Source: a virus. Taken from it: a DNA stretch of 64,000 bases. The DNA lies in the IMG/VR virus record IMGVR_UViG_3300042924_003416, positions 1-64,000 of that record; one strand, written 5' to 3'. Numbering within the stretch: position 1 is the first letter of the stretch; the number at the start of each line of letters is the position of its first letter. Under the pieces are notes generated by a model. It did no database searches. It was not told the DNA's origin and saw only the letters and a program-made list of their open reading frames with translations. The translations under genes were made by a program, and so were the position numbers. Positions 1 through 64,000 of this stretch are shown in pieces.

Positions 1-2
1 TA

Positions 3-272
3 TCTTCTTATTCATTCATTATCTTTGATATCACTGATAATACTAATGACAATATCTACTTATTGAAATTGTCTTGGGATAATCAATTGAAATGGTGGTA
101 TCAAAATGGTACTATGGACTACATGGGACGTACTCAAGGATTCCAGTCTTCTGGTCAGTTCAATGGATACCGAGTAATGATGTCTCAAACTATGCCTGCA
201 ATTTGGGTAAAAGATCCAACTAAGGTATTGAAGATTGTTATGAGAAACCCAGTAACTGGTGGATCATTCTAA
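3..272 (+). CDS. Major capsid protein, C-terminal fragment (gene begins upstream of window)
   Basis: Frame is open from base 3 (SSYSFIIFDITDN...). It ends ...PAIWVKDPTKVLKI..., resembling crAss-like MCP C-termini, and is followed by a strong terminator and the crAss-like structural gene order. Confidence 0.7.
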   Translation, partial: SSYSFIIFDITDNTNDNIYLLKLSWDNQLKWWYQNGTMDYMGRTQGFQSSGQFNGYRVMMSQTMPAIWVKDPTKVLKIVMRNPVTGGSF

Positions 273-289
273 TCCGACTCTATATATAC

Positions 290-320
290 AGGGAGGGGGA
301 AACTCCTCCCTATTTTTTTA
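290..320 (+). terminator. Rho-independent terminator after capsid gene
   Basis: AGGGAGG(GG)-GAAA-(CT)CCTCCCT hairpin followed by ATTTTTTT. Confidence 0.85.
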
Positions 321-347
321 ATTTAATAACCAACAAAAAAAACCAAC

Positions 348-1367
348 ATGGAAACACAATTTACAATGGTCGAAGTAGGAGTAGGCAGCATCAAAAAAAC
401 ATCAATTGCTGTTAGACCTTACTTTGATAAACAAGCCACTAACATGGGATTAGAGGAATATGGAATGAGTCTTTTTGACGGAGTAACTCATAATGAACAA
501 TTAGCATGTCTTGAACTCAACGGAGTTGTAAGATATATTACTGGTTTAAATGAATTTGCTCCAGAAATTAAATTACTTGATCCAGATAGAAGAGAGGCAA
601 GAATTAAAGAGATAAGAAGTTCAGTTGCTGAATTAGAAAAAGAATTAGCAGCAAATGTTATTGATCCAGAAGATAAAGATTTTTGGAATAAAGTAACATT
701 ACTTCAACCTAATAATTCAGAATTTTGGAACAAGATAGAAATGTCATGTGGTAATGAACCCGTATATCTAGATCCAATTAAACCATTTGATAGAATTAAA
801 CTTCATGCTATTGAAGCAGGAGGATTTGCTATGATTGCAAAAAGTTTTGATGATGCAAGATCAAAAGCAGTTCCACCTAAATTCTACCTAGATAAAGAAG
901 AAGAAACTGTAATGGTAAGAACAGAGTACAAAAAACTCCGTAACAAAGCTTACTCAGAATTACAAAAATTATATGACAAAAACAGTACTAAGTTATTCTA
1001 CATTGCTAAAGTTGTTGATGCTAACAGTTCTCAGTATAGAAAATCAACTCCACTGGATGTTATCTATGAAAATATGGATAAATACATTGCAGGTGAAGGA
1101 GCTGAATCTAACAAGGAAAGAGCAGCAAAAGGATTTATTGATGCAGTTAATTTAGACATGGAATCATTAAAAATTAAATCAATTGTTAAAGATTCCAGTT
1201 TTTTTAAGTATATTATTAATAAGCCGGATGGATATATTTACCATAGTAAAACAAATGCTTTACTTGGAAGAAATGTATCAGATGTTATTGAGCACTTAAA
1301 AAATCCTTTAAATGAGGATATACTTAAGGATTTAATAATTTCCTGCGAGAAGTATTGGAACACTTAA
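348..1367 (+). CDS. Conserved crAss-like post-capsid protein (gene-75-like), 339 aa
   Basis: Long ORF with an A-rich leader. Position and size match the conserved gene directly after MCP in crAss-like phages. Function is inferred from synteny only. Confidence 0.55.
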   Translation: METQFTMVEVGVGSIKKTSIAVRPYFDKQATNMGLEEYGMSLFDGVTHNEQLACLELNGVVRYITGLNEFAPEIKLLDPDRREARIKEIRSSVAELEKELAANVIDPEDKDFWNKVTLLQPNNSEFWNKIEMSCGNEPVYLDPIKPFDRIKLHAIEAGGFAMIAKSFDDARSKAVPPKFYLDKEEETVMVRTEYKKLRNKAYSELQKLYDKNSTKLFYIAKVVDANSSQYRKSTPLDVIYENMDKYIAGEGAESNKERAAKGFIDAVNLDMESLKIKSIVKDSSFFKYIINKPDGYIYHSKTNALLGRNVSDVIEHLKNPLNEDILKDLIISCEKYWNT

Positions 1368-1379
1368 ATTTAAAATAAA

Positions 1380-1724
1380 ATGAAAAACCTAGTTAAAGCT
1401 CAAAAAGGTATAATGGTTAAAAAACCAAAAATAAAAATAACTGGACCAAAAGACAACCCATTTAAAAAAGATGCTCCATCAGATACTACTAAAATAAAGA
1501 AGTATCAAAAAGGTGGAACAATGAAAAAAATGAAAACTGGGGGAATGGTTAATTCCAATACTAAAGTTCAAGCAGATAATACTCCTGGTTCTAAAGGAGT
1601 TAAGTCTGGAATTAATCCAAAAGCTGCTGCTTCTAAAGTTGCTAGAGGTAAAGTAGGTGGTACATCTACTGCTCCAAAAGGAGCTTTTCCTAAAGCAAAA
1701 ATGAAAGGTTCTAAAAAGTCTTAA
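1380..1724 (+). CDS. Small Lys-rich protein with KAQKG/YQKGG/MKTGG motifs
   Basis: 114-aa ORF, very basic, tightly packed in the operon. Confidence 0.75.
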   Translation: MKNLVKAQKGIMVKKPKIKITGPKDNPFKKDAPSDTTKIKKYQKGGTMKKMKTGGMVNSNTKVQADNTPGSKGVKSGINPKAAASKVARGKVGGTSTAPKGAFPKAKMKGSKKS

Positions 1725-1726
1725 TA

Positions 1727-1879
1727 ATGACCAAAGAATTAATAAAAAGAAAAGACGGTAGTTATTCCCAGAGAGGACTCTGGGATAACATCCGTGCTAA
1801 TAAAGGTTCTGGAAAGAAACCTACAAGTCAAATGCTTAAACAGGAAAAGAAAATTAAAGCAACTACTAAAAAGAAATAG
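1727..1879 (+). CDS. Small basic protein, 50 aa (MTKELIKRKDGSYSQRGLWDNIRANKGSGKKPT...)
   Basis: Absent from the ORF track because it is under 60 aa. ATG lies 2 nt after the previous stop and its TAG lies 2 nt before the next ATG, filling the gap exactly. Confidence 0.75.
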   Translation: MTKELIKRKDGSYSQRGLWDNIRANKGSGKKPTSQMLKQEKKIKATTKKK

Positions 1880-1881
1880 TT

Positions 1882-2109
1882 ATGCCGATAAAAAAAACAA
1901 CAACAGTTAAAAAAACACCTACTAAGAAATCTTCAGTAGGTATTTCTATTTCTGCACCGGCTAAGGCAGAAATGAGAAAGTGGGAAATTGAATCTGCATT
2001 AAGTACTTTAAAGAGAGCAGATGAGATTAGAAAGGATGCAAAGATGATGAATGATGTTAAGAAATTAGCTCAGGAACAAATGAGTGTTTTAAAAACATTT
2101 AGTAAATAG
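1882..2109 (+). CDS. Small basic hypothetical protein, 75 aa
   Basis: Tightly coupled ORF with a K/T-rich N-terminus and a helical C-terminus (WEIESALSTLKRADEIRKD). Confidence 0.75.
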   Translation: MPIKKTTTVKKTPTKKSSVGISISAPAKAEMRKWEIESALSTLKRADEIRKDAKMMNDVKKLAQEQMSVLKTFSK

Positions 2110-2111
2110 TC

Positions 2112-2624
2112 ATGGCAAGAGTTACTGCTGATGGTGAAAAGCACAGGATTTATAAAAAAACCACCAAAAGAGGTGAGGGTAAACCTGGTAATATAATGGT
2201 CAACCATCCTACCAAAGATAAAGGACAGTGGGATACAATTGACTTAACCAAAAAGTCAGGAGCAAAAACTATTAAACAAGGTATTGCAGCAACTAGGAAG
2301 TGGCATAAAGAAAACCCTTATCCTAAACCTAAAATGGCTAATGGTGGATCTAGTCCAGCTTGGACAAGAAAAGAAGGTAAGAATCCAGAAGGTGGTCTTA
2401 ATGCAAAAGGTGTAGCAAGTTATAGAGCAGCTAATCCTGGTAGTAAACTTAAGACAGCAGTAACTACCAAACCTTCTAAACTTAAACCTGGAAGTGAAGC
2501 TGCAGGAAGACGTAAAAGTTTCTGTGCTAGGATGAGTGGAATGAAAAAAAAATTAACCAGCAGTAAAACGGCTAATGATCCTGATTCAAGGATCAATAAG
2601 TCATTAAGAAAATGGAATTGTTAA
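2112..2624 (+). CDS. Basic two-domain protein with C-terminal DUF6321-like domain
   Basis: AWTRKEGKNPEGGLNAKG...RRKSFCARM...SLRKWNC is a motif set recalled from aquatic phages (DUF6321-like, not verified). It is joined to the N-domain through KMANGG. Confidence 0.7.
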   Translation: MARVTADGEKHRIYKKTTKRGEGKPGNIMVNHPTKDKGQWDTIDLTKKSGAKTIKQGIAATRKWHKENPYPKPKMANGGSSPAWTRKEGKNPEGGLNAKGVASYRAANPGSKLKTAVTTKPSKLKPGSEAAGRRKSFCARMSGMKKKLTSSKTANDPDSRINKSLRKWNC

Positions 2625-2641
2625 TTTAAATTATATTTATT

Positions 2642-3178
2642 ATGAAAAAGTGTATGTCAGGATGTGGAGGTAAAATGCAAAAAGGTGGCAAAGTTTCTCC
2701 TGTTAAGAAAATGCAAAAAGGTGGTGTAACTAAAGGTCGTTGGGAATTTAATAAAGATGGTAGTCTTAAAACATTTGAATCTGAAAGAGAAAAGAATAAA
2801 GGAACGGGTCTTAAAACAAACGATAAATATAAAAAAATACAAGAGGATATTGAAAAAAGAACTGGAAAAAAATCTTCTTTAAAGTATCAAAAGGGTGGTA
2901 TTGCAAAACAAGAAATTGTTGGTATGCCTGGATACAATGCAAGAACTGATACCATGAAAAAGGGTGGTTCAGCTAAAAAGTTTGCAGCACTGGCACCTCC
3001 ATATGACAAAGCAACCTATGCAGATAAAATTGTTGGTGCAAAGAAAAAAGCTAAATTTGGTGCATCTGTTCCAGTACAACATTCTCCATCTCCAGGTAGA
3101 GTTAGATCTTCTTCTGGTGTAGGTACAGTACCTGTAGGGGCACGTAAACAAATGGGTGGTTCAACTAAAAGAAAATAG
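2642..3178 (+). CDS. Lys/Gly-rich protein with repeated (M/Y)QKGG motifs, 178 aa
   Basis: Contains KMQKGG twice, KYQKGG, TMKKGG, KAKFG and KQMGG. Confidence 0.75.
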   Translation: MKKCMSGCGGKMQKGGKVSPVKKMQKGGVTKGRWEFNKDGSLKTFESEREKNKGTGLKTNDKYKKIQEDIEKRTGKKSSLKYQKGGIAKQEIVGMPGYNARTDTMKKGGSAKKFAALAPPYDKATYADKIVGAKKKAKFGASVPVQHSPSPGRVRSSSGVGTVPVGARKQMGGSTKRK

Positions 3179-3180
3179 TC

Positions 3181-3327
3181 ATGGCAGAAAAGAAGGATAA
3201 GAAGTGGATACAAAAAGCAGTTAACCCTAAACATAAAGGTTTCTGTACTCCAATGTCTAAACCTACTTGTACTCCTAAAAGAGCAGCTCTTGCTAGAACA
3301 TTTAAAAAAATGGCTAAAAATAAATAA
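3181..3327 (+). CDS. Small basic protein, 48 aa (MAEKKDKKWIQKAVNPKHKGFCTP...RAALARTFKKM)
   Basis: Absent from the ORF track. It is coupled by TAGTCATG upstream and TAACATG downstream. Confidence 0.75.
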   Translation: MAEKKDKKWIQKAVNPKHKGFCTPMSKPTCTPKRAALARTFKKMAKNK

Positions 3328-3328
3328 C

Positions 3329-3847
3329 ATGAAAAAGACAAATAAAGTTCATCCAATAACTGCATTTAGAAAAGCTAATGAATCTAGACAAGCTAAAGTA
3401 AAAAAGTCTATTAAGAAAGCTCAGGATGGTATTCAAGTACCTTATGCTTATGCACCAGCTGCAAAAACTTCTTATTGGTTTGATAACCCAAACAAAAGAG
3501 CAGCATATGATGCAGGAACTAGAGAATCAGCAGCAAGGATAAGAGATAATAACAATGATGAGAATGCTGAAAGAGAATATAAAAGATTAGCAGATAGTTA
3601 TTCACCAAATGGTCCTAACTTAGATTTACCAAATGAGATGAAAGCTTTAAATCAAAAGTATCCATACTATGAAGGTTTTGAAGAAAAACCTTTTTTAGGA
3701 GGTAAAAACAATAAAGGTTGGGATCAAGTAAGAAAAGATAAACCAATTAAAGATAAAAGCTATAAACAAATGGATCCCAAATCTGAATATATGGGAGAAC
3801 CTGAATGGAAAAAGAAAGGTGGATCTGTAAGAAGAAAAAAGAAGTAA
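3329..3847 (+). CDS. Hypothetical protein, 172 aa, with central region bracketed by KKAQDG and KKKGG
   Basis: ATG 1 nt after the previous stop is preferred over the TTG at 3290. Confidence 0.7.
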   Translation: MKKTNKVHPITAFRKANESRQAKVKKSIKKAQDGIQVPYAYAPAAKTSYWFDNPNKRAAYDAGTRESAARIRDNNNDENAEREYKRLADSYSPNGPNLDLPNEMKALNQKYPYYEGFEEKPFLGGKNNKGWDQVRKDKPIKDKSYKQMDPKSEYMGEPEWKKKGGSVRRKKK

Positions 3848-3850
3848 GAC

Positions 3851-4549
3851 ATGCTTAATAGTACTATTACCATAAAGATGAAACAAAGGCTTAACAAGCT
3901 TGACAGTCAGGATTATGACAACATAACCTGTTGGCAAGTAGTTGAGTCTTTTAATAAAGCTCAGGTAGAGTGGTCAAGAAGACAGCTTCATGGTATTAAT
4001 GTTGTCAAAGAAGGTGATGAACAATCTACTCGTAGAAAAGATGACTTACAAAAATTATTAATAAGAGAACCTTTAACAGCTACAAAAAAAGATATTTATT
4101 ATGAAGGAAACATTCCGGGAGATTATCTTCAATGGAAAAGAGTAGATATCTATGCTAAGAAAGATTGTTGTGATCCAAGAAGAATGACAGTATATCTTGC
4201 AGAAGAAGGAAACCTTAATCAACTTCTAAGAGATAAAGCTAAACAACCTAACTTTGAATGGGCCGAAACTTTTGCAACACTTATTAATGATACAGTACAT
4301 TTGTATACAAATGGAGAGTTTGATATATCTGAAGCATTTCTTACCTATTATAGACAACCTAGAAAAATACAAGTAACAGGATGTTCAGATCCGTATACAG
4401 GAGCAACTTCTTCTACTGAAGTAGAATGTGAGTTTAAGGATGATATCATAGAATTAATAATAGACGAAGCAGTAAGTATTTTAGCTGGAGACATAGAGTC
4501 AGGAAACCAGTTCTCTAGAACACAAGAATCTGCAGAAAGAAGTAACTAA
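3851..4549 (+). CDS. Putative tail ring / head-tail connector protein (crAss gene-74-like)
   Basis: N-terminal NKLDSQ...FNKAQ...GDEQSTRRKDDL pattern and C-terminal YYRQP...CEF...IIDEAV pattern resemble crAss-like ring proteins; synteny agrees. Confidence 0.6.
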   Translation: MLNSTITIKMKQRLNKLDSQDYDNITCWQVVESFNKAQVEWSRRQLHGINVVKEGDEQSTRRKDDLQKLLIREPLTATKKDIYYEGNIPGDYLQWKRVDIYAKKDCCDPRRMTVYLAEEGNLNQLLRDKAKQPNFEWAETFATLINDTVHLYTNGEFDISEAFLTYYRQPRKIQVTGCSDPYTGATSSTEVECEFKDDIIELIIDEAVSILAGDIESGNQFSRTQESAERSN

Positions 4550-4551
4550 TT

Positions 4552-5166
4552 ATGGAAGCAAAACCAAGATCTTTAAAAAGACCAAATAGTAATGTTGTAG
4601 GATTAGAAAACCAACATATGGATATTTCTAAACCTAGTGAAGGAGCTACAACAGAAGTTCCAACAACTAAAACAAAGAATCCTTTACTAGATGATTCATG
4701 TGCTAGTTATCTTAACTATAGAATACAACAGGAGGAATATTCAGCAAGAATATATCTTTCAATGTCTATGTGGTTAAATAATGAAGGTTACATGGGTGCA
4801 GCTGCACTATGGAGAACATATTCTGATGAAGAAATGAAACATGCTGATATAGCACGAAAGTATATGTTATCATTTGGTATTCAACCAGCAACTCCTAGAT
4901 TAGATCAACCTAAACAAACATTTTCAGGTCTTCCTGAAATCATTAAACTTTCATTTGAACATGAGATAGAAGTTTCTAAACAAATTAAAGAAATGGCTAA
5001 TCATGCATTATCTGATGGAGATCATATGCTGTATGAACTATGTCTTGCTTATCTTAAAGAACAAGTTGAAGAACATGATAAGACTCAAACTTGGATGGAT
5101 AAATTAGAAGCATTTGGTACAGATAAGATTGCTCTTAGGTTACTTGATAACGAAATGGCAGGATAA
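4552..5166 (+). CDS. ftnA: Ferritin (non-heme, FtnA-like) with about 44-aa N-terminal extension
   Basis: Ferroxidase-centre motifs are intact: IQQEEYS..IY, DEEMKHA, EHEIEVS, KEQVEEH. Confidence 0.88.
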   Translation: MEAKPRSLKRPNSNVVGLENQHMDISKPSEGATTEVPTTKTKNPLLDDSCASYLNYRIQQEEYSARIYLSMSMWLNNEGYMGAAALWRTYSDEEMKHADIARKYMLSFGIQPATPRLDQPKQTFSGLPEIIKLSFEHEIEVSKQIKEMANHALSDGDHMLYELCLAYLKEQVEEHDKTQTWMDKLEAFGTDKIALRLLDNEMAG

Positions 5167-5174
5167 TTTTTTTA

Positions 5175-5221
5175 AAAAGTTTTGATATTTAAAAAACTTT
5201 TAGTATATTATAGTATATTTA
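5175..5221 (+). promoter_or_regulatory. Putative promoter (TTGATA-16 nt-TATATT; TTTAGTATATTATAGTATA) overlapped by AAAAGTTTT/AAAACTTTT inverted repeat
   Basis: The same GTATATTA core recurs in the intergenic regions before 9869, 13644 and 28849. Confidence 0.55.
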
Positions 5222-5244
5222 TTTATTAACAAAAACAAAAAACA

Positions 5245-6624
5245 ATGAGTTATTTTAATCATGCTTTTAGAAAAGTCCTTTTGGCAACAAATGGAGTTTC
5301 TAATTTAAATGGTGTTCAGTTAGGTACTCCAACTGCACCAGGGGCTACAACTTATAATCAGTTAGCTCCAGCTCAAATTACATTTATTAACCCCGATGAC
5401 TTTGAAGTTTCACCAACACCTAACACAGAACCATGCTGTGGTGTTATTGTTGCTTCAGGTTCAATTTATCCAAATGATAAAATTGGTAAATTTCACGGAG
5501 GATATTTAGAGTCTAACAAGACTAAAACTATCAAACCTCAGTATGTAAGTAAATACTGGTATGTTGAAGCTAATGCTCCTTCTAGATATGTAACTAATGT
5601 TGGATACACTCCTTGGAATGTAGCTAATCCACCATCAAGTTCTAATCCAGGAGAAACAGCAGGTACTTGTTGTAAAGAATTTTTATGTGGTGAAACTTAC
5701 TATTTACGTTTAGATGTTAAAGGTTCTCCAGCATTAAGATTATTAGATCACAATGCTTACTTAACTCTTGAAGCATATACTGGATGTTGTCCAGATTCTC
5801 CAGATGATCCGTTGATTGCACCGGTACCTGTAGATCCTAGAAAAGTATATTTTGCTTGGGCAAATCAAATTTTAAATTCTCCAATCATCAATCCTTTTGT
5901 ATATCCAATTGTAACATTTTATGATGACAATACAGGAGATTGGACTTATTACTATCCAGATACAGTTAATACAGCAACATTACCACCAGCTGGTCCTGGT
6001 GTAACTTATGCTAACTACTCTGATTGGACAGAAGAAGCTTATACAGTAGATATGTGTGCAGGATTTACTTTAACTGGTGCTTATGAAGAGACTAAGTTTG
6101 GTAACTGTACATTCCAAGTTTCTGATTTCTATGAATTAGAGCCAGTAAGAATCTATGCTTCTGAAACAGATTTAACAGGTGCTCCATGTGAGTTCCAAAC
6201 ACTTTGTGTAGGTGTAGAATGTTATGGTTTACAAGCTAATGGAGTTGGGGAAACTGTAGCAAGAGATTTCATCTTGTCAGAATCTTACAGACAAAGTTTC
6301 TTCCATAGTGATTTCAGGATTCGTGAGATTACTCAAGGTGATGCAATTGTAGGATGTAATGGATTTATTAATAGAAATCAACTTTATGATAGAATTTATT
6401 TACTACATAATGTTCCACGTTTCTATAACCCATCTGGTACATTTGACAATGATCAATACTTAGTAGAGATTATTGTTGATCAAGGTGATATCAATAGCCC
6501 AACTGGGGTTTGGAATGCAATTAATGATTGGTTAGATACATGTACTACATGTAGTGCAAAACCAACTGTTACTGGTAGCAATTGTGAAGCTCCAATTGTA
6601 CCTTTCCCTGGTGACGAGGATTAA
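5245..6624 (+). CDS. Putative virion structural protein (auxiliary capsid-like), 459 aa
   Basis: Has its own promoter and terminator, suggesting high expression. Position matches the crAss-like auxiliary capsid gene. Cys/Pro-rich. Confidence 0.5.
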   Translation: MSYFNHAFRKVLLATNGVSNLNGVQLGTPTAPGATTYNQLAPAQITFINPDDFEVSPTPNTEPCCGVIVASGSIYPNDKIGKFHGGYLESNKTKTIKPQYVSKYWYVEANAPSRYVTNVGYTPWNVANPPSSSNPGETAGTCCKEFLCGETYYLRLDVKGSPALRLLDHNAYLTLEAYTGCCPDSPDDPLIAPVPVDPRKVYFAWANQILNSPIINPFVYPIVTFYDDNTGDWTYYYPDTVNTATLPPAGPGVTYANYSDWTEEAYTVDMCAGFTLTGAYEETKFGNCTFQVSDFYELEPVRIYASETDLTGAPCEFQTLCVGVECYGLQANGVGETVARDFILSESYRQSFFHSDFRIREITQGDAIVGCNGFINRNQLYDRIYLLHNVPRFYNPSGTFDNDQYLVEIIVDQGDINSPTGVWNAINDWLDTCTTCSAKPTVTGSNCEAPIVPFPGDED

Positions 6625-6645
6625 TTAAAGTTTTAAAAACTCATA

Positions 6646-6684
6646 AAAGGAGAGTGAGAGTATAACCTCTTCCTCTCCTTTTTT
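6646..6684 (+). terminator. Rho-independent terminator
   Basis: AAAAGGAGAG.GAGAG-loop-CTCT.CCTCTCCTTTTTT. Confidence 0.8.
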
Positions 6685-6696
6685 ATTATAATACAT

Positions 6697-7239
6697 ATGG
6701 CAAATCATGTTTTAAGTTTAGAAATTCCTACTGTATCAAATCCTTGTGTACTTAAGATATTTGATACCAGTGTATATTCACCATTAGTAGGTTTGCATAA
6801 TCCAAGATTGGAAGTAGTTATTCCTGGGTTTACATATACTGCAGAATTAGCATTTACACCTGATTCTACTCCTACACTTACAGCATGTGATTTAGGATTA
6901 CAAACAGAAAACTGTGGTACATCTTATGTTAATTTGCCAGATGGTATTTATGGTATTAAATATATTGTAGATCCAGAGTGTCAAGTATATGTAAGTTATA
7001 ATCATCTTAGAATAACTTGTGCTCTAAATAGATATGAAAAAATACTTTGTACTTTGAGTATCTCAGATTGTGATCCTCCAGCAAAGATTAAGCAGAAGCT
7101 GAGAGATCTTCATTTAATTAAAATGTATTTAGAAGCAGCAAAAGCAAAAGTAGAAACATGTCATGAAAACCAAGAAGGTATGACATTATTTAATTATGCT
7201 GTCAAACTTTTAAATAAATTTGAATGTAGAAATTGTTAA
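6697..7239 (+). CDS. Putative tail-fibre hub protein, 180 aa
   Basis: Beta-rich N-terminal part (LPDGIYGIKY) plus a helical C-terminal part with Cys. Position matches crAss-like hub genes. Confidence 0.45.
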   Translation: MANHVLSLEIPTVSNPCVLKIFDTSVYSPLVGLHNPRLEVVIPGFTYTAELAFTPDSTPTLTACDLGLQTENCGTSYVNLPDGIYGIKYIVDPECQVYVSYNHLRITCALNRYEKILCTLSISDCDPPAKIKQKLRDLHLIKMYLEAAKAKVETCHENQEGMTLFNYAVKLLNKFECRNC

Positions 7240-7258
7240 CTTTTAAAAACCAACAAAA

Positions 7259-7462
7259 ATGAGTACTTGTCCTAATTGTAATAAAAAATTATCCTGTGGA
7301 TGTCAGATGAGAACAGCATCTAATGGTAGAAAAGTATGTACTAATTGCTCCTCTTCCTATGAAAGAAGTTTAAAACCTCAAAAAGTAGAACCAGCAAAAC
7401 AAGTTGATGCTAATGTTTGGGGGAAGGATAGATATAAAAACTTAAGTAAATTTATCAAATAA
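7259..7462 (+). CDS. Small Cys-rich protein (CPNC..SCGC..CTNC), possibly metal-binding or disulfide-bonded
   Basis: 67-aa ORF with six Cys in CxxC/CxC motifs. Confidence 0.7.
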   Translation: MSTCPNCNKKLSCGCQMRTASNGRKVCTNCSSSYERSLKPQKVEPAKQVDANVWGKDRYKNLSKFIK

Positions 7463-7463
7463 A

Positions 7464-9842
7464 ATGGCCGGAGTTCCTAGATATAATATTATACCATGTT
7501 GTCCTGAGTCAGGTACTCAAATAACAAACTTTCATATACCTGATGGTCCAGTACCCAATGGTGTATATGTATACAATGGAACAAATACTGTTATTAATGG
7601 TGTATCATTTGAAAATGGTCAGTGTTATACAATACAAGGAGCTGGTACTAATTTTGTTTCCTATCCTGAAGCACCAAGTTATAATGATTTTACACTTGTT
7701 TCTAATTGTTCTGATGAACAATGTATTGCATGTGAACCACTGTTTGACCGTGAAATAATAAGATTCACAAGCTGTTGTGATGATACTGAGTTCTTAGAAT
7801 TTATATATGATGGTACAACAGATTATGGTACACTTGTAAAACCTACTACATTATTTCCAGGCTTTTCAGATAGTTGTTATATAGTAAATACTTATTTAGG
7901 TTCAAATTGGGTTGGTTTAGGACCTGCCCCTTCTTTAGCTTATTTTACAGTAATTACAACAGATCCTGAAGCAAAGTGTACAGATCCTGAATACCAAGAA
8001 ATATGTGACTGTCAACCAAAGTGTTATACACTAGTTAATTGTGATGGTATATCATTTCCTAGTACAAATCCATTTTTAGAAACTCAAGCTACTGTAGGTG
8101 ACTATGTAGTAATTTCTATAGATGGTGAATTATCAACCTGGTTACTACTAGAAAATACAGGACCTTGTAATAATCCTTTTAATGACTTTGGTATTTCTGA
8201 TACTCCTCCAACACCTTGTCCTTGTTTATGTTACGAGATTGTTGGTACTTTAAAATCATTATTATATGTTAATTGTGATAATGAAGTAGTTAAGGATTCT
8301 ACAATAAAAAAGTTTTGTTCAAGAATCTATCCTATTTTTTCTGGTACACCTGGTCAATTTCAAATAATTCAAGGTGAAGAATGTATAGACGGTTTATGTC
8401 CTACTGTTTGTTATAAACTTACAAACTGTGACACAGAAGAAGTTATATATTCTACTCTTCAGACTTTATCTCAATATGTAAATACAAATTCTGTAGTTTC
8501 ATTATTAGGATATGAAGGTTGTTGGAATGTAGATGAAAGTACATCAACAGATTGTGATTGTATTACTGTAACTATAGAAGATAGATCTGGAGTAACTGAA
8601 TATACAGCAACTACTGTAGGGACTTATAATGGTTGGGGCACATGGAAATTTACAATTGGTACAGATGAATTTTTTATTTGGAATAATGATATAAATCCTA
8701 ATTCAGAATGGTTAATTTCAATTAATGACTGTTGTGGAAATCCAGGTCAGACTTATGCAGAAAGTAAAGTTAACAGTGATTGTCCAGAATCAATTAGTGA
8801 TGGTAGTCCAACAGGTTGGGTAATTCAAGAAGGAGTTCCATGGATAAATGTTCAAACTGAAAAATGTCCGGGTCCTTGTGAATGTCCTGTAGATATTACT
8901 ATACTTCAAGAGTTTACTTCTTGTGAGACTTGTGAACCATATGTAGCTTATAAACTTCAGAATTGTGAAAAGATATATGAAGTACAATATACTACTCAAG
9001 ATTTATCAGCATATGTAAATCAAGTTGTAGAAACTGATTGTGGATGTTTTACTGTACAACAAATTAATTATGTACCACCATCTGAAACATTAGTTATAAT
9101 TGATAATACTTTTAAAACATGTAATAACTGTTTATCTACATTTTATTTACTGACAGATTGTGCTGGTGAAGTTGGTGATATAGTAACTACAACAGATTTA
9201 TCTGACTATGTAGGGGGTGTTATTAAAATAGAGAATTGTGATACATGTTGGGAAGTAACTACAACTAGAACATTTACTGAGTTATCTAATGTTGTAGTAG
9301 TTAATTCTTATGAAGGTTGCCCAGAATGTGGTATTGATTTACCATGTGTATGTTCTAAAATAACTAATCTTACATTAACTGAACAAACAGTTGAATACAT
9401 TGATTGTGAAGATGAAACACAAGAAATAACATTGGAGGTAGGAGAAACATCTGAAAAAATTTGTTTAAAAAAATGGATATTTCCTAATTTACCTGATGGT
9501 CAGTTTCTCTACCCAGAATACTTTGGTAATTGTCAAAATGGAGTATGTCCACAACCTGTATTTAAAAATAACAGAACTGTAAGACCTGGCTACAATACTC
9601 CTGTATGTACACCTAATAAGTATGATGAGATAACATGTAGGTTTGCAGATATAATGTATAAAGTAGTTCTTGAAAAAAGATACGGTATAACTAACTGTTG
9701 TCCTGATGAAGATGACAAATGGTTAGTACAAAAAGAGTTAATAGATTTACAAGCTTTAAAAGATCCAAACTATAATTGTCCAAGTTGCCCATGCCCTTGT
9801 AATTCAGGAAAAACATGTTCTACTTGCAATTGTAAAAAATAA
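7464..9842 (+). CDS. Cys-rich repeat structural protein, 792 aa (putative fibre or hub extension)
   Basis: Roughly 65-aa repeats of the form Y-x-L-x-x-C...L-S-x-Y-V...C-[WFY]-x-V...C-x-x-C; located in the structural operon. Confidence 0.6.
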   Translation: MAGVPRYNIIPCCPESGTQITNFHIPDGPVPNGVYVYNGTNTVINGVSFENGQCYTIQGAGTNFVSYPEAPSYNDFTLVSNCSDEQCIACEPLFDREIIRFTSCCDDTEFLEFIYDGTTDYGTLVKPTTLFPGFSDSCYIVNTYLGSNWVGLGPAPSLAYFTVITTDPEAKCTDPEYQEICDCQPKCYTLVNCDGISFPSTNPFLETQATVGDYVVISIDGELSTWLLLENTGPCNNPFNDFGISDTPPTPCPCLCYEIVGTLKSLLYVNCDNEVVKDSTIKKFCSRIYPIFSGTPGQFQIIQGEECIDGLCPTVCYKLTNCDTEEVIYSTLQTLSQYVNTNSVVSLLGYEGCWNVDESTSTDCDCITVTIEDRSGVTEYTATTVGTYNGWGTWKFTIGTDEFFIWNNDINPNSEWLISINDCCGNPGQTYAESKVNSDCPESISDGSPTGWVIQEGVPWINVQTEKCPGPCECPVDITILQEFTSCETCEPYVAYKLQNCEKIYEVQYTTQDLSAYVNQVVETDCGCFTVQQINYVPPSETLVIIDNTFKTCNNCLSTFYLLTDCAGEVGDIVTTTDLSDYVGGVIKIENCDTCWEVTTTRTFTELSNVVVVNSYEGCPECGIDLPCVCSKITNLTLTEQTVEYIDCEDETQEITLEVGETSEKICLKKWIFPNLPDGQFLYPEYFGNCQNGVCPQPVFKNNRTVRPGYNTPVCTPNKYDEITCRFADIMYKVVLEKRYGITNCCPDEDDKWLVQKELIDLQALKDPNYNCPSCPCPCNSGKTCSTCNCKK

Positions 9843-9858
9843 TTTGTATATTATAATA
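9824..9858 (+). promoter_or_regulatory. Putative promoter (TTGCAA-17 nt-TATATT; TTTGTATATTATAATA)
   Basis: Shared GTATATTA motif upstream of a gene start. Confidence 0.5.
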
Positions 9859-9868
9859 AGATAAAAAT

Positions 9869-12103
9869 ATGAAGCCTTTAAATTTAGATAACAGACCTTG
9901 TTCACCAATATCATCTAATTGTGTGGTATGGCAAGGACCTACATTAGATTGTATTGGATTATGCAATGGAGATACTATATCTGATGTAGTAGCTAAAATG
10001 GCAACAGAGCTTTGTACTTTGTTAGATCAAACTAATGTAACAAACTATGATCTTACATGTCTTGGAATAACAGCTTGTGGTCCAAAAGATTTTCAAGCTC
10101 TTATTCAATTACTTATAGATAGAATTTGTGAATTAAATAATGTTGAATCTCCAGGTCAGTTACTAAGTGCATCAGCATGTCCTGATTGTGTTGTATCAGT
10201 TGCTCCATGTTTTGTAGAAAATGGTCAAACTACAATGCAGTTAATTGATTATGTACAAATGATTGCAAATAAAATTTGTAGTTTAATTGAGGCAATTGAT
10301 AATTTACAAACTCAAATAAATAATTTAGATATTAGAGTAACTGTATTGGAGAATACACCTCCTCCAACTTTTACATTACCTAGTATAGATACAGGATGTT
10401 TACAAAGTTATATTTCTGGAATACCAGAATCAGCAACAATTGATATTGTTTTAAACACATTGCTCAATGATCCAATAATAGGTTACTGTGCATTAGTTGG
10501 TTCTACTGGTTTACCTGCAGATTTAGTTTCTGCTGTAGCAGGTGCATGTATAACATCTTCAACTATAACATTAACAGATCCACCAAATCCATTTGGAACT
10601 GTATATGCTAGTTGGGTTGATTCCCCTGCAACAGTAGCTGATACTATTACAAACTTATGGATTGCATTATGTGACATATATAACTTTGTATCTACTTTAA
10701 CTCCTGGACCTAGTTTAACAATTGAAGAACCATGTCCATGCAATGAAGGTATAGCAAATGATGCTGACATATATGTTCATATTGATATTTCTTCAGGTCC
10801 TTATTCTGAAGATACATGTCCCGGTAGTTTTCTTGCAAATAAAGAAGTTTTATGTACAGCAGTTTATAACTGGTATACAAATTATCAAACAGCAAATCCA
10901 AGTTATACTGGTAATTTATATATTTTTGAAATTTCACTTCCTGAGACATATTTAAAATTTCCAAGAATAATTAAAAATGGTAATTTATCAGCTATAACTA
11001 CACCTGTTGGATTTAATTGGTTAAATCCTTTAACAGCAACTACTGTTGGAGCTGTAGTTCCACCTAATTGGAATACTCTAAGTTGGGCACCACCTACTAG
11101 TATTTTATTTATATCATTTGTAAATGAAGCAAATAATGGATCAGTAGCTGCTCAAACTTACCATGGACAAAATAATCCACCTTCACTAACTTTAAATCAA
11201 TTGCAACCAACATCAGGGTGGACAACAGATCATGCTGAATTTGTATTTGATTATAATAATCATTGGGACTTTTTTAGAGGTGTAATATATCCAGCTAATA
11301 GTTTTGATAACACATCAAGAAATTTTTTATTACATGCATATGCAGCAACAACAAATGGCCCAATAACTTCAAGTGGTTTATCTACAGCACTGGGTTCAAA
11401 TTTTGATGCTACTTTTAGTGGAATGACATATCCTATTAGTAATGTATATGTAACAGCAAATAAAGGACTATGGAATTATAATTGGACTCCTGTACTTAAT
11501 AAAACAACAACTGGAGGAGGTTGTATCATTGAGTTTACAGAAGAAGAATTTGCAACTGACTTAGATAACATATTAGGAAGTGGACCTTGTGATTGTGCAT
11601 CATTAATAAATTCATGGAACCCTACTACACAAACATTAGCACTAAATTCATTAACGTCATGTTCATTAGATATAAGTGTGAGTGAAAATGGATGTATTAG
11701 TATTGAACTACCTCCTGAACCATTAATGTTAAGAACTCAAGAGATTACTCAAGTTTGTCCATTATATGTAGAAATTATTAGATCAGATAATAATAACTAT
11801 TTTGAGGCAAGTGTAACAGGTGGAATAGAACCTTATACTTATAATTGGTCTTTTGCTAGTTCAATAAAAAATGATGTTGGAGAATTAATAAGTCAGGCAC
11901 CAAATAATTCTATGTTACTATTGGAACCTATAGTTGATTTTCCTGAAAGAATATCTTATACAATTAACGATGCACTATGGACTCTTTCTATAAATAATTC
12001 AATAGACACTTCTGTAGGAGGTTTATTAAAATTAGTTGTAACTGATGCAAATGGTTGTAAAGCAAAAGATGTTCATTTCATATGGGATAAAATTATTCCA
12101 TAG
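9869..12103 (+). CDS. Putative fibre/adhesin, 744 aa: Cys-rich N-domain, coiled coil, globular insert, C-terminal SprB/PKD-like repeat
   Basis: Heptad stretch IDNLQTQINNLDIRVTVLE; ASVTGGIEPYTYNW...LVVTDANGC matches the SprB-type repeat pattern. Confidence 0.6.
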   Translation: MKPLNLDNRPCSPISSNCVVWQGPTLDCIGLCNGDTISDVVAKMATELCTLLDQTNVTNYDLTCLGITACGPKDFQALIQLLIDRICELNNVESPGQLLSASACPDCVVSVAPCFVENGQTTMQLIDYVQMIANKICSLIEAIDNLQTQINNLDIRVTVLENTPPPTFTLPSIDTGCLQSYISGIPESATIDIVLNTLLNDPIIGYCALVGSTGLPADLVSAVAGACITSSTITLTDPPNPFGTVYASWVDSPATVADTITNLWIALCDIYNFVSTLTPGPSLTIEEPCPCNEGIANDADIYVHIDISSGPYSEDTCPGSFLANKEVLCTAVYNWYTNYQTANPSYTGNLYIFEISLPETYLKFPRIIKNGNLSAITTPVGFNWLNPLTATTVGAVVPPNWNTLSWAPPTSILFISFVNEANNGSVAAQTYHGQNNPPSLTLNQLQPTSGWTTDHAEFVFDYNNHWDFFRGVIYPANSFDNTSRNFLLHAYAATTNGPITSSGLSTALGSNFDATFSGMTYPISNVYVTANKGLWNYNWTPVLNKTTTGGGCIIEFTEEEFATDLDNILGSGPCDCASLINSWNPTTQTLALNSLTSCSLDISVSENGCISIELPPEPLMLRTQEITQVCPLYVEIIRSDNNNYFEASVTGGIEPYTYNWSFASSIKNDVGELISQAPNNSMLLLEPIVDFPERISYTINDALWTLSINNSIDTSVGGLLKLVVTDANGCKAKDVHFIWDKIIP

Positions 12104-12145
12104 TAAATAATAATTGTATATATGTTTAATTTAAAATAAAAAAAA

Positions 12146-13531
12146 ATGGCAACTCACACATGTAATCAAAACTGCGGCTGTACAAATAGTTACACTGTAA
12201 CTGCACCTTGTCCACCTGCATGTTCAGAAGTATTTAATGCATCTTGTATTGTATATACAGGTACCGATATAACTTGTAATACAGATACAGTAATTAAAAG
12301 ATATGACTACTTAGATACAGTAATTACTAAATTAGTAAACTATATCTGTAATACTGTAGCTCCTGTTACTCAAGTTGTAGGATCAACTTATATTGATGTT
12401 GTACCTAATACAATAGGTAATGTTACTACTTTTACAGTATCTGTTGATATTGCTCAATTAGATGTTTACTTTGCTAATGCATTTCAAAATGATCTTTTTG
12501 CATCAATATTAGCAGGACCTGGAATTGCAGTAGCTACAAATGCTATTACAGGAACAGTAACAATATCTCATCAAGATACATCTGCTGTAAATAACTTAAA
12601 TAGTGATAATTCTGGTAATACTTTTATTCAAGATATTGCTTTTTCATTTGATACATTTGGTCATGTTACTGGTGCTTCTGTAGTAGCAGTTAGTGTTACT
12701 CCCCCGAATGATTATCTAAATGTTCAGATATTTCCAGATTCTCCATCATATGTATGGGGTACTGACAATAATTCAACAGATATTCAAACTGCACAAGGTC
12801 CTGCTGATACACTAAATGTTGTAGCAGGAACAGGTATTGTTCTTAATGCAAGTACTGTATCTGGTACAGAAGCAATTAGAATTACTAATGATGCTCCTGA
12901 TCAAACTGTAGTTTTAAATGAAGGAGCTGGTATTGATGTTACTGGTACATATCCTAACTTTACAATTGCAAATACTGATCCGGGTTCTGCTGTTACATTG
13001 ACATCAGCAGGTGTTGCTACAGAATCATTAGTTAATGATGGAGTTGGTCCAGCTTTGGCAACTAAAGGATTAAAAGCTAATACAGGTATTTCATTAGTAT
13101 CAACAGCTACTGATATTTCAATTACAAATACAGCACCTAACATTGTACAAAATGTATTTACTACATTTACTGCTACAACAGGAAGTACTACAGCAAATAC
13201 ATCTACAGACACACTAACAGTAGTTGGAGCCGGAGGTATTACTACTTCTATTGCAGGAGATACATTAACTATCACTGGTTCTGGTGGAGGTGGTGTTGGA
13301 AAGTATATTGAGACAACACCTACAATTAGTGGTGGAGGTAGTATTGGTATTAATCATGCTTTAAACACACCACATGTAATTTTATCGGTGACATTAGTTA
13401 GTAGTGGATTTGCAATAAATCCAGGAGTAGATTATAATTGGGTAGTTGTTGATAATGATAATATTACTATAAATGATTTTCCAACTGGATCATGGAGTGG
13501 TGAACCAGTACGTGTTACAGTTATTGGATAA
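12146..13531 (+). CDS. Putative tail/capsid fibre protein, 461 aa
   Basis: T/V/G-rich with repeated AGxGI beta-spiral-like motifs and a C-terminal INHALNT domain. Its N-domain is homologous to that of the previous gene. Confidence 0.65.
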   Translation: MATHTCNQNCGCTNSYTVTAPCPPACSEVFNASCIVYTGTDITCNTDTVIKRYDYLDTVITKLVNYICNTVAPVTQVVGSTYIDVVPNTIGNVTTFTVSVDIAQLDVYFANAFQNDLFASILAGPGIAVATNAITGTVTISHQDTSAVNNLNSDNSGNTFIQDIAFSFDTFGHVTGASVVAVSVTPPNDYLNVQIFPDSPSYVWGTDNNSTDIQTAQGPADTLNVVAGTGIVLNASTVSGTEAIRITNDAPDQTVVLNEGAGIDVTGTYPNFTIANTDPGSAVTLTSAGVATESLVNDGVGPALATKGLKANTGISLVSTATDISITNTAPNIVQNVFTTFTATTGSTTANTSTDTLTVVGAGGITTSIAGDTLTITGSGGGGVGKYIETTPTISGGGSIGINHALNTPHVILSVTLVSSGFAINPGVDYNWVVVDNDNITINDFPTGSWSGEPVRVTVIG

Positions 13532-13537
13532 AAAGAA

Positions 13538-13562
13538 GTTACAGGTTGTTGGTTTCTGTGAC
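13538..13562 (+). other. RNA hairpin with UUGUUGGUU loop in 3' UTR
   Basis: GTTACAG(G)/(T)CTGTGAC stem with G-U pairs, directly upstream of the terminator. Confidence 0.45.
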
Positions 13563-13572
13563 AACAAGGCAT

Positions 13573-13603
13573 AACCCTCACACTTGTGGGGGTTTTGTTT
13601 TTT
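13573..13603 (+). terminator. Rho-independent terminator
   Basis: AACCCTCAC-ACTT-GTGGGGGTT followed by TTGTTTTTT. Confidence 0.8.
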
Positions 13604-13611
13604 AATTACAT

Positions 13612-13643
13612 TTGTTAATGTCATTTATTTTTAGTATATTAAT
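13612..13643 (+). promoter_or_regulatory. Putative promoter (TTGTTA-17 nt-TATATT) abutting the ATG
   Basis: TTTAGTATATTAAT motif lies immediately after a terminator. Confidence 0.55.
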
Positions 13644-14225
13644 ATGAAGGAATTTAAAAAACCTGATGTAAAAGCTTCTAGGTATAGACCAGAAGTTAGC
13701 ACTATTTTGAACAAAGAGTTCTTTGATAATTTTAAAAAAACACATCCTAGATATAAGGATATTGATAATAAAATACTTAGAAAGATAATTAAAAGATTTA
13801 ATCAAGTATTATATCAAACAGTTATTGATACTAGAGATGGTGTTCAGTTACCAGAACAAATAGGTTGGCTATTTATAGGAACATGTCAAAGAAGCAAAAA
13901 AGATAATGTTGACTATGCTAAGTCTAATAAATATGGTGTTACTGTAACTAATAACAATTGGGAAACTGATGGTAAGTTAGCTAAAATATTCTTTAGTAAC
14001 TATGCACCAAAACACAAAATTAAGAATAGAGAATTTTGGGGTTTTACTGCATCTAGAGAATTTAAAAGAACCGTTGCAAAACTATATCCAGAAAATTGGA
14101 ATATGTATGTTCAAGTGTTACCCGGATCAAAAATTGATAAAGTATATAATAGTGCTATGTACAAAGACTACTTAAACAGAGTAAATAAAGTTGCTTTAAA
14201 AAGCTATAATGAATTTGACATATGA
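13644..14225 (+). CDS. IHF/HU-like DNA-binding protein (crAss IHF-like)
   Basis: IIKRFNQVLYQTVI..DGVQLPEQIGWLFI and FTASREFKRTV follow the HU/IHF pattern; the position before tail genes is typical of crAss-like phages. Confidence 0.6.
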   Translation: MKEFKKPDVKASRYRPEVSTILNKEFFDNFKKTHPRYKDIDNKILRKIIKRFNQVLYQTVIDTRDGVQLPEQIGWLFIGTCQRSKKDNVDYAKSNKYGVTVTNNNWETDGKLAKIFFSNYAPKHKIKNREFWGFTASREFKRTVAKLYPENWNMYVQVLPGSKIDKVYNSAMYKDYLNRVNKVALKSYNEFDI

Positions 14226-14884
14226 CAACAATTGGTGAAGCAATATCAAGAGTAAGGAATACCCTTAAAGCTGTTAAGGAGGATCCTTTTCTTACAGATA
14301 GGACTATATACTATTCTTTAACAAAGTATGGTCAAACTCTTCTTAAGAGAGAAGACAATCAATTTAGATTGATGAAGATAAGTTCTATTTTTAAAGTGCT
14401 TCCGTATGTTGAACTTATTGATGTAGATAAAGTAGAGGCTGGTTGTATTGGTGTATATTCAGGATGTTACTTTAAAAGATCTAAAGATAAACTACCAACT
14501 ATATTTGATGGAGCTATGGGACCTATCATACGTACAGTATCTTCTATAGATGGTGGTATAGAAATGTTTAGGACAGATCCTGGTACTTGGGTTTCTATAA
14601 CTAAGTCGACAACATTTAAGTATAATAAGAGACCTTACTTCTGGTATCTTAATGGTTACTTATATTGTCCTAATATAGATTGGGATGCAATTAGAGTAGA
14701 AGCTGTTTTTGAAGGTGCTATAGAATCTTGTGATACTGATGCATGTCAAATAAGACAAGATGATCCTTTACCTTTTCCAGAATATTTATTTTCTGAAATA
14801 GAGCAATTTGTAGTAAAAGAATTAACCATGGCTATGCAGGTACCAACTGATGGACCTGATGATAGTCAAAATGCACTTAGATAA
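14222..14884 (+). CDS. Putative tail ring protein, 220 aa
   Basis: ATGA overlap with the previous gene; CYFKRSKDKLP, YFWYLNGYLY and VEAVFE patterns of crAss-like ring proteins; synteny. Confidence 0.55.
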   Translation: MTTIGEAISRVRNTLKAVKEDPFLTDRTIYYSLTKYGQTLLKREDNQFRLMKISSIFKVLPYVELIDVDKVEAGCIGVYSGCYFKRSKDKLPTIFDGAMGPIIRTVSSIDGGIEMFRTDPGTWVSITKSTTFKYNKRPYFWYLNGYLYCPNIDWDAIRVEAVFEGAIESCDTDACQIRQDDPLPFPEYLFSEIEQFVVKELTMAMQVPTDGPDDSQNALR

Positions 14885-15930
14885 TGGACTTTAATTACAC
14901 ACTAAAATATAGAACATTTGACCAGTTGCTGGAAGATGTTACTATTGACTTAAATACATTTGCTCTTGAAAATATGATTGAGCCTCAACAGTTAATTAAA
15001 GTAACTCGTAAGGTTAACTATCAATTAGGATTGAGAATAAATCAAACTAAAGAAGTTGTGTTAGATGTTTGTCACCATAAGGTAAAACTTCCTGATGACT
15101 TTTATACATTTAACTTTGCAATGATATGTGGAGAGTTTAAAGAAGTTGTTGGTTATGATGGTATGGCCGGAGGAACTAATATTCAAGAAGTACCATATAG
15201 AGAAGCACCAAGTACTGTTAATACATGTGCTCCTGAAACAGTAAACTGTAGAACATGTAATTCAAATCCATGTAATCATACAGCAGCCTGTGAACTTAAT
15301 CACCCTATAACAGATCCTATACCCACTGCATATGATCCTAATAATCCTTACGGTAATACATGTATTGCTCCAAGAGTATTCATGAACTGCAAGGGTGAAA
15401 AATGGGAACTAATACAAGTCATTAATCCTAGTCTTACAAGAGTTTCTACTTATCTTAAACCGTTAAGAATGAAAGCAAGTCAAGAGATTGAATGTGACTG
15501 TCCAAATCTTTATCATAACACAGCTGATGAAGGATGGATTAAAAACGGATTTTTAAATACAACATTTGAAAGTGGTAAAGTATATTTAAATTATCAAGGT
15601 GACTTGTCTGATGATAACGGTAACTTAATGGTTCCTGATCATGAACTTTTAAATGAGTATTATGAATATGCATTAAAACAAAGAATCTTTGAAAATTTAT
15701 TTATAAATGGTGAAGATGTTTCACAAAGAATGCAGTTAATTGAAGCAAGACTTAAAGAGGCAAGAACTAATGCACTTAGTTTAGTTAATACACCAAACTT
15801 TAAAGAGATGGAACAAATTTGGTGGACTAATAGAAAAGCTATGTATGGTAAGTACTATTACATGTTTATGAGTCATTCTCCAAATAATCCTTACTTAAGA
15901 AGATATTCTTCAAACAATAGAATTATCTAG
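14884..15930 (+). CDS. Putative tail tubular / ring-1 protein, 348 aa, with Cys-rich insert
   Basis: VKLPDDF, FESGKVYLNY and DDNGNLMVPDH patterns; lies directly before the muzzle gene as in crAss-like phages. Confidence 0.65.
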   Translation: MDFNYTLKYRTFDQLLEDVTIDLNTFALENMIEPQQLIKVTRKVNYQLGLRINQTKEVVLDVCHHKVKLPDDFYTFNFAMICGEFKEVVGYDGMAGGTNIQEVPYREAPSTVNTCAPETVNCRTCNSNPCNHTAACELNHPITDPIPTAYDPNNPYGNTCIAPRVFMNCKGEKWELIQVINPSLTRVSTYLKPLRMKASQEIECDCPNLYHNTADEGWIKNGFLNTTFESGKVYLNYQGDLSDDNGNLMVPDHELLNEYYEYALKQRIFENLFINGEDVSQRMQLIEARLKEARTNALSLVNTPNFKEMEQIWWTNRKAMYGKYYYMFMSHSPNNPYLRRYSSNNRII

Positions 15931-15932
15931 TT

Positions 15933-18900
15933 ATGGCAAAAGATCAAGGTTTACAAGATACGTCTAAGATTATTACTAATTCTTTTACTAAAGGATTGAA
16001 TAAAGATTCTGATCCTTCATTTGTACAAGAAGGAATGTGGACACATGCAATCAATGTAGTTAACAATACTATTGAAGGTGACGTAGGTACACTATCTAAT
16101 GAAACATCAAATATTCTGTGTGCTCAAGCTGGTAAAACAATGCCTCCAATAGCAACTCATAAATATATCATTGGAGCTATTTATTTGTACTCAGATAAAT
16201 GGATAATTCTTACAGCTGGTCATTCTACTACAGGTCAAAGAATTACTTCTGAAATAGGTCTTCTTGAAGAAGATGTATGTAGATATAGAGAGATTGTGCA
16301 AGCTCCTTGTTTAAACTTTGATAAAAGATATATTATATCAGGAGCTTCCAGAGAAAAAGAAGATTGTTCATGGCAAGTATATTGGTCAGATGGATTTAAT
16401 CCTGATAGAACTTTAAATATTGGAGATCCACAAACATGGCCTACATTAGACTATCAATGGTTAGGTGGTTCTGATATGAACTATTATTCTAATGGAACCG
16501 TTATTGATTTTCTTTGGCCAGGTGTTTCTTGGAATGAAAGAGTAACAGTACCTGATCCATGTGAATTTATTTCATATGTAAACTCACTAGATTGTGATGC
16601 AACAAGACTTGCTAGACTAATGAACACACCATGTCTTAATTTAATTTTAGGGCAATCTGGAGGTACACTTGCTAATGGAACTTATTTTGCACTTATTGCA
16701 TATACAATAAAAGGTCAAAGAGTAACAGATTATTTTTCACAAAGTAACTATCAATTTATTTATACAGTAAATGATTTAGAAGGTTCATTAACATTAGAAG
16801 TTAATGCGGATAGTGAAAACTTTGATGAATTTGTTTTAGTACTTGTTGAAGCAACAAATCAACAAACTGTTGCAACACAAATGGGTTTTTATTCTACTAA
16901 TACTACTATAATTGCTATAGATCAAATTAATCCTAGTAATGTAAAAATACCATTAGAACAATTACCAATTCAAACTCCTGTATTTGAAACATCTGATCAA
17001 ATGACTGATGTTAATGGTTATCTTTTAAGAGTTGGTCCAAAGTCTAAATTTGATTTTAACTATCAACCACTTGCAAATATGATTAAAGCAAGATGGGCTA
17101 GTGTTGAATATCCTGCTGATTATTATATCAATGGTGGTAATAAAACTAATTATCTTAGAGATGAGGTTTATACTTTTTATATAAGATGGGTATACAACAC
17201 AGGAGATAAGTCTGCTTCATATCATATACCAGGTAGAGCACCAAGAAACTTTCAAATTCCAGGAGGTTCCATATTACCTGAAAATGCAGATTTTACTATA
17301 GTTCATGATAAAAATGAATTAGCAACTGATGACAAAGTATTTGAAGTATATAACACAGCTACTCAGTTATCATATCCAACTCTAGTACCAAATGCTACAC
17401 AAAATCCATTAGGTCAATGGGTTATGGATGATGGTGGTGTATTACTTGCTGTTGGAGAAATGGGTTATTGGCAATCTACAGAAAAGTATCCTGACAATAG
17501 ACCTGACATATGGAATCCAAGTACATATTGTTGGACTGGTTTTGATGGTAAAAGTGGTGCATATGATCTTTGTGGAAAAAATATTAGGCATCATAAATTT
17601 CCAGAAAATTTTATTGCTAATGATAATTCTACAAGTGCATTACATTTTAGACCTAATCCCAATCCTGCAACATCAGGTAGTGAGTTTAGTATAAGATTAA
17701 TGGGTGTATATTTTGAAAATATAATAATACCTAAAGACAATGATGGAAATGATATCCCAGGTATTGTAGGTTATGAAATTTTAAGAGGATCTAGAGAAGG
17801 TAATAAGACTATTATTGCTAAAGGAATGGTTAACAACTTTAGAACATTTAAATTAAGAGGATCATTAGCACAAAACAGAACAGGGTTATATGCTAACTAT
17901 CCTTATAATACTATTAAACCAATTGGACATAGTAATACCCCATCGAATCATAATTACCAATACAATGATCCTTATATAAAAAATGATGATGCAAATAATG
18001 ATGTAGTAAATCAAGATATACCTACAGATATATTTACATTCCATTCTCCGGATACAATGTTCAGGACTCCGTTTCTTTCTACTACAGAGTTTAAATTATA
18101 TGGAACATTAAGTGGTTATGCAGATATGGCATTCCAAGAACCTAATGGTCATCCTAAATGGAAGTTGCTTTCTAACTATGTTGTTCTTCCAATGATTATT
18201 GCAGGTGTAGCTGAAGCTATCATATCTATGTTAGGTAAAAGAACAGTAAATGAACCAATTATAAATTCATATACAGAACAACTTAGAGGAACAGGTGGTA
18301 CTGGTGCAATTAATCTTAGTTTCGGTCCAACTGGTTCAGGAACATTTGCAGGAGGTAATAGTACACCTGGAACAGGAGGACAAATTGAGGATTCTCTTCC
18401 ACAAAATAATGCTCTAATTGGTATAAGTAATCAAATAACTACTTATAATAGTTTTATAAACTCATATTATTCTAGTGGTAATGCATTAACTGATGCACTT
18501 ACAGCTGTTGCATTTGGATATAGTAATACAGCATACAGTAATCAAATGAGTAGTTTAATAGGTGTTGTAAATGGTTTTTCAGAAGATGCTGGTATACCAA
18601 ATTTATTATCACTTGCTGGAACAATTGAGTTTCCTAAATGGGCATACTTAGATCCTTTTACTAGATCTTTAGGAGCATTAAATCAACTTGCATTTTACTT
18701 TTCAGAAGGAGCAGATATAACATTAAAAGTTTTTTATGCTCTTACACCATACAGACAATATGGATTACAATTGTTGTCACATGGTTTTTATAGTAATATG
18801 ACTAGAATATCTTCTACAGAACTATCAAGATTTAAAATTGAGACTAGTTTTTATATGAGAGATAATATTCAAGATGTACCAAAGTATCAAGATGCTACAT

Positions 18901-21488
18901 CACTTACATATTATAACTATAGTATTAATAATCTTAAACGATCAGATGCAGTAGTAGTTAGAACAAAATCAGGACCTTATTATAATCTAGCATTTCCTAA
19001 TGGAATAAATACAGGACCTCATTTAATAACTTCTGGTTTTCAAGATAAATCATTAGTAACACTTGGAACTGTTGTACAAAATAACTCAGACCCTGCTTTT
19101 CTTAGTAGTACTAATCTTCCTGACTTTGATAATAATGATAAAGTTAAACCATTTAGTTTACAAATTGCAAGTCATTATGGTGGATTAAAAGGTAGAGTTA
19201 GAAATCAATATGGTCAATTAGGAACTGAATTTCAAATTGCCATTAGTCCATGTGAACAGCAATTACCTAAGATGTCAGTAACAGATTGGACATGTCCTAC
19301 AGATAATATACTTTATACTTTTAAAACAATAAAATCAACTCCTTTATTTTTTGGAGGGGATACTTATATAAATCGTTACACTGAAAAAAATAACATGATG
19401 TTCTTTTATGATTGGTTATATGGACAACCTGATGGTTTTGAATATAACTATTATTTAAGAAGCATGATACCTCAAGCTAGATTTAAAGTAAATAGTATAA
19501 ACTATGATGTAAGTGATTTAGCTGAACTATTTAATTTTAGTGCACCTGCTGTTCCAGGTACAGGAGCTTTTCCTGGTAGATTTTATAATCTAGATTATTT
19601 TGTACCATTTTCACTTGGTCTTAGAAAATATAATTATACAAATGATACCAAAGGTGGTATTCCAGGTATATTTCCTTTTACAAGTTTTTTTGAACAAGAA
19701 AAAGGTTTGTGGTCAGTAAGAGAAGCATATTTTTATTTAGCAAATTCAGGTATAAGAGATTTCTTTGTTGAATCTGAAGTACTTGTAGACTTTAGAAAAC
19801 AAAGTACTAGAGAAGGTGGTAAACATTATGATCCGTATAGATACACAGATTATCCTGCTATGTTTGATATGAATCCAAACATCATGGGTAGATTAAGTGA
19901 ATATCTATATGATTATTCTTTAAGTGTATCTAAATTATATAATCAATATTTTTCTTCTGGAAATCTTCAATCAAGATATTATGATCCTAAAGTAGCTAAG
20001 TTATGTTACAAGTATTATCCTGATAGAATTATTTATTCACTACCTCAACAAGATGAGGCAATAAAAGATAGTTGGTTTATTTACTTAATTAATAATTATA
20101 AAGAATTTAAAGGCCAAATCTCTGGAGTTAAAGCAATTAATAAAAGTGGTTTATTTATAACATTTAAAAATGAAAGCCCATTAATGTATCAGGGTGTTGA
20201 TACTCTTGAAACAGATCTAAATACTAAGATTACAATTGGAGATGGTGGTTTATTTTCACAACCACAACAAGCTGTTACAAATGCAGACAAAGCATATGAG
20301 TATGGTTCTTCACAAAATAGATTATCAGTTATTTCTACTCCTGTAGGAATATTCTATATGTCTCAAAATCAAGGACGTGTATTTACTTATGGACAAGGAT
20401 TACAAGAAATATCTCAAGCAGGATTAAAATGGTGGTTTATATTATACATGCCATACAAACTTACTCAAGATTTTCCTGACTACCCATGGCAAGATAATCC
20501 AGTAGCAGGTATTGGTTGTCAATCAATTTATGATAGTTCAAGTTCAATACTTTATTTTACAAAAAAAGATTTTAAACTTAAAGACCAATATAAAAATAGA
20601 GTTACTTATAGACCTATTAATGCAGATGGTTCTGGTGATGACTTTATTTTAGATAATAATCAAAATGCAAGATATAATTTAGGTGATCCATTTTTATTTG
20701 AAGATTCATCATGGACATTAAGCTATGACCCTAAACAACAATATTGGATTAGTTTTCATGACTGGCATCCTGATTTAGTTATACCTACTAAAGATATTTT
20801 CTTAACCAGTAAAAAAGATAGCATATGGAAACATAACTTTATCTGTGATGGTTTTTGTAATTTCTATGGGCAGCAATACGGATTTGAAATTGAGTTTCCA
20901 ATTGTAACTGGTCAGTCTGTTATGACTACTAGATCATTTGAATATATACTTGAAGCTTACAGAAGAAAAGGAAATAGTTGTATAGATCAACATCATGTAC
21001 TTGACTATAATTTTGATAAAGCTGTAGTATATAATTCAGAACAAGTTTCCGGATATCTTAATTTAAATTTGTATCCTAAGAACAATATAAATGAATCATT
21101 ACAATACCCTAGGTTAGGTGCTAACTTAGCTTCTTATGATATTCTTTTCTCTAAAGAAGAACAAAAATATAGATTTAATCAATTCTGGGATATAACAAAA
21201 GATAGAGATGAGTTTCCAATAGGTTCTGATTATCCACCTACTGGACCAGTAATACCTGGTACTACAATTCTACAAGGTAATTATTCTTCAGAAAATACAT
21301 GGATTACATCTTCAGATGGATATACTAGAATTCTTAATCCAGCTAACATGGATTATAATAAGTCAGAATTTCAAAGAAAGAAATTTAGGCATTACTTAAA
21401 TTTCTTAACTTTAAGACGTGAACAATGTAATGATGTAAACATGATAGTTAAAATGTCAAATAGTAAAAATCAATTTTCCCCTAGGTGA
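15933..21488 (+). CDS. Tail stabilisation / muzzle protein, 1851 aa
   Basis: N-terminal FTKGLNKD..., VYWSDGFNPDR, LRDEVYTFYI, FGGDTYI and WTLSYD..WISFHDW motifs are typical of crAss-like muzzle (P22 gp10-like) proteins. Confidence 0.75.
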   Translation: MAKDQGLQDTSKIITNSFTKGLNKDSDPSFVQEGMWTHAINVVNNTIEGDVGTLSNETSNILCAQAGKTMPPIATHKYIIGAIYLYSDKWIILTAGHSTTGQRITSEIGLLEEDVCRYREIVQAPCLNFDKRYIISGASREKEDCSWQVYWSDGFNPDRTLNIGDPQTWPTLDYQWLGGSDMNYYSNGTVIDFLWPGVSWNERVTVPDPCEFISYVNSLDCDATRLARLMNTPCLNLILGQSGGTLANGTYFALIAYTIKGQRVTDYFSQSNYQFIYTVNDLEGSLTLEVNADSENFDEFVLVLVEATNQQTVATQMGFYSTNTTIIAIDQINPSNVKIPLEQLPIQTPVFETSDQMTDVNGYLLRVGPKSKFDFNYQPLANMIKARWASVEYPADYYINGGNKTNYLRDEVYTFYIRWVYNTGDKSASYHIPGRAPRNFQIPGGSILPENADFTIVHDKNELATDDKVFEVYNTATQLSYPTLVPNATQNPLGQWVMDDGGVLLAVGEMGYWQSTEKYPDNRPDIWNPSTYCWTGFDGKSGAYDLCGKNIRHHKFPENFIANDNSTSALHFRPNPNPATSGSEFSIRLMGVYFENIIIPKDNDGNDIPGIVGYEILRGSREGNKTIIAKGMVNNFRTFKLRGSLAQNRTGLYANYPYNTIKPIGHSNTPSNHNYQYNDPYIKNDDANNDVVNQDIPTDIFTFHSPDTMFRTPFLSTTEFKLYGTLSGYADMAFQEPNGHPKWKLLSNYVVLPMIIAGVAEAIISMLGKRTVNEPIINSYTEQLRGTGGTGAINLSFGPTGSGTFAGGNSTPGTGGQIEDSLPQNNALIGISNQITTYNSFINSYYSSGNALTDALTAVAFGYSNTAYSNQMSSLIGVVNGFSEDAGIPNLLSLAGTIEFPKWAYLDPFTRSLGALNQLAFYFSEGADITLKVFYALTPYRQYGLQLLSHGFYSNMTRISSTELSRFKIETSFYMRDNIQDVPKYQDATSLTYYNYSINNLKRSDAVVVRTKSGPYYNLAFPNGINTGPHLITSGFQDKSLVTLGTVVQNNSDPAFLSSTNLPDFDNNDKVKPFSLQIASHYGGLKGRVRNQYGQLGTEFQIAISPCEQQLPKMSVTDWTCPTDNILYTFKTIKSTPLFFGGDTYINRYTEKNNMMFFYDWLYGQPDGFEYNYYLRSMIPQARFKVNSINYDVSDLAELFNFSAPAVPGTGAFPGRFYNLDYFVPFSLGLRKYNYTNDTKGGIPGIFPFTSFFEQEKGLWSVREAYFYLANSGIRDFFVESEVLVDFRKQSTREGGKHYDPYRYTDYPAMFDMNPNIMGRLSEYLYDYSLSVSKLYNQYFSSGNLQSRYYDPKVAKLCYKYYPDRIIYSLPQQDEAIKDSWFIYLINNYKEFKGQISGVKAINKSGLFITFKNESPLMYQGVDTLETDLNTKITIGDGGLFSQPQQAVTNADKAYEYGSSQNRLSVISTPVGIFYMSQNQGRVFTYGQGLQEISQAGLKWWFILYMPYKLTQDFPDYPWQDNPVAGIGCQSIYDSSSSILYFTKKDFKLKDQYKNRVTYRPINADGSGDDFILDNNQNARYNLGDPFLFEDSSWTLSYDPKQQYWISFHDWHPDLVIPTKDIFLTSKKDSIWKHNFICDGFCNFYGQQYGFEIEFPIVTGQSVMTTRSFEYILEAYRRKGNSCIDQHHVLDYNFDKAVVYNSEQVSGYLNLNLYPKNNINESLQYPRLGANLASYDILFSKEEQKYRFNQFWDITKDRDEFPIGSDYPPTGPVIPGTTILQGNYSSENTWITSSDGYTRILNPANMDYNKSEFQRKKFRHYLNFLTLRREQCNDVNMIVKMSNSKNQFSPR

Positions 21489-24343
21489 TGTATAATAAAA
21501 AAGTACTTATAGATTCTCTTAAGAAGTTAGGAAGTGCAAAAGCTCCAACTCAAAAGAAAGATATTATTGTGGGTTCAAATAATCCTGCACAGATGTTATC
21601 TATGAAAAAAGGAGGTTCTTCTGTAGATAAGAAGTTGAGTGTAAAAAAATCTAATATACAAGGTAAAGGTTTATTTATTGATCAACCCATTAGAAAAGGA
21701 GAAATCATTGGTTTAGCTCATCTTAATAATCAAGCTACTCCTGTAGTAGGTAAATACCATAATCACTCAGAAGATAGTCCTACTGCAGTAAACATATCTA
21801 AAGGAAATAAAAGATATTTAGTAGCTGCTAGAGATTTACCTGCCGGTACTGAAATTACTACTAACTATAGATTACAACCTGAGTTAGAACAACCTGAAGA
21901 CTTTATGCAAAAAGGAGGAATGACTCCTCAGAAAGATGGTTATAGAACTTATTCACCATTTAAAAATCTTCCTTTTATTGATGTAGAAACAGACACTATT
22001 GATACAGACAATATAGTATATGATTTACAATTGAGGGCTAATAATGGAGTTACTAAAAATGTACAAAAAAATACAGGCTTACATAAAATTCCAGGAGCAA
22101 CTGTTATAAGAGAAATTCCTATGGGTAGAAAAGGAGGATCTGCTCCTAAACTTCCTAAAAAGAAAAACTCTAAAGGATACTCAAGAAGTCTTGAAGCAAC
22201 AAATAGATTATTTGCAGAACATCCATTCTTTGCTCAATCAAAATCTAGAAAGAATAAAATATATGATCCTAATTCAAAGTACTTCCAATTTGGTGGTATG
22301 TTTACTGAAAAAGGAGCTAATGTATATTTTAATCCAACATACATGAATAACTTTACAGGTGGTACTAATTCATATGAAAAAAATATGCTTGGTTCATACC
22401 GTACAGGTTTTTCTCCTGTTGTTGGTATAGAAGGTTCATTAAGTAAAAGTAGAAGAGCTGATGAAGAAAAGGGAAGAGGTTGGTTATATAATGCATATGC
22501 CGGACTTAATCCTAATGCAATGAAAGAAGGTAACTATACTCCTTCTGCAGGTTTAAGTTTTGATTTTGAAAATTCACCACAAGATAGAGTCTTTAGACCT
22601 TTTGCTCAAATAGGTGCTGACTATAATCCTGATACTGGTCTTAATGCTGGAGCAACAACTGGTGCTAGATTTCCTTTTACACCTTATGGAAATAAAAGAA
22701 TTAAACCTGGATATGCAATAGGTCATTTAGATATATATGGTGGTATTAGAGGTGGTTATGGTAAAATGAAAGCTGATGGTGCAGGTCCTTCAGGAGGTTT
22801 AGCATATGGTGCAAGAGTTCATGGTAAATATATGCCTGAAAGAAAATCAGTTCTTGGTAAACTGATGGGTAAAGGTGCTTATTTTTATGGTGATGCAGGA
22901 ATACAGTTTGATCCTCAAAAAGGTCAACTAAGTCAGAAAATGAAAGATTATACTATTCCTTCTGGAGCGGTTGATTATTATGGTAATGCAGCAACAGCTA
23001 GTGGAAGTGATCAAGATTCAGGTCTTAAATTTGGTAATACTATTTATGCAAATGTTGGTGTCAAAAAAGAACTTGATGATATTAAGTTTAAAAAAGATGA
23101 CAGAGCAAGAAAAATTCAAGAGATTGAAGATAATGAAAAAAGAGCATTTCAGGAAAATGAAATAAAACAAGTAATAGAAAAACCTAAAAAAGAATGTCCT
23201 GAAGGAGAAGAAAGACATTGTGCTGATTGTCCTTGTGAACCAATAGAAAGAGTAAGTCATCCAAGATGGTTGCAAGAAGGTGGTGAGTATATTGAAACAG
23301 AACTTACTCCAGAAGAAATAGAACAGTATGCTAAAGGAGGGTATATCATAGAAGATATTTCTATACCTTCATTACCTAAAGCTCAATTGGGTAAAATTAT
23401 AAAAAGTACAAAGAATATAGTATTTCCACCAACTCCAGATCAAAAATTTCTTACTAATTATATATCAAATAATTTTGGCCCTCATGTTACTTCTCAACAT
23501 TCAGCAGATATTGCAAGAAGATTAGCAAGAGAACAATATCAACGTGCTGTACTAGATGCTCAACAGGCAGCACTGTTTAATGCAAGTAATATAGATATAT
23601 CTACACTACCTCAACAACGTGTTGCTGATTTACAAAATTTAGTTACACCAGCTATTCAAAGTAAAATAAATAAAGTTAACTTACATGAAGCAGAAGACTT
23701 ATTAAAAACTTTAGATCCAAGTGAACTTGATAAATACATTGATTACAGACCATTTAGAATTTATACACCTTCAGGTAGTTTAGCACTTCATCAAAATACA
23801 GATAATTTAAAAGATAACTTATTTTCTTTTAATGTATTTATGAATAAACCTAGAGAAGCTGGATTAGCATTTAATTATGCAAATAAGTTTTTTCCATATA
23901 AGAATCCATCAATTTTAGAAAAGAATAGTTTGAGTTTAGATTCATTTAACATGTTAGCTAACATGGGTCGTAGACCAGAATGGGATATACAATTTGATGA
24001 TATGATTGATATGAATGCTTTAGCTCGTCATAGTAAATTATTTGAAGGATTACCTTCTGTAGGTAGGATAGGTGCTGGTCATTTTGATAAAGCTACTGGT
24101 GAAGAGATGTTAAGAAGGTTAAATGCTATGATTGCTGAAAAAGGTTTTTCTGAAAAAGCAGACTGGCAATACACTCCAATTTCAGGAGATAACTTAGGTA
24201 TCCATAAATTTATGTTACCTAACTATAAAATAACTAGAAAATACAGTGAAGGTGGAGATTTTGAATATGAACTTGGAGATGAAGTAGATGAAACTACTAT
24301 GCAAGAATTAGAAAAATTAGGTTATACATTTGAACAAATATAG
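21488..24343 (+). CDS. Modular putative cargo protein with SET domain and beta-barrel-like domain
   Basis: TGATG overlap start. SET motifs GKGLF/KGEII, HNHS and AARDLPAGTEITTNY. Segments are delimited by xxxGG motifs. Confidence 0.75.
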   Translation: MYNKKVLIDSLKKLGSAKAPTQKKDIIVGSNNPAQMLSMKKGGSSVDKKLSVKKSNIQGKGLFIDQPIRKGEIIGLAHLNNQATPVVGKYHNHSEDSPTAVNISKGNKRYLVAARDLPAGTEITTNYRLQPELEQPEDFMQKGGMTPQKDGYRTYSPFKNLPFIDVETDTIDTDNIVYDLQLRANNGVTKNVQKNTGLHKIPGATVIREIPMGRKGGSAPKLPKKKNSKGYSRSLEATNRLFAEHPFFAQSKSRKNKIYDPNSKYFQFGGMFTEKGANVYFNPTYMNNFTGGTNSYEKNMLGSYRTGFSPVVGIEGSLSKSRRADEEKGRGWLYNAYAGLNPNAMKEGNYTPSAGLSFDFENSPQDRVFRPFAQIGADYNPDTGLNAGATTGARFPFTPYGNKRIKPGYAIGHLDIYGGIRGGYGKMKADGAGPSGGLAYGARVHGKYMPERKSVLGKLMGKGAYFYGDAGIQFDPQKGQLSQKMKDYTIPSGAVDYYGNAATASGSDQDSGLKFGNTIYANVGVKKELDDIKFKKDDRARKIQEIEDNEKRAFQENEIKQVIEKPKKECPEGEERHCADCPCEPIERVSHPRWLQEGGEYIETELTPEEIEQYAKGGYIIEDISIPSLPKAQLGKIIKSTKNIVFPPTPDQKFLTNYISNNFGPHVTSQHSADIARRLAREQYQRAVLDAQQAALFNASNIDISTLPQQRVADLQNLVTPAIQSKINKVNLHEAEDLLKTLDPSELDKYIDYRPFRIYTPSGSLALHQNTDNLKDNLFSFNVFMNKPREAGLAFNYANKFFPYKNPSILEKNSLSLDSFNMLANMGRRPEWDIQFDDMIDMNALARHSKLFEGLPSVGRIGAGHFDKATGEEMLRRLNAMIAEKGFSEKADWQYTPISGDNLGIHKFMLPNYKITRKYSEGGDFEYELGDEVDETTMQELEKLGYTFEQI

Positions 24344-24345
24344 TC

Positions 24346-27300
24346 ATGGCTAAATATAGAATAACAAGCATTCCTGCTAATTTACCACAAGCTCAAGATG
24401 GAGGATCTTTTTGGAAAAAAAAATATAATGTTGCTAAGAGTAAAAAACTTAAAAGAAATAAAACAAATACTTCTAAAAGATCTGCAGGAAACTTTTCTAA
24501 TGAAGTAGGAGAATCTATCTCACAAGACCTACCTATGGTAGAAGTCCAAGGTGTTGATCAACCTTCTTACTGGAATCAAATGTCAAGTGATGTTGTACAA
24601 GGTATAGAATGCCCTCCAGGAAAAGAAAACTTTGAAGGAAATTGTTTAACTGAAGATGAAATTCTTAGTATTCTAGATGCTAGAACTGCAGAGATGAAAC
24701 AAAAGAATTTTGATAGACGTGTAGAACAAGGTTTTAAAAAATCAAATGTTTTTGCAGATTCAGAATATGCTTCAAAAATGTTAGGTCGTTATATTTCTGC
24801 TAGGAATCAACAAGAACAAGACTATGATAATTATGCAAATAAGTACTATGATACTTTTAAAAAATCTAAAAAAAGTGATAAAATACAACCGTTTAAAAAG
24901 TTTTCTGCAGAAGAACTAGATCAATTACAAGATGTAGTTGATCAAGAAGGTAATGTAGTTATTGATGAAACAACAGGACAACCACTGCAACAAGCTAAAA
25001 TTGATGCATTTAAAAATAACTTTTTAATTAATAAAACAAAAGATGGTTTTTATGAACTGTATCCAAAAGATATTGTTAGAGATAGAATTTTACAAAGTGG
25101 TTTTAACGAAGAACAATTTAAAAATTTTTGGGGATTAGATCCAGAACAAGTAAAGGAACAGGTAGGTGATATGATAGGTACGGCTAATGAAATCTATAAT
25201 CAAAGATTACAACAACGTATTATTAAAACAGCCATTGATAAAAATATATCTGTTGAAGATGCAATTAAAACAATACCTAAATCTGAAGGTACTCAAACTG
25301 GATTAACAAATAGATTTAAAAAATCTACTCAAAAAATAATTGATGACACTTTTGATATCTATACAAATAGTATGTTAGAGTCTATGTTGTATGATCCTGA
25401 TGTTGCAAAAAAAGATGAAGATGTATTTTATTCAGAAGATCCTAAAACAGCATGGGAAAATAAATATCATGCAGGTGATTTAAAATATATTTCTGACAAA
25501 CAAAGAAAAGGTCAAAAAGCATATGATGAAGCAATTAAAAATTTTAGTAATATAGGTAGTAGTGGTGCATCAGATGAATATTATCAAAATCAAGGTAGGT
25601 ATGATGACAGGATGGCACAACAAAGATTAAAAAATCAAGGTGTACAAAAAGCAATAAATTTATCAAGAGCTGAATCGGCAAGACAAGGAGCACAAGATAA
25701 AAAGTTTAATGATGCATTTGGTCAGTATTTAAGTAATCAAGGAACATCTTATCAAAAAGAATTATTAGGAAAAGCATTTGATAAACTTAGAGCTGACCCT
25801 AAAGCAAAAATAAATTTTTTAAGAGATATTGAAAAATATCCAGACTTGGTTATGGGGGATGTTTTTAATTTAACAGATGATGAGTCTGGTAAAACATATT
25901 CTGATTTATATTCAGAACGTCTTAATGATAGCTATATGAATAGTTTAAAGGCAAGACAAAATACATTTAAAGAAGGTAGTTATAAACCTGAACTTACAAC
26001 AGGTAATAAAATATTTGACTATCTTAGACATCCTTTTCATGCAGCATATTATGCAATGCACCCAACACAAGATATGCATGGTAATTGGAATATTGATTAT
26101 GATACAAGACTAAAGCTTGAAAAAGAAAAAGGTATAAATTTAGGTACTATGGATAAAGTACAAGGATTTAATCCTATGTCAGTTTTAAATTTGACACCAC
26201 TTCAAGCTCTTAATCCTTTTAAAATAGGTAGTAATTTAAGACAGGGATATGATAAAGGAAATTTTATAGGAGCATTAGGTGATGAAATTGTTGATATTGG
26301 TACATCAGTTGGAGCTGCAAAAGGTTTTAATGCATTATCAGGAAGTGGTTTAGGATTAACAAAGGGAGCAGGAACTTTAGTAAGTAGTATATTTAATCCC
26401 TTTAGTGATATAGGATATGCTTTAAAAGCTGGAAAAAATTTAGATAATGCAACTGATTATATTAAAAAAGGTGATTATAAAAATGCAGCTTGGGAAGGTT
26501 TAGAAGGTGGATTAAATGCTATACCACTTATAGGCTTACCAAAGTATTTAAAAGGTTTTAATAGATTTAATGATGCAACAAGTGGATTTAATTTTAATAG
26601 AACATTTAATAATGCAAATCAATTAAATTTTAATAGCCCTAACTTACTTGGAACACAACAAATACCTAAATATAATATATTGAATAAAGATGGACAACTC
26701 ATTCGTAATCAATATAAAAATGGAGGGTCTCTTCCTAAAGCACAATTAGGTAAAATAGTTAGTAGTTTAAAATTATTGGAACCTGTAGAAGTATATGGTA
26801 AACAATTTTTAAGATCACATTATAATCCTTTATCTTATCCTGTTAAACTTGCTGGTTCAAAAGTAGCAGGTTTAAGTTCAGGTGCATTTAGACAACCTGG
26901 AGAAATTGCAAAAGCATTACTTGCAAAAGAAGGTGATTTAACATACAAAGGTCAAAATACAGTTATAGTAAGACCTGGAAGTGAAATTGAAAAAATATAT
27001 ACAGAAGGTGGTAGAGATTTAGTAAAAAATTATATGTTAGGTCAGACAAAAGGATTGCAAGAATTAATGTATGATTTTGAAAAAGATCCTGGACTTAACC
27101 AAGCAATAGATTATTATGGACCATTAAAAGCATATGAATTATATTCTAAAATACCACATGGTGAAAACTTAGGTATACAAGATTTTATGAAACAGGCTTC
27201 AGGTTTTAGTTTTAATAAAGATAAAGTTATTGATGATCTTATGAGTGGGTTTGATCAAAATCTTAATATATTTGATCAATCAAAAAATACTAGATTACTT

Positions 27301-28791
27301 TTTGATTTAAAAAGAGATTTGGGTGAAGAAGCAGGTAATGCAAAATATAGTGAAATTGCAAAAGATAATTTAAAATATTTGTTTGATCAGTATGGTAATG
27401 ACGTTATACCTTTTCAAGCAAATGTAGATCCTATGCATACAAAAGATTTAATACTAAGAGGTAATCCCATAATGCCGCTAGATGATATTGGAGGTCATAT
27501 GGGATTTTTAAAAAAAGGTCCTGATGGTAATTATGATTTTACAACTAGAGATTTGTGGAGTTTTAGACCTAGTGCTTATGGTAAAAGATATGCTGGAGAT
27601 AGTACTGCAAAAGCTTTATTTAAAGATGCTCAAGTTCAGTTGATGGATACTTTTGGTAAACCATTTATTCTACATCAAACTAATCCTATTAAATTTAAAG
27701 AAGGTGGTGATTTACCAAAAGCTAAGATGGGTTGGCCTCCTGGAGGTTTTAGATCCCTAAGAAAAATTCCAACAGTATTTGGTAGAGAAGTTTACAGACC
27801 AAGCAGTACTATTTTTAACACAGGAATAAAAACAGGAAATATTCATGTTCCTAAAAAAATAGACTTTTTAAAAGAAACTGGACCAGAAATAGACGAACGT
27901 GTTAGAAGAAATTTAATATGGGATTTTGATGAGTATACTGGAGGAGATCCTGCTAACCTACCAGGAATATCAAGTTATATAGGTAGAGGTCTAGCATCTC
28001 CCACTGAATTAACAAAGTATTTAGGTGATTTTGATTTTAAACCTTTTTCAGATGGATGGCAAGTAAGAAATCAAATGATGAATGCATTTGATGGACCTCA
28101 ATGGGCAGCAGGTAAAAATGATTTTTTTACTGAATCTGAATTAATAAACCTTGTTAATCAACAAAGTGAATGGCAAAAAGCAAGAAATTCATTTGATGAT
28201 ATGTATCCTGAAAATCCTGCTATGGGAATTATGAATGCATTTAGTGGGGATAACAGTAGAGAAGAGTTATTTAGTAATCTTTACCCTAATGCATCTATGC
28301 CAAATTTTAGAAGTAAGTTTACAACACCAGAACAAGAAGCTTTATTACAACAAAATTTACCTTGGCAATATTCAGTAAGAGATAAAGGTATGCTTAATAG
28401 TTGGAAATTAAATCCTTTTCTTGCTGATACACTTAATGATAAAATTTTACCTTCATTTAAAAGACTAACAAACTTTAAAAAAGATTTAGCAGATGATAAT
28501 CATATGGTTGGAGAATATAGAGGAATGTTAGGTGTAAAATATGAAGATTGGAAAAATGCATCACCAGAACAAATTAGTAAATGGGCAAAAGAAATAAATA
28601 AAAAACTTTATAATAGAGATTTTAATCGTTATAAAAGTGATATAGAAAAACCATTTAAAGGAAGTGATGCATGGAATCAAATAACATCTCAACCAGGTTG
28701 GAAAAATAAAAATGGAGGTGTTGCTATGAAACTTACCAAAAAGGAAATAGACAAATATGTTCAAGGAGGATACATTGTAGAAGAAGAATAA
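24346..28791 (+). CDS. Modular putative cargo protein, 1481 aa
   Basis: Long ORF with a Gly/Ala-rich membrane-like segment and cassettes separated by GG-x-LPKAxxG. Confidence 0.7.
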   Translation: MAKYRITSIPANLPQAQDGGSFWKKKYNVAKSKKLKRNKTNTSKRSAGNFSNEVGESISQDLPMVEVQGVDQPSYWNQMSSDVVQGIECPPGKENFEGNCLTEDEILSILDARTAEMKQKNFDRRVEQGFKKSNVFADSEYASKMLGRYISARNQQEQDYDNYANKYYDTFKKSKKSDKIQPFKKFSAEELDQLQDVVDQEGNVVIDETTGQPLQQAKIDAFKNNFLINKTKDGFYELYPKDIVRDRILQSGFNEEQFKNFWGLDPEQVKEQVGDMIGTANEIYNQRLQQRIIKTAIDKNISVEDAIKTIPKSEGTQTGLTNRFKKSTQKIIDDTFDIYTNSMLESMLYDPDVAKKDEDVFYSEDPKTAWENKYHAGDLKYISDKQRKGQKAYDEAIKNFSNIGSSGASDEYYQNQGRYDDRMAQQRLKNQGVQKAINLSRAESARQGAQDKKFNDAFGQYLSNQGTSYQKELLGKAFDKLRADPKAKINFLRDIEKYPDLVMGDVFNLTDDESGKTYSDLYSERLNDSYMNSLKARQNTFKEGSYKPELTTGNKIFDYLRHPFHAAYYAMHPTQDMHGNWNIDYDTRLKLEKEKGINLGTMDKVQGFNPMSVLNLTPLQALNPFKIGSNLRQGYDKGNFIGALGDEIVDIGTSVGAAKGFNALSGSGLGLTKGAGTLVSSIFNPFSDIGYALKAGKNLDNATDYIKKGDYKNAAWEGLEGGLNAIPLIGLPKYLKGFNRFNDATSGFNFNRTFNNANQLNFNSPNLLGTQQIPKYNILNKDGQLIRNQYKNGGSLPKAQLGKIVSSLKLLEPVEVYGKQFLRSHYNPLSYPVKLAGSKVAGLSSGAFRQPGEIAKALLAKEGDLTYKGQNTVIVRPGSEIEKIYTEGGRDLVKNYMLGQTKGLQELMYDFEKDPGLNQAIDYYGPLKAYELYSKIPHGENLGIQDFMKQASGFSFNKDKVIDDLMSGFDQNLNIFDQSKNTRLLFDLKRDLGEEAGNAKYSEIAKDNLKYLFDQYGNDVIPFQANVDPMHTKDLILRGNPIMPLDDIGGHMGFLKKGPDGNYDFTTRDLWSFRPSAYGKRYAGDSTAKALFKDAQVQLMDTFGKPFILHQTNPIKFKEGGDLPKAKMGWPPGGFRSLRKIPTVFGREVYRPSSTIFNTGIKTGNIHVPKKIDFLKETGPEIDERVRRNLIWDFDEYTGGDPANLPGISSYIGRGLASPTELTKYLGDFDFKPFSDGWQVRNQMMNAFDGPQWAAGKNDFFTESELINLVNQQSEWQKARNSFDDMYPENPAMGIMNAFSGDNSREELFSNLYPNASMPNFRSKFTTPEQEALLQQNLPWQYSVRDKGMLNSWKLNPFLADTLNDKILPSFKRLTNFKKDLADDNHMVGEYRGMLGVKYEDWKNASPEQISKWAKEINKKLYNRDFNRYKSDIEKPFKGSDAWNQITSQPGWKNKNGGVAMKLTKKEIDKYVQGGYIVEEE

Positions 28792-28840
28792 ACTTTATAA
28801 GTTTATTGATTAAATTAAAATTTAGTATATTAGTATATAA
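28787..28840 (+). promoter_or_regulatory. Perfect palindrome AATAAACTT-TAT-AAGTTTATT followed by TTTAGTATATTAGTATA promoter-like motif
   Basis: 9-bp inverted repeat at 28787-28807; shared GTATATTA motif at 28825-28832. Confidence 0.5.
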
Positions 28841-28848
28841 CACATCTT

Positions 28849-31800
28849 ATGAAAAAATCAGTAAGAATAAGAAAAGCTCTTCCAGGTGAAAAACCTGGTT
28901 ACTATAATAAGACTGCAAAGTTTTTACAAAAAGCTCAAATGGGTATGCAAGTTGGTTCTCCAAGTATGGATCCTCAAAGATTAAATAAGGTATATGAGAA
29001 TGTATATATATCATTAAAACAGTCTACTCCTCCTGATGTAGTTTATAATGAACTTGTTACAGAATATGCTTTAGATCAGGATACTTCATTAAGTATTCTT
29101 AGAGCTGCTTTAGGTCAGTTATCTCAAGAAGGTTATTTTGATGAATCTGAATTAGAGGGTGAGAGTACATCTCAAAGTGAAGAAGAAACTCAAGAAGAAG
29201 ATACTTCTGCCCAAGAAGAACAACAAGCATCAGATGATGCAGAACAACAACAACTTGCTGAGTCATCTGAAGGTTATTATGATGATGAAGAAGCATTAAA
29301 CAATGACACATCCCATCTTGAAGATGAACAGTATGAGCAACAAGAAGCATTTAGATATGGTGGGTACTGGCAAGATGGTGGAGAAAGTGAAGAAGTATAT
29401 GATGAATCAGAGTATCAAGATGAAGAAAATTATTCTGATGAATCTGATACACGTGAAAATGTAGTTGATCAATATAATTATCCTGGACAATCAACAATGG
29501 AGAAACCTTTCTCTATAGAAGATTTAATGGCTATTACTCCAGGGATGCAAGGACAAGAAGCATTTCCAGATATATCAGCTTATTTAGGTGATTATCAACC
29601 TGTAGCAGATTCATATCAACCAGAGAATTATTTACCTCAAGCACAGTATGGTACTATTATTAAAGCTGCTAAAGCTGCTGCAGATGCACTTAAAGTAGAC
29701 CCTCCTATCTTAAGACAACCGTTTACTAACTTAAGTACTTTACGTAAGTACATACCTATTTCTACTCTTACAGGAGAAGCAGTAACTAAATTACCATTAA
29801 TTGGATCTAAACTTGCACCTAAATTAGCAACTACTTTTACTCAAAATAGAGATGAGTTGTTTAAAGTAATGCAGGGTCAGTCCCCTAAGACAGGTATATT
29901 TAGTCAAACTGGTAGTTATGCTGGTGGAGCTGATGGTAGTTTATCTGCTGATAGATTATTGTTGTATCAAGATGATGTATTTAATATTATTGATCAAATA
30001 GAAAATGGAGGACGTTCTGCTTTTCAATTTATGGATATTGATCCTGTTGCAAAAAATGATGGATTAATAAGTGGATTGTATCCATTAGATTCTAAAATTG
30101 TAAGTGGTGTTGATGATAATGGTTTTAAATTCTTTGAATTAAATAAAACATTTACTCCAGGTGAAAAATTACCATTTGGTACTTTACCTTCTAAAGCTAA
30201 AGAAGTTACATTTAAAAATAGATTCTATTATAAGACTGATGAGGCTGGTCAAGTACAAGTATTTGATTCTTTAGGTAATCCTTTATCTCAAGGTGCTCAA
30301 ACTAAATTTGAAGTTGCAAGACCTTTTGGAACAACTGTTTCAAGAACACTTACTGATCCAATACTAAGAAATTCTAATACACCATTTCCTAGTTTTAGAA
30401 CAGGATACGAAGGTGGAAGACTTACTGAAACTATGGGTGAAAAACCTATGACTTTTGCAGACATGGGTGTAAGAGGTAAGATTGGTAGAGGATTAGAAAC
30501 ATTTGGTTTTACTGGTTTAAATCTTCCTTTTAGAACAGGAGCTGATGCTATTCAAAAAGTTGACTATCCAGTATTTGGATATACTAATAAAGCTTTAGGA
30601 CCTAATGTAATAGATCCTGCTACTGAAGGATCTTATGCAAAAGATATTGCAAATGCAATGAACTATAAATATAGAGTTGGCCGTAATACATTACTTGGTC
30701 TTGGTGCTCTAGGTGCATTAGGTTATACAGGATATAATGCTTATAATAAATGTCAATGTGAAGATCCTCTTGCTCCAAACTATCAAATGAAAGATAAGTA
30801 TGATAACTGTCCTTGTGGTACTGATGTAGGTAGTAGGAGAACTTTAGATCCAACAGCTAATCCTTTTACTGAACAAGTTGATCCAAGATCTTTAACTATG
30901 CCTGATAGTATGCAATTTCTTATTCAAAAAGGAATTTATCCAAGTGCAGAAAATTATTACAGGTATCAAGATAGTAATGTTGTAAATCCAAATATGGAGA
31001 ACAGTATTCCTGCAGATGATTTTGCATATGGTGGTGCATTACCAAGAGCACAAAAAGGTCGTATTATTAAAGGTGTTGCAAAAACAATGAAAACTTTAAA
31101 AGCACAACCTACACCAAAAGGAGTAACCATACCAAAAAATATGTCTGACATTCCAATACCTAAATATAATGTAAAAGGTATGGATGCAAGAAAAGCATTT
31201 GAAGATGATTTAAGACTTGATCAAGATTTTATAGATTTTCAAAATAATGATCAATTTTTACAGTACAGTCCAGGTTTTCAAACTAACCAACAACGCTTAG
31301 ATTCTGAACCTCTTCGTGATTTCTTTAAATATGTAACTGGATATTCTGATCCTCTTGAAATAAAACAATTTTTAAATACCCCTGGTATAACAAAATATAA
31401 TAAATTTGGTGTCCCTTTTGCAACAAGAGATTTTAAAATGATGCAAACACCTTTTGAAGATCCTTTTAATCTTTTAGATGATGGTTTTAATATACCACCT
31501 TATCAAAAAGGAGGTATTTCAAAAAATCAGTTTATTAAAAAGTTTACTTCAATGTATCAAGAAGGTGGGGAAAAAGATCCAAAAGATCCTTCACTAGGTA
31601 AAGGAAAAAGGTTTGATACTCTTACTAATGATGTAGAAGCTAGAAAAGATATATTTAAAAGTAAACTTAAAAATAATTCTAATGTAGCTCTTACAGAAGA
31701 GATATATAAAAATGCTCAGAGTAATCCTCAGATTCTAAGCATGTTAATGCAAGATGGTCAAAAAGAAAATCTTGCAGAAAATGATAATATGCAAACAGCA

Positions 31801-33900
31801 CAATATGGTGGTGTTAAAGAAGATAGTATACCAAATTGGTATAGAGGTTATCAATCTATGATGACTCCTGCACAATATAAAAAACTGTACAAACAGTTAC
31901 GTAGAATGATACCTAAAGGTGTAGATATTTCAAAAGCTAATATTGCATCTAACTTTTTTGATAGGGGAACAACTTTACCACCATATGGTCATGTTATGAC
32001 ATATCCTCAATATGATGATATGATGAATAGAATGACTATGCCAATGATGATAGATCCAAATACTTTTGGATTTAGAGGTACTAGTATTCCTTCACAACTT
32101 CAAGCAGAAGATGCAGTAAATAAAAATAATCAAAAAGGTACACAATTTTTACCTGAACTATCTCCTGACTTTATTGATTCACCATTAACACCTGAATTAA
32201 AAGGTCAAGATTTTTTACAGTTTTATGAAGACTATCCAACTCAACTTCAACAAAAAGATTTTTTTCCATTTGTTGATTATCCTGCAGTTGCTGAACATGG
32301 TGGGTTTGTAGATACTGATGCTGAAGAACCTTTATATAAGTTTATATATGGTGGTGATGAACCAGAATATTATGAACAGTATGGTTTACCAGAAGCACAG
32401 TACGGTGCTGATGTTTCTGGTATTTATGACTATATTGATGGTCTTCAGAAGAATGCTAAGAATAATGATCCTGATCCTAATCCTAAAGAAAATGAAGATA
32501 AGAAAGATGATCAAGATATAATTGAATGTGGACCAGGAACAGTATGGAGTAAAACATATCAATCTTGTATTCCTAGATCTAAAGTAACATATAATCAAAG
32601 ACAAGTAAGAAGAAGTCCTGGATTCTTTAATACTATGTTACCTTGGAATGCACCATTTGGTTATGCCGGTTCATGGACAAAACAGATGTCTTTACCATAT
32701 TATTTAGGAAGTAAAGATCCTTATAAAGGTCAATTAACAGGAGCTCCTGTTGCTAGATACGTAACTAAAAAAGGTATTTTAGGTAGACCTAAAAAATGGA
32801 TAGACATTTACAATACTGGCAGCGGTTCTGGTAGCATAAATCCTATAGAGTTAGAAAAACTGATGGAACAAAACAGAAGAGGTTCCAATAGAAACATGAA
32901 TAAAAATCAGTTTAATAATCCTTCAGAAGATAGAGTAAGTGGTAGAGATCAGTTAGAAAGTGATCTTAAAAAGAGAATGGGTTATTCAGATGAAGAGTGG
33001 GAAAGCACTAGTGAAAAAGATAAGAGAAGAGAGATAAGAGCTGAGAGATATAACCAAGGTAAAGGTTTAAGATATAAGACTAATGAAGCTTATGAAAATC
33101 TTAAAGATTCTGCATTAGGTAATACTGCTAAATTTTATGGAAACATAGGTAAAAAAGTAAAAAACTTTCTTACTAGAAAAGATTATGGTGGTGCTGGTGG
33201 ATGGGATCCTTTTGCATTAGGTAGTGGATTAAGTACTGGTGTTGGTCAAAACATGTCTGCATTTGCACCTTATTCACAACAACAACAATTTGAGAATAGT
33301 TTGTTTGGTACTAAAGGTCCTTCTGCAGCTCCTAAACCACAACAGAATCCTCTTGCTAATGTTAATTTTGGTACGGGCTCTTATGCTGAGACTGCAAATA
33401 CTGGACATACATTAGGTGCACAAGGTCAAGAAATTATTCCACAAAAAGAACCAGAAGCACCTGAAAATGAATATGTAGGTGTTGAAAACAAAAGAAAAGA
33501 TATGCAAAATGTAGATCCTGAAGCAGGAGTAAATGTTACTAATGCAGCTATCAGAGGTGGTTTAGGAGTACTAAGTAGAATGCAGAATGCAGGAAGAGAA
33601 AGAAATTTCTTATTAGATACTGTTGATCCAATGAACTTATATGCATCTGCAAATGAAACTGACAGAGGTGACTGGCAAGACTTTGGTTCTAAATCTGGTA
33701 TGTTAAGATATGATCAAGAAGGACAAGACAGAAGTAGTAGAGCTACCTATGGTAATTATGCTAATGCAGCATATGGTGGATACATGCAAGAGGGTGGATT
33801 CTATGAAGAACCATACTTTGAAGAAGACGAAGAAGTATATATGACTCCAGATGAATTAGAACAATTTTTACAAGCCGGAGGACAAGTTGAATATTTATAA
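28849..33900 (+). CDS. Modular putative cargo protein, 1683 aa
   Basis: About 16 xxxGG/AQxG motifs, an acidic tract, and one TM-like helix followed by a Cys module. Confidence 0.7.
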   Translation: MKKSVRIRKALPGEKPGYYNKTAKFLQKAQMGMQVGSPSMDPQRLNKVYENVYISLKQSTPPDVVYNELVTEYALDQDTSLSILRAALGQLSQEGYFDESELEGESTSQSEEETQEEDTSAQEEQQASDDAEQQQLAESSEGYYDDEEALNNDTSHLEDEQYEQQEAFRYGGYWQDGGESEEVYDESEYQDEENYSDESDTRENVVDQYNYPGQSTMEKPFSIEDLMAITPGMQGQEAFPDISAYLGDYQPVADSYQPENYLPQAQYGTIIKAAKAAADALKVDPPILRQPFTNLSTLRKYIPISTLTGEAVTKLPLIGSKLAPKLATTFTQNRDELFKVMQGQSPKTGIFSQTGSYAGGADGSLSADRLLLYQDDVFNIIDQIENGGRSAFQFMDIDPVAKNDGLISGLYPLDSKIVSGVDDNGFKFFELNKTFTPGEKLPFGTLPSKAKEVTFKNRFYYKTDEAGQVQVFDSLGNPLSQGAQTKFEVARPFGTTVSRTLTDPILRNSNTPFPSFRTGYEGGRLTETMGEKPMTFADMGVRGKIGRGLETFGFTGLNLPFRTGADAIQKVDYPVFGYTNKALGPNVIDPATEGSYAKDIANAMNYKYRVGRNTLLGLGALGALGYTGYNAYNKCQCEDPLAPNYQMKDKYDNCPCGTDVGSRRTLDPTANPFTEQVDPRSLTMPDSMQFLIQKGIYPSAENYYRYQDSNVVNPNMENSIPADDFAYGGALPRAQKGRIIKGVAKTMKTLKAQPTPKGVTIPKNMSDIPIPKYNVKGMDARKAFEDDLRLDQDFIDFQNNDQFLQYSPGFQTNQQRLDSEPLRDFFKYVTGYSDPLEIKQFLNTPGITKYNKFGVPFATRDFKMMQTPFEDPFNLLDDGFNIPPYQKGGISKNQFIKKFTSMYQEGGEKDPKDPSLGKGKRFDTLTNDVEARKDIFKSKLKNNSNVALTEEIYKNAQSNPQILSMLMQDGQKENLAENDNMQTAQYGGVKEDSIPNWYRGYQSMMTPAQYKKLYKQLRRMIPKGVDISKANIASNFFDRGTTLPPYGHVMTYPQYDDMMNRMTMPMMIDPNTFGFRGTSIPSQLQAEDAVNKNNQKGTQFLPELSPDFIDSPLTPELKGQDFLQFYEDYPTQLQQKDFFPFVDYPAVAEHGGFVDTDAEEPLYKFIYGGDEPEYYEQYGLPEAQYGADVSGIYDYIDGLQKNAKNNDPDPNPKENEDKKDDQDIIECGPGTVWSKTYQSCIPRSKVTYNQRQVRRSPGFFNTMLPWNAPFGYAGSWTKQMSLPYYLGSKDPYKGQLTGAPVARYVTKKGILGRPKKWIDIYNTGSGSGSINPIELEKLMEQNRRGSNRNMNKNQFNNPSEDRVSGRDQLESDLKKRMGYSDEEWESTSEKDKRREIRAERYNQGKGLRYKTNEAYENLKDSALGNTAKFYGNIGKKVKNFLTRKDYGGAGGWDPFALGSGLSTGVGQNMSAFAPYSQQQQFENSLFGTKGPSAAPKPQQNPLANVNFGTGSYAETANTGHTLGAQGQEIIPQKEPEAPENEYVGVENKRKDMQNVDPEAGVNVTNAAIRGGLGVLSRMQNAGRERNFLLDTVDPMNLYASANETDRGDWQDFGSKSGMLRYDQEGQDRSSRATYGNYANAAYGGYMQEGGFYEEPYFEEDEEVYMTPDELEQFLQAGGQVEYL

Positions 33901-33908
33901 CAATACCA

Positions 33909-36900
33909 ATGATAAAAGTTAGAATTAAAAAAGTACCTAAAGCAAGAACTGGATACCAAGTTCAAGGAGCATTAGTTAATGATGTACCTGCAATGGGAGG
34001 TATGGACTACAATGCTTATATAGGTAAAGAAAAACTTAAGGAAAGTAAGTACATCACCGCTGTCCCTAGAGAAGAAGCAAATCTTGAAGCAGAGGGAGGT
34101 GAAACAGTATATGGAGACATCAATGGTGATGGAATGCCAGAACATAAAATCATCAAAGGACCAAGACATGCTCAAGGTGGAGTTCCTCTAAGTCTTCCTG
34201 AAGATACTTTTATCTTTAGTGATACCAGAGCTATGAGGATAAAAGATCCTGAGATACTTACTATGTTTGGTAAAGGTGGTGCAAATAAATCTTTTACACC
34301 TGCAGAACTTGCTAAACAATATGATGTACAGAAATATAGAAAACTTTTAGAAGATCCTGATACAGATGCAATAGAAAGAAAGACTGCTGAGTTGATGATC
34401 AAAAAGTATGTTATAAAACTTGGTTGTCTTGCTCTTACACAAGAGTCTATGAAAGGATTCCCTCAAGGAATTCCTGCCGTAGCAAAACCTTGTATGGAAG
34501 CTAAAGGTCTTACAGAACAAGATATATTACCAAGTAAAGAAATACAAGGTCTAAATGAACAGTTGAAGCAACAAATGCAACAACAAGAAGGAGGAGATGA
34601 AAATCAAGTTCAAGAGGCTGTTGACATGAATGAAGGAAATCCTGTTGCTGAACCTACACAACAAGAACCTCAAGGTGAAATGCCTCCATCTCCAGAAGAA
34701 ATGATGATGTATGGTGGTCATAGAAGATTAAGAAGAGGTCAAATGGGAATGGAACAAGTTCCACAAGAAATGATGGAGCCTCAACAAGAACAAGGAGGAG
34801 GAGATGAGATGATGGAAATTGTTCAAGAAGTTCAATCTGCTTTAGAAAGAGGTGCTGACCCTTCTGAAGTTGTTATGAATTTATTAGAGAATAATGTTCC
34901 TCCACAAGCAATAGTAGAAATCTTTGCTCAATTGGGTGCAGATCCACAACAAGCTGCTGGTCTTGTAGAACAAGTAATAAGTCAAGCTCAAGGTGGTGGT
35001 CAAGAACAAATGATGCAAGAACAACCTATGTCAGAAGAAGAAGCAATGATGATGCAACAACAACAGATGCAACAACAAGCTCCTCCAATGGCAATGTATG
35101 GGATGACTATGGGTGGTTATGATATGCCTTTTTTTGACATACCTCAAGCTGAATATGGAATGTCTATGGGTTCTGGTATGTCTCAAAACTATCAGGGAAG
35201 ACCTAAAAGAATTCCTGGATCAGGTCCTATGTTTCCATTAACAAGAGCAGACAATGGTATTGTGGTTGATGGTAGTAATATGACAGAAGAACAACTACAA
35301 AGAGCAATTTGGAATGAACAACAAAAAGCACTTAAAGATTGGAAAGATAAAAATCCCGGTAAAGATCCAAAAACATCTGGTTATAAAGAACCACAAATTA
35401 ATGTAAAACGTAAAGATGCATCAGGTAAAGTTATAACTTCAAAGTTAAAATCATCAGGATTTATTATTCCTGAAGGTAAAGATATTAGTGATTTAAAAGG
35501 TTTTCCTGATACACCAAGAGGGAGAACTGTTGCTGCACAGTATATGTTAATTGAAGATAACTTAAAAAATCCTATAGTTCAAGCTGAGATTATTAAAAAT
35601 ACTAAAGAAGCAATTGAAAATCCTGATGCTTGGACAGGTAAAGGTGGTAAAAGAAATGCAAATAACACATGGTCTAAAAAATATGGATCTTTACCAGATG
35701 ACGAAGAAATTATAAAACAAGCATTAAATCATCAAAAAAGAAATTTAATGTTTGAAGCTAATGAAGTAGATCCTCAATTATTTACAGATGTTGGTGATGC
35801 TTTAGATAAAGCAAGTACAGTTGTATCTGAAAAATATATAAATCCTAAAACAGGAAAACCCTATACTTTAAAAGAAGCCCAATCTGAATTAAAAAGATTA
35901 ACTGATAAGGGATACACAAGTATAGCAAAGATGTCAGAGAAACTTAAAGTTCCTTTAGATCCTTTAGGAAAAGATCGAGTTTTACAACAAGCTACAATGC
36001 ATTCATATGCAAAGTCTTATCAAAATTTTCAAAAAGGTGACTATGATTCTAATCCAGATGCTAAATATGCTATGGATAATTTTTTAGGTAATGTAAGTTT
36101 AGTACATGCCGGAGCAAATGATGAAACCTCAATGGGTGCTTTATATGGTACAATTGGTAATAAAATATCACCTCTTGATGATAAATATAATTATGCTAAT
36201 AATAACTGGTATGATTTTGCAAATAGTTCAAAAGGAGATAGTAGATTTACAACTTATGGTGATACAAGTGCTGGTCATAGATATATGGTTGGTAAAAGAA
36301 ATTATGAATTTGAAGATTTACCACCCGAAGTAGATCCAAATTGTCAATGTGCAGATCCTAATAAACCTAACTATGGTCAGTATAAAGATGCTAATGGAAA
36401 TTGTAGTTGTACTCCTCCAGATGTTCCAAAAGATAAACCAAAGAATTGCCCATGTAGAAAGTCTGATGGAACAGAAATAAACATGACTCCTGATAAAGAT
36501 GGTAACTGTCCTCCTTGTACAGAAGAACAAACTATTGAAACTCCTGCACCTCCTGCTGAATGGTGGTTACAAGATACTATTAAAACTACTGGTGCATTTG
36601 GAGACTTAATGGGTATTAAAAAATATATGCCGTGGGCACCAGGAGTTGAACTTGGAACACCAAGACCAACTTTTATGGATCCTACAAGAGAACTTGCTGC
36701 TAATGCAGAACAAGCAAACATCCAAACCCAAGGTATGGCACAGTTTGCAGGACCTCAAGCATTGTCTGCAAGATCATCTGGTATACAAGGTCAAGCTGCT
36801 AAGAATGCTGCTGATGTACTTGCTAAGTATAATAATGCTAATGTTAATGTTGCAAATCAATTTGAAATGAAAGCAAATGACATTAGAAATCAAGAGAGTA

Positions 36901-37382
36901 TGTTAAAACAAGCAACTGCTCAAAGAGTCTATGATCAGAATACAGTTGCTAACCAACAGTTTGATAATGCTAAGTTGGCAATGAGAAATCAGTTAAGAAA
37001 CTACTATACTAATGCAATTACTAACAGATGGAAAACAGATGCTCTTAATCAAATGTTCCCTAACTATGCTGTATCTGCTGGAGTAGGTGGAAGAATGGAT
37101 TATAGACCTTCAGAAAGAACTCCTAACCCAACACAGACTACAGGTAAAACTAGAGAAGAGTGGTTCATGTGGTGTAAAAACAATGGAGATCCTAATCCTT
37201 CTGCATGTGCTCAAAGAATGATGGATAATAAAGGAAGTTCAAGTAGTAGCAGTGATGGGGCAGATGCAAACATGATTAAAACTATGTATGGTCAATATGG
37301 TGGGGCTATGTATCCAGATGATGATTTTTATGAAGATGGAGGATATGTACATGTTAATTCATGGCTACCATTTATAATGTAA
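33909..37382 (+). CDS. Putative cargo protein, 1157 aa
   Basis: EAEGGE...GPRHAQGGVP motif of a kind seen in Bacteroidetes phage virion proteins, a Q/M/E-rich tract, and a C-terminal A/Q/N-rich coiled coil. Confidence 0.7.
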   Translation: MIKVRIKKVPKARTGYQVQGALVNDVPAMGGMDYNAYIGKEKLKESKYITAVPREEANLEAEGGETVYGDINGDGMPEHKIIKGPRHAQGGVPLSLPEDTFIFSDTRAMRIKDPEILTMFGKGGANKSFTPAELAKQYDVQKYRKLLEDPDTDAIERKTAELMIKKYVIKLGCLALTQESMKGFPQGIPAVAKPCMEAKGLTEQDILPSKEIQGLNEQLKQQMQQQEGGDENQVQEAVDMNEGNPVAEPTQQEPQGEMPPSPEEMMMYGGHRRLRRGQMGMEQVPQEMMEPQQEQGGGDEMMEIVQEVQSALERGADPSEVVMNLLENNVPPQAIVEIFAQLGADPQQAAGLVEQVISQAQGGGQEQMMQEQPMSEEEAMMMQQQQMQQQAPPMAMYGMTMGGYDMPFFDIPQAEYGMSMGSGMSQNYQGRPKRIPGSGPMFPLTRADNGIVVDGSNMTEEQLQRAIWNEQQKALKDWKDKNPGKDPKTSGYKEPQINVKRKDASGKVITSKLKSSGFIIPEGKDISDLKGFPDTPRGRTVAAQYMLIEDNLKNPIVQAEIIKNTKEAIENPDAWTGKGGKRNANNTWSKKYGSLPDDEEIIKQALNHQKRNLMFEANEVDPQLFTDVGDALDKASTVVSEKYINPKTGKPYTLKEAQSELKRLTDKGYTSIAKMSEKLKVPLDPLGKDRVLQQATMHSYAKSYQNFQKGDYDSNPDAKYAMDNFLGNVSLVHAGANDETSMGALYGTIGNKISPLDDKYNYANNNWYDFANSSKGDSRFTTYGDTSAGHRYMVGKRNYEFEDLPPEVDPNCQCADPNKPNYGQYKDANGNCSCTPPDVPKDKPKNCPCRKSDGTEINMTPDKDGNCPPCTEEQTIETPAPPAEWWLQDTIKTTGAFGDLMGIKKYMPWAPGVELGTPRPTFMDPTRELAANAEQANIQTQGMAQFAGPQALSARSSGIQGQAAKNAADVLAKYNNANVNVANQFEMKANDIRNQESMLKQATAQRVYDQNTVANQQFDNAKLAMRNQLRNYYTNAITNRWKTDALNQMFPNYAVSAGVGGRMDYRPSERTPNPTQTTGKTREEWFMWCKNNGDPNPSACAQRMMDNKGSSSSSSDGADANMIKTMYGQYGGAMYPDDDFYEDGGYVHVNSWLPFIM

Positions 37383-37404
37383 ACTTTACAAGTTTATTAA
37401 ACTT
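37380..37404. repeat. TAAACTT-TAC-AAGTTTA-T-TAAACTT overlapping inverted repeats
   Basis: Same element as at 28789-28805. Confidence 0.5.
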
Positions 37405-37438
37405 AAAAAATTTTAATAGTTTTACACAAACATAAATT

Positions 37439-40400
37439 ATGGCAACGTATTTACAAGGAGTCACAGATTATATACCAGATTATCAGCCGTTTCAGCCGGA
37501 TTTAAATTTCTATTCTAATCTATTACAGGCTAAACAAAGTCAATATGATACTAATTGGAAACAATTAAATAATCTTTATGGTCAATTATATGGTGCTGAT
37601 TTAACTCATGATATGAATATCAAGAAGAAAGATGAACTATTAAAACAAATTGACTTTAATCTTAAAAGAGTATCTGGGTTAGATCTTTCTCTAGAGCAGA
37701 ATGTAGATCAAGCAACACAAGTATTTAGACCATTTTATGAAGATCAGTATCTTATGAAAGATATGGCTTGGACTAAAAACTGGAAAAATACATATCAGTA
37801 TGCTGAAGGTTTAAGAAAGTCACAAGATAAAAAACAAAGAGAACAGTGGTGGAAAGAAGGTGTTCAAGGTCTTGAGTTAAGAAGACAAATGTTTAAAGAT
37901 GCAAATCTTGAAGAAACATTAGGAATGGCAAATGCTGAATATACACCCTTTGTCAATGCTGGTCAAACATACTTTGATCTTGCTAAAAAATATAATGTAG
38001 GAAAGATAGAGGAAAAACCTGATTCTTCTGGATTATATATGGTAAGAAAAAAGAATGGAGAACTTATTCTTCCTACATTACAAAATATGTTTTTAGCTGA
38101 ATATGCAAATAATCCTGGAATACAGGACATGTATAGAGAAGCTGCTTTTGTAGAAAGGATGAACTATGCTTATCAAAATAAAGATAAATTTGGTAGTGTA
38201 CTTGAAGCAGAAAAAGATTACATTAAAACTAAGTATGATTATATTAAAAATTATGCTTCAAAAAATAATGCTAAAGCTCAAGATGAGTTAAGTGTTACTA
38301 AAAACTTACAAGGTTCATTAGAAGAAGATGTTAAAAAAGGAAATGTTAATCCTCAGCAACAATCTTATGCAGAACAACTTCAAAGTCTTTTAGCAGTAAA
38401 TAGTGCTGTAGCAGACAATGCTGAAAAAGTAAATAGTCAAATTAATGATAAACAAGCTACTACTACACAAAAAGGTTATGATGAAGATATACTATCTGAT
38501 TTAGACTTAGCAAGATTAAAAGTTGATGCTGGATTTGCATCTATAAGAGCAGAACAAGATATACTAGGTGCTGCAAATAATTATGCAGATCTAAATAGTG
38601 AATTTATAGTTAAAGCAAATCCTGTTGGTCTTGAGTTCTTAAGACATAAACATGCTACTCAAAGACAAGCACAATCAGCTAGAGATAGACAAGCAGAGAT
38701 ACAACAGAGACATGAGAATGCAATGTTTCAAAAAGCTGTTGATTATAATGTGAGTAGAAATTACTGGTCATTTGATGAGAATGGTAAATTAAATACTAAC
38801 CCTCAAGCAAATGGATTTAATTCCACATTTACAACTCCAGATGGAACAAATACTGAAGGTAAATTTACTTTTGATGCTTTGCAAAAAATGGCAAGAGAAC
38901 AGTTAATTAAAAATAATGCTGCTGGTGGTGTTGATGCTTTAATGAAAATGATTCATGCAGGTGTTACTAGTAATGGAGGTTCACAATTTACTGCAGCTCA
39001 ATTAGCAAAAATGATAACTAAAATTAATCCTAGTGATCCTACTGCTAAAAGAATTCTTAAAGAAGGAAGTACTCCAGAGAATTTAAAACAAATTCAACAA
39101 GTATGGAATAATGTTTGGAATAGTTATAAAAAAGATCCTAATGGTTTCACAATGAGAACAGCAAGTTCAGGACAAATTCATAATCTACATGAGGTTATGA
39201 AAAACTGGGCTGGTGCACATTCTGCTACATCATTAGCACAAGACTTTAGTAAGAATCAATCTTTAATTCAATTAGAGCAACTTGGAAGAGCTGACATGGC
39301 ACTGAATGAAACACGTAATAAAAACTATGACAATATTAAAGCTAAGTTTTCACAAGACTTAAATTATATAGTTAAGAAAGTTAAAGAAAAAGATCCTAAA
39401 GCATATGCTAATGTAACAGATGCTAAAATAGAGCAAGCTGTTAATTTAATGATTAATAGATATGTTCTTGATGGTAAAGGTCATACAGAAGAGTTTAACA
39501 AAATTGCTCCTGAAATAGATAGACAGGTGTCAGCAATACTTGGATTTAATATTGGTAAAAGTACTAATCAAGCTTCAGAAGCTAAATGGTATAACTATGT
39601 GTTTCCTTTAACTAATATACCAAGAATTCTTGGTGACGGAAGAGAAACTGTAGAAGGTTCAGCATCATGGGTAGCTGATGTATTTGATCAATCTTTTGAT
39701 GAACTTACAAATTTAGATCCTGATAATGGTGGTTTAACACCTTATTTTCCTAATATTAAAAAGTCAGGAGATGATAATCAATATGGTCTTGCTACTGAAA
39801 CAACAAATATAAAAGTTGCTCCAGGAGTTAATTGGGATCCAGGAAATCAATCTGCATCAGGTATGTTCTCTACAATTTTAGGAACTCTTTGGGATCAAGA
39901 TATAAATCAATATAGGATAACATTGGAAGGTAATCAATTACCAGCAGACGTAGAAGCTCCAACAGGTATTGATAAATCTGAAGCACTTGCAATTGTAAGA
40001 GAACTTCAAGGAAGATTAAATACTGATGATAAACTAGAACCATTTTTTATAGGTGCAACATCTATGTCAATGGAAAGTGAAAAGCTAGGTTCTATGAAAT
40101 TAATGGCACCAAGAGATGTTATTGAAAAAGTTATTAAAAGTATGGCTGGTGATGATGTTAAAGAATTAGATATAAAAGCTAAAATAGATAATATTTATCA
40201 GAAAGGTATTACATTTATTGCTCCTAAACAAACTTGGGAAAGTAATAGATTATTTAACATGCAATTTGCTACTCCTACAGAAGCAGCATTAAGAGTTGGA
40301 CCAATTAAATATGAGGATCCTAATGGTAACGGTAGATACAGAATTGAGAAAGTACCAGGTTCTGGAGACTATATTGGTATAGTTGAATTAAATGAACTTA

Positions 40401-40636
40401 AACCTAATGGTGAGGTAAATGTCCTTACTAGACAGTGGGATGTAAATGTAAAAAGTGGAAAGACTATTGATTTAAAAGAACAAGAAAGTTTTAACATGAT
40501 TCAAAGTGCAATTCCATTAAATCTTGATATGTTTAAAAGAATACATCAATCTGGAGATCCTGCTACATTAGAAAAGGCAACTAAAAATCTCGGACAAAGA
40601 CCTAATAATCCTTTTTGGAACTATAATAAGAAATAA
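37439..40636 (+). CDS. Putative cargo/ejection protein, 1065 aa
   Basis: N-terminal YQPFQPDL...KQSQYD helical domain; no Cys seen; position in the cargo train. Confidence 0.65.
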   Translation: MATYLQGVTDYIPDYQPFQPDLNFYSNLLQAKQSQYDTNWKQLNNLYGQLYGADLTHDMNIKKKDELLKQIDFNLKRVSGLDLSLEQNVDQATQVFRPFYEDQYLMKDMAWTKNWKNTYQYAEGLRKSQDKKQREQWWKEGVQGLELRRQMFKDANLEETLGMANAEYTPFVNAGQTYFDLAKKYNVGKIEEKPDSSGLYMVRKKNGELILPTLQNMFLAEYANNPGIQDMYREAAFVERMNYAYQNKDKFGSVLEAEKDYIKTKYDYIKNYASKNNAKAQDELSVTKNLQGSLEEDVKKGNVNPQQQSYAEQLQSLLAVNSAVADNAEKVNSQINDKQATTTQKGYDEDILSDLDLARLKVDAGFASIRAEQDILGAANNYADLNSEFIVKANPVGLEFLRHKHATQRQAQSARDRQAEIQQRHENAMFQKAVDYNVSRNYWSFDENGKLNTNPQANGFNSTFTTPDGTNTEGKFTFDALQKMAREQLIKNNAAGGVDALMKMIHAGVTSNGGSQFTAAQLAKMITKINPSDPTAKRILKEGSTPENLKQIQQVWNNVWNSYKKDPNGFTMRTASSGQIHNLHEVMKNWAGAHSATSLAQDFSKNQSLIQLEQLGRADMALNETRNKNYDNIKAKFSQDLNYIVKKVKEKDPKAYANVTDAKIEQAVNLMINRYVLDGKGHTEEFNKIAPEIDRQVSAILGFNIGKSTNQASEAKWYNYVFPLTNIPRILGDGRETVEGSASWVADVFDQSFDELTNLDPDNGGLTPYFPNIKKSGDDNQYGLATETTNIKVAPGVNWDPGNQSASGMFSTILGTLWDQDINQYRITLEGNQLPADVEAPTGIDKSEALAIVRELQGRLNTDDKLEPFFIGATSMSMESEKLGSMKLMAPRDVIEKVIKSMAGDDVKELDIKAKIDNIYQKGITFIAPKQTWESNRLFNMQFATPTEAALRVGPIKYEDPNGNGRYRIEKVPGSGDYIGIVELNELKPNGEVNVLTRQWDVNVKSGKTIDLKEQESFNMIQSAIPLNLDMFKRIHQSGDPATLEKATKNLGQRPNNPFWNYNKK

Positions 40637-40638
40637 AA

Positions 40639-43600
40639 ATGGCAGAAGAAACAATAGGTGGTGCTGAAAATTTAGAAAGTCAACCATCTGCTTTTGATCA
40701 ATTACTAGCAAAAAGTGATATGTTAAATCCAGCAAGGATTGAACAACCTATGGCTCCAAAAGTTAATTGGCAAGATAACTTTGTTAACCCAACTAATTAT
40801 ATAAAAGATAATACTGCAGGTGTATCTCCTAACTATCCTCCTTCAGAAGTAAAAGCTGCACAAAGAAGTGGTGCAATGGGTGGTAGTTTTGAAGCAATCC
40901 TAGATAAAGGGATGGCTAAAATTAATGGTATGTCTGACGTAGGTTCATATGCAGAACCTTATGCATATGATACATCTCCTAAAGGTACATTTAGAGATAG
41001 ATACAAAGGATATGGTCAAGAAACATTTAATAAAATTGGATTTCATCCACTTATAGATAATGAAACTTGGTTTAATCAGAATACTACATTTGGTGATGAT
41101 TTAAAAAGATGGTCAACTAATTCTCTTTGGCCAATGGTTTCTAAAGGATTTATGGATCCTATTAAATCATATCAAAGTATAATGAATGGTGATGGTCTTT
41201 TCAATGCAGATGAACAAAGTGCAAGAGACTATGAATATTATAATGCAATTGGTGCATCAACTAAAGGTGGTCTAGGTGGGTTTACTGTAAACTTACTTAA
41301 CTCTGCATCTTATTCTATGGGTATCTTACTTGAAGGTGCTGTAGAAGGAGCACTAATTGGAGGAATGTTTAGTGGTGGTAATCCAACTGCTGGTGCATTA
41401 GAAGGAGGTGCTGCATTTGCAAGAAAGTTAGGTAGTTTACCTAAGTCATTAATAGATGCTACAAAAGCAACTGGTAAGTTACTTTCTAGTGTAAAAAATT
41501 ATTCCAACTTAGCAAAAGCAAAAGAACTATATAAATCTGCCGGCTCAAGTTTTGGAAATTTTATAAATCCATTACATAATACATTTGAAGCATATCATCA
41601 ATTAAAAAATACTGATAACATAACAAACCTTGCAAGAAGTTCTGCTACTGCAGGAGCACTTTGGCATGATATGATGTCTATGAACCTAGCACTTTCAGAA
41701 GGTAAACTTGAAGGTGGTTTTACAAGATATCAAGGATATGATAAATTATATAATGAATTTATGGCTGATCCTAAGAATGGGGGTAAACCTCCTTCATTAG
41801 AAGAGCAAGAGTCAATGATGAGACAGGCATCTAAAGGTGCATGGTTAAATACTACTCTTAACACAGGCCTTATATTTCTTAGTAATAAAATAGCATTCCC
41901 ATCTATTACAAATGCAAGTTTTCTAAAAGGAGTTCCTAAGTTTGCTTTTGGTAAAGTTGTTGGTAATGTTGGAAAAGAGTATCAAATATTATTTGATCCT
42001 GGTAAAAAAGCTTTAGAAGGTGTATTTGCAAAACAAAAAATAAGTTTTGGAAATGCAATTAAATCATTAGCAAAACCAGCAACATATGGTAAAGTAGGTT
42101 TAAACTATTTTAAAGCCAATGTTGTTGAAGGTGGTCAAGAAGTTTCTCAAGATGTATTACAAGAAGCAGTTCAAGATTATTATGTTCAATCTTATAAAAA
42201 TAAAGATGCAAGAAATTATAGATACGGTGCTGGTTTATTAGGTAGTGCAATCAGTAAACAATGGAACACTCAAGGTCTTGAAACATTTCTTTCTGGTTTT
42301 TTAATGGGTAGTATATTACAAGCTCCTGGAAAAATTAAGAGTTATGCAACAATGGGGTATAATGATTACTTTAAAAAAGATGCAAGTTATCAAGAATATA
42401 TAAAAGGTAGAGAACAAGTTGCTGATGATGTAGTAAATGAATTAAACACCATGTACAAAAGTGGTGATTATTTTTTTGATCCAAGAATTAATAACTATGC
42501 TAATCAAGCACTAGCTGCTAATGTAGTAGATGATCCAGATAGTCATACTACAAAAGAAATAAAAGATACTGAATTTGCTGCTTTCCAATCAGCTGTACTT
42601 GGTTCATTACAAAGAGGAACATTTGATATGTTCTTAAATCATTATAAGGGTTATAAACAAGCAACTCCAGAAGATATTGAACAAGCATGGAATTTAAAAC
42701 CAGGTGAAGGTGTAAAAGCATTAGAAAGATTTGACAAAGCAATAGAAAATGCAGAAAAAATCCGTGATAGATGGAACACTGCAAAAGACAAAATGAAATT
42801 CATGGCAAATCTTGATGACTATGAAGAAGGTAGTGATGAGTATAAGATAGCTGAAATTTATAACAAAGCATATAATCAGTCTTTATATAATTATGTTTTC
42901 TTACATAACTCATATGATGACAATGTCAATAGATTAGGTAAGCTGTATCAAAATCTTTCTTCTTTATCTGTAATAAAAAATTCTACTTTCTCTGACTTTG
43001 TGGGGTTAGTTGATTCTAACAGACTGTCTCAAGAAATTGAAATGCTTAAAACAGAAGTAGAAAGTTTAGAAAGTTTTGGAACAACAGAAGCACTTACTGA
43101 AGCTGCAAGAAAAAGAGGATTATCTGAATTGTATTCAAAATTTCAAGAGAAACAAGAGGAACTTGTAGATTTGTTTGTAAACAAAAGTTTCCTTGACAAT
43201 ATTGTTAATGAAATAAAACAAGAAGATCCAGATCTTACTGATAATCAGGCTACTATAAAAGCAATTAATAAAGTAGTTGATGATTATGATCAAGGTAAAA
43301 GTAATGAGTTCATAGAATATAAAGAAGCATTTTCTGAATTACTTTATGGAATGGCTGAGACTCCTGAAAAGAAACTAAAACTTGAGGAGGAAATACAAAA
43401 TGTTGGTGGTATTGATGTTCTATTTGATGAACTTTTAGATACACATATTCTTAAAAATGAAAATGCAAGATTAATTCAATATGTTAATACACTTGCAAAT
43501 CCAAGAGAGTTCTATGAACACTTGATGAGAAACTTTAAGTTTATGAAAGACCTCTATGATAATAGAGAGGAAACCATAAAGGAAATTGTAAATGGAGAAA

Positions 43601-46600
43601 TTGAAGCAATTGAGAACAATACTTTATTAAATACATTAGCTGATCAAGGTATATACATTGATCTAGAGGAGTTTGCTAAGTGGGTTGAAAATAAAAGATA
43701 CTTACCTGAAGAATTTTTTGATGTTAAAAATAAAAGAGTTATTACTAAAGGTTCTGTACTTTATCAAGACATACTAGATATCTTTTTTAGAGCAGCACAA
43801 CTTGCTGAAAAAAAACCGGCAGGTGATCCTTTAACTCAGAAACAATTACTTGATAAAAAAATTGAGGATCTTGAAAATGATAGAGGTATAGCTTTACAAA
43901 AAGAATTTGATAAGTATGTTGAAGCTTTTAAGAAAAGATATGGATTTACTCCAGAAGAATATGAAGCACAAGAAGAAGCAAGAGTTGCAGAAGAAGAAAT
44001 TAGTGAAGAAGATAGAAAAGAAGCAGAAAGTTTAAAAAAGTTTCTTGAAAATGCTGCAGAAAAACTACAGTCAGATAATTATATTGAAGTACAAGCAGCA
44101 GCTGAAGCTGTTGTAGAGAGGATATTTGATAAAGAAGGAGAAAGAGCTCCAGAAGAGTTCTTTCAAGAACAAGTTGAAATTTATGAAAATGATCCTGAAA
44201 AAAATGCAGTAATCAGAGAACTGATTAAAAAGTTTGATAGTGAAGACATAGCTGATAATGTTGATGCAGCATTAAAATCTCAAATCTATGGAGAGGCTGT
44301 TGCTACTGCACTTAATTTAATAAATGAAACACTTAGTAAAACACCTGCAGCACCTACAATAGATGTAGAGAATACCAAAGAATACCTTGCATATCAAGAA
44401 GCAATTCAAGCTATCAATGATAAGTTTGATGCTCTTATTTCTGAGGTAAAAGAAACTTTTAGACAAAAAGGAGTAGATGAAAATACTCCAGATGAATATA
44501 CTACTAAAACTGATTTTGAAGACTTTGATTTACCTTATCAAGAAGAAATAACAAATCTATTTGATCAGTATTTAGTAGATATATTAGGTGAGTCAATTGA
44601 TATTAAAACCAAAGATCCTCTTGAATATGAAAGATTAAGAACAAACTGGTTGGAACAACAAACACCTTTGATTGCAAAGTTTAATCAACAAGCAAAAGAA
44701 ATTGCTTTAGAAAAAGCAAGAAAACTTGCTGAACCACCTCAATTAAAATTTATTCCTGATCTTAAAATTAATGCTCAAACTACTACATATACTATAGCTT
44801 CTTTAATAAATAGATTTAAAAAGTTTTTAGAAAATGGAGAATATACTGATCCTAAGAGTAAAAAATTAATACAGTTAACTCCTGAAGATATTCAAAATAT
44901 TAATGATGATATAGAATCATTAAATGGATATCTTAATGCAAGAGTAGCTGTAGCTGCACCAAGAAATATTGCAGAACAAACTATTGACATTATTCAAGAG
45001 TATGTGATTAACAAACAAAGTGAACTTGTTGATTTACTTGATGAAGACGGCAATGTAATAGGTAGAACTTTTAAAGACAGAGGTCCTGGAGATCCTGTTC
45101 CTGATCGTACTACTCAAGTAGCAGAAGAAATAGAGAATAGTTTAAAGGACAAAGATTCATTTGAGTATAGTCCAATTAAACCTCAAGTAGATGAAGAAGG
45201 GAATGTTTCACTTTCTCCTGTTGAAAGATTGTATAATCAGTTTTTTAAAGATCCTGAAATTGTCCCTGAAGATCGTATTAGACTATTCATGGATGCATTT
45301 AAGAGAGAAGCATTTAGAGGTTGGAAAGAATTTAGATATCCTGAAAAACTTGAGGCAGTTGAAAATTCATTAAAGACTGTTGGTACATATGATGACTTAA
45401 GAAAAACTATAAGTAAATATGCATTTAAAGAATCAGCAGATGCTGGTGATTATGTTGATGGACTAATTAGAATATTCTTAACTCCTAATGCAGCTACAGC
45501 ATCTAACTTTAGTGAGTTTACTCATGATTCTACTGTACAAATTAAAGGTCGTGATATTAAGGTATCAGATATAATGTCTAGAAAAGCATTTGACAAATTG
45601 TTTTCTCCTGTTACTCCAACAAGTCCAGGTGGTATTATTACTAAGTTTAGACTAGGTATTGTAGATGGAACATACATGATTCTTTCTGAAAACGTAAAAT
45701 TATTTGACAAGTCTTTAAGAAATGGTAAAGGTGTTACAGGTGAGGTAGATTTACTTCTTGTTAGAGAAGATGGTTCAGTAGCTATTGTAGATATTAAAAC
45801 TAAATCTCTTAAAGAAAGAAAAGGTAAATTAGTTAGTGGTTGGAAAGACTTTGGTAATCCAGATGCTAAATATGAAAGTTCAACATACTTTAGAGCTCAA
45901 CAATCTATATACGGATATCAGTTTTATAATAATACAGCTATTACTCCTGATCTTAAACTAATGCCATTTGATATGTTGCTTAGTAAAGAGAAGATAGGTT
46001 ATATAGAAGATATAGATTTAGCAGAGATTCTTGAAGATGGTAAAGATACTATTGACTTAGAATACTTACCAGAGATAGAAAACTTTGGTATTCAAAAGAT
46101 AACTCCAGAGATCAAAGCTCCAATTAAAAGAGAAGAAGTAGAAGCTAAAGTTGAAGAAGGTCTTCCTGAATCAGATCCTACAATGAACACATTAAAAGAC
46201 AACTTAAACAAAGCTGTAATCTATAATGGTCGTTCAGGTAAACTAGTAAGAATGCCTGATGGTGGATTTGGTGTTGAAGTAATAACAAATGATGATATAA
46301 CTACATTACAACTTACATTAGATACATTACAAGCCAATCTTGATATAGAAAAACAATATGGTTCAGAAGAATCTATTGCTGAATTAGAAAGAGATATCAA
46401 AAGAATATCTGATGCTATTGAATCTAATAAAGGTATTACAGAAATATTTCCATTACAAGAAAATCTAAATAAAGTTACTAATGGAGATGTTTCTTTTGAT
46501 AAAGTGGGTCTTCAACTTGTAATACCAATTGATAAAGTAGGTCAGTTATCAACTGTTAAAGGCCAAGTCATTAATGCATCTTTCTCTAATAAAGAAGAAA

Positions 46601-48111
46601 CAATAGCTAGTATTAATGGTGTTAGATATGATGTATTACGTGATGCTTCAGGAAATATAACTACTCTTAGTTATATGATTAATGATCAAGCAATTAGTAA
46701 ACTAAACAAAGAAATCAAAGATATAAATGATAAGATTACTAAGTTACGTAATAATCAAGCTGTAGAAGAAACAGATGGAACAGTAAGTCGGAATTATAAA
46801 CAAGATTCAATTATAACACGTATTGCTGATTTACAAAATCAAGTAAGAACTCTTACTGGTAAAAAGACATTTCTTTCAGAAACTAATAAGAAGATGTATT
46901 TATATGGTGAGAATGCTAATGATTATATATTTGCATTAAACAGATTACCTAATAACTTTCAAAGATTAACTAAAGAAAATACAAAAGCTCAAGAAACTCA
47001 AGATCTTAAATCTATTAGTAACTTATCATTGAGTACAGCTATTGCAGATACTATTACTGAAATACTATCAGAAAACTATCCTGCAGAATTAGATATGTTA
47101 TTTGATGGTACTTTTGATTACAAGTTTAAAGCTAAACCAAAAATCAACAAGTGGATAGATACATCTATTGAAAAATTATATGCACTAGGTTATACTGTTA
47201 TAAACAGAGGTGATCTAGTTGATGATATACAAAATCAAATTAATGCTTTGTTAGAATTAAAAAATGATCTAACATTAATTAAATTAACAAGAGAACGTAA
47301 AATTAAAAATTATGCAGAAGTCAGAAAAATCTTTACAGAAGGACAACGAGTACAGGAAGGGACTAGTGTACCTAAGAATGAAAGGACTACCAGAGGAAAA
47401 ACAGAAGGAGTTCCTAGACAAGCTACAAGAGAGGAACTTAAAGACCTTGTCAAACAAGCAAGAGAAGAAATCTTAACTGATGTTTTTGATGAACCAGTAG
47501 TATTTGAAGAAGTAGGTACTCTTAGTGAAGCTATGTTAAACGATATAGGTACTATAGAAAATATAGCTAAATTAAATACTATAGAATTAATCTATCAAAA
47601 AGCATTTTTAGAGGCACAAGAAAGAGGAGAGGATGCAACTGAACTTACTAAATCATATAAGAAAAGATTGCAAGAATTAAAAACAATTAATGCTGTTTCA
47701 AATGTAGAAATTGGAGAGTATCTTATCAGTAAAAATCCTATCTTTACAGATATTTCTGGAGAAATAGTACAAGTAGTAGATATTTTTGATATATATGAAG
47801 AAGAAGTTGCTTATCCTCCAGGAACTCAAAGTACTGTTACTTTAAAGAATATTAAAACCGGAGAAGTTAAAGAATTTACAGACGCATTCTTTGCAGAAAA
47901 TTTTGAAAAAACAACTATGGAAGCAACACAACCAGAACCAGAAGTAGAATTAACACCAGTAGATATAGAAGATTCTAAAGAGTCAAAAGATACTATTGAT
48001 GATTTAATTAAAAATGGACAAGATGCTATTGCTGAAGCTAAAGAAAAAGCAAAAACATCAGATAGTCAATCAAGATGGAATAAATTAGGAAACAACTCAA
48101 AATTTTGTTAA
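40639..48111 (+). CDS. Giant cargo protein, 2490 aa, with N-terminal membrane-like region and PD-(D/E)xK nuclease-like domain
   Basis: Gly/Ala-rich hydrophobic segments and EGGQE in the N-terminal part; GEVDLLLVREDGSVAIVDIKT...QQSIY at about 45739-45912. Confidence 0.7.
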   Translation: MAEETIGGAENLESQPSAFDQLLAKSDMLNPARIEQPMAPKVNWQDNFVNPTNYIKDNTAGVSPNYPPSEVKAAQRSGAMGGSFEAILDKGMAKINGMSDVGSYAEPYAYDTSPKGTFRDRYKGYGQETFNKIGFHPLIDNETWFNQNTTFGDDLKRWSTNSLWPMVSKGFMDPIKSYQSIMNGDGLFNADEQSARDYEYYNAIGASTKGGLGGFTVNLLNSASYSMGILLEGAVEGALIGGMFSGGNPTAGALEGGAAFARKLGSLPKSLIDATKATGKLLSSVKNYSNLAKAKELYKSAGSSFGNFINPLHNTFEAYHQLKNTDNITNLARSSATAGALWHDMMSMNLALSEGKLEGGFTRYQGYDKLYNEFMADPKNGGKPPSLEEQESMMRQASKGAWLNTTLNTGLIFLSNKIAFPSITNASFLKGVPKFAFGKVVGNVGKEYQILFDPGKKALEGVFAKQKISFGNAIKSLAKPATYGKVGLNYFKANVVEGGQEVSQDVLQEAVQDYYVQSYKNKDARNYRYGAGLLGSAISKQWNTQGLETFLSGFLMGSILQAPGKIKSYATMGYNDYFKKDASYQEYIKGREQVADDVVNELNTMYKSGDYFFDPRINNYANQALAANVVDDPDSHTTKEIKDTEFAAFQSAVLGSLQRGTFDMFLNHYKGYKQATPEDIEQAWNLKPGEGVKALERFDKAIENAEKIRDRWNTAKDKMKFMANLDDYEEGSDEYKIAEIYNKAYNQSLYNYVFLHNSYDDNVNRLGKLYQNLSSLSVIKNSTFSDFVGLVDSNRLSQEIEMLKTEVESLESFGTTEALTEAARKRGLSELYSKFQEKQEELVDLFVNKSFLDNIVNEIKQEDPDLTDNQATIKAINKVVDDYDQGKSNEFIEYKEAFSELLYGMAETPEKKLKLEEEIQNVGGIDVLFDELLDTHILKNENARLIQYVNTLANPREFYEHLMRNFKFMKDLYDNREETIKEIVNGEIEAIENNTLLNTLADQGIYIDLEEFAKWVENKRYLPEEFFDVKNKRVITKGSVLYQDILDIFFRAAQLAEKKPAGDPLTQKQLLDKKIEDLENDRGIALQKEFDKYVEAFKKRYGFTPEEYEAQEEARVAEEEISEEDRKEAESLKKFLENAAEKLQSDNYIEVQAAAEAVVERIFDKEGERAPEEFFQEQVEIYENDPEKNAVIRELIKKFDSEDIADNVDAALKSQIYGEAVATALNLINETLSKTPAAPTIDVENTKEYLAYQEAIQAINDKFDALISEVKETFRQKGVDENTPDEYTTKTDFEDFDLPYQEEITNLFDQYLVDILGESIDIKTKDPLEYERLRTNWLEQQTPLIAKFNQQAKEIALEKARKLAEPPQLKFIPDLKINAQTTTYTIASLINRFKKFLENGEYTDPKSKKLIQLTPEDIQNINDDIESLNGYLNARVAVAAPRNIAEQTIDIIQEYVINKQSELVDLLDEDGNVIGRTFKDRGPGDPVPDRTTQVAEEIENSLKDKDSFEYSPIKPQVDEEGNVSLSPVERLYNQFFKDPEIVPEDRIRLFMDAFKREAFRGWKEFRYPEKLEAVENSLKTVGTYDDLRKTISKYAFKESADAGDYVDGLIRIFLTPNAATASNFSEFTHDSTVQIKGRDIKVSDIMSRKAFDKLFSPVTPTSPGGIITKFRLGIVDGTYMILSENVKLFDKSLRNGKGVTGEVDLLLVREDGSVAIVDIKTKSLKERKGKLVSGWKDFGNPDAKYESSTYFRAQQSIYGYQFYNNTAITPDLKLMPFDMLLSKEKIGYIEDIDLAEILEDGKDTIDLEYLPEIENFGIQKITPEIKAPIKREEVEAKVEEGLPESDPTMNTLKDNLNKAVIYNGRSGKLVRMPDGGFGVEVITNDDITTLQLTLDTLQANLDIEKQYGSEESIAELERDIKRISDAIESNKGITEIFPLQENLNKVTNGDVSFDKVGLQLVIPIDKVGQLSTVKGQVINASFSNKEETIASINGVRYDVLRDASGNITTLSYMINDQAISKLNKEIKDINDKITKLRNNQAVEETDGTVSRNYKQDSIITRIADLQNQVRTLTGKKTFLSETNKKMYLYGENANDYIFALNRLPNNFQRLTKENTKAQETQDLKSISNLSLSTAIADTITEILSENYPAELDMLFDGTFDYKFKAKPKINKWIDTSIEKLYALGYTVINRGDLVDDIQNQINALLELKNDLTLIKLTRERKIKNYAEVRKIFTEGQRVQEGTSVPKNERTTRGKTEGVPRQATREELKDLVKQAREEILTDVFDEPVVFEEVGTLSEAMLNDIGTIENIAKLNTIELIYQKAFLEAQERGEDATELTKSYKKRLQELKTINAVSNVEIGEYLISKNPIFTDISGEIVQVVDIFDIYEEEVAYPPGTQSTVTLKNIKTGEVKEFTDAFFAENFEKTTMEATQPEPEVELTPVDIEDSKESKDTIDDLIKNGQDAIAEAKEKAKTSDSQSRWNKLGNNSKFC

Positions 48112-48112
48112 A

Positions 48113-51100
48113 ATGGCATGTAAACTAGATAAAGATCAAGTATTAGATCTTTATGAAGCACTTTATGGAGAAGTAGCAGATAGATTAAAAGACTCATCGT
48201 TACCTCCTGTTGATTTAAATCAATTAGTACAATCAGCATATGCTGTTGTAAAACTTAATTCTGAAGATCAAGTAAAGGCTATGTTATATGCACAGGCTGT
48301 TCCTGATGTATTTCATTTAGTAACACAAGACACAGAAGTAAATGATTATTTAGTTGATAATAATTTTGACTTTACTGGTCTTGCAAAAATGAGAAAACAG
48401 TTTGCTGATCTTGCTGAAGTTGGTAAAACTGTTGCAACTAAAAAAAAGAGCAAGGACGAAATTGATTCTGAAATAAAAGATACAAATAAAACTAAAAAAG
48501 ATTTTGTACCTAAGATTGATATTGATAACGAAACACTTTGGTCATATAATGAATACAATGGTGCTAAAGTTACTAGTGCATGGACTACATCTATTCAAAT
48601 TGCCTACTCTGAAAATCCTGAAGAAGTATCTGAAGAAGACAGGAATAAAATTGATCCAGAAAAAATACTTTTTAGTGATGTAATAAAAGCTATATCTCAA
48701 ATATCTAAAGATAGAGTTGGTACTGAAGATATACAATATCAAGGTAAAACAATTGCACTTACTGCTCAGTTAACTAGAAGTGTTCCAAAAGAACTTCTTG
48801 TACAAAATGATAGAGATCATTTAGAAAAATATCCAAATACTAATGGTGTAATTGCAATTCTTACTGATGAGAAAGGTAACAATTTATACTTTAAACCAGA
48901 TGGTTCTTTGACTGATAACCCATCTGAGGGTAGGATAGTGTATCAATATTTACGTAGAGTAAATCTTGTAGATGGTAAATTACTGCTTTCTAATAGAAGT
49001 AACAGATTATATAATTTAGTTGATCCAGTTAAAATAGCTGAAAGACAAAGAGATCAAATAGTTGAAGCTAAAGGAGAAGTTACTGAAACACAGTTTAAAC
49101 AACTTGTAAAAGATATTGCTGCCCGTCAAGAAAAAGAACTAAATGATTTATATCAACTTAGAACATTACTAGAATCATCGGAACAAAATCTACAATTAAC
49201 TCTTCCTATTACAGGAGGAACATTTGGTATTCCAACAACATCAGTTAAAACTGTAACTTTAGAAGAGGCTGGAGTAACTGAAACTGATTTAAAAAGTTAT
49301 ACTCCAATTACTACTGGTGAAAAAAAGGGTCTACAATACATTATTGTAAACAAACAAAAAGCCGGTGGTCTTACAGTTAGTCAACAGTTATTTTTACAAC
49401 GATCAGATATAGATCCTGAATTAGCAGATAAAATTGCTACTATCTTAACTACCACAGTTGAGTTAAAAGGTAGACAACTTTCTCCAGATGAAAGAAAATC
49501 ATACTTTGAAATCTTTATTAATAATGCTCGTGCAAAAAAATCTAATACAAACCGTGATAGAATTCAAGCTAAAGTATTGACAATTAATAATCAAAAGACA
49601 TTAGTTGTAGAAATAAATGGTAAAAAAATTGATGATGCTATTCTTTATACTGAAGAAGGTAAACAAATGATTTTAAATCATTTACTTGCAGCTAGACCTA
49701 AGAAAGTTAGTAAAGGTAAAGAAGAAGGTTCTAATGGATATTGGCCAGCAAATGTTCAATACAATAATAAATATAGAAACACTACATTCACTGATTATAC
49801 AATTGAGGATGGTAAGATTATTAGTACAAGTAGAAAATACTTTGATGTAATTAAACCTTATGTAAAGATTACATATACAGATGAGGTATTAGCACAAGAA
49901 AAAGGTATTAATGCATATCTTAATTATGTTATCCCAGAAGGAACAATTGAGTATGAAGGATATATACCTGTAGGAAGACCTAAACCAAAAGCTGAACCTG
50001 AAAAGAAAACTAAAAAGGATAAAGAAGAAACTAAAAAAGCTCCTAAAAAACAAGCAAGAACTAAACCTGTAACTACTGGTGCATCAAAAGAAGTGTCTGC
50101 ATATGAGATTTCTATGAAGAAACAAATTAAAGATGCAGGTGGAAAAGTTGAAGGTTATAAAACTAGAATGAAGGTTGCTGATTTAGCTGAAGCAGTTGGG
50201 TTAACTGAAAAACAAATAACTGAGTTTAGGTCTATTGCATTAGAAGCTACTGCTGATACTAAGACTACAGTAAAACCAGAACCATTAACAGCACCAGAAG
50301 TTAAAGAAGTTAATATACAAAGTAATCCTTCTACTAGAATAACATTAGTAGATGATATTATTAATGGTTCTTCTAACTCGGCTTTTTATAAAAGAGATAA
50401 ACTTAACAGAGATAAACTCCGTAATAAGTTTCTTGATAAAGTATTTACTTCAAAATCAGATAGAGCTGCAGCAGAAAAATGGTGGAATAATTCTCCATTA
50501 AGTAAGTTCATTTCTCTTGAAAGAATTACTGAAGTAGTGAACTCTGATGCATTTGCAACATGGTCAGGTTATGGTATTACATTATATGAAGCTGATGGTG
50601 GGACATCTGTAGATTTATACCATGAAGCATGGCATGGATTCTCTCAACTATTACTTACTAAAGATGAGAAAGTAAAACTTTATGAAGAAATACAAAGTCT
50701 TCCTAAATATAAAGGAAAAAGTTTCTTTGATATAGAAGAAGATTTAGCTGAAGAGTTTAGAGGGTATGCAAAATCTAAAGGTAAAAAAGCAACTCGTGGT
50801 TTCTTAGGTAAAATCTTTGATAAGATTTATCAGTTTATACAAAAGCTTTTTGGAAAAACTACTAAGAAAGAAGTAGCAACAAAACTTCAAGATATTGAAT
50901 CTGTCAAAGAATTATTTGACAAACTATACAGAGCCTCTGAAAATCCAGAGATTCTATCTAATCTAAAACCTTCTATGGATAATGTAATGTTTGGGAAACT
51001 AAATAGAAGCAAAGTCATCAATGATAATTTTACATTAGAAGAGTCTAAAGAAATTGCAGATGCTATAGATAGTATGATGGCTGTTATTTTCCAAAACTAT

Positions 51101-54100
51101 AACAGAGACTTTAATACTACATCTGCAGCATTAAAACTTTTAAAAGATCCGGAAAACAAAAAAGATCTTTACAAAGATATTTATGACAGATTTGAAAGAC
51201 TAAGAATAAAATATGCTGAAGAAGCTGAAAAGAATATTGATCTTATTATTGATCCACAATTTAGCAAAGAGTTTGAATTATTAATTAAGATAACAGACAA
51301 TTTTGGAAATCTTACTGATTCACTTAGTGGTAAAGAAAAGAATAATGTTATTGCATATCATTTAGAAAAATCTAGATACAAAGTACTTGCTGATGAATAT
51401 GATGAGATCGAAGATCCAAGTAATATTGAGAAGAGTTATTTGTTTAGATTAAATGAAGGAGGTAATACAGTTTCATCTAAAGAACTTGCTAGTCAAGAAA
51501 CTATGATGTTATTGGCAAGTATCTTTGATGTAACTAGAGAAAATGGAGAGATCATTTATAATCGAGATGGTTTGTTTGGTCTTCCTAAATTACAAGATAT
51601 AACTATTACGTGGAATAGACTTGCTAAAATTTTAGAGGGTTCATTTGATGAAATAGATATGTATGTAAGAATTTTTGAAAATTCTGAAAACTATCCTGAG
51701 CTACAACAACTTCAGACTTTATTACCTAATCCTTTCTTTACAATTGAAAGTGCTATGGGTATGTATAATCCTTTAGAGTTTGAAGCAGAAACAAATTTCT
51801 GGCAAGACTTTAAAAAACCAAGGGTGCCGTTTATTCAATTAAACTTAAATAAGGAAGAAATAAAATCTAAAGATGTACTTGTAAGAGCATTTGAAGCACG
51901 GGTTGCAAAAGCAAACTTTGATGTGTATCAAGTAATCCAGGACTGGAAAAATAACTTTACTACTGCAGATTCTACAGTTAATCCATATGTATCTAAACAC
52001 TCAAAACTAGGTTACAACATTTTAAACACTGGTAAGATTGTAAAAGACTTTGGAGTAAATGGTGTATTTAATTATAAAAAAGCAGATGAATTTTTAAGAG
52101 CAATTGGTATAGTACTAGACCCATCTAGTGCAGCTATAAGATCAATTATAAACAGTACGTCAGAACCATTTGGAACTACATTTGGTGTAGACAGAATGTA
52201 TGAAGTAATCAAAAAAGTAAATAAGAGTACATCTCCTGATGCATTTCAATTTAAAAGAGATCCACTTACATATTTTATCAACGGTCTTCCAACTTCATTA
52301 AGAGATAATGAGGAAGAAAGTGAAGAAGTAAGAGGTAGAATCAGAGCTCTTGCAGAGATACAAAATGCATTCTCTGATAGTTATTCTAACTTTAGTGTTC
52401 AGACTCCAGAAGGAAATAGAGTTTGGGAACATATGGTAGACAATACTATTACAAGAATTGTAACTGCAATTAATCATGCAGAGTCTTGGGAAGAACTAAC
52501 TACTGATGAAGGGGATCCTGCACGTAGATTCCAACATATGAGATGGCTAAATGAAAAGAATAATACATTTAGTCCTTTTTCAAAACTACTTAACTCTATC
52601 TTTGATTTAGATCCTATGTCAGATACATATGGTCAAAAAATTACTGATACTAAAATACTACTACAACATGTGGCTGGTACTCAAATGGTGAGTAAAAGAA
52701 ATGAAGGTGGAACTTCTACAGCTGCTATGGATGCAACAAGTAAGTTTTTGCAAGAGTTTCATACAATGTTGTTAAGTGGTGTTGAAGAGTTTATGAGACA
52801 TGCTTCTAAGAATACATCTATGGGTATGACTCTTGACGGTGAAGTTAAAACATACAATGGTAAAAAAGCTTCTAAATTATATATAGATGTTGAATCTTTC
52901 TTAGAGTATGCTGATGGAGAAATAAAAGGGTATGATATTGTTGAAGGATATATTGCTGCAGAAGCAAACAGAATAGTTAGATTCCAACAAGGAATTGATA
53001 AGTTTAAAAACTATGCCGGCTACAATAGAAAAGTAAAAAGAAAAGACAATAAAAAAACTCCTGTAATGGCTGGTCAAGCATTTACAGCATTTGATGATAT
53101 ATTGTCTCAGGATCTACAAGCAGATCTTTATTCTATATTAGATGCAGCTTCAGAAAATCCATTAACTGATTTTGATCTTATGAAAGAATTGGATAACAAT
53201 CCTGAAATAAGAAACAGAATTAGAAAAGATGTAGCTCAATATTTTAATCTTGAGACTAATAAAAACTTAGCTAGATTACAAAAAGCTAAGTATGTAGATA
53301 ATGGATTAATGGAAAGAATCCGTGTTACAAATGAAGATCTTACAGATAAAGATATAGAACGTGCACTAATGAAAGCATATACATATAACTCTTTCATCCA
53401 TAAGATGGAAACAGTAATACTTGCATATGGTGACTTAGCACAATATAATCATGCTAAAGAAGAATTCCATAAAAGAAATGCTGGTTTAGGTTCTGGAGGT
53501 AGAGGATTCCGTGCAGATAAAAGAGCTCAGATATATTTAAGTTCTTTGAAAAACTATTATGCTGATAGACAAGGTTATGAAACTAGAAACTATGATGGTA
53601 CTCTTGTAACTGCTATCATGAAAGAAATGACATTTAATTCTGTAATGTATAATGAATACAGAGATGCCATTGAAGAAGCAACCTATGAAAGAACTAAAGA
53701 TAGAAAGAAAGCAAAACAAATTGCAGATACAGCAGCATCAGAATACTTTGGATCTAACAAACCTCAGATGAAGATTGCTGATGGTCAGGGTTTTATTACT
53801 ATGGAATACTACAGGATCCTTAAGAAAGCTGAAGGTAACTGGAGTGATCAACAAGAGTTACTTTATAGAAAAATTTCTATGGGAGAAAATATAACTGCAG
53901 AAAATGTAGTAGAATTTTTTCCACCTTATAAATTACAGTACTTTGGTAATATTCAATCAGAGGGTCTTCCTGTAAATTCATTCCATAAGTTTTCACTTGC
54001 TCCGTTAATTCCTGGAGTATGGAAATCTGGTACACCAATTTATGATTTACATGAAAAAATGATGAAAGATCAAGTAGATTATGTTTTATTTGAGTCAGGA

Positions 54101-57100
54101 TCAAAAGTAAGTCATATTGGAAATGGAGATAACATGCTTAATGAAGACGGTAGTCTAAACAAAAAGGCAGAATTTACTAAGAATATTGTCTATGCTGAAT
54201 TCTTAAAAAACCAAACAGAAATTAACTCTACCTATAAACAAAAATCAATCTTCTCAACTCAGTTAAGAAAATTAATTTTAGAGGGTCTTTATGCTCAAGG
54301 TTCAATTAAGTCTACAAAATATAAAGACATAACAAATACTAGAGTTAAAAAATATATAGACCACGTAGAAGAGTATACTGAGCTATTAAAGTTGGAACTT
54401 CTAGAAGAAATGGGATATGAAGAAACATCCCCTGGAGAATATAAAGCAAAAGATAAATCAAGTACAGCTAAACTAATAAACATTATCAGAACTAATCTTG
54501 AAAGAGAAGATCTTTTAAGTGATAATCTTATTGAGTTTATTGATGTGTATGATAATAGTGGAGACTTAGTTCATGACTTATCATTTCATCCAGAGGCTGC
54601 TAAAATAGAGAAGTTATTATTATCTATGATTAATAAGAGAATTATTAAACAGAAAGTTGCCGGAGAACCACTTGTACAAGTATCTGTTGGACTAACTGCT
54701 AATCAATTTTCTAAACCTGACTTAAAAAAAGCAACTAAAGATGAGATTAAAAAATGGGCTTCTACAACATATACACTTCCAACTTATCATAGAAAGTCAA
54801 ATGGTTATACTGCAGCTGCAAAAGTTATGATTGCAATGCAAGGGACTTATTATAATCTTTTTAATCTAGAATATGATAATGATGAAACTGTTGGTGTTTA
54901 TGATGAGAGTGGTGTTTTAAATATGGATGAATCTTTAGCTAGATTAAATGAGAAGATTAAAGATGACAAATGGTTAGATGCTAATAATGAAGCTAACAGA
55001 AAAGCAATAACATTAGTTGGTGTTAGGATTCCTGTTCAGGGTCTAAACTCTATGGAATTTGCTGAGGTATTTGAATTCTTACCACCACAAGCCGGTAATA
55101 TTATTGTTCCTCCTGCTGAGATAGTTGCTAAGTCTGGTGGTGACTTTGACATTGATAAACTTACAATCTTCATGAATACACTTGATGAAGATGGGAAAGT
55201 TATTGAAAGACAGTACAAAGACAACAATGACATTAAAAAACTTAGAGGTACTGATGAATTTGAAAATGCTGTTAAAGCTCAGAAAGCAGGATTAGAAAAT
55301 GAACTAATTCAAGATATTAAAAATATTCTTGAACTTCCTGAGAACTATGCTTCTTTGATCATGCCAAATGGTACTTTCATTCTTAAAGAAATTGCAGAAA
55401 AATTATCTGCAGACGTAATGGAATATAATCCAAAAGAAAATAGAATGACAGATGATACTGGGGAGATCAGTCCTACAAGAGTATTAGAATCATTGTATAA
55501 CGTATACAAACATGAATCTAATATTGTAGGTAAGAAAACTCTAGGTCTTGGTGCAATTGAAAATACATTTAATGTTATCATGAATACCATTGGTGCTTAT
55601 ATGCCAGATACTTATGTAATAAAAGAAGTAACAAGAAAAAGTAACATGAGGCTGAGACATAATAAGATGGAAAGAAGAGGTAAAGAGGTCATCTCTATGT
55701 CAGACCTTTACGATGTTGATGGAACAAATAAAATATCAGATGTTATTTCTCAGATGATCAATGGATGGGTGGACGTTGAAAAAGATGCATGGATCTTCTT
55801 TATCCAGGGTAACTATGAGGTTGCTCCAACATTATTATATCTTATTAAAGCTGGTGTACCTGTAAAAGAAGCAATTTACTTTGTATCTAATCCATTGGTT
55901 AGAGAGTATGTAGATGAGCAACGTCTTGCAAAATCTACATTTGCCGATGTACTTAACAAAAAACCTGACGGTCCAGGACTTGCAAAATATAAAGCAGCAT
56001 CTGAAGTAATTAAAAAATACTTTACTAAAGATGAACTTGCAGGTAATTCAAAAAATGATGATAGATATTTAAAAGGACAAGAACTTTTAGAAGATTATTT
56101 TAAAGATAAAAAACAAAAGCATTTTACTGAAGAAAACATGTTGAATCTTATTCAAACGGATGATAGAAAAAGTAATATGGCAAAAGCTATGTTCTTACAT
56201 TATCTAGAACTAGAACAACAGATTGCTGGTTATACTGCACTTAAAATGGCATCTAATCCAGATACTGCTACTAAGTCTACTCTTTCTGATGTAGAACAGA
56301 CAGAGGCTAATATTGAGAATTTATTCTTTGACCCAAGAGTTCCATTAGAGATTGTTGAAGCTATGATGGAGGATTCTATTTTAAAGTCATTCTTTAATGG
56401 TCCCCTTGCACTAGCTGTAAGTAGACCTTTATTTAAATTAAGATATCACAAGGAAATTAGTGAATATTTAATTGCTAGAAAAGGTCAAATAAATAATGAT
56501 CTTCAAACTACATTCCCTGGACAGAATATTGAGATGTTTAGTAATATCTTTAGAAATGACCTTGTAAGTTTTATTCTGCAAAATGCTATTAGAAAATATA
56601 AAAAACAGGATGGATTTATGTCTTTAGATATGGAAACAACTATTCCTGTATCAATGGCTAAAGAATTAAAAAGAGGAGCCTTTGTAAAGAACGGTACTTT
56701 GTACATGGATATGAAGCAGATTAAAAAAGAATTTAAAGATAGTGCTTGGGTTAGAAACTCTGAAGTAGAGAACAGTTATAAAGACAGAGAACTTTATGAA
56801 TTAGATCCTTCTACTTTCATGAATCATTACGGTGCAAACTTTGATGAATATTTAAAATTTGTTGCTGAGAGAGAATATATTAGATATATAAAACCATTGA
56901 ATACTGAGTTTACAAATTCATTTGAATTTCAAGAAGAACTTGATAGCACTAAAGAATTATTTCCAGATTTAACTAATGAAAAAGCTGTAAGGTATACATA
57001 TGAAAAACTGATTGCTATAAAAGCATTAGATAATTCATATAATTTCTTCCATCTTTTTAGAGATGATGATAATTCATTTTCTGTAAGATTGTCTAAGTTG

Positions 57101-58267
57101 ATACAAAACTATCCTGAACTAGCTAAAAATTATCCTATTATAGGTAAATTAAAACTTGATTCAACTAAAGAGAATGATGCATTTAATATATTACTTGCTG
57201 ATAAAGACTTTGATAATGATAAATCAAATCTTTATACACAAGATTTAAAAAAACTTTCTGATAGAACAGTTGTAAAATTAACTGACCCAGAAGAAAATGC
57301 TAGACTAAGTGACATGTTTAAATACTTAAACACTTTTGCTTTTTTACAAACCGGATTAAACAAGACTAAGTTAAGCTTTACTAATGTAGTGGACTATACA
57401 GACTTTTTATCTATTGTAGAAGGTGAGTCTAGTAAGTTTATTGAAGCTTTAAATAAAAAAGGATTTACACTTTTAGATAATTTCTATGATCAATTCATAA
57501 GAGAGAATAATAAAAAAATTAGTCCAAATAGAGATCGATTTAAAGATTATTTATCTACTATTGATTATGAAAATGTAGAAAGAATACTTCCTGTAGAAAA
57601 TCCTACTATAAAGAAAGATAGAAATGCTGAATCAGATGTAGAAGAAGTTATTTTAGATTCTACTAATCAAGATACAATAGCTGAAGTAAAAAGATTTAAT
57701 CTTAAGAATACAGATGATCCTAATGTTTATACTTACAATGATAAGAATGCTACAAATGCAACTTACTATTTAAATCTTGGTAAAAATAATCCTGATGTTG
57801 TCTTTGTACATAACATAAGTATTTATGAAATTAAACCGGAACAAATTGCTGCAGGTAGAAATCTTGGAGGTTCTGCTTACTTTATGACAGAAGTAGGAGA
57901 TATGTCAGTTAATTTCCCAACTGATTTATTTGCAAGTGTTGTTAATGGTAGAAAGATAGACATTGCATCAGATCAATATCAAACACTTAAAAATATTTGG
58001 GAGAAAAGAATTAATATACTTAAACAAATTCAAGAAAAAGGTGGTAAACTTGCATTTCCTGAGTATGGTTTTGGTGATCCTAACACCATGCCTCAAGAAT
58101 TATTCGTATATTTAAGTAAGAGATTGTTTGAAGAGTTTGGATATATCAATCCTGGTTCTACAAAATATAACCAGGTAAGAGAAATGATAATAAAAACTCA
58201 AGGAATCTCTGATGAAGAAATAGAAATGCAATTAGAATTAGAAGAAGACCCTTTTAAATGTTCATAA
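48113..58267 (+). CDS. Virion-associated double-psi-barrel RNA polymerase (crAss/phi14:2 gp66-like) with zincin-like domain, 3384 aa
   Basis: Catalytic GGDFDIDK (55142-55156), plus RIPVQ, ADGQG, FHKFS and FESGSKV. HEAWH...EEDLAE at 50621 onward. Confidence 0.88.
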   Translation: MACKLDKDQVLDLYEALYGEVADRLKDSSLPPVDLNQLVQSAYAVVKLNSEDQVKAMLYAQAVPDVFHLVTQDTEVNDYLVDNNFDFTGLAKMRKQFADLAEVGKTVATKKKSKDEIDSEIKDTNKTKKDFVPKIDIDNETLWSYNEYNGAKVTSAWTTSIQIAYSENPEEVSEEDRNKIDPEKILFSDVIKAISQISKDRVGTEDIQYQGKTIALTAQLTRSVPKELLVQNDRDHLEKYPNTNGVIAILTDEKGNNLYFKPDGSLTDNPSEGRIVYQYLRRVNLVDGKLLLSNRSNRLYNLVDPVKIAERQRDQIVEAKGEVTETQFKQLVKDIAARQEKELNDLYQLRTLLESSEQNLQLTLPITGGTFGIPTTSVKTVTLEEAGVTETDLKSYTPITTGEKKGLQYIIVNKQKAGGLTVSQQLFLQRSDIDPELADKIATILTTTVELKGRQLSPDERKSYFEIFINNARAKKSNTNRDRIQAKVLTINNQKTLVVEINGKKIDDAILYTEEGKQMILNHLLAARPKKVSKGKEEGSNGYWPANVQYNNKYRNTTFTDYTIEDGKIISTSRKYFDVIKPYVKITYTDEVLAQEKGINAYLNYVIPEGTIEYEGYIPVGRPKPKAEPEKKTKKDKEETKKAPKKQARTKPVTTGASKEVSAYEISMKKQIKDAGGKVEGYKTRMKVADLAEAVGLTEKQITEFRSIALEATADTKTTVKPEPLTAPEVKEVNIQSNPSTRITLVDDIINGSSNSAFYKRDKLNRDKLRNKFLDKVFTSKSDRAAAEKWWNNSPLSKFISLERITEVVNSDAFATWSGYGITLYEADGGTSVDLYHEAWHGFSQLLLTKDEKVKLYEEIQSLPKYKGKSFFDIEEDLAEEFRGYAKSKGKKATRGFLGKIFDKIYQFIQKLFGKTTKKEVATKLQDIESVKELFDKLYRASENPEILSNLKPSMDNVMFGKLNRSKVINDNFTLEESKEIADAIDSMMAVIFQNYNRDFNTTSAALKLLKDPENKKDLYKDIYDRFERLRIKYAEEAEKNIDLIIDPQFSKEFELLIKITDNFGNLTDSLSGKEKNNVIAYHLEKSRYKVLADEYDEIEDPSNIEKSYLFRLNEGGNTVSSKELASQETMMLLASIFDVTRENGEIIYNRDGLFGLPKLQDITITWNRLAKILEGSFDEIDMYVRIFENSENYPELQQLQTLLPNPFFTIESAMGMYNPLEFEAETNFWQDFKKPRVPFIQLNLNKEEIKSKDVLVRAFEARVAKANFDVYQVIQDWKNNFTTADSTVNPYVSKHSKLGYNILNTGKIVKDFGVNGVFNYKKADEFLRAIGIVLDPSSAAIRSIINSTSEPFGTTFGVDRMYEVIKKVNKSTSPDAFQFKRDPLTYFINGLPTSLRDNEEESEEVRGRIRALAEIQNAFSDSYSNFSVQTPEGNRVWEHMVDNTITRIVTAINHAESWEELTTDEGDPARRFQHMRWLNEKNNTFSPFSKLLNSIFDLDPMSDTYGQKITDTKILLQHVAGTQMVSKRNEGGTSTAAMDATSKFLQEFHTMLLSGVEEFMRHASKNTSMGMTLDGEVKTYNGKKASKLYIDVESFLEYADGEIKGYDIVEGYIAAEANRIVRFQQGIDKFKNYAGYNRKVKRKDNKKTPVMAGQAFTAFDDILSQDLQADLYSILDAASENPLTDFDLMKELDNNPEIRNRIRKDVAQYFNLETNKNLARLQKAKYVDNGLMERIRVTNEDLTDKDIERALMKAYTYNSFIHKMETVILAYGDLAQYNHAKEEFHKRNAGLGSGGRGFRADKRAQIYLSSLKNYYADRQGYETRNYDGTLVTAIMKEMTFNSVMYNEYRDAIEEATYERTKDRKKAKQIADTAASEYFGSNKPQMKIADGQGFITMEYYRILKKAEGNWSDQQELLYRKISMGENITAENVVEFFPPYKLQYFGNIQSEGLPVNSFHKFSLAPLIPGVWKSGTPIYDLHEKMMKDQVDYVLFESGSKVSHIGNGDNMLNEDGSLNKKAEFTKNIVYAEFLKNQTEINSTYKQKSIFSTQLRKLILEGLYAQGSIKSTKYKDITNTRVKKYIDHVEEYTELLKLELLEEMGYEETSPGEYKAKDKSSTAKLINIIRTNLEREDLLSDNLIEFIDVYDNSGDLVHDLSFHPEAAKIEKLLLSMINKRIIKQKVAGEPLVQVSVGLTANQFSKPDLKKATKDEIKKWASTTYTLPTYHRKSNGYTAAAKVMIAMQGTYYNLFNLEYDNDETVGVYDESGVLNMDESLARLNEKIKDDKWLDANNEANRKAITLVGVRIPVQGLNSMEFAEVFEFLPPQAGNIIVPPAEIVAKSGGDFDIDKLTIFMNTLDEDGKVIERQYKDNNDIKKLRGTDEFENAVKAQKAGLENELIQDIKNILELPENYASLIMPNGTFILKEIAEKLSADVMEYNPKENRMTDDTGEISPTRVLESLYNVYKHESNIVGKKTLGLGAIENTFNVIMNTIGAYMPDTYVIKEVTRKSNMRLRHNKMERRGKEVISMSDLYDVDGTNKISDVISQMINGWVDVEKDAWIFFIQGNYEVAPTLLYLIKAGVPVKEAIYFVSNPLVREYVDEQRLAKSTFADVLNKKPDGPGLAKYKAASEVIKKYFTKDELAGNSKNDDRYLKGQELLEDYFKDKKQKHFTEENMLNLIQTDDRKSNMAKAMFLHYLELEQQIAGYTALKMASNPDTATKSTLSDVEQTEANIENLFFDPRVPLEIVEAMMEDSILKSFFNGPLALAVSRPLFKLRYHKEISEYLIARKGQINNDLQTTFPGQNIEMFSNIFRNDLVSFILQNAIRKYKKQDGFMSLDMETTIPVSMAKELKRGAFVKNGTLYMDMKQIKKEFKDSAWVRNSEVENSYKDRELYELDPSTFMNHYGANFDEYLKFVAEREYIRYIKPLNTEFTNSFEFQEELDSTKELFPDLTNEKAVRYTYEKLIAIKALDNSYNFFHLFRDDDNSFSVRLSKLIQNYPELAKNYPIIGKLKLDSTKENDAFNILLADKDFDNDKSNLYTQDLKKLSDRTVVKLTDPEENARLSDMFKYLNTFAFLQTGLNKTKLSFTNVVDYTDFLSIVEGESSKFIEALNKKGFTLLDNFYDQFIRENNKKISPNRDRFKDYLSTIDYENVERILPVENPTIKKDRNAESDVEEVILDSTNQDTIAEVKRFNLKNTDDPNVYTYNDKNATNATYYLNLGKNNPDVVFVHNISIYEIKPEQIAAGRNLGGSAYFMTEVGDMSVNFPTDLFASVVNGRKIDIASDQYQTLKNIWEKRINILKQIQEKGGKLAFPEYGFGDPNTMPQELFVYLSKRLFEEFGYINPGSTKYNQVREMIIKTQGISDEEIEMQLELEEDPFKCS

Positions 58268-58268
58268 T

Positions 58269-61200
58269 ATGGTTTGCCAAGTACAATTAAATTCAATAAA
58301 GTTTTTAGAAAAAAATGGAGCTACAGATGATATAAGAAGAATTATCAATGAAGATCTGTTTAATAAATTAAATGATAGCCTTACTGATAAGGCAGAAAGA
58401 ATATATGGTCTTGAAACTAATGGTAGTAAACTTTTTAGTGTAAATACTTCTGAACATATTGATCCATATAGATCAACCTACTGGAGAGATGCTAAGGTTA
58501 GAGTACTAAGAGCTGAACCTAATGTAAAACTTTTTGAAAGACTTCAGGAACTTTTTAATGCACGTAATGACAAACCGATGTTTATGAAAGCTCCAGAAGT
58601 GGATTATTCATTAAAGATTGTTAATGCTTTAAATAAAATTAATAGAAATAAATTTGAATCTTCAAAATTACAAGGTTGGTTAAATGATCTTCAGAAACAA
58701 GGAGTATCTGCTCAACAATTAGAACTTTTTAAAGAAGTAGCTAAACCAGGTATGACTAAAGATGAAATAGCTGCTGCTATTGCTGCTACTTATAGTTATA
58801 CTATTGAGATTAATACTGCTAAAACACCAAAAGTAGGTGAAAAATTTTTAGATAGAGAATATGGTTATGAATTAGAAGTGACAGAAGAAACTTTACAAAA
58901 TCAAATTAATGATGGTTTTGTAGATAATAATTTAAATACTCAATATTATTCTAATCTAACAGTTCCCGGAGGTACTAACTATACAGAACAAGAAATAGCT
59001 ACACCAGCAATTACACCAAGTATTAAAGGACATGCTCAGTTTGCTACAGATAAAGGTATAGGTTGGTTTAGAAGTGATGAGCAATCTATTAAAGAAACTG
59101 GTCCTATTAAATATTTTGTAGAAAATGCATTTGAAGATATACAATCTGAGTTATTTACTAATATAGAAGAAGCTAAAAAATTACAAAAAAAATGGTCACA
59201 AGATTATCCTGAATTAAAATTTGAAATAGTAAAATCTTCAACATATATTTCTATATTATCAAAAACCCGTAGAGTACTAGAAGTACAATCTGATTTGTTT
59301 CAGAAAGGTAGAGATAGAGAAAATTTAATAGAAGATAAAAACATGTCTTCTAACATAACAGATTCTAATAAAGAAGAATTTGAAGTTGCAAAAAGATTAG
59401 GAATTGAAGAAGAAGATGAAGAAGGAAATTTATCATATACTTATAAAGGTGTAAATTATTTTCAAGACATCTTTACAGATAACTATTTAAAATATGGATT
59501 ACCTAGTTCTAATACAAAAGGAAACCAATTCCTACAACTACTAAACAAAGACAATAACTGGATTAATTTCTTTACTAAGTCTATTATACAAGATAGTGCT
59601 AAGAAAGGATATGAAAAAGTATTGTTTCCTTCTGGTAATACAGCTAGTAAAGTAGAAGGACACACTACTTTAGAAGAGTTTAAAAAACAAAAAGAGGATA
59701 GAATTAGATTTTTAGATGGTGAAATTAATGACCCTGAAAATATAGAAAGAAGAATTGAAGAAGCTAAAAAAGAAAAAGAACAGGTTAAACAAGAACTTGA
59801 AAGAGTAGAGAGAGAAGGTTTTGGTGCTTTAAAACCTATCTATAACTTCTATGAAAATACTGTAACTAATATTCTTAAAAAACAAGGCTATAGTCCTAAA
59901 AAAATTACAGATGAGTATGGTAATACTTGGAATGAAATTACTATAGATCAAACAAGAGATACATCTCCTATAGCTTTTATGAGAGAAAATGTAAACCCTG
60001 CTCTTCAAGAGATCAACGGAGTTCTTTTTATGGATGTAAATCTAGATCAATTACAAGATCAAAGATCAAAAGAAATTGCTGAAGTACTTGCTCAAAGATT
60101 ATCACTTAGTACTAATACACAGTTTAGAAATGTATCAGCTGAAGAGGCTGCAAATATTTTAAAGAACCGACCTGTTAAGTATAACGGAGAACCAGCATTT
60201 TACTATGCAGGAACAGTTTATGTAGTAGGAGAAAATATTAATGTGAGGACTGTACTACATGAATTCTCACATCCGGTCTTGAATGCATTAAGACAGACCA
60301 ACAACATCCTATTTCAGAATCTCTATAATCAAGCACTTGCTACTGAAGAAGGTCAGGGTATCTATTACTATGTAGTAAACAACTATCCAGAACTAGAAGA
60401 AAACTCAGATCTATTCAAAGAGGAAGTACTTGCTTATGCAATGCAGTTAAAAGCACTCAACAGAATCAACAATGACATTGAGACAGAAGGGTATCAAAAC
60501 TTCATGAATAAACTTCTTGCTGCTATCAAACAACTACTTAGAAAACTATTTGGTAGTAAAATAGATGTAGCTAAGTTAGATGTAGATACTTCATTAGAGG
60601 AGATGGCAGATATGCTCTTGGATAAAGACTTTGAATTCAAGACAGATAGAATAAATGAAGAAGACCTTGCAATGTTTTCCAGGGAAGTTGTTGAAAGGGC
60701 TCGTGAACTAAACAAGTTTTCTAATAAGGAGTCTATGCAGAAAGTTGTTAAAAGTACTTTTGAAACAACTAGAAGAGTACTCTCTGAAGCTGAAGGATTT
60801 AAAGGAGATAAAGCATCTAGAAAATTATTAAGAGAATCTTTATTTGAAAAAGGTACTAATAGATACATCCGTGAAGTCTTAAGAACATTAAGAGACAACT
60901 TAGATAGTAATATTGAAGACCAAGCTCAAAATCAACTCATACAAAATGCATTAGATACTGCTAGAGAAGAAATGGATGTGGATTTAGAAAGAGCAACGGC
61001 ACTGGTAAATTCATTGGATACAATCAATAGCATGACTAAGAACATGTTATTAGATATATCTAAACTTAGTGGAACTAATATCAATAACAGAAGTACTATT
61101 GCACTATTGATGCTTTACAAATCTAATTCAAAAGCCTGGTTAAAAATGGTTCAAGAAATAGATGAGGCATTGACATCTGAAGGTGGTTTTGTGGATACTA

Positions 61201-64000
61201 ATAATCCTTTCTATAAAACTTTAAATGAAATAGTATTAAACATCACAAGAGTCAATACTAACATTGCAAATATTCTTAAGAATAACAATGTTCAGTTTTA
61301 TGTAGAGATTACGGGATACATGTCCAAGTATGTTCAAGATAGACTTAAGGGTAACTTAGGTATAGCACTGAAACAAACTTTTCCAACAGAACAATTAGAA
61401 CGTGAGGTAAATGACCTATATGACAAAGTAGTTCAACAAAAACTTACTGAAGATGATATAGATGCATTGGTAAAGAAAGGTGTTCCTGAAAATGTTCTAA
61501 CAGGCTTTTTAAAAGAATATAAAGAACTTGTTGTTGATGAAGATAAAATCAAAGCTGCTCTTACTGGAGGAGCTCATGATGTTACTTGGTTTAATAGATG
61601 GTTGGAAAGTTATAGCTCTAGTAATGATGTTATAGTGGGACCATTAGCAATGTTTATTCAAAATGAAAAGACCCAGGTACAGAATCTTGTTTGGGAACAG
61701 TCTATGAAGTTTAGAAATAAACTTGAGAAACTTTTACCTAAAGTAGGATTTAGTAAACTTAATTCCGTTGCAATGAGAGAGAGAATGGGATTTAAGGATA
61801 AAATATTCTACATGGATAAGAAGACAGGAAAACCTGTTGAAAAAGAAATTTGGAGTTATTTAGGTGCATTTAAAGATTATAGATATCACTATGATTTATT
61901 AGACTATAACTTAGAAGAAGCAAAGAAAACTGAAGATGTCAATAAAATTGCTCAAGCTCAGATGGAGTTTGATGAATTCAAAAGAGACTACATGTGGCAG
62001 GAGTTTGTTCCTGAGTTCTATGAGAAAGATGATATCTTTAAACAGTCTGAGGTAGGTCAATTAGCATACTATGTAAGGAAACAAAAACTGCAGGCTTTTA
62101 ATAACTTGGTTAACTCCATGGAAAATGAGCTTGAAAGATTTGAGAAGTACTCAACTATACAAGCTGCATTTAGAGAGTTCCAACAGTTATATTCTCTTAC
62201 CTATGAAGATGGTACTCCTAAAATTGATGATCCGGCCAGAGGTGTTTATGATTTAAGTATTGCAAAAGTATTGCAAGAACATAGAGCAGCTACAAAAGGG
62301 TTCTACGAATGGAGACCAATTGAGGGTATGTTACAAAGTGCTTACAATGAATTTATAGATTTACTTGCAACAAAACAAATTTTTCCTGGATCCGGAGAAT
62401 TTAAAAGAGAACTTGAAAAATGGAGAAGACAAAACCTTAGAATGGAGTATAACCAAGAATATTGGGACTCTAGAGTTGCTTTAACAACTGAACTAAGGGA
62501 ACTTCAAGCAAAAATGAATGAAGTTGCAAATTCTAGATTTGATGTTGCTGCAGCATTTCAAACCATAAATGACTTAATATATAGCTATCGGGATGAACAA
62601 GGTGAACCTGATAGTAATGCAATGGGTAAAACAAGACTTGAAAGAATTAAAGATGCAGAACAAGCTATTGCAGACTTTAAGTTTCAGTATGATATATCCA
62701 CAGGTCTTTCTAAAGAAGATTCTGAGGAGTTAAAAAATCTACAGTATAAAGCAAGAAAAGGTTTACTACAAGCTGGTTCTCCAGAATCTAAAAGATATTT
62801 CTATCTATTAGAACTGCAAGAAAAAGAAGGTATTAATCCTGCAGATGCAGCAAGAATTCAAGAGATATTTACTGAGTTATCACAATTAACTGAAAATCTT
62901 CCTACTGTATATTACATAGAGACATTAAACTATAATCTCTCTAAACAAAATATAAAAGAAGTTGATGAAGATGACGTTGATAATTTTATAAATTCAGATG
63001 AGTTCCAAGACATGCTGGATGCTGATGAAGGATTTAAAGAATGGTTTAATCTTAATCATTATACAATAAATGTATATGATGAAAAATCAAGAAGTTACAT
63101 ACCTAGATATAAAAGAACAAAAGCAAATACTGTTGCTATACCAAAAGATTCTTCTCAAATAAAATATACTAGAATATTAAATAGAGAAGGTAATGAGGTT
63201 TTACTTATGGGTGCTCCTAATGCTAGACACTCTAGATATGAAGTAAAAGATCAGTATAGAACTATTCCTTTTGGAGCTGCTAAAGAAGATTATGTAGGTA
63301 AGTTTATTGATAATAAAAATCAATGGCTACCAAGGATGTATCAACCTGGACAAAAATATAGTGCTAAGGATAACAGGTTCATGAATGAAAGATACTTTCA
63401 GATGCAAGCTAGTAATTCTGCAGAGTTTCAACTATTAGAAGCCATTAAAGAATATCATCTACAGAATCAGAAAGGTATGAGTAACTATAGTAAACTCTAT
63501 CTTGATATGCCTAGATATGCTCTTAGAAAAGGGGACATTTATCAGTCATTACAAAAAGCAAATTATGGTTCTAGGTTTTCTGAAATAGGAAGTAATATTC
63601 AAGAGTGGACTAAGCAGTTAATTGGTAGATCAGTTACTGATTCTGAAAGAACTTCAGATAAGTATTCTATTTCTAATGAAAATAATTATGATCCAAATAA
63701 TAACTTAGTTAATACAGATCTTGACGGTAATCAAATTACTTATGTTCCTGTATCAGGTATTTATAATCTTGATATAGAAAATCAAGATGCTGATATCTTC
63801 CAGGGATTATTTAAATATGCATTAAGTATTCAGACACAAGGAAAACTTTTAGAGAGTTTACCTCTTGTTAACTCTATACTAGATACATTAGAAGATCCTG
63901 ACAATGCTCCAAAAGATTTAGAAAAATTTGATAAGAATATTTATAGTCTAAAAGGGGCCCTAACTTTTGCAAAGAAAAAATTCTCAACTAATAACCGTCT
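58269..64000 (+). CDS. Giant polyvalent cargo protein, over 1900 aa, truncated by window end
   Basis: Absent from the ORF track, consistent with having no stop in the window. ATG lies 1 nt after the RNAP stop and the same frame is open wherever I checked, including the last line. Contains a PGGTNY/EVQSD domain and an in-frame HEFSH (60258-60272). Confidence 0.8.
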   Translation, partial: MVCQVQLNSIKFLEKNGATDDIRRIINEDLFNKLNDSLTDKAERIYGLETNGSKLFSVNTSEHIDPYRSTYWRDAKVRVLRAEPNVKLFERLQELFNARNDKPMFMKAPEVDYSLKIVNALNKINRNKFESSKLQGWLNDLQKQGVSAQQLELFKEVAKPGMTKDEIAAAIAATYSYTIEINTAKTPKVGEKFLDREYGYELEVTEETLQNQINDGFVDNNLNTQYYSNLTVPGGTNYTEQEIATPAITPSIKGHAQFATDKGIGWFRSDEQSIKETGPIKYFVENAFEDIQSELFTNIEEAKKLQKKWSQDYPELKFEIVKSSTYISILSKTRRVLEVQSDLFQKGRDRENLIEDKNMSSNITDSNKEEFEVAKRLGIEEEDEEGNLSYTYKGVNYFQDIFTDNYLKYGLPSSNTKGNQFLQLLNKDNNWINFFTKSIIQDSAKKGYEKVLFPSGNTASKVEGHTTLEEFKKQKEDRIRFLDGEINDPENIERRIEEAKKEKEQVKQELERVEREGFGALKPIYNFYENTVTNILKKQGYSPKKITDEYGNTWNEITIDQTRDTSPIAFMRENVNPALQEINGVLFMDVNLDQLQDQRSKEIAEVLAQRLSLSTNTQFRNVSAEEAANILKNRPVKYNGEPAFYYAGTVYVVGENINVRTVLHEFSHPVLNALRQTNNILFQNLYNQALATEEGQGIYYYVVNNYPELEENSDLFKEEVLAYAMQLKALNRINNDIETEGYQNFMNKLLAAIKQLLRKLFGSKIDVAKLDVDTSLEEMADMLLDKDFEFKTDRINEEDLAMFSREVVERARELNKFSNKESMQKVVKSTFETTRRVLSEAEGFKGDKASRKLLRESLFEKGTNRYIREVLRTLRDNLDSNIEDQAQNQLIQNALDTAREEMDVDLERATALVNSLDTINSMTKNMLLDISKLSGTNINNRSTIALLMLYKSNSKAWLKMVQEIDEALTSEGGFVDTNNPFYKTLNEIVLNITRVNTNIANILKNNNVQFYVEITGYMSKYVQDRLKGNLGIALKQTFPTEQLEREVNDLYDKVVQQKLTEDDIDALVKKGVPENVLTGFLKEYKELVVDEDKIKAALTGGAHDVTWFNRWLESYSSSNDVIVGPLAMFIQNEKTQVQNLVWEQSMKFRNKLEKLLPKVGFSKLNSVAMRERMGFKDKIFYMDKKTGKPVEKEIWSYLGAFKDYRYHYDLLDYNLEEAKKTEDVNKIAQAQMEFDEFKRDYMWQEFVPEFYEKDDIFKQSEVGQLAYYVRKQKLQAFNNLVNSMENELERFEKYSTIQAAFREFQQLYSLTYEDGTPKIDDPARGVYDLSIAKVLQEHRAATKGFYEWRPIEGMLQSAYNEFIDLLATKQIFPGSGEFKRELEKWRRQNLRMEYNQEYWDSRVALTTELRELQAKMNEVANSRFDVAAAFQTINDLIYSYRDEQGEPDSNAMGKTRLERIKDAEQAIADFKFQYDISTGLSKEDSEELKNLQYKARKGLLQAGSPESKRYFYLLELQEKEGINPADAARIQEIFTELSQLTENLPTVYYIETLNYNLSKQNIKEVDEDDVDNFINSDEFQDMLDADEGFKEWFNLNHYTINVYDEKSRSYIPRYKRTKANTVAIPKDSSQIKYTRILNREGNEVLLMGAPNARHSRYEVKDQYRTIPFGAAKEDYVGKFIDNKNQWLPRMYQPGQKYSAKDNRFMNERYFQMQASNSAEFQLLEAIKEYHLQNQKGMSNYSKLYLDMPRYALRKGDIYQSLQKANYGSRFSEIGSNIQEWTKQLIGRSVTDSERTSDKYSISNENNYDPNNNLVNTDLDGNQITYVPVSGIYNLDIENQDADIFQGLFKYALSIQTQGKLLESLPLVNSILDTLEDPDNAPKDLEKFDKNIYSLKGALTFAKKKFSTNNR

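Follow-up and report, generated by a model that had tools for sequence, protein, structure and literature searches.

A conserved Gly-Gly peptide at the joints and ends of exchangeable modules in cargo-position proteins of a crAss-like phage

The stretch of DNA analysed here (the window, 64,000 nucleotides, positions 1 to 64,000 of IMG/VR virus record IMGVR_UViG_3300042924_003416) contains two groups of genes whose products are punctuated by a short glycine-rich peptide, and the question it raises is what such a peptide does there. An earlier note, made from the sequence alone, had proposed that these genes encode polyproteins or a packaged payload, an interpretation which as a whole is partly supported. 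The pattern itself is confirmed: swappable modules are joined or ended by one short conserved Gly-Gly peptide, apparently not described before. A profile derived from 1617 GG contexts showed that [F/M/Y/W]-x-x-G-G and L-P-x-A-Q-x-G are two forms of a single motif, L-P-x-phi-[Q/K]-x-G-G, with the core L-P-x-[F/M/Y/A]-[Q/K]-x-G-G. The first group of genes follows the capsid gene:

3..272, + strand: C-terminus of the major capsid protein (MCP), as context (orthologous 539-aa ORF of relative L093, Pfam Crass_capsid E 3e-30).
348..1367, + strand: conserved 339-aa protein, function unassigned, without the motif (identity of 78-100% among the 80 loci retrieved).
1380..1724, + strand: small basic protein 1, 114 aa; N-terminal KAQKG, YQKGG (1503-1517), MKTGG (1530-1544).
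2112..2624, + strand: small basic protein 2, 170 aa; N-terminal part, MANGG (2334-2348), DUF6321 cassette (2376-2615; Pfam E 3.7e-20).
2642..3178, + strand: small basic protein 3, 178 aa; MQKGG twice, YQKGG, MKKGG, C-terminal ...QMGG-STKRK.
3290..3847, + strand: small basic protein 4, 185 aa with TTG as start codon; KKAQDG, C-terminal KKKGG-SVRRKKK.

The corresponding genes of relatives run TerL-like, portal-like, 427-aa scaffold-like protein, MCP and 340-aa protein. The product of 348..1367 has no Pfam or PHROGs match and its orthologues (60 distinct) hold 0 motif copies per 1000 aa; it is a candidate partner or enzyme. Throughout the clade, the proteins in the slot of the small basic proteins (259 distinct) have 8.2 [FMYW]xxGG per 1000 aa and 23% K+R. 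The second group lies beyond the tail genes:

14222..21488, + strand: tail ring 2, ring 1 and muzzle genes, as context (Pfam CrAss_Ring_2 E 1.7e-22, CrAss_Ring_1 E 6e-10, crAss_MUZ E 1.2e-29).
21485..24343, + strand: cargo-block protein 1, 952 aa; SET-like cassette (21575-21871, flanked by MKKGG and MQKGG), FQFGG, YSEGG.
23285..23392, + strand: fused composite junction, read from the sequence as a 25-aa module followed by S-I-P-S-L-P-K-A-Q-L-G.
24346..28791, + strand: cargo-block protein 2, 1481 aa; N-terminus MAKYRITSIP-x-x-LPQAQDGG, tandem YKNGG-S-LPKAQLG and FKEGG-D-LPKAKMG, C-terminal junction module (28720-28788).
28849..33900, + strand: cargo-block protein 3, 1683 aa; N-terminus ...FLQKAQMG, 7 strict copies, 3 LPxAQxG, C-terminal module (33832-33897).
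33909..37382, + strand: cargo-block protein 4, 1157 aa, kept in 80/80 relatives.
37439..40636, + strand: first gene past the block, 1065 aa, with 0 [MYFW]xxGG; sharp end of the motif zone.

The ring and muzzle genes, in which the motif is at background, fix the position of the block, and the placement of the four giant proteins at the crassvirus cargo-protein position is supported. Judging from gene position, all eight proteins would be present in the virion, and the motif-bearing proteins of this uncultured crAss-like phage are most likely packed into the particle and injected.

Counted broadly (hydrophobic-x-x-GG or A[QK]xG), the eight proteins contain 53 sites, close to the 50 or so first counted by eye, although some 15-20 of them are expected by chance alone. 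Against 200 within-protein shuffles, [MYFW]xxGG was found 7 times in the four small proteins (0.67 expected) and 21 times in the four giants (5.1 expected), while LPxA[QK]xG, restricted to the giants, gave 7 copies (0.01 expected) and A[QK]xG gave 15 in the giants (4.6 expected); in all four tests the observed value was reached by 0/200 shuffles. Motif forms are thus 4 to 700 times above shuffles in the four post-muzzle genes (21485-37382) and in three of the four small basic proteins (1380-3178). The earlier assignment to four small and four giant proteins therefore holds for seven of them, since small basic protein 4 lacks a strict copy and has just KKAQDG and the C-terminal KKKGG. Every other gene is at background by the same shuffles, as had been claimed for the tail proteins and for the genes from 37439 on: 2 copies vs 3.2 expected in the tail genes (3851-21488), 3 vs 3.3 in the genes at 37439-65603 and 2 vs 2.5 in 28 minus-strand genes. 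Moreover, the motif is conserved across 80 related loci, with 3.5-4.7 copies per 1000 aa in block proteins vs 0.16-0.20 in the next two genes (0.20 for the 37439..40636 slot in 75 relatives). Conservation acts at the protein level, since codon choice at the motif glycines matches general usage and the two stretches encoding PKAQLGKI (23375-23398 and 26734-26757) differ at 3 bases, all in third codon positions, as first noticed.

The motif marks the places where modules meet. Sharp homology breaks (right ends) fall within -1..+3 of the core Gly in 165/377 cases vs 13 expected, and 647/4263 homology right ends lie at that Gly vs 154 expected. In cargo-block protein 1, whose relatives measure 837-1877 aa and vary in content, homology stops exactly at FQFGG, PKAQLG and YSEGG. 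Small basic protein 1 matches the 344-aa gene of relative L089 except for a deletion of about 230 aa, located exactly between two YQKGG copies. Fused and split forms also interchange at the seams: in relatives DUF6321 is a stand-alone gene beginning MAK-SPAW in 9/13 cases and is fused directly after KM[AQ][NK]GG-S in 2/13. Sequence comparison supports reading the cargo genes as mosaics of exchangeable cassettes with the motif at their joints. The modules carried in relatives include SLT, lysozymes, amidase, VanY, SET, GNAT and ART-PolyVal, and the SET-like cassette in the window exceeds the Pfam cut-off (E 5.6e-5, 23.9 bits vs 22.4). Since lysozymes, SET and ADP-ribosyltransferase are among these modules, the plug-and-play payload of injected effectors suggested at the outset is a fair reading.

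A second element, the junction, is a 25-aa module with the consensus E-L-T-x-x-E-I-x-x-Y-x-x-GG-Y-I-I-E-D-I. With its flanks (23273-23404) it matched 363 cluster representatives at E<=0.001, 82 of them at E<=1e-10, mostly as 2-4 stretches per protein; in the best 150 matches it was C-terminal in 72/243 and interior in 171/243. Its GG separates a helix from a strand in a unit that is sharply conserved (reaching 4.5 bits at a position) and that AF2 models in cargo-block protein 3 with pLDDT about 87-90. Some of the GG copies are therefore placed within a mini-module that is both conserved and folded with confidence.

The explanation we favour, tentatively and with somewhat less than even confidence, is that the peptides are seams or handles which stay uncut. 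Each would close one exchangeable module of the particle-loaded proteins, namely the four post-muzzle cargo proteins and the small lysine-rich proteins whose genes follow that of the capsid protein, and would persist as an exposed, flexible joint or handle. Such joints would allow adjacent modules to fold and unfold in turn and to pass singly through the portal and tail, and the common short peptide could be offered to a putative shared virion partner for loading or positioning. With one peptide closing all the modules, recombination that keeps the reading frame could swap, delete or split them at the seams without harm, and the resulting payload would comprise peptidoglycan hydrolases, SET, ADP-ribosyltransferase and similar domains. 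Uncut seams are favoured by the absence of six protease families (Pfam, five relatives), by the GG inside the folded junction unit, by natural C-termini extending 5-7 conserved residues beyond the GG, and by PhicrAss001 gp45, read as a single chain from capsid to tail in the portions of Bayfield et al. 2023 (PMC10172136) that describe it, where processing is unmentioned. Against them, a plain hinge would not need an aromatic residue or Met at -3 and Gln or Lys at -2.

The main rival, that the seams are cleavage sites, was the maturation-protease proposal of the earlier note and is rather unlikely on present evidence. An unrecognised phage or host protease would cut after phi-[Q/K]-x-G(-G), at head maturation or post-ejection, so that separate effectors would be released from the cargo polyproteins and short basic peptides from the small basic proteins. 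In fact, several features are as a protease site would show and count against uncut seams: motif information lies almost wholly N-terminal of the GG (the P side); the motif mostly forms the end of the upstream module and seldom goes with the downstream one (165 sharp right ends coincide with it vs some 34 sharp left ends immediately ahead of it); Pro immediately after GG is halved (17/600 = 2.8% vs 5.9% background); and stand-alone genes start right after the GG position, where a cut would fall. The motif also recurs in tandem (YKNGG-S-LPKAQLG, FKEGG-D-LPKAKMG and FAYGG-A-LPRAQKG, all present as first reported), is common to two unrelated protein classes, lies at seams where fused and split forms interchange, and shows a propeptide-like bias to the termini of block proteins, occurring in the last 30 residues of 85/142 complete proteins (30.5 expected) and in the first 50 residues of 60/142 (44.5 expected). 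Processing of polyvalent phage proteins is, moreover, predicted in the sections of Iyer et al. 2017 (PMC5512222) that deal with them. Nevertheless, a candidate enzyme of the kinds suggested (Ulp1/C48, C39 or prohead protease) did not appear: C39, C48 (Ulp1), C5 (adenain), S78, S77 and ClpP were found by Pfam HMMs in 0/5 relatives, two of them 96% and 100% complete. Pfam scans gave no protease among the structural genes, the sole peptidase of the contig being a DUF2201 metallopeptidase-VWA protein among the replication genes, and 40 diverse cargo proteins carried no peptidase cassette except cell-wall enzymes. The conserved N-terminal domain of cargo-block protein 4 does not have the fold of a protease (AF2 and structural match). 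A cut at the junction-module GG would, on the model, break a conserved folded unit, and the PhicrAss001 papers, in their accounts of the cargo proteins, report no processing. Release by a maturation protease is therefore not supported so far.

That the seams are neutral or permissive linkers, a Gly-Gly joint which survives shuffling and a repeat which supplies microhomology with no reader protein, is improbable. The deletion in 1380-1724 did use a repeat, as the YQKGG copies flanking it share 14 nt; cargo-block protein 3 is mostly low-confidence and linker-like where modelled (residues 484-1683, mean pLDDT 49, with folded islands); and 56% of sharp breakpoints lie away from the motif. However, neutral linkers do not account for the strong residue preferences at -3 and -2, where [FMYW]QxG is followed by G in 177/241 cases in the cargo block vs 1/28 downstream and [ILV]QxG in just 15/96 (Ile, Leu and Val being excluded), nor for synonymous variation of the motif codons, retention in 600 distinct contexts with unrelated flanks, or the one GG that provides the only invariant columns in 35 divergent orthologous C-terminal tails of cargo-block protein 3.

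Equally hard to credit is a multivalent "sticker", in which aromatic residues or Met beside Gly in disordered regions would hold cargo, basic proteins and DNA together as a protein body in the capsid and tail lumen, so that carrying the motif would be the packaging signal; aromatics are indeed enriched at -4, -3, -1 and +2 around GG, Y-G-G-Y-M-Q-x-G-G-F type runs are conserved in tails, many of the copies in a protein fall in stretches predicted to be disordered (11/13 in segments with pLDDT <50 in the modelled part of cargo-block protein 3), the lysine-rich partners bear the same motif, and the unresolved zones of PhicrAss001 hold about 5.5 MDa of cargo according to the part of PMC10172136 that treats them, but the model requires neither seam location nor C-terminal bias, and the LPxAQxG form has no aromatic residue.

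Among known systems, the adenovirus protease (adenain, C5) processes adenovirus core proteins and cuts at (M/I/L)-X-G-G|X, and ASFV pS273R cuts at GG|X. They share with the seams a hydrophobic residue at a fixed distance before Gly-Gly, tandem sites, P-side information and occurrence in several virion-interior proteins, very basic ones included. Here, however, the hydrophobic residue stands one position farther from the GG (phi-x-x-G-G) and is aromatic, Met or Ala instead of Met, Ile or Leu, cleavage is only putative, and clan CE (PF00770 and PF02902) was found in 0/5 relatives. The double-glycine leaders of C39 peptidases (L-S-x-x-E-L-x-x-I-x-G-G) resemble the junction E-L-T-x-x-E-I-x-x-Y-x-x-G-G in the heptad-like Leu, Glu, Ile and aromatic before the GG, although the junction has one more residue there, is C-terminal or interior rather than an N-terminal leader, and is continued by a conserved strand; PF03412 occurred in 0/5 relatives. 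Encapsulin cargo-loading peptides are short, Gly-containing and placed at the cargo end after a flexible linker, and by analogy a seam-type end peptide could dock cargo inside an HK97-fold shell, with one peptide per cargo there vs one at every module seam here. The internal proteins of T4 carry a capsid-targeting sequence. In giant phages, head and ejection proteins are processed by a prohead protease, SPN3US gp245, as stated in the relevant parts of PMC5694885 and PMC10052503; the likeness is that many head-packaged, ejected proteins have in common a short signal that a single head component recognises, and the difference is a known protease with different sites there, S77, S78 and ClpP being found in 0/5 relatives here.

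Polyvalent proteins, as characterised in the main account of Iyer et al. 2017 (PMC5512222), are likewise large multidomain late-region strings of effectors delivered with DNA, and lysozyme, SET-like, GNAT and ART-PolyVal domains occur in the relatives studied here. The processing device proposed there is a zincin-like metallopeptidase (MPTase) domain, which Pfam scans did not find in the block proteins; in the available text of that paper the words "glycine", "linker" and "crAss" do not occur, and the description does not include a conserved seam peptide.

In the Bacteroides phage PhicrAss001, the cargo proteins are C1 (gp45) and C2 (gp46), and the portions of Bayfield et al. 2023 (PMC10172136) concerned with them make no mention of the motif. 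Nevertheless, gp45 is Gly-rich (12.6%, 21 GG) and has canonical-looking copies at 17 (FDTGG), at 260 (FAEGG, past the barrel-bound helix 214-245) and at 559 (FAYGG, past the portal-bound domain 425-552). All three lie outside the resolved density and so are not visibly docked there, which counts against uncut seams acting as handles, and the latter two come just after the two resolved segments; in favour of uncut seams, three intact GG dipeptides lie within the resolved segment 425-552. The two phages differ in the size of the block (four genes and 5273 aa here vs two genes and 1376 aa there), in the much higher motif copy number and the enzyme cassettes here, in the small basic motif proteins, which have no counterpart among gp33-gp36, and in gp46, where the motif is at background; no sequence similarity of the compared block sequence to gp45 was detectable. 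They agree in that the cargo genes follow the muzzle gene and precede the RNA-polymerase-associated giants. A further likeness concerns cargo-block protein 4, in which residues 1-42 (LPKARTGYQVQG...PAMGG) are near-invariant yet predicted disordered and residues 45-211 (34041-34541) form a folded domain in the AF2 model (alignment A2, 45 sequences, 67% mean column identity; pLDDT 77, <50 for residues 12-42). The best structural match of this domain, although sequence comparison lends it no support, is the portal-bound domain of gp45 (7qog_M 425-552; Z 5.3, rmsd 5.5, 98 aligned, 24% identity).

Enrichment of the glycine-rich peptide was assessed by means of 200 within-protein shuffles, taking as contexts all GG and A[QK]xG of eight proteins, namely the four small basic proteins (genes 1380-3847, plus strand) and the four giant proteins encoded after the muzzle gene (21485-37382, plus strand), hereafter cargo-block proteins 1 to 4. 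The form [MYFW]xxGG occurred 7 times in the small four versus 0.67 expected and 21 times in the giant four versus 5.1 expected, while LPxA[QK]xG reached 7 copies versus 0.01 and A[QK]xG 15 versus 4.6. In fact, none of the 200 shuffles attained the observed count in any of these tests, so that the enrichment proposed in the earlier note was confirmed, together with the background level which it had assigned to the tail genes and to the genes from 37439 on, where counts lay at or below expectation, as they did in 28 minus-strand genes. Its figure of about 50 copies also holds, a broad definition giving 53 sites, 15-20 of these expected by chance. The statement that all four small basic proteins carry the motif was upheld in part, since they are enriched as a group but the fourth has no strict copy. 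Moreover, the two copies of PKAQLGKI differ, as had been observed, at three third-codon positions exclusively, and the choice of Gly codons in the motif follows the general GGT/GGA usage of the genes.

The motif proved to be a property of the clade, seen in related loci beyond the window. In 80 of these, collected via alignment of the last block protein (cargo-block protein 4), it amounts to 3.7, 4.7 and 3.5 copies per 1000 aa in three block slots versus 0.20 and 0.16 in the two genes that come after. A profile built on 1617 distinct GG contexts, dereplicated to 153/239 proteins, showed L at -6, P at -5, F/M/Y/A at -3, Q/K at -2 and Y/K at -1, with little beyond the GG except Tyr; the GG contexts of the downstream genes gave no comparable profile. 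Since this profile joins the two peptides which had been described separately, they are regarded as one motif, L-P-x-phi-[Q/K]-x-G-G. After [FMYW]QxG, a G follows in 177/241 cases in the block versus 1/28 downstream, and an aliphatic residue at -3 shows no such preference. As regards the basic-protein slot, another 80 loci that surround the 339-aa protein (348..1367) supplied 259 distinct small proteins with 8.2 copies per 1000 aa and 23% K+R, the scaffold-like, 339-aa and ring proteins of these loci having 0-0.2 copies per 1000 aa. Some small basic motif proteins of relatives contain glycine-zipper-like hydrophobic stretches (L093 11027-11695 and 12379-13152), which look like membrane helices resembling the predicted transmembrane helix of the cargo protein gp45 of phage PhicrAss001. 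Major capsid protein (MCP) orthologues (e.g. L093 8294-9913) hold two fixed, in-fold copies, LMIKGG and WGQGG, in 63/63 distinct orthologues; these are presumably structural and show that some copies of the motif are not seams.

Comparison among relatives placed the motif at the seams between modules. In the variable first gene, followed in six genomes, homology stops exactly at the GG (e.g. YFQFGG or KYSEGG, each with unrelated sequence beyond), and one upstream module (e.g. ...FDPN-x-x-YFQDGG) precedes many unrelated cassettes. When all BLAST matches of the dereplicated block proteins were considered, 647 of the 4263 distinct right ends fell at -1 to +3 of the core Gly versus 154 +/- 13 at random, and left-hand ends accumulated at -4 to -2. 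Where junctions were sharp, that is, with an identity of at least 60% dropping to 20% or less, 165 of 377 right ends (44%) lay at the motif versus 13 +/- 4 expected, the remaining 56% lying away from it, and 54 of 131 left ends lay within +/-5 of it versus 10 +/- 3. Furthermore, the 114-aa gene 1380-1724 equals the 344-aa gene of the relative L089 minus about 230 aa, the neighbouring gene being 100% identical, and the loss falls exactly between two YQKGG copies with 14 nt in common. The gain and loss of cassettes at the motif, anticipated for orthologues, is thus borne out by this exact deletion as well as by the sharp right ends. The DUF6321 cassette (gene 2112-2624) comes after MANGG-S, and in relatives it is a stand-alone gene (MAK-SPAW start) in 9/13 cases, fused after GG in 2/13 and a probable mis-call in 2/13. 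One deletion, that in 1380-1724, was mediated by the 14-nt repeat; a DNA-level recombination signal as the main cause was rejected, since the motif codons vary synonymously.

Among 633 strong contexts, 33 share one sharply conserved module some 25 aa long, I-E-x-E-L-T-D-D-E-I-E-E-Y-R-K-G-G-Y-I-V-E-D-I, referred to here as the junction module. Many block proteins end naturally with it, and in others it occupies 28 distinct interior sites, the element [S/V]-[I/V]-P-[S/E]-L-x-x-A-Q-x-G(G) and then a new cassette coming next. The window holds a fused copy:

23285-23392, plus strand: fused copy of the junction module, located in the sequence

At gene boundaries of the window the junction is split, e.g. 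...GGYIVEEE(stop) and then MAKYRITSIP..LPQAQDGG. When the 44-aa fused copy was searched for exhaustively, 363 cluster representatives matched at E<=0.001 (clusters defined at 50% identity) and 82 at E<=1e-10, most proteins showing 2-4 stretches. In the best 150 proteins, 72 of the 243 junction modules are C-terminal; of the 171 at interior sites, 85 precede the P-[S/E]-L..A/Q..G element and 47 another GG. In complete block proteins, the motif lies within the final 30 residues in 85/142 versus 30.5 expected, and within the initial 50 residues in 60/142 versus 44.5 expected.

The window represents the initial 64 kb of an 85.8-kb viral contig of about 31% G+C, whose plus strand carries every gene up to 65603, a minus-strand replication module coming after. 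The structural genes recognised were the following:

3-272, plus strand: major capsid protein, C-terminal end (partial ORF; the 539-aa orthologue in L093 matches Crass_capsid)
3851-4549, plus strand: ring 3/4 protein (weak Pfam match)
14222-14884, plus strand: ring 2 protein (Pfam)
14884-15930, plus strand: ring 1 protein (Pfam)
15933-21488, plus strand: muzzle protein, crAss_MUZ (Pfam)

In relatives, the head genes comprise, in this order, a TerL-like gene, a portal-like gene, one for an acidic and helical scaffold-like protein of 427 aa without Pfam match, the MCP gene and one for a 340-aa protein of high conservation. According to the text of the PhicrAss001 study (PMC10172136), gp44 (muzzle) is followed by the cargo proteins gp45 and gp46 and by RNA-polymerase-associated giants, the layout gp44-gp45-gp46-gp47 being that of the sequence record. 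The block of the window starts at 21485, directly 3' of the muzzle gene, which is the crassvirus cargo position, and since the same position after the muzzle holds the cargo genes of PhicrAss001, the four giant genes occupy the cargo slot. The small basic genes follow that of the 339-aa protein and precede that of a ring protein, and PhicrAss001 has no counterpart of them in the equivalent slot. Searching the GenBank phage collection by tblastn with two proteins of the clade gave no match, no cultured member being present there; PDB sequence searches with four queries returned nothing or chance-level matches only, PHROGs matches were limited to 'virion structural protein' or unknown families, and in the ESM Atlas the 339-aa protein matched nothing but its own viral clusters.

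Other genes of the contig were also noted. A ferritin-like gene (4552-5166, plus strand; Pfam Ferritin E 7e-25, Rubrerythrin E 7e-5) lies inside the structural module, flanked by a ring protein and a 459-aa unknown (5245-6624), and its product is extended by 50 residues at the N-terminus and lacks the GG motif; by analogy with HK97-fold encapsulins, for which proteins of the ferritin type are classic cargo, its packaging in the virion is conceivable. Further conserved proteins of unknown function are one of 180 aa (6697-7239) and one of 1065 aa (37439-40636). Three tail-fibre-region proteins (792, 744 and 461 aa; 7464-13531, plus strand), almost without family matches, have Cys-rich termini with C-x-x-C-like runs, and a 67-aa zinc-ribbon-like ORF is located at 7259-7462. 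A 2444-aa giant with LysM near its C-terminus (Pfam E 1.2e-5) spans contig positions 58269-65603 (plus strand), extending beyond the window. Outside the window, on the minus strand, a SegE-type GIY-YIG homing endonuclease (76868-77293) lies among the replication genes, and a spore-photoproduct-lyase-like radical SAM protein (84981-85754) is truncated by the contig end.

As for the payload, cargo-block protein 1 contains a SET-like domain with MKKGG and MQKGG on either side, and most other cassettes of the window are without family match. Among 40 diverse variable-slot proteins of relatives, SET was found in 5, SLT in 4, Phage_lysozyme2 in 4, Phage_lysozyme in 3, VanY in 2, and Amidase_2, ART-PolyVal and GNAT in 1 each, a peptidoglycan-binding domain also being present. 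In this they resemble polyvalent proteins, which join at least two unrelated effector or enzymatic domains in a single late-region polypeptide of a phage. The modular payload envisaged in the earlier note is supported by these effector-type cassettes of relatives together with the seam location of the motif.

Regarding what the seams do, uncut joints or a handle is the reading which we tentatively prefer. Protease sites, a possible though rather doubtful alternative, would agree with the information of the motif lying on the N-terminal side of the GG, with the motif going with the upstream module, with Pro after GG being halved (17/600) and with the starts of stand-alone genes coinciding with the expected cut position, but none of six protease families was detected in five relatives (82-100% complete, one with terminal repeats). 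In these six-frame searches, clan CE (PF00770, C5; PF02902, C48/Ulp1-like) gave 0/5 at E<=1, very divergent forms of which could evade HMMs; C39 (PF03412) gave 0/5, with a control search positive in 7/14 reference genomes; and the prohead proteases PF04586 (S78), PF03420 (S77) and PF00574 (ClpP) gave 0/5. Pfam scans covered the plus-strand proteins other than one 71-aa ORF, a relative's head genes and 20 minus-strand proteins, with nine minus-strand ORFs shorter than about 116 aa left aside. A maturation enzyme of the kinds named in the earlier note (Ulp1/C48, C39, prohead proteases) was found neither in the five relatives nor in the contig ORFs scanned. The sole recognisable peptidase of the contig was a separate gene of the replication module, adjoining an ATPase:

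73350-75757 of the contig (L002 3350-5757), minus strand, outside the window: MoxR-like AAA ATPase and DUF2201 metallopeptidase-VWA (Pfam)

In PhicrAss001, a comparable region encodes the VWA protein gp52. The main texts searched, supplements and figures apart, contain no description of the motif or of crassvirus cargo processing, and processing goes unmentioned in the text available of the PhicrAss001 papers. It is imaginable, if unlikely, that in crassviruses of this clade, and perhaps in PhicrAss001 at residues 21, 264 and 563 of gp45, an unrecognised Gly-Gly-specific protease matures the internal proteins. In that case the giant cargo would consist of polyproteins from which dozens of individual effectors are released within the particle, and short peptides that condense DNA would arise from the lysine-rich proteins. 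Such Gly-Gly maturation, if true, would amount to core processing of the adenovirus type in a tailed phage.

That the seams are passive linkers is improbable, and a multivalent sticker is likewise a reading of low probability.

In the AF2 model of cargo-block protein 3 (residues 484-1683, mean pLDDT 49), 11 of 13 motif copies fall in low-confidence segments versus about 8 expected, since 62% of the model is of low confidence, which weakly suggests a preference for disordered segments; in the junction module the GG lies between a helix and a strand which are confidently modelled. Foldseek found nothing with the protein 3 model, and no useful fold was obtained for cargo-block protein 1, because its alignment depth is 0-2 past residue 300. 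No domain of the block is more conserved than the N-terminus of cargo-block protein 4, of which residues 1-235 were modelled with pLDDT 77. Foldseek against the PDB gave nothing at E<=0.001; the best of 48,161 chains was 7qog_M (Z 5.3, where Z <8 can be chance; rmsd 5.5, 98 aligned, 24% identity), the match being the portal-bound domain of gp45, residues 425-552, in agreement with synteny. At sequence level no support for this likeness was obtained (hhalign probability 0.3%, local alignment z 0.8). A protease hidden in this domain was rejected, the best structural match being a crassvirus cargo domain and Foldseek null. Residues 1-42 of the same protein (33909-34034, plus strand) are near-invariant in 45 divergent orthologues and have AF2 pLDDT <50; such a conserved but modelled-disordered N-terminus suggests a partner and could well serve as a short linear element for binding, for which it is a strong candidate. 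Complex prediction with the conserved C-terminal tail of cargo-block protein 3 and the invariant N-terminus of protein 4 scored 0.18, the mark being 0.32, which weighs on binding in neither direction.

Crassviruses are among the most abundant phages known. The loading of their protein cargo of about 5 MDa and its passage through the tail are presented as an open question in the text of the PhicrAss001 study (PMC10172136), and one short peptide common to the cargo seams and to a second class, the small basic proteins, offers a concrete handle on this problem. The motif predicts at which sites the mass-spectrometry and cryo-EM data that exist for PhicrAss001 should be inspected for cuts or contacts, and it accounts for payload evolution via cassette exchange. 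It would also allow module boundaries to be annotated in dark-matter proteins by the hundred, 363 clusters being covered by the junction module alone. If the seams were cut, a new maturation protease system of tailed phages would be at hand.

With regard to known systems, C39 double-glycine leaders are N-terminal and removed on export, whereas the copies described here are interior or C-terminal (171 and 72 of 243 junction modules). The variable-slot proteins of relatives have the same domain make-up as the polyvalent proteins of Iyer et al. 2017, in whose text a zincin-like MPTase domain, frequent but not obligatory, is proposed as a processing device (PMC5512222); no metallopeptidase was found in the four block proteins or in the relatives' 40 proteins, so this polyvalent feature is absent from them. 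In PhicrAss001, as far as the text of its structural study describes the protein, gp45 carries motif-like copies right after each of its two resolved segments.

Follow-up and report, generated by a model that had tools for sequence, protein, structure and literature searches.

An uncultured crAss-like phage carries a stripped-down SET domain in the first gene past its muzzle gene, and the domain is very likely an optional cassette of a larger mosaic protein. On balance, and with modest confidence, we favor an overall reading in which this SET domain is part of an ejected cargo protein and methylates lysines of host proteins. Because the module is in a protein encoded next to the muzzle, the phage probably packs and injects a putative protein-methylating enzyme. 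The window analyzed here is a stretch of 64,000 nucleotides from a metagenomic record estimated to be ∼71% complete. Coordinates are positions in the window and every feature given is on the + strand.

Residues 52–139 almost certainly form a genuine SET fold. The initial annotation had claimed a SET cassette at 21602–21919, and every string it quoted is in frame in the ORF at the place given, with LSVKKSNIQGKGLF at 21635–21676, IRKGEII at 21689–21709, and AARDLPAGTEITTNY at 21824–21868. Its estimate of about 80 aa was too short; the folded core has ∼88 aa (V52–F139, 21641–21904), as delimited with Pfam SET, a profile search of PDB, an AF2 model, Foldseek, and VIA-align. With a cut-off of 22.4 bits, Pfam SET (PF00856) reaches 23.9 on the whole ORF and 31.1 (E 3.3e-7) on a 106-aa piece, which upholds the identity of the domain. 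The match on the window's cassette spans model positions 62–104 of 105 only; in a relative with a longer variant (P0067), it spans positions 2–105 of 105 and scores 43.5 bits. A profile built from 18 cassettes finds the vSET protein of PBCV-1 (1n3j) as its best match in PDB (E 1.2e-9, profile positions 16–104), and of the 137 PDB sequences with E ≤ 1, each of the best 60 is a SET enzyme. Likewise, the 15 weak phmmer matches in PDB are all SET or PR domains, and 30 of 30 matches in an ESM-Atlas feature search are SET clusters. In three SET clusters listed there, of 99–102 aa, 100% of the members that have a record are viral. A SAF reading was dropped: Pfam SAF matches just 16 residues (71–86) of the 106-aa piece, with 23.9 bits, and does not reach its cut-off when the entire ORF is searched. 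The match presumably reflects the beta-clip hairpin common to SAF and SET.

The predicted structure agrees with the SET assignment. The mean pLDDT of the AF2 cassette model is 77.9, with block means of 88–94 for model residues 21–90 and 79 for residues 91–100. The SET beta-fold is borne out by structural matches that are SET or PR domains only, with Z up to 12.8, as judged for Foldseek from the best 50 of its 172 PDB matches at E ≤ 1e-3. The best Foldseek match is vSET (3kma_A; E 2.2e-6; TM 0.59 when normalized to query length, 0.66 to target length). VIA-align superposes the model on MLL1 (7u5v_A) with Z 12.8 and an rmsd of 1.5 Å over 84 residues (26% identity), and on vSET with Z 11.6 and an rmsd of 1.8 Å over 80 residues (28% identity). 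The NHS loop and the C-terminal segment, which in SET domains is threaded through that loop in a knot-like manner, are both inside the range of the model that aligns with MLL1 (residues 11–96). A self-association run with two cassettes and SAM scored 0.00 against a mark of 0.42, which speaks neither for nor against self-association. Across the family, SET cores are 87–90 aa long versus 119 aa for vSET, since hardly any SET-I insert is present; HMM alignments put this region at 21 residues fewer than in vSET and >30 fewer than in MLL1. The SET-I region normally forms one wall of the substrate groove, and its shortening means that a complete lysine channel is not assured.

Motifs are conserved across 202 distinct cassettes of relatives, to which all motif counts refer. 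The GxG motif, which in SET domains is motif I and binds SAM, is G59-K-G61 (21662–21670) and aligns to GYG of vSET; G61 is invariant, and 170 of the 202 cassettes keep G59. The NHS motif (N92-H93-S94, 21761–21769), an instance of the NH(S/C) motif that SET domains have in the SAM pocket and knot loop, aligns to NHS of vSET, with N92 and H93 kept throughout. The initial annotation also named an equivalent of ELxxDY with the catalytic tyrosine. This segment, E122-I-T-T-N-Y127 (21851–21868), is supported as the ELxF/YDY equivalent by its alignment to EEITISY of vSET and by conservation of E122 and Y127 in all 202 cassettes, making Y127 the candidate catalytic residue. The full set of invariant positions is S55, G61, G75, H78, N92, H93, E122, Y127, and L133, and F139 is kept in 200 of 202. 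Identity to the window's cassette is 30–70% in 17 aligned relatives. Judged by its sequence, the cassette is a minimal SET domain in which the catalytic signature (GxG, N-H, E..Y) is intact.

The cassette is bracketed by GG junctions, as initially described, with MKKGG starting at 21602 (residue 39) and MQKGG ending at 21919 (residue 144). Comparison of orthologs defines an N-terminal leader of residues 1–43 (21488–21616) that ends in MKKGG (21602–21616). The leader, MYNKK..AKAP..KKD, is common to SET-bearing and SET-less orthologs. Alignments and the AF2 model place the closing MQKGG junction at residues 140–144 (21905–21919), and most rows in an alignment of 91 cassettes have a basic-residue-GG site a few residues past F139. 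The pLDDT is <50 across the MKKGG junction and at model residues 110–112, which cover MQKGG. Over the entire 951-aa protein (identical to P0001; 951 aa, 100% identity), xxGG module boundaries are found at residues 42, 143, 216, 269, 598, 617, and 922. Plain GG pairs are not significantly enriched in the ORF (11 observed versus 8.0 expected, z 1.2). The placement of GG sites is nonrandom: 67% of 565 similarity boundaries in BLASTP alignments to homologs are ≤10 residues from a GG versus 21% at random, and 0 of 2,000 random placements reach the observed value.

The same junctions delimit what related phages gain and lose. Orthologs that lack exactly this cassette, the existence of which the initial annotation had raised as a question, do occur and differ by a clean indel of ∼100 aa comprising the SET cassette and one xxGG junction. 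In 42 of 84 viral loci, the muzzle gene abuts a related gene without the SET cassette, and in 25 of 84, on 22 distinct contigs, the order is ring 2, ring 1, muzzle, and SET. The cassette is absent from all four cultured relatives examined. The SET module is dispensable and swappable, and related phages reshuffle the mosaic protein junction by junction.

Gene order places the module at the start of the presumptive cargo region, consistent with the initial annotation of its gene as the first cargo gene. Three Pfam families with cut-offs of 27 identify the genes upstream, which encode crassvirus tail ring protein 2 (14222–14884; CrAss_Ring_2, 80.6 bits), tail ring protein 1 (14884–15930; CrAss_Ring_1, 39.4 bits), and an 1851-aa muzzle protein (15933–21488; crAss_MUZ, 103.6 bits). 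The muzzle product also matches PHROG 37948 and 15100, both "virion structural protein." The SET-bearing gene in the first cargo position (21488–24343; 951 aa from its ATG) encodes a mosaic of modules. Its ATG shares one base with the TGA stop of the muzzle gene (TGATG), which suggests coupled translation. The ORF listing also has an alternative GTG start at 21485, one codon upstream of the ATG.

Four more genes in cargo position were called as ORFs downstream (24346–40636; 1481, 1683, 1157, and 1065 aa). None of their products has a Pfam family above its curated cut-off, and the [FYM]xxGG style of junction is common to the first three. These are followed by three giant genes with weak similarity to crAss001 (40639–64000; 2490, 3384, and 2444 aa), the third of which extends past the window end to 65603. 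The giants match the RNA-polymerase-associated cargo proteins gp47, gp50, and gp49 of crAss001 one-to-one with BLASTP E-values of 4e-8, 6e-13, and 1.5e-5, values that are generous given a tiny database of seven crAss001 proteins. No Pfam match on the three giants is above its curated cut-off, and a motif scan of the giants found no DxDGD polymerase motif. Matches to SBDS_domain_II, CbiA, and FlxA on the giants or other cargo genes had E ≤ 0.01 but were rejected, as all are below their own cut-offs. A search for a processing protease found no HExxH motif in the five cargo ORFs; two of the three giants have one each. The record, itself an estimated 71% complete, has no match to an HU-like gene (PF00216) whose product could be a phage-encoded substrate.

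Located between the muzzle gene and the crAss001-like giants, the SET-bearing gene is in the position of gp45. According to the available text of the crAss001 study, the post-muzzle products gp45, gp46, gp47, gp49, and gp50 are present in virions by mass spectrometry (PMC10172136). In Cellulophaga phage phi17:2, genes after the muzzle homolog are annotated as virion structural proteins. Proteomics of Cellulophaga phages was reportedly carried out by Holmfeldt in 2013. Similarity of the SET-bearing protein to crAss001 gp45 is not detectable (best pairwise BLASTP E 0.15), so it is position by itself that assigns the protein to the cargo. Muzzle proteins of cultured relatives are only 24–27% identical, and homology to gp45 could therefore be beyond reach. 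From this analysis of gene position, the SET-bearing protein is probably virion cargo.

The SET cassette belongs to a large family. A search of 1.84 billion entries matched 203 cluster representatives at E ≤ 1e-30 and, at the looser E ≤ 1e-10, a total of 928. Homologs with internal or tandem SET modules occur. Neither the whole protein (tblastn) nor 10 kb of sequence (megablast) has a match among 50,697 phage records, and the cassette alone has three at E ≤ 1, namely Phage zth2-2 and two of Rhodoferax phage P26218. Pfam SET has no match on the Rhodoferax phage P26218 protein. A pattern scan of prokaryote genomes yielded only three distant SET genes, 24–40% identical. Within the window's own protein, the SET module is the sole enzyme module recognizable with Pfam. 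In homologs, partner modules above Pfam cut-offs are GH24 lysozyme (26.2 bits), SLT (38.7), Amidase_2 (58.8), and ART-PolyVal (50.1), the last combined with a SET module in homolog P0118. PG_binding_1 was detected in two homologs at 20.4 and 20.5 bits, below the cut-off of 23. Domains of lysozyme, SLT, amidase, and ART types are typical of ejected or injected phage proteins, as far as the available text describes them (PMC5512222).

In the mechanism we propose, the tail or capsid would hold the 951-aa mosaic cargo protein, the C1-equivalent by position, with its mini-SET flanked on either side by a flexible xxGG junction. The cargo protein would be pushed out partly unfolded before the DNA and then refold in the host. 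There, the mini-SET may use host SAM to methylate lysines of a host protein, and this modification would help early takeover. By analogy to vSET and the few characterized prokaryotic SET enzymes, a nucleoid-associated or transcription/translation protein would be the favored class of target. That the domain is an active enzyme that acts on a host protein after ejection is a tentative proposal, to which we give somewhat less than an even chance. Counting against it are the shortened SET-I region, the many related loci that do without the cassette, and the lack of an HU-like gene in the record. A fuller version is doubtful and leans toward unlikely: an injected lysine methyltransferase, of a size that can pass the tail and refold, would modify a host nucleoid, transcription, translation, or defense protein in the first moments of infection, and the [FYM]xxGG junctions would serve both for recombination and for cleavage that frees each cargo module.

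An active SET domain could instead modify the phage's own proteins in the producing cell or the particle. Candidates would be Lys-rich cargo modules such as the SAPKLPKKKNSK segment; through methylation, the phage could adjust their charge, packing, protease resistance, or refolding. A conserved Lys-rich module with this segment is directly after the cassette in many homologs, SAM is likely available in the cytoplasm during assembly, and crAss001 cargo is multi-copy and at high local density according to the available text (PMC10172136). However, the Lys-rich module is kept in SET-less orthologs and so does not need methylation, and the cassette is also present on short proteins of 246–446 aa in unrelated phage contexts. 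We thus consider modification of the phage's own proteins unlikely.

Whether the domain is catalytic at all is a separate concern, as the SET-I substrate wall is nearly gone, position 94 of the NHS motif is variable (of the 202 cassettes, 150 have S, 37 N, 10 D, and 2 A), and the short variant matches the C-terminal half of Pfam SET only. These features would be consistent with a SET-fold pseudoenzyme, a beta-clip element for structure, docking, or binding that does not transfer methyl groups. But invariance of G61, N92, H93, E122, and Y127 in 202 of 202 cassettes, with sampled relatives 30–70% identical to the window's cassette, is hard to explain without catalysis, and the long variant covers the full Pfam model (43.5 bits, positions 2–105 of 105), making a pseudoenzyme quite improbable. 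We regard it as very improbable that the protein is an unpackaged, late cytoplasmic polyprotein, possibly cut at xxGG, with a SET domain that works in the infected cell only. The absence of similarity to crAss001 gp45 fits such a protein, as do xxGG sites in low-pLDDT, probably flexible linkers that could be protease sites. Against it, the gene is between the muzzle gene and homologs of RNA-polymerase cargo, on one strand and with the TGATG overlap, and the annotation of phi17:2 lists its syntenic genes as coding for virion structural proteins. Homologs also bear peptidoglycan hydrolases, which make sense for proteins that cross the envelope from outside.

A packaged protein methyltransferase would add to the types of enzymes delivered by phages. 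Known injected phage enzymes that modify the host are mainly ADP-ribosyltransferases (T4 Alt), virion RNA polymerases, and anti-restriction proteins. Crassvirus cargo has so far been viewed as channel formers and an RNA polymerase. The initial annotation knew of no SET domain in tailed-phage cargo, and a search of full-text literature outside of subscription journals likewise found no description of one in the text available, nor any of protein-lysine methylation delivered by phage particles. Text matches in the crAss001 and PhiSH19 papers were to a "C2-set domain" and an "I-set domain," respectively, rather than SET, and in the text available ORF62 of phage Ps15 is simply listed as a "SET domain protein." If our reading is true, crassvirus cargo also includes a variable set of effectors, and if these are injected, crAss-like phages bear a shuffled, strain-specific toolkit of injected enzymes. 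The cassette would also be the smallest natural SET core (87–90 aa) and inform the minimal needs of a SET enzyme. Phage pairs that differ by exactly this cassette would give a handle on early host effects and, for crAss-like phages, which are abundant and hard to culture, a tractable entry to the start of infection.

Known SET enzymes provide the closest structural comparisons. MLL1/KMT2A, EZH2, and SETD8 have the highest structural Z-scores and share GxG, NHS, and ELxF/YDY with the cassette, but their SET-I inserts are long and they come with pre- and post-SET regions as well as partner subunits, none of which the window's SET has. The best match of the cassette in both profile and Foldseek searches is vSET (A612L of PBCV-1; PDB 1N3J and 3KMA), likewise encoded by a dsDNA virus and likewise reduced to the SET core, with neither pre- nor post-SET zinc domains. 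In contrast to vSET, which is free-standing, 119 aa long, and from a eukaryotic virus, the window's SET is embedded in a 951-aa mosaic of a tailed phage. vSET works as a dimer, reportedly described by Wei and Zhou in 2010, and is said to have also been studied by Manzur in 2003 and Mujtaba in 2008. It methylates histone H3 at K27. To our knowledge, bacteria are without histones, which leaves the analogy to vSET silent on the target. Substrates are known for the SET proteins of Methanosarcina and Chlamydia. vSET is both encoded and packaged by PBCV-1, according to the available text (PMC7019647).

Two types of phage proteins are comparable in context. The cargo protein C1 of crAss001, gp45, is in the same slot, after the muzzle and before the RNA-polymerase-associated giants. 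It is of a similar size class (842 versus 951 aa) and also has three [FYM]xxGG sites. In the available text, gp45 is described as probably forming a channel and as having a predicted transmembrane helix, and no enzymatic domain is named (PMC10172136). Polyvalent proteins of phages and conjugative elements are likewise large mosaics that string together unrelated enzymatic modules. Their genes accompany late or virion genes, and they are believed to enter the host along with the DNA; the main text available, for which the list of architectures is external, has no SET domain name, no "lysine," and no "protein methyl" (Iyer 2017, PMC5512222). Polyvalent proteins unite at least two unrelated enzyme domains in a single polypeptide, whereas the window's protein has one that is recognizable; in its homologs, SET occurs together with a lysozyme, SLT, amidase, or ART-PolyVal module.

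The predicted mini SET module spans window positions 21602-21919 (+) within a 951-amino-acid (aa) ORF that runs on the + strand from ATG 21488 to 24343; the ORF listing opens one codon earlier, at GTG 21485. Every string quoted in the initial annotation lies on the + strand in the frame of this ORF, exactly where it had been placed: the MKKGG junction starts at 21602, the NHS motif occupies 21761-21769, and AARDLPAGTEITTNY and the MQKGG junction end at 21868 and 21919, respectively. The ATG shares one base with the TGA stop of the preceding gene, which encodes the 1851-aa muzzle protein. This overlap of stop and start (TGATG, window 21486-21490) suggests that translation of the first cargo gene may be coupled to that of the muzzle gene.

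The reading of the cassette as a SET domain, the fold of SAM-dependent protein-lysine methyltransferases, is borne out. On the whole ORF, Pfam SET (PF00856; cut-off 22.4) reaches 23.9 bits, and on a 106-aa piece 31.1 bits (E 3.3e-7); the match is confined to the model's C-terminal half. A single-sequence search of the PDB gave 15 weak matches (E 0.06-0.8), every one to a SET or PR domain. With a profile from an alignment of the cassette and 17 diverse homologous cassettes (A1), the best PDB match is vSET of chlorovirus PBCV-1 (E 1.2e-9), and the aligned span (profile positions 16-104, vSET residues 3-114) takes in both halves of the domain. Next come MLL1, EZH2, SETD8, NSD2, and ASH1L; each of the 60 sequences listed is a SET enzyme. 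The AlphaFold2 model from A1 averages a pLDDT of 77.9; confidence is high in model residues 21-90 (block means 88-94) and drops below 50 at both flanks. At E ≤ 1e-3, Foldseek returned 172 matches in the PDB, the best to vSET (3kma_A; E 2.2e-6), and VIA-align superposed the model on MLL1 (7u5v_A; Z 12.8, rmsd 1.5 Å, 84 residues) and on vSET (Z 11.6, rmsd 1.8 Å, 80 residues, 28% identity). All 30 feature matches in ESM-Atlas are SET clusters; the three with details are 99-102 aa long and 100% viral among members having a record. Several independent lines of profile and model comparison concur in identifying the predicted domain as SET.

A whole-ORF search of 5.8 billion proteins yielded 264 relatives at E ≤ 1e-3. 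The cassette is present in 105 of the best 120 of these, at residue 2, 39, 90, ∼440, ∼480, or ∼580. Searched against 1.84 billion cluster representatives, the A1 profile matched 7415 proteins at E ≤ 1e-3, a set in which ordinary SET proteins must be included; the number falls to 928 at E ≤ 1e-10 and to 203 at E ≤ 1e-30. Lengths of 500-2400 aa prevail among the 150 proteins listed. The cassette occurs in 216 of 231 collected proteins, giving 202 distinct cassettes. Numbered from ATG 21488, nine residues are the same in all 202 (S55, G61, G75, H78, N92, H93, E122, Y127, and L133), and three more vary in only a few (G88 is kept in 201, F139 in 200, and A113 in 197). At position 94, S predominates (150), followed by N (37), D (10), and A (two). 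Conservation of the GxG, NH, and E..Y signature thus points to strong constraint. Measured between V52 and F139, 158 cassettes have a core of 87-90 aa and the remaining 44 a longer one of 94-102 aa; HMM alignments map the shortfall to the SET-I region, an insert within the SET core, which is 21 residues shorter than in vSET and >30 shorter than in MLL1. H78 (window 21719-21721) sits in the motif IGLAH in 202 of 202 cassettes; to our knowledge it is not among the residues canonically assigned to catalysis or SAM binding in SET domains, and it might make up for the missing SET-I region. At 119 aa, vSET is termed the smallest histone methyltransferase in a review (PMC7019647).

The cassette is optional. 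Viral loci retrieved with the window's cassette and three further cassettes number 84; they were picked by cassette or leader patterns, so group proportions are not frequencies. In 25 of them (22 distinct contigs), SET lies in the ORF that adjoins the muzzle gene; 42 pair a muzzle gene with an adjoining related ORF that has no SET at E < 1e-5; three have the muzzle gene only, and one has neither. The other 13 carry SET with no muzzle gene in view; one is cut by a contig end and 12 are 128-446-aa proteins in other phage contexts. When four orthologues with SET are aligned with five that lack it, both groups have in common a leader of ∼93 residues ending in YPQM(K/R)xGG and a basic module with YSRSLEATN. 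Between them the SET-less orthologues have a clean gap of ∼100 residues that removes SET and one junction, and a relaxed search of the SET-less first-cargo ORFs examined found no SET remnant; thus there are, as the initial annotation had asked, orthologues that lack exactly this cassette. It was present in none of four cultured relatives examined.

In BLASTP comparisons of the ORF with its homologues, similarity blocks start and stop at GG sites, with 67% of 565 boundaries ≤10 residues from a GG versus 21% under random placement (0 of 2000 placements reach the observed value). Both junctions fall in AlphaFold2 segments of pLDDT <50, consistent with flexible linkers in the model. The GG dipeptide is not enriched in the 951-aa ORF. 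The first four cargo ORFs (window 21488-37382) hold 6, 6, 12, and 6 sites matching [FYMWAL]xxGG, and each of the eleven other ORFs counted holds 0-4; in crAss001, the narrower [FYM]xxGG occurs three times in gp45 and four times in gp47, and not in gp43, gp44, gp46, gp49, or gp50. In crassvirus cargo generally, the xxGG pattern may mark junctions or serve in processing.

One SET copy is present in the record, a linear viral contig 85,773 bases long whose completeness is estimated at 71%. Directly upstream are genes matching CrAss_Ring_2 (80.6 bits) and CrAss_Ring_1 (39.4 bits) and the abutting muzzle gene (crAss_MUZ, 103.6 bits), all above Pfam cut-offs; a weak CrAss_Ring_3_4 match (18.6 bits, below cut-off) lies at 3851-4546. 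The muzzle protein is only 24-27% identical to its nearest cultured relatives, in Leptolyngbya phage Lbo-JY46, Cellulophaga phages phi17:2 and phi4:1, Flavobacterium psychrophilum FPSV phages, and gut phage csAssE-Sib. Downstream, ORFs of 1481, 1683, 1157, and 1065 aa have no Pfam family above curated cut-offs. They are followed by giants of 2490, 3384, and 2444 aa that pair one-to-one with crAss001 gp47, gp50, and gp49 (E 4e-8, 6e-13, and 1.5e-5, generous values from a database of only seven crAss001 proteins). The order in crAss001 is tail protein gp43, muzzle gp44, gp45, gp46, and gp47. With muzzle and rings upstream and giants weakly resembling RNA-polymerase cargo downstream, as in crAss001, the SET gene occupies by synteny the position of cargo C1 (gp45), the first gene after the muzzle. 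The 951-aa protein has no detectable sequence similarity to gp45 (best E 0.15). According to PMC10172136, gp45, gp46, gp47, gp49, and gp50 were found in crAss001 virions, and the N-terminal part of gp45 is inside the tail barrel, set to exit first. In phi17:2, the four genes past the muzzle homologue are annotated as tail protein or (virion) structural proteins.

Other genes of the record also have recognizable domains. A ferritin-like protein is encoded in the virion module at 4552-5163 (+) (Pfam Ferritin 88 bits, Rubrerythrin 23.7 bits), adjoining the gene with the weak CrAss_Ring_3_4 match, and the C-terminal half of the product of 2112-2621 (+) matches DUF6321 (72.8 bits). Beyond the window, the minus-strand module has a gene pair (record ∼73350-75754; 11351-13755 (-) of locus L004) whose products are a MoxR-like ATPase, recognized by a weak AAA_3 match, and a DUF2201_N metallopeptidase carrying a VWA-like DUF2201 domain (64.5 and 59.7 bits). 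The pair is a possible processing protease, with no link to the GG junctions.

Partner domains were scanned with Pfam in seven homologues. Above cut-off, SET is accompanied by GH24 lysozyme in P0058 (with weak PG_binding_1 below cut-off), SLT in P0072 (with weak PG_binding_1 and Phage_lysozyme2, both below cut-off), Amidase_2 in P0091, and ART-PolyVal in P0118; P0059, P0067, and P0100 have SET or a DUF only, with SET marginally below cut-off in P0059 and P0100. Wall hydrolases and ADP-ribosyltransferases are expected on proteins that exit the virion with DNA (Iyer 2017, PMC5512222). In a second architecture, mini-SET is the C-terminal domain of short proteins, 246-310 aa in seven loci (L023-L026 and L029-L031) and 292 aa in Phage zth2-2 (L007/L012; OL791268.1 ∼23190-24065; profile E 2e-18), where a T7-type portal gene lies ∼1.1 kb downstream. 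In L037-L039, SET belongs to a protein of 446 aa whose N-terminal part weakly matches Pol-beta nucleotidyltransferase, and a 128-aa ORF partially matches the family in L027 and L028. Four metagenomic cluster representatives (P0121-P0124) have double modules, three in tandem (residues ∼1-111 and 106-245) and one at 1-112 and 310-438.

A SET fold with an intact signature is thus an optional module at the front of a cargo-position protein. The protein would be packed in the virion and would exit early and partly unfolded, by analogy to the proposal for crAss001 cargo (PMC10172136). The small module would then refold, take up host SAM, and methylate a lysine of a host protein, and we suspect its small size is an adaptation to tail passage. 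Under one rival reading the module is a pseudoenzyme; the strong constraint on the signature instead argues for catalysis. Under another, the SET-bearing protein is unpackaged, a reading that the lack of detectable similarity to gp45 favours and the cargo position of the gene speaks against. Finally, the module may instead methylate the phage's own proteins.

A full-text search of the literature, within the text it reached, returned no account of SET domains in phage cargo, and in the main text of a survey of polyvalent proteins (Iyer 2017, PMC5512222), neither SET as a domain name nor "lysine" appears. In a paper on phage Ps15, one ORF is listed as "SET domain protein" without comment. The cassette matches PHROG 34170, of unknown function, and many homologues in databases already have the PF00856 tag. 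The nearest known protein is vSET, likewise a bare SET core from a virus, and one that is packaged. The cassette differs from vSET in its smaller size, in its fusion to a larger protein, and in coming from a tailed phage, whose host lacks histones.

Follow-up and report, generated by a model that had tools for sequence, protein, structure and literature searches.

The borders between four consecutive cargo-like genes (g1-g4) of an uncultured crAss-like phage all fall inside a repeated protein module of about 45 residues, here termed the seam, directly after its YIVE-type strand. Where a border cuts the seam, the upstream protein ends in the first part of the module (the tail), and the downstream protein opens with an extra basic amphipathic strand ahead of an LPxAxxG element (the head). 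Tail and head are in all likelihood, by homology, the two sides of one split seam. The rule that follows, a basic strand only where a gene border cuts a seam, is simple and testable. We propose that g1-g4 may encode mosaic cargo proteins of the polyvalent type, in which swappable cassettes are joined by this conserved seam.

The window analyzed comprises 64,000 nucleotides (positions 1 to 64,000) of the IMG/VR record IMGVR_UViG_3300042924_003416, which has 85,773 bases (85.8 kb) and is about 71% complete. The block is anchored by a muzzle protein gene (Table 1), upstream of which lie genes matching CrAss_Ring_1, CrAss_Ring_2, and CrAss_Ring_3_4 (ring proteins 1, 2, and 3/4). The four cargo-like genes follow directly downstream, which matches the position of the cargo genes in Crassvirales, and the muzzle stop codon overlaps the g1 start codon (TGATG). 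Most relatives carry three-gene chains (gA, gB, gC) without g2. SET is the Pfam match in g1, g2-g4 belong to no PHROG or Pfam family, and a PDB search with the conserved N-terminal domain of gC gave no match. Among GenBank phage records, no match was found for g5 and one 5% match for g2, and no cultured relative came to light.

Table 1. Coordinates of the cargo-gene block and of its tails, heads, and seams (positions within the window)
Feature	Positions	Strand	Description
Muzzle protein gene	15933..21488	+	Pfam PF25731 crAss_MUZ, E 1.2e-29; anchors block as crAss-like
g1 (gA), first cargo-like gene	21488..24343	+	SET cassette, one internal seam, tail C
Internal, covalently continuous seam in g1	23267..23392	+	Profile E 3.8e-12
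Tail C, g1 C-terminus	24242..24340	+	YSEGG-DFEYELGDEVDETTMQELEKLGYTFEQI
g2, head C to tail A	24346..28791	+	Extra cargo gene in this lineage
Head C, g2 N-terminus	24346..24405	+	MAKYRITSIPANLPQAQDGG
Tail A, g2 C-terminus	28702..28788	+	KNKNGG-VAMK-LTKKEIDKYVQ-GG-YIVEEE
Junction A spacer	28789..28848	+	Palindrome TAAACTTnnnAAGTTTA on stop codon; promoter-like TTTAGTATATT
g3 (gB), head A to tail B	28849..33900	+	51 orthologues aligned
Head A, g3 N-terminus	28849..28902	+	MKKSVRIRKALPGEKPGY
Tail B, g3 C-terminus	33829..33897	+	EEVYMTPDELEQFLQAGGQVEYL
g4 (gC), last gene of chain	33909..37382	+	Head B at N-terminus
Head B, g4 N-terminus	33909..33968	+	MIKVRIKKVPKARTGYQVQG

The seam consists of an aromatic-x-x-GG motif, a short strand, a helix (L[TS]xxEIxxY), a GG pair, and a strand [YFW]-I-V-E, after which come (D)ISVPxL or L and then P/x-K-A-Q-x-G. 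The internal copy in g1 reads WLQEGG-EYIET-ELTPEEIEQYAK-GG-YIIED-ISIPS-LPKAQLG, with ELTPEEIEQYAKGGYIIED at about 23303-23359. All nine matches of the pattern P[KRQE]A[QKRE].G in the window lie in g1-g4 (none in the other 20 ORFs), and GG pairs make up nearly all of the columns that are invariant across 51 gB orthologues. [YM]QKGG and KAQxG also occur in small basic proteins encoded in this structural block. Among 1.84 billion sequences, the module profile matched 1086 representative proteins (clusters) at E<=0.001 and 561 at E<=1e-10, whereas tblastn found the module in none of 50,697 GenBank phage records, and it is absent from Cellulophaga phage phi17:2 and crAss001. Pfam and PHROGs offered no known family for it, and a PDB profile search returned only weak local helix-strand look-alikes (E 0.024-1.6). 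Chance or low complexity as the origin of the modules was ruled out by the restriction of the pattern, the database profile, and the profile-profile comparison.

The seam is a repeated module, not a dedicated C-terminal element, and is more often internal than terminal: the best 150 of the 1086 database matches hold 232 internal and 126 C-terminal copies, and gA proteins carry two to four copies each. In 497 unique ORFs of relatives, the tail profile found 56 C-terminal and 49 internal copies. Internal copies are followed by DISVPxLxxAQxG, ELPxAQxG, or xxxGG in 173 of 203 cases; they continue covalently into the LPxAQxG-type element that elsewhere follows the head strand. The idea of an earlier sequence-only reading that tail and head form one split domain is upheld to this extent, but the tail is not the dedicated docking module which that reading had assumed.

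That reading had listed three related C-terminal modules, one internal copy, and three basic N-termini in consecutive genes, and all of these peptides are present in g1-g4. Among the 24 ORFs of the window, the tail pattern occurs at the C-terminus of three (g1, g2, and g3) and a loose head pattern in three (g2, g3, and g4), so that the matches make up exactly three adjacent gene pairs. The basic strand takes the forms M-K-K-x-V-R-I-R-K, M-x-K-V-R-I-K-K, and M-A-K-Y-R-I-T, and is lacking in gA, g5, and the other ORFs of the window. Tail C is followed immediately by the g1 stop codon (24341-24343) and is conserved in L003-L005, L007, L010, and others. The C-terminus of g4, GGYVHVNSWLPFIM (37338-37379), is conserved but unlike the tails.

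The termini are kept in more than 90 related viral contigs (L001-L093), down to 35% identity of the neighboring g5, whereas the protein interiors vary widely (g1 length 458-1955 aa). Of 350 distinct adjacent gene pairs, 100 have both tail and head, six the tail only, 23 the head only, and 221 neither; these counts rest on broad terminal patterns, which replaced the first profiles, since each of those had converged on one class and their 2x2 table (p 0.18) was misleading. Counting six heads recognized by eye, every C-terminal tail is followed by a gene with a head (106/106), although the junctions fall into three probably paralogous classes and thus represent few independent events. The head pattern K-[VY]-R-I is N-terminal in 58 proteins and internal in one, and the head profile, applied to the 497 unique ORFs, gave 73 N-terminal matches plus two at residue 13 (alternative starts). 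Not one of 150 database representatives has a basic strand behind a tail in a single ORF, and the relatives' ORFs and database representatives examined include no protein in which a tail is naturally fused to a basic head. The g2 N-terminus aligns only to N-termini, and the relatives compared offered no case in which a seam cut in one lineage has a continuous orthologue in another.

The co-occurrence of tails and heads predicted by the sequence-only reading thus holds from the tail side but not from the head side, as heads also stand behind other C-termini. Normal heads follow GGDLSKLNKFIH-type C-termini in L027/28/33/90 and L038/39, a tail truncated behind G[YF]K in L088, and no upstream tail at all in L073 and L074. 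Elsewhere, in favor of the split-seam explanation, tail and head change jointly: in L034/35 the upstream gene bears a head-like strand and the next gene has no head, in L072/80/84/86 tail B is truncated and head B degenerate, and in L079/L044/L038/L039 the gB-gC junction is wholly absent.

The heads behind other C-termini bear on a rival explanation, according to which each seam copy binds one virion component (tail-barrel rings, muzzle, or portal) or flexes as a hinge, with no contact between tail and head; the basic N-terminal strand would then be a leader inserted into the channel or lining it, and adjacency would reflect gene fission at seams. Besides the heads behind non-canonical C-termini, the predominance of internal, repeated copies and the motifs shared with the small basic proteins are in keeping with it. 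Support also comes from Bacteroides phage crAss001, whose cargo proteins C1/C2 are gp45 and gp46: according to the accessible text of the structural study (Bayfield et al., 2023, PMC10172136), gp45 attaches by short helical segments to the tail barrel and the portal, and probably also to the muzzle. In the gp45 sequence, aromatic-xx-GG motifs at 260-264 and 559-563 lie just after the structured segments 214-245 and 425-552. The explanation does not account for the restriction of the basic strand to genes that follow a seam-ending gene, nor for its consistent absence from continuous seams, and we regard it as rather unlikely.

Charges and class relationships speak to how tails and heads might recognize each other. 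The last eight residues of tails have a mean charge of -1.73 (+0.19 at other junctions), and residues 2-11 of heads a mean of +4.10 (-0.47 at other junctions). Heads are therefore basic, as the sequence-only reading had described them, whereas its "mostly acidic" tail applies to tails A and B but not to class C tails, which are neutral to slightly basic (0 to +2 over the last nine residues). Tail and head charges do not covary in class A (Spearman -0.11, p 0.47, n 48), in class B (Spearman -0.08, p 0.57, n 53), or overall (Spearman -0.13, p 0.17, n 110), which is a further point for the anchor or hinge explanation. Profile-profile comparison indicates that the tail classes are related to each other beyond chance (A-B 89.5%, A-C 90.5%, B-C 33%), as are the head classes (B-C 93%, A-B 70%, A-C 0.5%), against 0.2-0.4% in tail-versus-head controls. 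Classes pair as A-A (45), B-B (45), and C-C (7), which follows from synteny. With tails resembling one another, heads resembling one another, and no charge covariation, orthogonal, class-specific tail-head recognition, and with it a docking "code", is not supported.

The junctions might instead act at the nucleic-acid level, as recombination linkers, as signals for translational coupling or recoding, or as RNA structures, and not be protein modules. The junction A spacer, with its palindrome and TTTAGTATATT, is indeed conserved as DNA in about 50 distinct loci, and cassettes shuffle between positions. In the modules themselves, however, two to four synonymous codons are in use at the positions of 47 junction-B DNAs where G, V, I, Y, F, or A is conserved. 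Synonymous sites in tails and heads are thus free to vary although the encoded residues are maintained, which points to selection on the protein and largely refutes the idea that the modules harbor a linker acting as DNA or an RNA structure. Junction spacing also differs by class (-4 to 3, 5-11, and 35-62 nt). The frames upstream of the downstream start codons are open for only four to six codons and junction A holds several stops, so that fusion of the cargo genes by read-through or frameshift is impossible and was ruled out. A nucleic-acid explanation is consequently highly improbable.

Proteolytic processing offers a third rival explanation, in which cargo polyproteins would be cut at or near GG by a protease of the virus or its host; natural gene ends would mimic processed ends, which would make fission at seams neutral. 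The near-exclusive invariance of GG pairs in the gB orthologues and the start of SET and SLT cassettes directly after seams fit this explanation. Double-glycine leaders, in which an amphipathic helix LSxxELxxIxGG ends in GG, are cut by C39 peptidases. By analogy, the helix-GG layout of the seam (LTxxEIxxYxxGG) recalls such leaders, although the spacing is off by one residue, and the double-glycine motif is an N-terminal leader, whereas the seam motif lies inside the protein or at its C-terminus. Processing is frequent among polyvalent proteins, according to the available text of Iyer et al. (2017, PMC5512222), which ties this to zincin-like peptidase domains; none was found in g1-g4 or in 10 relatives. 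Pfam finds no peptidase in g1-g4, no peptidase family was detected in the 10 relatives scanned, and Peptidase_C39 (PF03412), C48, C5, and S78 were unmatched in the record, which is weak evidence given its incompleteness. A conserved 45-residue module far exceeds the needs of a cleavage site, and the basic N-terminal strand is left unexplained, so that processing appears improbable.

Under the split-seam explanation, the basic N-terminal strand would pair with the final strand of the upstream tail, which is mostly acidic, and so take the place of the missing peptide bond. Structure predictions covered single chains. AlphaFold2 (AF2) predicted the isolated internal module of g1 (pLDDT 82.4) as a helix at TPEEIEQYA with extended arms and no sheet, and neither Foldseek nor VIA-align found a structural neighbor for it in the PDB. 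The AF2 monomer model of a natural 676-aa gB, built from a 51-sequence alignment, places a head strand at E4-9 (pLDDT about 77) and a tail composed of E655-658, H660-668, and E672-675 (pLDDT 77-84). In the same model, a lone strand, E546-555, is an alternative partner for the head strand. A physical, non-covalent re-joining of proteins at the split seam is a possibility that we advance with some doubt.

Such re-joining would keep the cargo proteins together in the gene order gA-(g2)-gB-gC during packaging and let them leave through the tail as one thread. A somewhat more tentative proposal is the full scheme, with cargo clipped end to end by an acidic beta-alpha-beta end and the basic N-terminal strand of the next protein, packaged and ejected as one ordered thread, and with fission and fusion at seams exchanging covalent and non-covalent links. 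How several large proteins are ordered and threaded through a narrow tail ahead of the DNA is an open question for podovirus-like phages, and the accessible text of a 2026 paper on phage N4 (PMC13434306) calls for structures of crassvirus ejection proteins so that mechanisms can be compared. As an undescribed module in over a thousand protein clusters, the seam marks cassette borders in injected phage proteins and helps to annotate very large "hypothetical" cargo genes.

Several known systems resemble the proposed re-joining. In PKS/NRPS docking domains, beta-hairpin forms included, a C-terminal element pairs with the N-terminal element of the next subunit, and the order of subunits is the gene order. 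The co-occurrence of C- and N-terminal elements at junctions is similar here, but the seam has no sequence or fold relation to these domains (Pfam is silent), the element seen at its C-termini also serves as a covalent linker within proteins, and no orthogonal specificity was seen. Donor-strand complementation, as in chaperone-usher pili, and split inteins rest on a related principle: one chain supplies an N-terminal strand or fragment that completes an element of its neighbor. Acidic/basic complementarity is a further likeness of split inteins. The tail as modeled does not form an Ig-like domain lacking one strand, and on direct reading the junction peptides contain no intein-like nucleophile residues.

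Closer in setting are crAss001 gp45 and gp46, which, as described in the accessible text of PMC10172136, are encoded directly after the muzzle gene, as are g1-g4, and are long, largely unstructured, and presumed to leave through the tail in the N-to-C direction. gp45, too, has aromatic-xx-GG at domain edges and a basic N-terminus, but no tail lies upstream of the latter, and its weak likeness to heads does not reach significance. Neither gp45 nor gp46 was matched by the seam, tail, or head profile, and no sequence homology was detectable; unlike g1-g4, the crAss001 proteins have neither the seam module nor the tail/head pair.

The polyvalent proteins described by Iyer et al. (2017, PMC5512222) combine unrelated effector and enzyme domains, such as SET and SLT (lysozyme-like), in one injected polypeptide, a layout that g1-g4 may share; the available text contains none of the words "linker", "split", or "crAss", and the conserved seam and its split form lie outside its description. 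Cassettes are swapped between relatives here as in polyvalent proteins, and they are also shuffled between positions among the relatives of g1-g4. SLT or SET was present in three of the 10 relatives scanned, and most cassettes had no family.

The virus record comprises 85,773 bases and is about 71% complete, and the window covers the structural block of this uncultured crAss-like phage, in which ring proteins 3/4, 2 and 1 were identified by Pfam. The muzzle gene is followed by four large consecutive genes (g1-g4), and these by g5 and three giant genes. In crAss001, genes in the equivalent position encode cargo proteins that are housed within capsid and tail and are ejected (PMC10172136). By synteny with crAss001, the g1-g4 products may likewise be cargo; searches with PHROGs, Pfam and the seam, tail and head profiles described below revealed no relationship to gp45 or gp46. 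The block also contains a ferritin-like protein gene, and in one relative (L001/L006, 2650-8167) the muzzle gene is read as a 594-aa and a 1339-aa ORF that overlap, perhaps because of a frameshift or through misassembly. Short motifs of the cargo genes recur in four small, very basic proteins encoded in the block, with seven instances of [YM]-Q-K-G-G or M-x-x-G-G and one each of VKAQKG, KKAQDG and KKAKFG. These motifs may be a tag common to proteins inside the virion.

Features of the window
Feature	Position	Remark
Four small, very basic proteins	1380-1724, 2112-2624, 2642-3178, 3290-3847	
Ferritin-like protein gene	4552-5166	PF00210, E 7e-25
Exact TTTAGTATATT	5199-5209	just 5' of gene at 5245
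Exact TTTAGTATATT	13630-13640	just 5' of gene at 13644
Muzzle protein gene	15933-21488	PF25731, E 1.2e-29
g1	21488-24343	same strand as muzzle gene; ATG overlaps muzzle stop
g2	24346-28791	same strand as muzzle gene
Junction A spacer	28789-28848	
g3	28849-33900	same strand as muzzle gene
g4	33909-37382	same strand as muzzle gene
g4 residues 1-180	33909-34448	gC N-terminus
g4 C-terminus	37338-37382	GG-aromatic-...-PF-[IL]-[ML]
Palindrome of junction A spacer, found again	37380-37413	past g4
g5 N-terminus	37439-37520	MATYLQGVTDYIPxxQPFQPDLNFY

The peptides quoted in the sequence-only reading (C-terminal tails, the internal copy and N-terminal heads) were all found where it had placed them. A loose tail pattern, applied to the window's 24 ORFs, matched the C-termini of g1, g2 and g3 only, and a loose head pattern the N-termini of g2, g3 and g4 only. 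Profiles of three tail classes (A, B and C, ending g2, g3 and g1) and three head classes (A, B and C, opening g3, g4 and g2), built from relatives and compared profile to profile, gave 89.5% (A-B), 90.5% (A-C) and 33% (B-C) for tails, 93% (B-C), 70% (A-B) and 0.5% (A-C) for heads, and 0.2-0.4% for tail-versus-head controls. The modules are thus real and related; the one pair for which no relationship could be demonstrated is that of heads A and C.

Relatives comprised thirteen loci reached via g2 or the muzzle C-terminus and eighty reached via the g5 N-terminus, with identity from 72% down to 35%. The terminal peptides are conserved throughout both sets, while protein interiors diverge strongly, with g1 lengths between 458 and 1955 aa. 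The usual architecture between muzzle and g5 is three genes: gA, which begins MYNKK and terminates in tail A; gB, with head A at its start and tail B at its end; and gC, with head B at its start and a C-terminus of the GG-aromatic-...PF type. Compared with this chain, the window lineage has an extra gene, g2, and an extra junction, tail C/head C. The first 180 residues of gC show 61% mean column identity with 21 invariant columns among 52 sequences, without a Pfam or PDB match. The g4 C-terminus and g5 N-terminus, both strongly conserved in loci L014-L093, could make up one more terminal pair, the fourth, differing in kind from the other three. In L018, L027-L033, L061 and L065, an ORF of about 640 nt (about 211-213 aa) is inserted just before g5; like g5 it begins MATYLQ, and its ...GIYKIT... 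presumably resembles a GIY-YIG homing endonuclease.

The co-occurrence of tails and heads in adjacent genes of relatives, a check proposed earlier, was borne out. In 350 distinct adjacent gene pairs (both genes at least 200 aa), 100 had tail and head, 6 a tail only, 23 a head only and 221 neither (Fisher p ~1e-56, the pairs being related by descent). By eye, all six tail-only pairs do have heads, missed by the pattern, so that a head follows 106 of 106 C-terminal tails; the head-only pairs are mostly pattern-missed tails or false heads. Genuine exceptions are heads behind a GG-D-L-S-K-L-N-K-F-I-H-type end (L027/28/33/90, L038/39), behind a tail cut short after G-[YF]-K (L088), or without any upstream tail (L073, L074). 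Both partners change together in L034/35, where a head-like strand and KLNKF end the upstream gene and the next gene is headless, in L072/80/84/86, where tail B lacks its last strand and head B its V-R-I, and in L079, L044, L038 and L039, where the gB|gC junction is missing. The idea of an orthogonal code setting protein order is not supported, as similarity runs across the classes and the way they pair tracks synteny.

Nor is the tail a dedicated C-terminal module. In the 497 unique ORFs of the relatives' loci, its profile picked up 56 copies at C-termini and 49 internal ones, and a profile built from 78 of 99 unique copies of the module (A1) matched 1086 of 1.84 billion representative proteins at E<=0.001 (561 at E<=1e-10). 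The best 150 of these 1086 matches hold 232 internal and 126 C-terminal copies, two per protein in 99, three in 44 and four in 7, and 89 have a gA-like start. Internal copies run into [DE]-I-S-V-P-x-L-x-x-A-Q-x-G, E-L-P-x-A-Q-x-G or the next aromatic-xx-GG in 173 of 203 cases. Enzyme cassettes come after such copies: two relatives have an SLT transglycosylase domain that begins at most 13 residues past one, a third has a SET domain, and Pfam also places SET in g1. GG pairs make up almost all invariant columns of 51 gB orthologues. Internal repeats, cassettes and invariant GG together indicate that the tail is a repeated seam between swappable cassettes.

Behind their basic strand, g2, g3 and g4 carry LPxAxxG, the very element found after continuous seams, with nine occurrences in g1-g4 and none in the other 20 ORFs of the window. 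Pattern matching places the basic strand at the N-terminus of 58 distinct proteins and in the interior of one (L074 gC, where it follows aromatic-xx-GG but no tail); by profile, it is N-terminal in 73, plus two at residue 13, probably alternative starts. A tail followed by a basic strand within one ORF occurs in 0 of the best 150 of the 1086 matches. That gene junctions in the g1-g4 block are split forms of the internal seam is well supported. Because the basic strand occurs only where the seam is cut, its pairing with the upstream tail, standing in for the missing covalent link, appears the best explanation, which we put forward tentatively. Seam copies might instead be anchors or hinges touching virion components, with heads as leaders; crAss001 gp45 segments make similar contacts, and we consider this reading rather unlikely. 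Improbable is a role as GG-type processing sites; the size of the module weakens this reading, and C39, C48, C5 and S78 peptidases were not found in the 85,773-base, ~71% complete record.

The expected charge complementarity of the pair stood in part: mean charge is -1.73 in the last eight tail residues (+0.19 in other C-termini) and +4.10 in head residues 2-11 (-0.47 for comparison), but class C tails are not acidic. Within classes, tail and head charges do not covary (Spearman -0.11, p 0.47; -0.08, p 0.57). AF2 modelled a 53-residue internal seam (78-sequence alignment, pLDDT 82.4) as one helix (TPEEIEQYA) with extended arms and no sheet, for which no structural neighbour was found. In the model of a natural 676-residue gB (L029; 51-sequence alignment, mean pLDDT 58.7), the head forms a strand at residues 4-9 (pLDDT ~77) and the tail strands at 655-658 and 672-675 and a helix at 660-668 (pLDDT 77-84). 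Since strands need partners, head-tail pairing would fit this prediction; another candidate partner is a lone strand at 546-555.

That the junctions act as nucleic-acid signals is highly improbable. Across 47 distinct DNAs of junction B, between two and four synonymous codons serve the conserved Gly, Val, Ile, Tyr, Phe and Ala positions, so selection acts on peptides, not DNA. In about 50 distinct relatives, conservation of the junction A spacer extends to its DNA; its palindrome TAAACTTnnnAAGTTTA begins on the stop codon, and TTTAGTATATT lies downstream, about 20-30 nt before the ATG. The two elements probably represent a terminator-like hairpin and a phage promoter; over the whole window, neither is enriched over shuffles.

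The seam module was not found in Pfam, PHROGs or PDB, had no tblastn match among 50,697 GenBank phage records, and no published description was found in the literature searched. The rule that a basic strand occurs only where a seam is cut at a gene border is new here. Nearby concepts are PKS/NRPS docking domains, donor-strand complementation, split inteins and double-glycine leaders. Polyvalent proteins are another; the text describing them (PMC5512222) mentions neither linkers, split forms nor crAss. Also close in concept, crAss001 cargo proteins share gene position and aromatic-xx-GG at domain edges with g1-g4, but lack the seam module. Aromatic-xx-GG also occurs in cargo-position proteins of distant relatives: six times in gp041 of Cellulophaga phage phi17:2 (L094, 29115-31802) and three times in crAss001 gp45 (L095, 11988-14516), two of them just past the segments visible by cryo-EM.

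Follow-up and report, generated by a model that had tools for sequence, protein, structure and literature searches.

Paired cysteines at the facing ends of giant cargo proteins in a freshwater crAss-like phage

Results

The sequence comes from an uncultured crAss-like phage of lake-water metagenomes, a distant freshwater relative of the cultured crassviruses. Its record (IMG/VR IMGVR_UViG_3300042924_003416) is 85,773 bp in full and 71% complete, and the window, that is, the whole stretch of 64,000 nucleotides that was analysed, covers positions 1 to 64,000 of the record and ends inside gene C. The structural operon closes with four genes, Z, A, B and C (Table 1), which together encode 9,383 residues. 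Stop and start codons are separated by 1 nt at both the A/B and the B/C junction. A script count found four Cys in these four proteins, where about 155 would be expected from the other 19 large plus-strand ORFs of the window (195 Cys in 11,829 residues). All four lie at most 3 residues from the A/B or the B/C gene break, and the chance that four randomly placed Cys would all fall so close to the four facing termini is about 3e-12. The first-pass annotation had noticed that Cys is confined to the facing ends of the giant proteins; the count bears this out more strongly than was claimed, and the figure of three Cys in about 5,900 residues of A and B proved exact. The last ORF, C, had been read only partly, and the rest of it holds no additional Cys.

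Table 1. Genes, cysteine codons and motifs at the end of the structural operon (positions in the window)
Feature	Position	Strand	Remarks
Z, 1065 aa	37439..40636	+	0 Cys; upstream of the chain; no terminal Cys
A, 2490-aa cargo protein	40639..48111	+	sole Cys is the final residue
A Cys2490, TGT codon, C-terminal partner of junction 1	48106..48108	+	
B, 3384-aa virion RNA polymerase (by sequence)	48113..58267	+	Cys3 and Cys3383 only
B Cys3, TGT codon, N-terminal partner of junction 1	48119..48121	+	invariant column, B alignment
HEAWH, B residues 837-841, zincin-like motif	50621..50635	+	pattern search
DFDID, B residues 2344-2348, RNA polymerase catalytic aspartate motif	55142..55156	+	
B Cys3383, TGT codon, C-terminal partner of junction 2	58259..58261	+	invariant column, B alignment
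C, 2444 aa	58269..64000 in window (1910 aa), to 65603 in record	+	sole Cys is Cys3
C Cys3, TGC codon, N-terminal partner of junction 2	58275..58277	+	invariant column, C alignment
HEFSH, C residues 664-668	60258-60272	+	
LysM domain near C-terminus of C	beyond window	+	Pfam, full-length C

In a phmmer search of the PDB, residues 1801-2800 of B had one match, chain A of 6VR4 (phi14:2 gp66, E 6e-17), to which the DFDID region aligns. BLASTP of B against phi14:2 g066 gave E 7e-9, tblastn matches of B were to crAss-like phages only (30 records), and the aspartates D2344, D2346 and D2348 do not vary among 40 homologues. By these alignments B is a Crassvirales virion RNA polymerase of the phi14:2 gp66 type. 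Two RNA polymerase-associated cargo genes flank it where the structural operon ends, and the same order is found in 75 loci. A shows weak similarity to crAss001 gp47 (BLASTP E 4e-8). BLASTP also aligned C residues 1-97 with residues 1-96 of phi14:2 gp65 at 35% identity and showed that C resembles crAss001 gp49. Identity to proteins of cultured crassviruses is 22-41%, over short stretches. No PHROG or Pfam family was found for Z, A, B or the window part of C, and A gave only a sub-threshold Pfam match to FlxA. H837, E838 and H841 of B are invariant in the alignment of 40 homologues and HEFSH of C is conserved among C homologues; neither HEAWH nor HEFSH matched a Pfam or PHROG family. Homologues of Z, which start MATY, occupy the same place in related loci and most of them have no Cys. 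The module proteins of phi14:2 were found in virions by mass spectrometry according to the record annotation, and the available part of Bayfield et al. (PMC10172136) reports the same for crAss001. From these homologues we infer that A, B and C of the window are packaged in the virion.

The terminal Cys are conserved in crAss-like RNA polymerase operons, a point that the first-pass annotation had left to be checked. Cys is present at both ends in 110/110 B homologues of at least 3000 aa, and among 118 A homologues of at least 2300 aa the only Cys lies within the last 10 residues in 115. In C homologues of at least 1900 aa Cys is only N-terminal in 108/118, and a C-terminal Cys occurs in one of the 118 (P0312). 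Cys3 and Cys3383 of B form invariant columns in an alignment of 40 homologues, as does Cys3 of C in 36. When one representative was taken per 50%-identity cluster, 112 of 120 full-length B proteins followed the rule. The other eight have no Cys in the first 8 residues, two of them having one at positions 9-12. Among the exceptions, P0383 has a 61%-identical relative (L092) with the normal pattern, P0416 was traced to a partial locus only (L032), and a search for a locus related to P0468 gave no match. Five of the 75 loci do not have the exact DFDxDK pattern used to name B, and these are left out of the per-protein tally and kept in the junction count below. The rule is also present in cultured phi14:2 and crAss001 and in gut families. 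The terminal flanks vary across the family (..DPFKC, ..FMKHC.., ..LKxCF..) while the Cys is constant, and short terminal motifs are conserved within clades. As to the interiors, the absence of internal Cys seen at first reading extends to 117/118 A homologues. It does not hold throughout the gut relatives, which have 0 to 12 internal Cys per protein, and this weakens the argument that the interior is obligatorily Cys-free.

Across the 75 related viral loci there are 183 junctions between successive large ORFs, and Cys is found on both sides of 123, on neither side of 60 and on one side of none. The Z/A junction is as tightly coupled and never has a Cys pair, and the first protein of the chain never has an N-terminal Cys. 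In the same loci the distance from stop to start is between -13 and +29 nt, except for three larger gaps. In crAss001, gp47 and gp50 are encoded on opposite strands, and Cys2339 of gp47 (2341 residues) and Cys5 of gp50 are nevertheless kept. Because the crAss001 partners are on opposite strands and the junction spacing is variable, the Cys signal is, on this comparison of loci, in the protein and not in the DNA.

Gene breaks have also changed within the family. In L017, C is interrupted by a cassette for a GIY-YIG endonuclease, and the new ends carry Cys at C-1 and N3. Identity of the two parts to P0314, an unsplit form without Cys at the corresponding site, is 94% and 99%; the new tail consists of 22 aa, and a kinase-like AAA_33 domain forms the new head. 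L043 has C in two parts compared with the form in L071, with a Cys pair at the new break. The reverse is seen in L029, where B and C-like sequence are joined in a protein of 6381 aa whose only Cys are at N5 and at the last residue. The ORF that follows this fusion, which was fetched to test the prediction of a partner Cys, starts MSC and has a single Cys. In L070 the place of A and B is taken by a 4665-aa protein with a single Cys, located 4 residues from the C-terminus. Gene order, length and N-terminus suggest that it is an A-B fusion, and the L070 counterpart of Z matches Z homologues at E 2e-16. An HMM built from 19 A proteins matched neither the N-terminal part of the L070 protein nor the control proteins, and phmmer with its first 1900 residues returned only the self-match. 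Five gut Suoliviridae have A+B-sized proteins of 4328-5443 aa without an N-terminal Cys and retain the pair where these border on C. Breaks have moved as well: crAss001 has the HExxH region in gp47 and the window phage has it in B, so that the break is shifted relative to the domains and the pair is retained, and in L050, L054 and L057 B measures 4100-5260 aa and C is short. Judged from these loci, new breaks gain a Cys pair, fused forms are without it, and moved breaks carry the pair along. That the Cys at facing termini act as functional pairs which follow gene order is well supported by this pattern of gain and loss.

Discussion

Several megadaltons of crassvirus protein, including a polymerase of 2,000-3,400 residues, have to pass in order through a narrow tail. 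The rule of Cys at facing ends, which is kept in marine and lake phages as well as in families of the human gut, leads to a testable hypothesis, that the cargo is covalently strung together. A, B and C would be packed in the capsid as cargo and ejected into the host. Their interiors are held free of Cys, probably because stray disulfides in a crowded, oxidised particle would block the unfolding needed for tail passage. The facing Cys would bond, most likely as disulfides, the C-terminus of A with the N-terminus of B and the C-terminus of B with the N-terminus of C. With an assumed stoichiometry of 1:1:1, A, B and C tied head to tail would give a chain of about 8,300 residues, comparable to a polyprotein in which two S-S joints replace peptide bonds. 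The tie might set the order or the completeness of ejection and would be undone in the reducing cytoplasm. From sequence and by analogy, we consider it probable that these proteins are Cys-free ejected cargo linked head to tail through terminal bonds, most likely disulfides. The first-pass annotation had proposed that disulfides or metal bridges join the three proteins tail to head in gene order, so that they would go through the tail as a single chain and come free in the reducing cytoplasm. The joining in gene order gains support from the pairing of Cys at the 183 junctions and from the splits and fusions, and the chemistry of the bond, the passage as a single chain and the reductive release lie outside that support. 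The disulfide state of such a pair in the virion has been shown only in cyanopodophage A4, to which the present proteins can be compared by analogy.

A more far-reaching model may be put forward tentatively, and we think it rather doubtful. In Crassvirales a terminal disulfide might replace a peptide bond over evolution, and a cargo thread of more than 8,000 residues might be pulled N-to-C in gene order, the first protein dragging the rest and the reducing cytoplasm freeing the polymerase. Splits, one of them made by a homing endonuclease, would then be tolerated as the Cys pair restores the thread. Against disulfides between the cargo proteins stands that phage particles assemble in the reducing cytoplasm, so that the bond would have to form after release of the particle, and that the gut members live without oxygen. 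In their favour, disulfides are described in the tail and portal vertex in the part of the crAss001 structure paper that was available (PMC10172136). The 71%-complete record contained no match to thioredoxin (PF00085) and none to Erv1/Alr (PF04777), the latter being a profile that also matched no control genome. A complex prediction that paired the 200 C-terminal residues of A with the 600 N-terminal residues of B, made without alignments or controls, gave ipSAE values of 0.00 and 0.00.

The terminal Cys might instead be independent anchors to other partners, such as another molecule of the same protein, the portal, the inner capsid or other cargo. Sequence alone does not tell which Cys meets which, and the available part of the crAss001 study (PMC10172136) reports many disulfides between different structural proteins. 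We nevertheless regard anchoring as unlikely. Independent sites would not come and go in twos, whereas none of the 183 junctions is one-sided, both new splits gained Cys on both ends, and the fused forms lost both. At the outer ends of the chain, an N-terminal Cys is never found in the first protein, and C homologues have a C-terminal one in the single case of P0312. In A4 the equivalent Cys bond each other, according to the part of the report available to us (PMC12002296).

Another reading treats the facing Cys as metal ligands, which would either bridge the termini through Zn or Fe or cap the HExxH zinc of B and C until ejection. Latency of matrix metalloproteases is kept by a cysteine switch of this kind. 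HExxH is conserved in both B and C, and a thiolate-metal link would likewise open when conditions change. A single Cys per end would provide two ligands only, however, and neighbouring His or Asp residues are not conserved across the changing flanks. The number of pairs tracks the gene breaks and not the HExxH motifs, since phi14:2 has one motif and two pairs and L017 and L043 have two motifs and three pairs. In the part of PMC12002296 that was available, the pair of A4 forms a disulfide and the peptidase of that phage is a separate protein, gp28. Metal binding is thus improbable.

It is very unlikely that the Cys are a by-product of a gene-boundary signal, such as translational coupling, module exchange, or terminal peptides for packaging or turnover, with the thiol itself irrelevant. 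The tight coupling, with 1 nt from stop to start at both junctions, and the clade-level conservation of short terminal motifs would suit such a signal, but the A and B partners of crAss001 are on opposite strands, the distance between stop and start is variable (-13 to +29 nt and more), the Cys stays while the flanking residues change across the family, and the equally tight Z/A junction never has Cys. Moreover, because Cys is otherwise purged from these proteins, the retained terminal Cys must be selected. Fusion of the proteins by read-through or a +1 frameshift at the TAA-N-ATG junctions was rejected, as the spacing is not conserved. So were a nucleotide-level element, for the opposite strands in crAss001 and the variable spacing, and a split intein with trans-splicing, as the distance from Cys to free end is 0-9 residues, too short for intein halves, and Pfam found no intein family in A, B or C.

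Head-to-tail linkage through the facing Cys can be compared with several known systems. Among the cultured crassviruses, phi14:2 gp67-gp66-gp65 and crAss001 gp47-gp50-gp49 are homologous to the window proteins and follow the same Cys rule. In phi14:2, gp67 (1797 aa) has Cys as its last residue, gp66 has Cys at 3 and 2179 of 2180, and gp65 at 3. In crAss001, gp47 has the Cys near its C-terminus described above, gp50 has Cys at 5 and 2404 of 2412 and one internal Cys, and gp49 has Cys at 5. The window phage differs in its larger proteins and in having the zincin-like region in B rather than in A; a zincin metallopeptidase domain has been reported for phi14:2 gp65. We found no description of terminal Cys in crassvirus cargo in the literature searched. 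The bioRxiv version of Drobysheva et al. has no occurrence of cysteine, Cys or disulfide, and the available part of Bayfield et al. (PMC10172136) has none of cysteine, the disulfides there being those of the tail and portal vertex. In some crAss-like phages the same module is fused as a 'polyprotein', 'likely cleaved into individual components', according to the part of the Drobysheva preprint that was available. These fused forms have the same domains in one polypeptide and no Cys pair at the fused joint, and the chain proposed here would be their non-fused equivalent.

Phages N4 and T7 also pack and eject proteins that are Cys-free or nearly so. N4 gp50 (the virion RNA polymerase, 3500 aa), gp51 and gp52 have no Cys, and neither do T7 gp15 and gp16. 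They differ from the window phage in having no facing terminal pairs; the sole Cys of T7 gp14, at position 2, faces no Cys on the termini next to it. Depletion of Cys is therefore general among these ejected proteins and the terminal pairs are not.

The pair itself has its precedent in A4 (Anabaena phage A-4L), a member of another phage family, Saffermanviridae. In the available part of the cryo-EM report (PMC12002296, PNAS 2025), a Cys1715-Cys5 disulfide between gp27 and gp26 is modelled in the packed pre-ejectosome. The sequences show that Cys1715 is the sole Cys of gp27 (1717 aa), that Cys5 is the sole Cys of gp26 (1114 aa) and that gp29, an ejection protein encoded nearby, is Cys-free. As in the window, the genes of the ejection proteins are successive, the upstream protein has its sole Cys C-terminally and the downstream protein has its sole Cys N-terminally. 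A4 differs in having one pair rather than a chain of two or more, and no RNA polymerase; in that part of the report (PMC12002296) the bond is described as stabilising a folded ring, with no claim that it is general or that it takes the place of a peptide bond. BLASTP of A4 gp26-gp29 against Z, A, B and C gave no match at E 1e-3. With phmmer the A4, phi14:2 and crAss001 proteins all failed to match Z, A, B and C, although BLASTP gave the crassvirus matches. The A4 precedent would therefore be an analogy and not a homology, a functional resemblance as far as BLASTP sees. If the linkage proposed here is true, it would account for the free tolerance of splits and fusions in these genes and would extend the single disulfide of A4 to a general way of making an ejectable polyprotein from separate genes.

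Identity and cysteine content of the cargo module

Four very large genes, all on one strand, close a long structural operon of the window (Z, A, B and C in the table). The IMG/VR record comprises 85,773 bp with a completeness estimate of 71%, the window is its first 64 kb, and many lake-water metagenomes hold nearly identical DNA. B, the virion RNA polymerase, has the motif DFDID, and its sole match among solved structures was 6VR4, the virion RNA polymerase of the crAss-like phage phi14:2 (E 6e-17). The C-terminal part of B matched 30 records in tblastn, crAss-like phages only. C is similar to phi14:2 gp65 and crAss001 gp49, and A to crAss001 gp47. These similarities identify the region as an RNA-polymerase cargo module, carried by a distant freshwater relative within the Crassvirales. 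A conserved HExxH is found in both B (HEAWH, 50621-50635) and C (HEFSH, 60258-60272), giving two zincin-like sites in this lineage, whereas phi14:2 has a single one, in gp65.

The first-pass annotation claimed that the giant cargo proteins have cysteine only at their facing ends, and proposed a disulfide-linked ejection chain. Its count was exact; a script count agreed with it and extended it to full-length C. The four proteins contain 4 cysteines in 9,383 residues, whereas the cysteine frequency of the remaining large ORFs in the window, which in some reaches 7.8%, would predict about 155. The probability that random placement puts all four at facing ends is near 3e-12.

Large genes closing the structural operon and the cysteines of their products
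Gene	Coordinates	Strand	Product	Cysteines	Position of cysteines
Z	37439-40636	+	1065 aa	0	none
A	40639-48111	+	2490 aa	1	last residue
B	48113-58267	+	3384 aa	2	residues 3 and 3383 of 3384
C	58269-65603	+	2444 aa, 1910 aa of them inside the window	1	residue 3

Upstream ORFs in 5245-7239 and 7464-9842 are very cysteine-rich (62 of 792 aa, 7.8%; 16 of 459 aa; 10 of 180 aa), in sharp contrast to the cargo genes, and may encode disulfide-rich outer parts. Proteins of 1683 and 1157 aa encoded in 28849-37382 have few cysteines, clustered as CxC doublets (635/637/654/656; 812/814/832/834/847/849/867/870), which may be metal-binding or knotted modules.

Conservation of the terminal cysteines

A, B and C were each searched against a collection of 5.8 billion proteins, and cysteines were counted in the best 120 matches of each. 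Length cut-offs of at least 3000 aa for B, 2300 aa for A and 1900 aa for C excluded 10, 2 and 2 of the 120 matches, respectively. Conservation of the terminal cysteines, a check named by the first-pass annotation, was borne out: all 110 remaining B homologues have cysteine in both the first 8 and the last 10 residues, and 103 have no other. The sole cysteine is C-terminal in 115 of 118 A homologues, and the other three, which have none, are shorter with unrelated tails. In C the sole cysteine is N-terminal in 108 of 118; nine without cysteine start at another place and look like truncated gene calls, and one has an additional cysteine at its end.

The 1200 C-terminal residues of B, searched without a profile against 1.84 billion cluster representatives, gave 1,296 matches. 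The best 150 included 145 new proteins, and cysteine was present at both ends in 112 of the 120 that are at least 3000 aa long. The motif flanking the terminal cysteine differs completely across these representatives. Alignment of 40 homologues of B and of 36 homologues of C showed the terminal cysteines, like the catalytic residues, to be invariant columns.

Cysteine pairs follow the gene breaks

Seventy-five related viral loci, 25-71% identical, were taken with 10-kb flanks, and every large ORF was tabulated. Among 183 junctions of successive ORFs, cysteine was found within 12 residues on both sides in 123, on neither side in 60 and on one side in none. The cysteine-free junctions are Z/A or farther upstream, together with one break inside B at locus L014, which is an assembly frameshift or a very recent one because the pieces are 99.95-100% identical to an unsplit protein. 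The 183 junctions are not independent events, since the pattern is inherited among relatives, and rearrangements are therefore the informative cases.

Gene splits gained a cysteine pair. In locus L017, the cassette that interrupts C encodes a GIY-YIG homing endonuclease (Pfam PF01541, E 2.7e-7) and a kinase-like domain. The parts of C on either side share 94% and 99% identity with P0314, an unsplit homologue without cysteine near the break; one new end has cysteine one residue before the C-terminus and the other begins MAC. In locus L043, the break in C corresponds to a position near residue 570 of the unsplit form in locus L071, and each new end has a cysteine. The L017 insert is a mobile cassette that split a cargo gene and added a cargo domain: the endonuclease gene (L017:21937-22545) lies between the two pieces of C in this close relative of P0314, and the AAA_33 kinase-like domain that arrived with it now heads the downstream piece.

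Fused forms have no pair at the joint. A 6381-aa protein of locus L029 (L029:7386-26531) combines B with C-like sequence and with another region resembling the polymerase, and its only two cysteines are at position 5 and the last residue. Its downstream partner, predicted beforehand, was found on fetched DNA as a 1298-aa ORF that begins MSC and has a single cysteine. The second polymerase-like region (residues 5149-6130), after a normal B part and the C-like part, resembles residues about 1600-2600 of B in relatives. In locus L070, the Z homologue is followed by a 4665-aa protein with an A-protein-like start, a B region displaced by some 1,240 residues and one cysteine near the C-terminus; similarity searches gave no confirmation that its A-like part is related to A.

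Breaks that are shifted relative to the domains keep the pair. The B-type HExxH region occupies the end of gp47 in crAss001, whereas in the window it falls close to the beginning of B. Several loci have a B of 4,100-5,260 aa next to a C of only about 1,100 aa, and the cysteines are at the new boundary.

Each terminal cysteine might independently anchor its end to some other partner, but the cysteines were gained and lost two at a time. Against a role in metal binding, either as a bridge between the ends or as a cysteine switch acting on the HExxH sites, the number of pairs does not match the number of HExxH motifs.

Cultured and gut crassviruses

The A-B-C counterparts of phi14:2 are gp67 (1797 aa, sole cysteine the last residue), gp66 (cysteines 3 and 2179 of 2180) and gp65 (cysteine 3). 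Those of crAss001 are gp47 (sole cysteine 2339 of 2341), gp50 (with DFDVD; cysteines 5, 1334 and 2404 of 2412) and gp49 (sole cysteine at 5). The crAss001 genes for gp50 and gp49 share a strand, and gp47 is encoded on the opposite one, so the partners of the gp47/gp50 joint are adjacent in no transcript. A gene-boundary signal to which the thiol itself is irrelevant is at odds with these opposite strands. A DNA or translation-coupling signal is ruled out, because these partners share no transcript and stop-start spacing is variable. Split inteins do not fit, as the cysteines are at the very ends of the proteins.

Of five gut Suoliviridae (cr50_1, cr7_1, cr113_1, cr60_1 and cr4_1), four are recoded. 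In all five, a single protein of A+B size (4,328-5,443 aa) lacks an N-terminal cysteine and has a cysteine 0-3 residues from its C-terminal end; the next protein has cysteine at position 3 or 4. The pair is kept in cr108_1 (Steigviridae) and cr110_1 (Intestiviridae), in the latter only with translation from the second ATG. Internal cysteines are commoner in gut members (0-12 per protein) but still far below average.

Stop-codon recoding is known in gut crAss-like phages, and the many in-frame stops under table 11 in the cargo genes of cr7_1, cr113_1, cr60_1 and cr4_1 (loci L082, L088, L089 and L091) fit it: there are 7-73 TAG per cargo gene in three of these records and up to 148 stops in cr7_1. 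In cr108_1 (MT774385; L084:21170-21461), the annotated polymerase gene ends within the catalytic motif (..GSD) and the next ORF, about 290 nt on, carries the remainder (..DIDK..); the gap suggests an intron, or some other insert, within the active site.

Discussion

Because they are kept against an otherwise cysteine-free background, the cysteines of the facing ends must owe their retention to selection on the thiol. The sequence comparisons strongly support pairing of the facing ends. A disulfide between them would be the simplest chemistry and is plausible by precedent. No cysteine is more than 9 residues away from a free end. With two disulfides, A, B and C would therefore form an almost linear chain of about 8,300 residues, which might be drawn through the tail in sequence and severed by reduction inside the cell. 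Disulfides are reported to form in crAss001 particles, and Bayfield et al. argue that the crAss001 cargo must partly unfold for tail passage (PMC10172136).

Literature searches found no published description of the terminal-cysteine rule for crassviruses, and the word "cysteine" is absent from the crAss001 atlas, the phi14:2 preprint and the 2026 N4 paper. Bonds of this kind are already known from cyanopodophage A4; the multi-joint chain proposed here, which includes the polymerase, the order-wide conservation of its cysteines and the trade-off with gene fusion are new.

The ejected proteins of the short-tailed phages N4 (gp50, 3500 aa; gp51; gp52) and T7 (gp15; gp16) have no cysteine, like the interiors of the cargo proteins in the window. 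A cysteine-free interior is thus a general property of the ejected proteins compared, and selection against cross-links that block unfolding is its likely cause. The one published case of an end-to-end disulfide is that of A4, modelled by cryo-EM between gp27 and gp26 (PMC12002296), whose sole cysteines are at 1715 of 1717 and at 5; these are products of successive genes, as at the junctions in the window. The proposed A-B-C thread would be topologically close to the fused polyproteins described for some crAss-like relatives.
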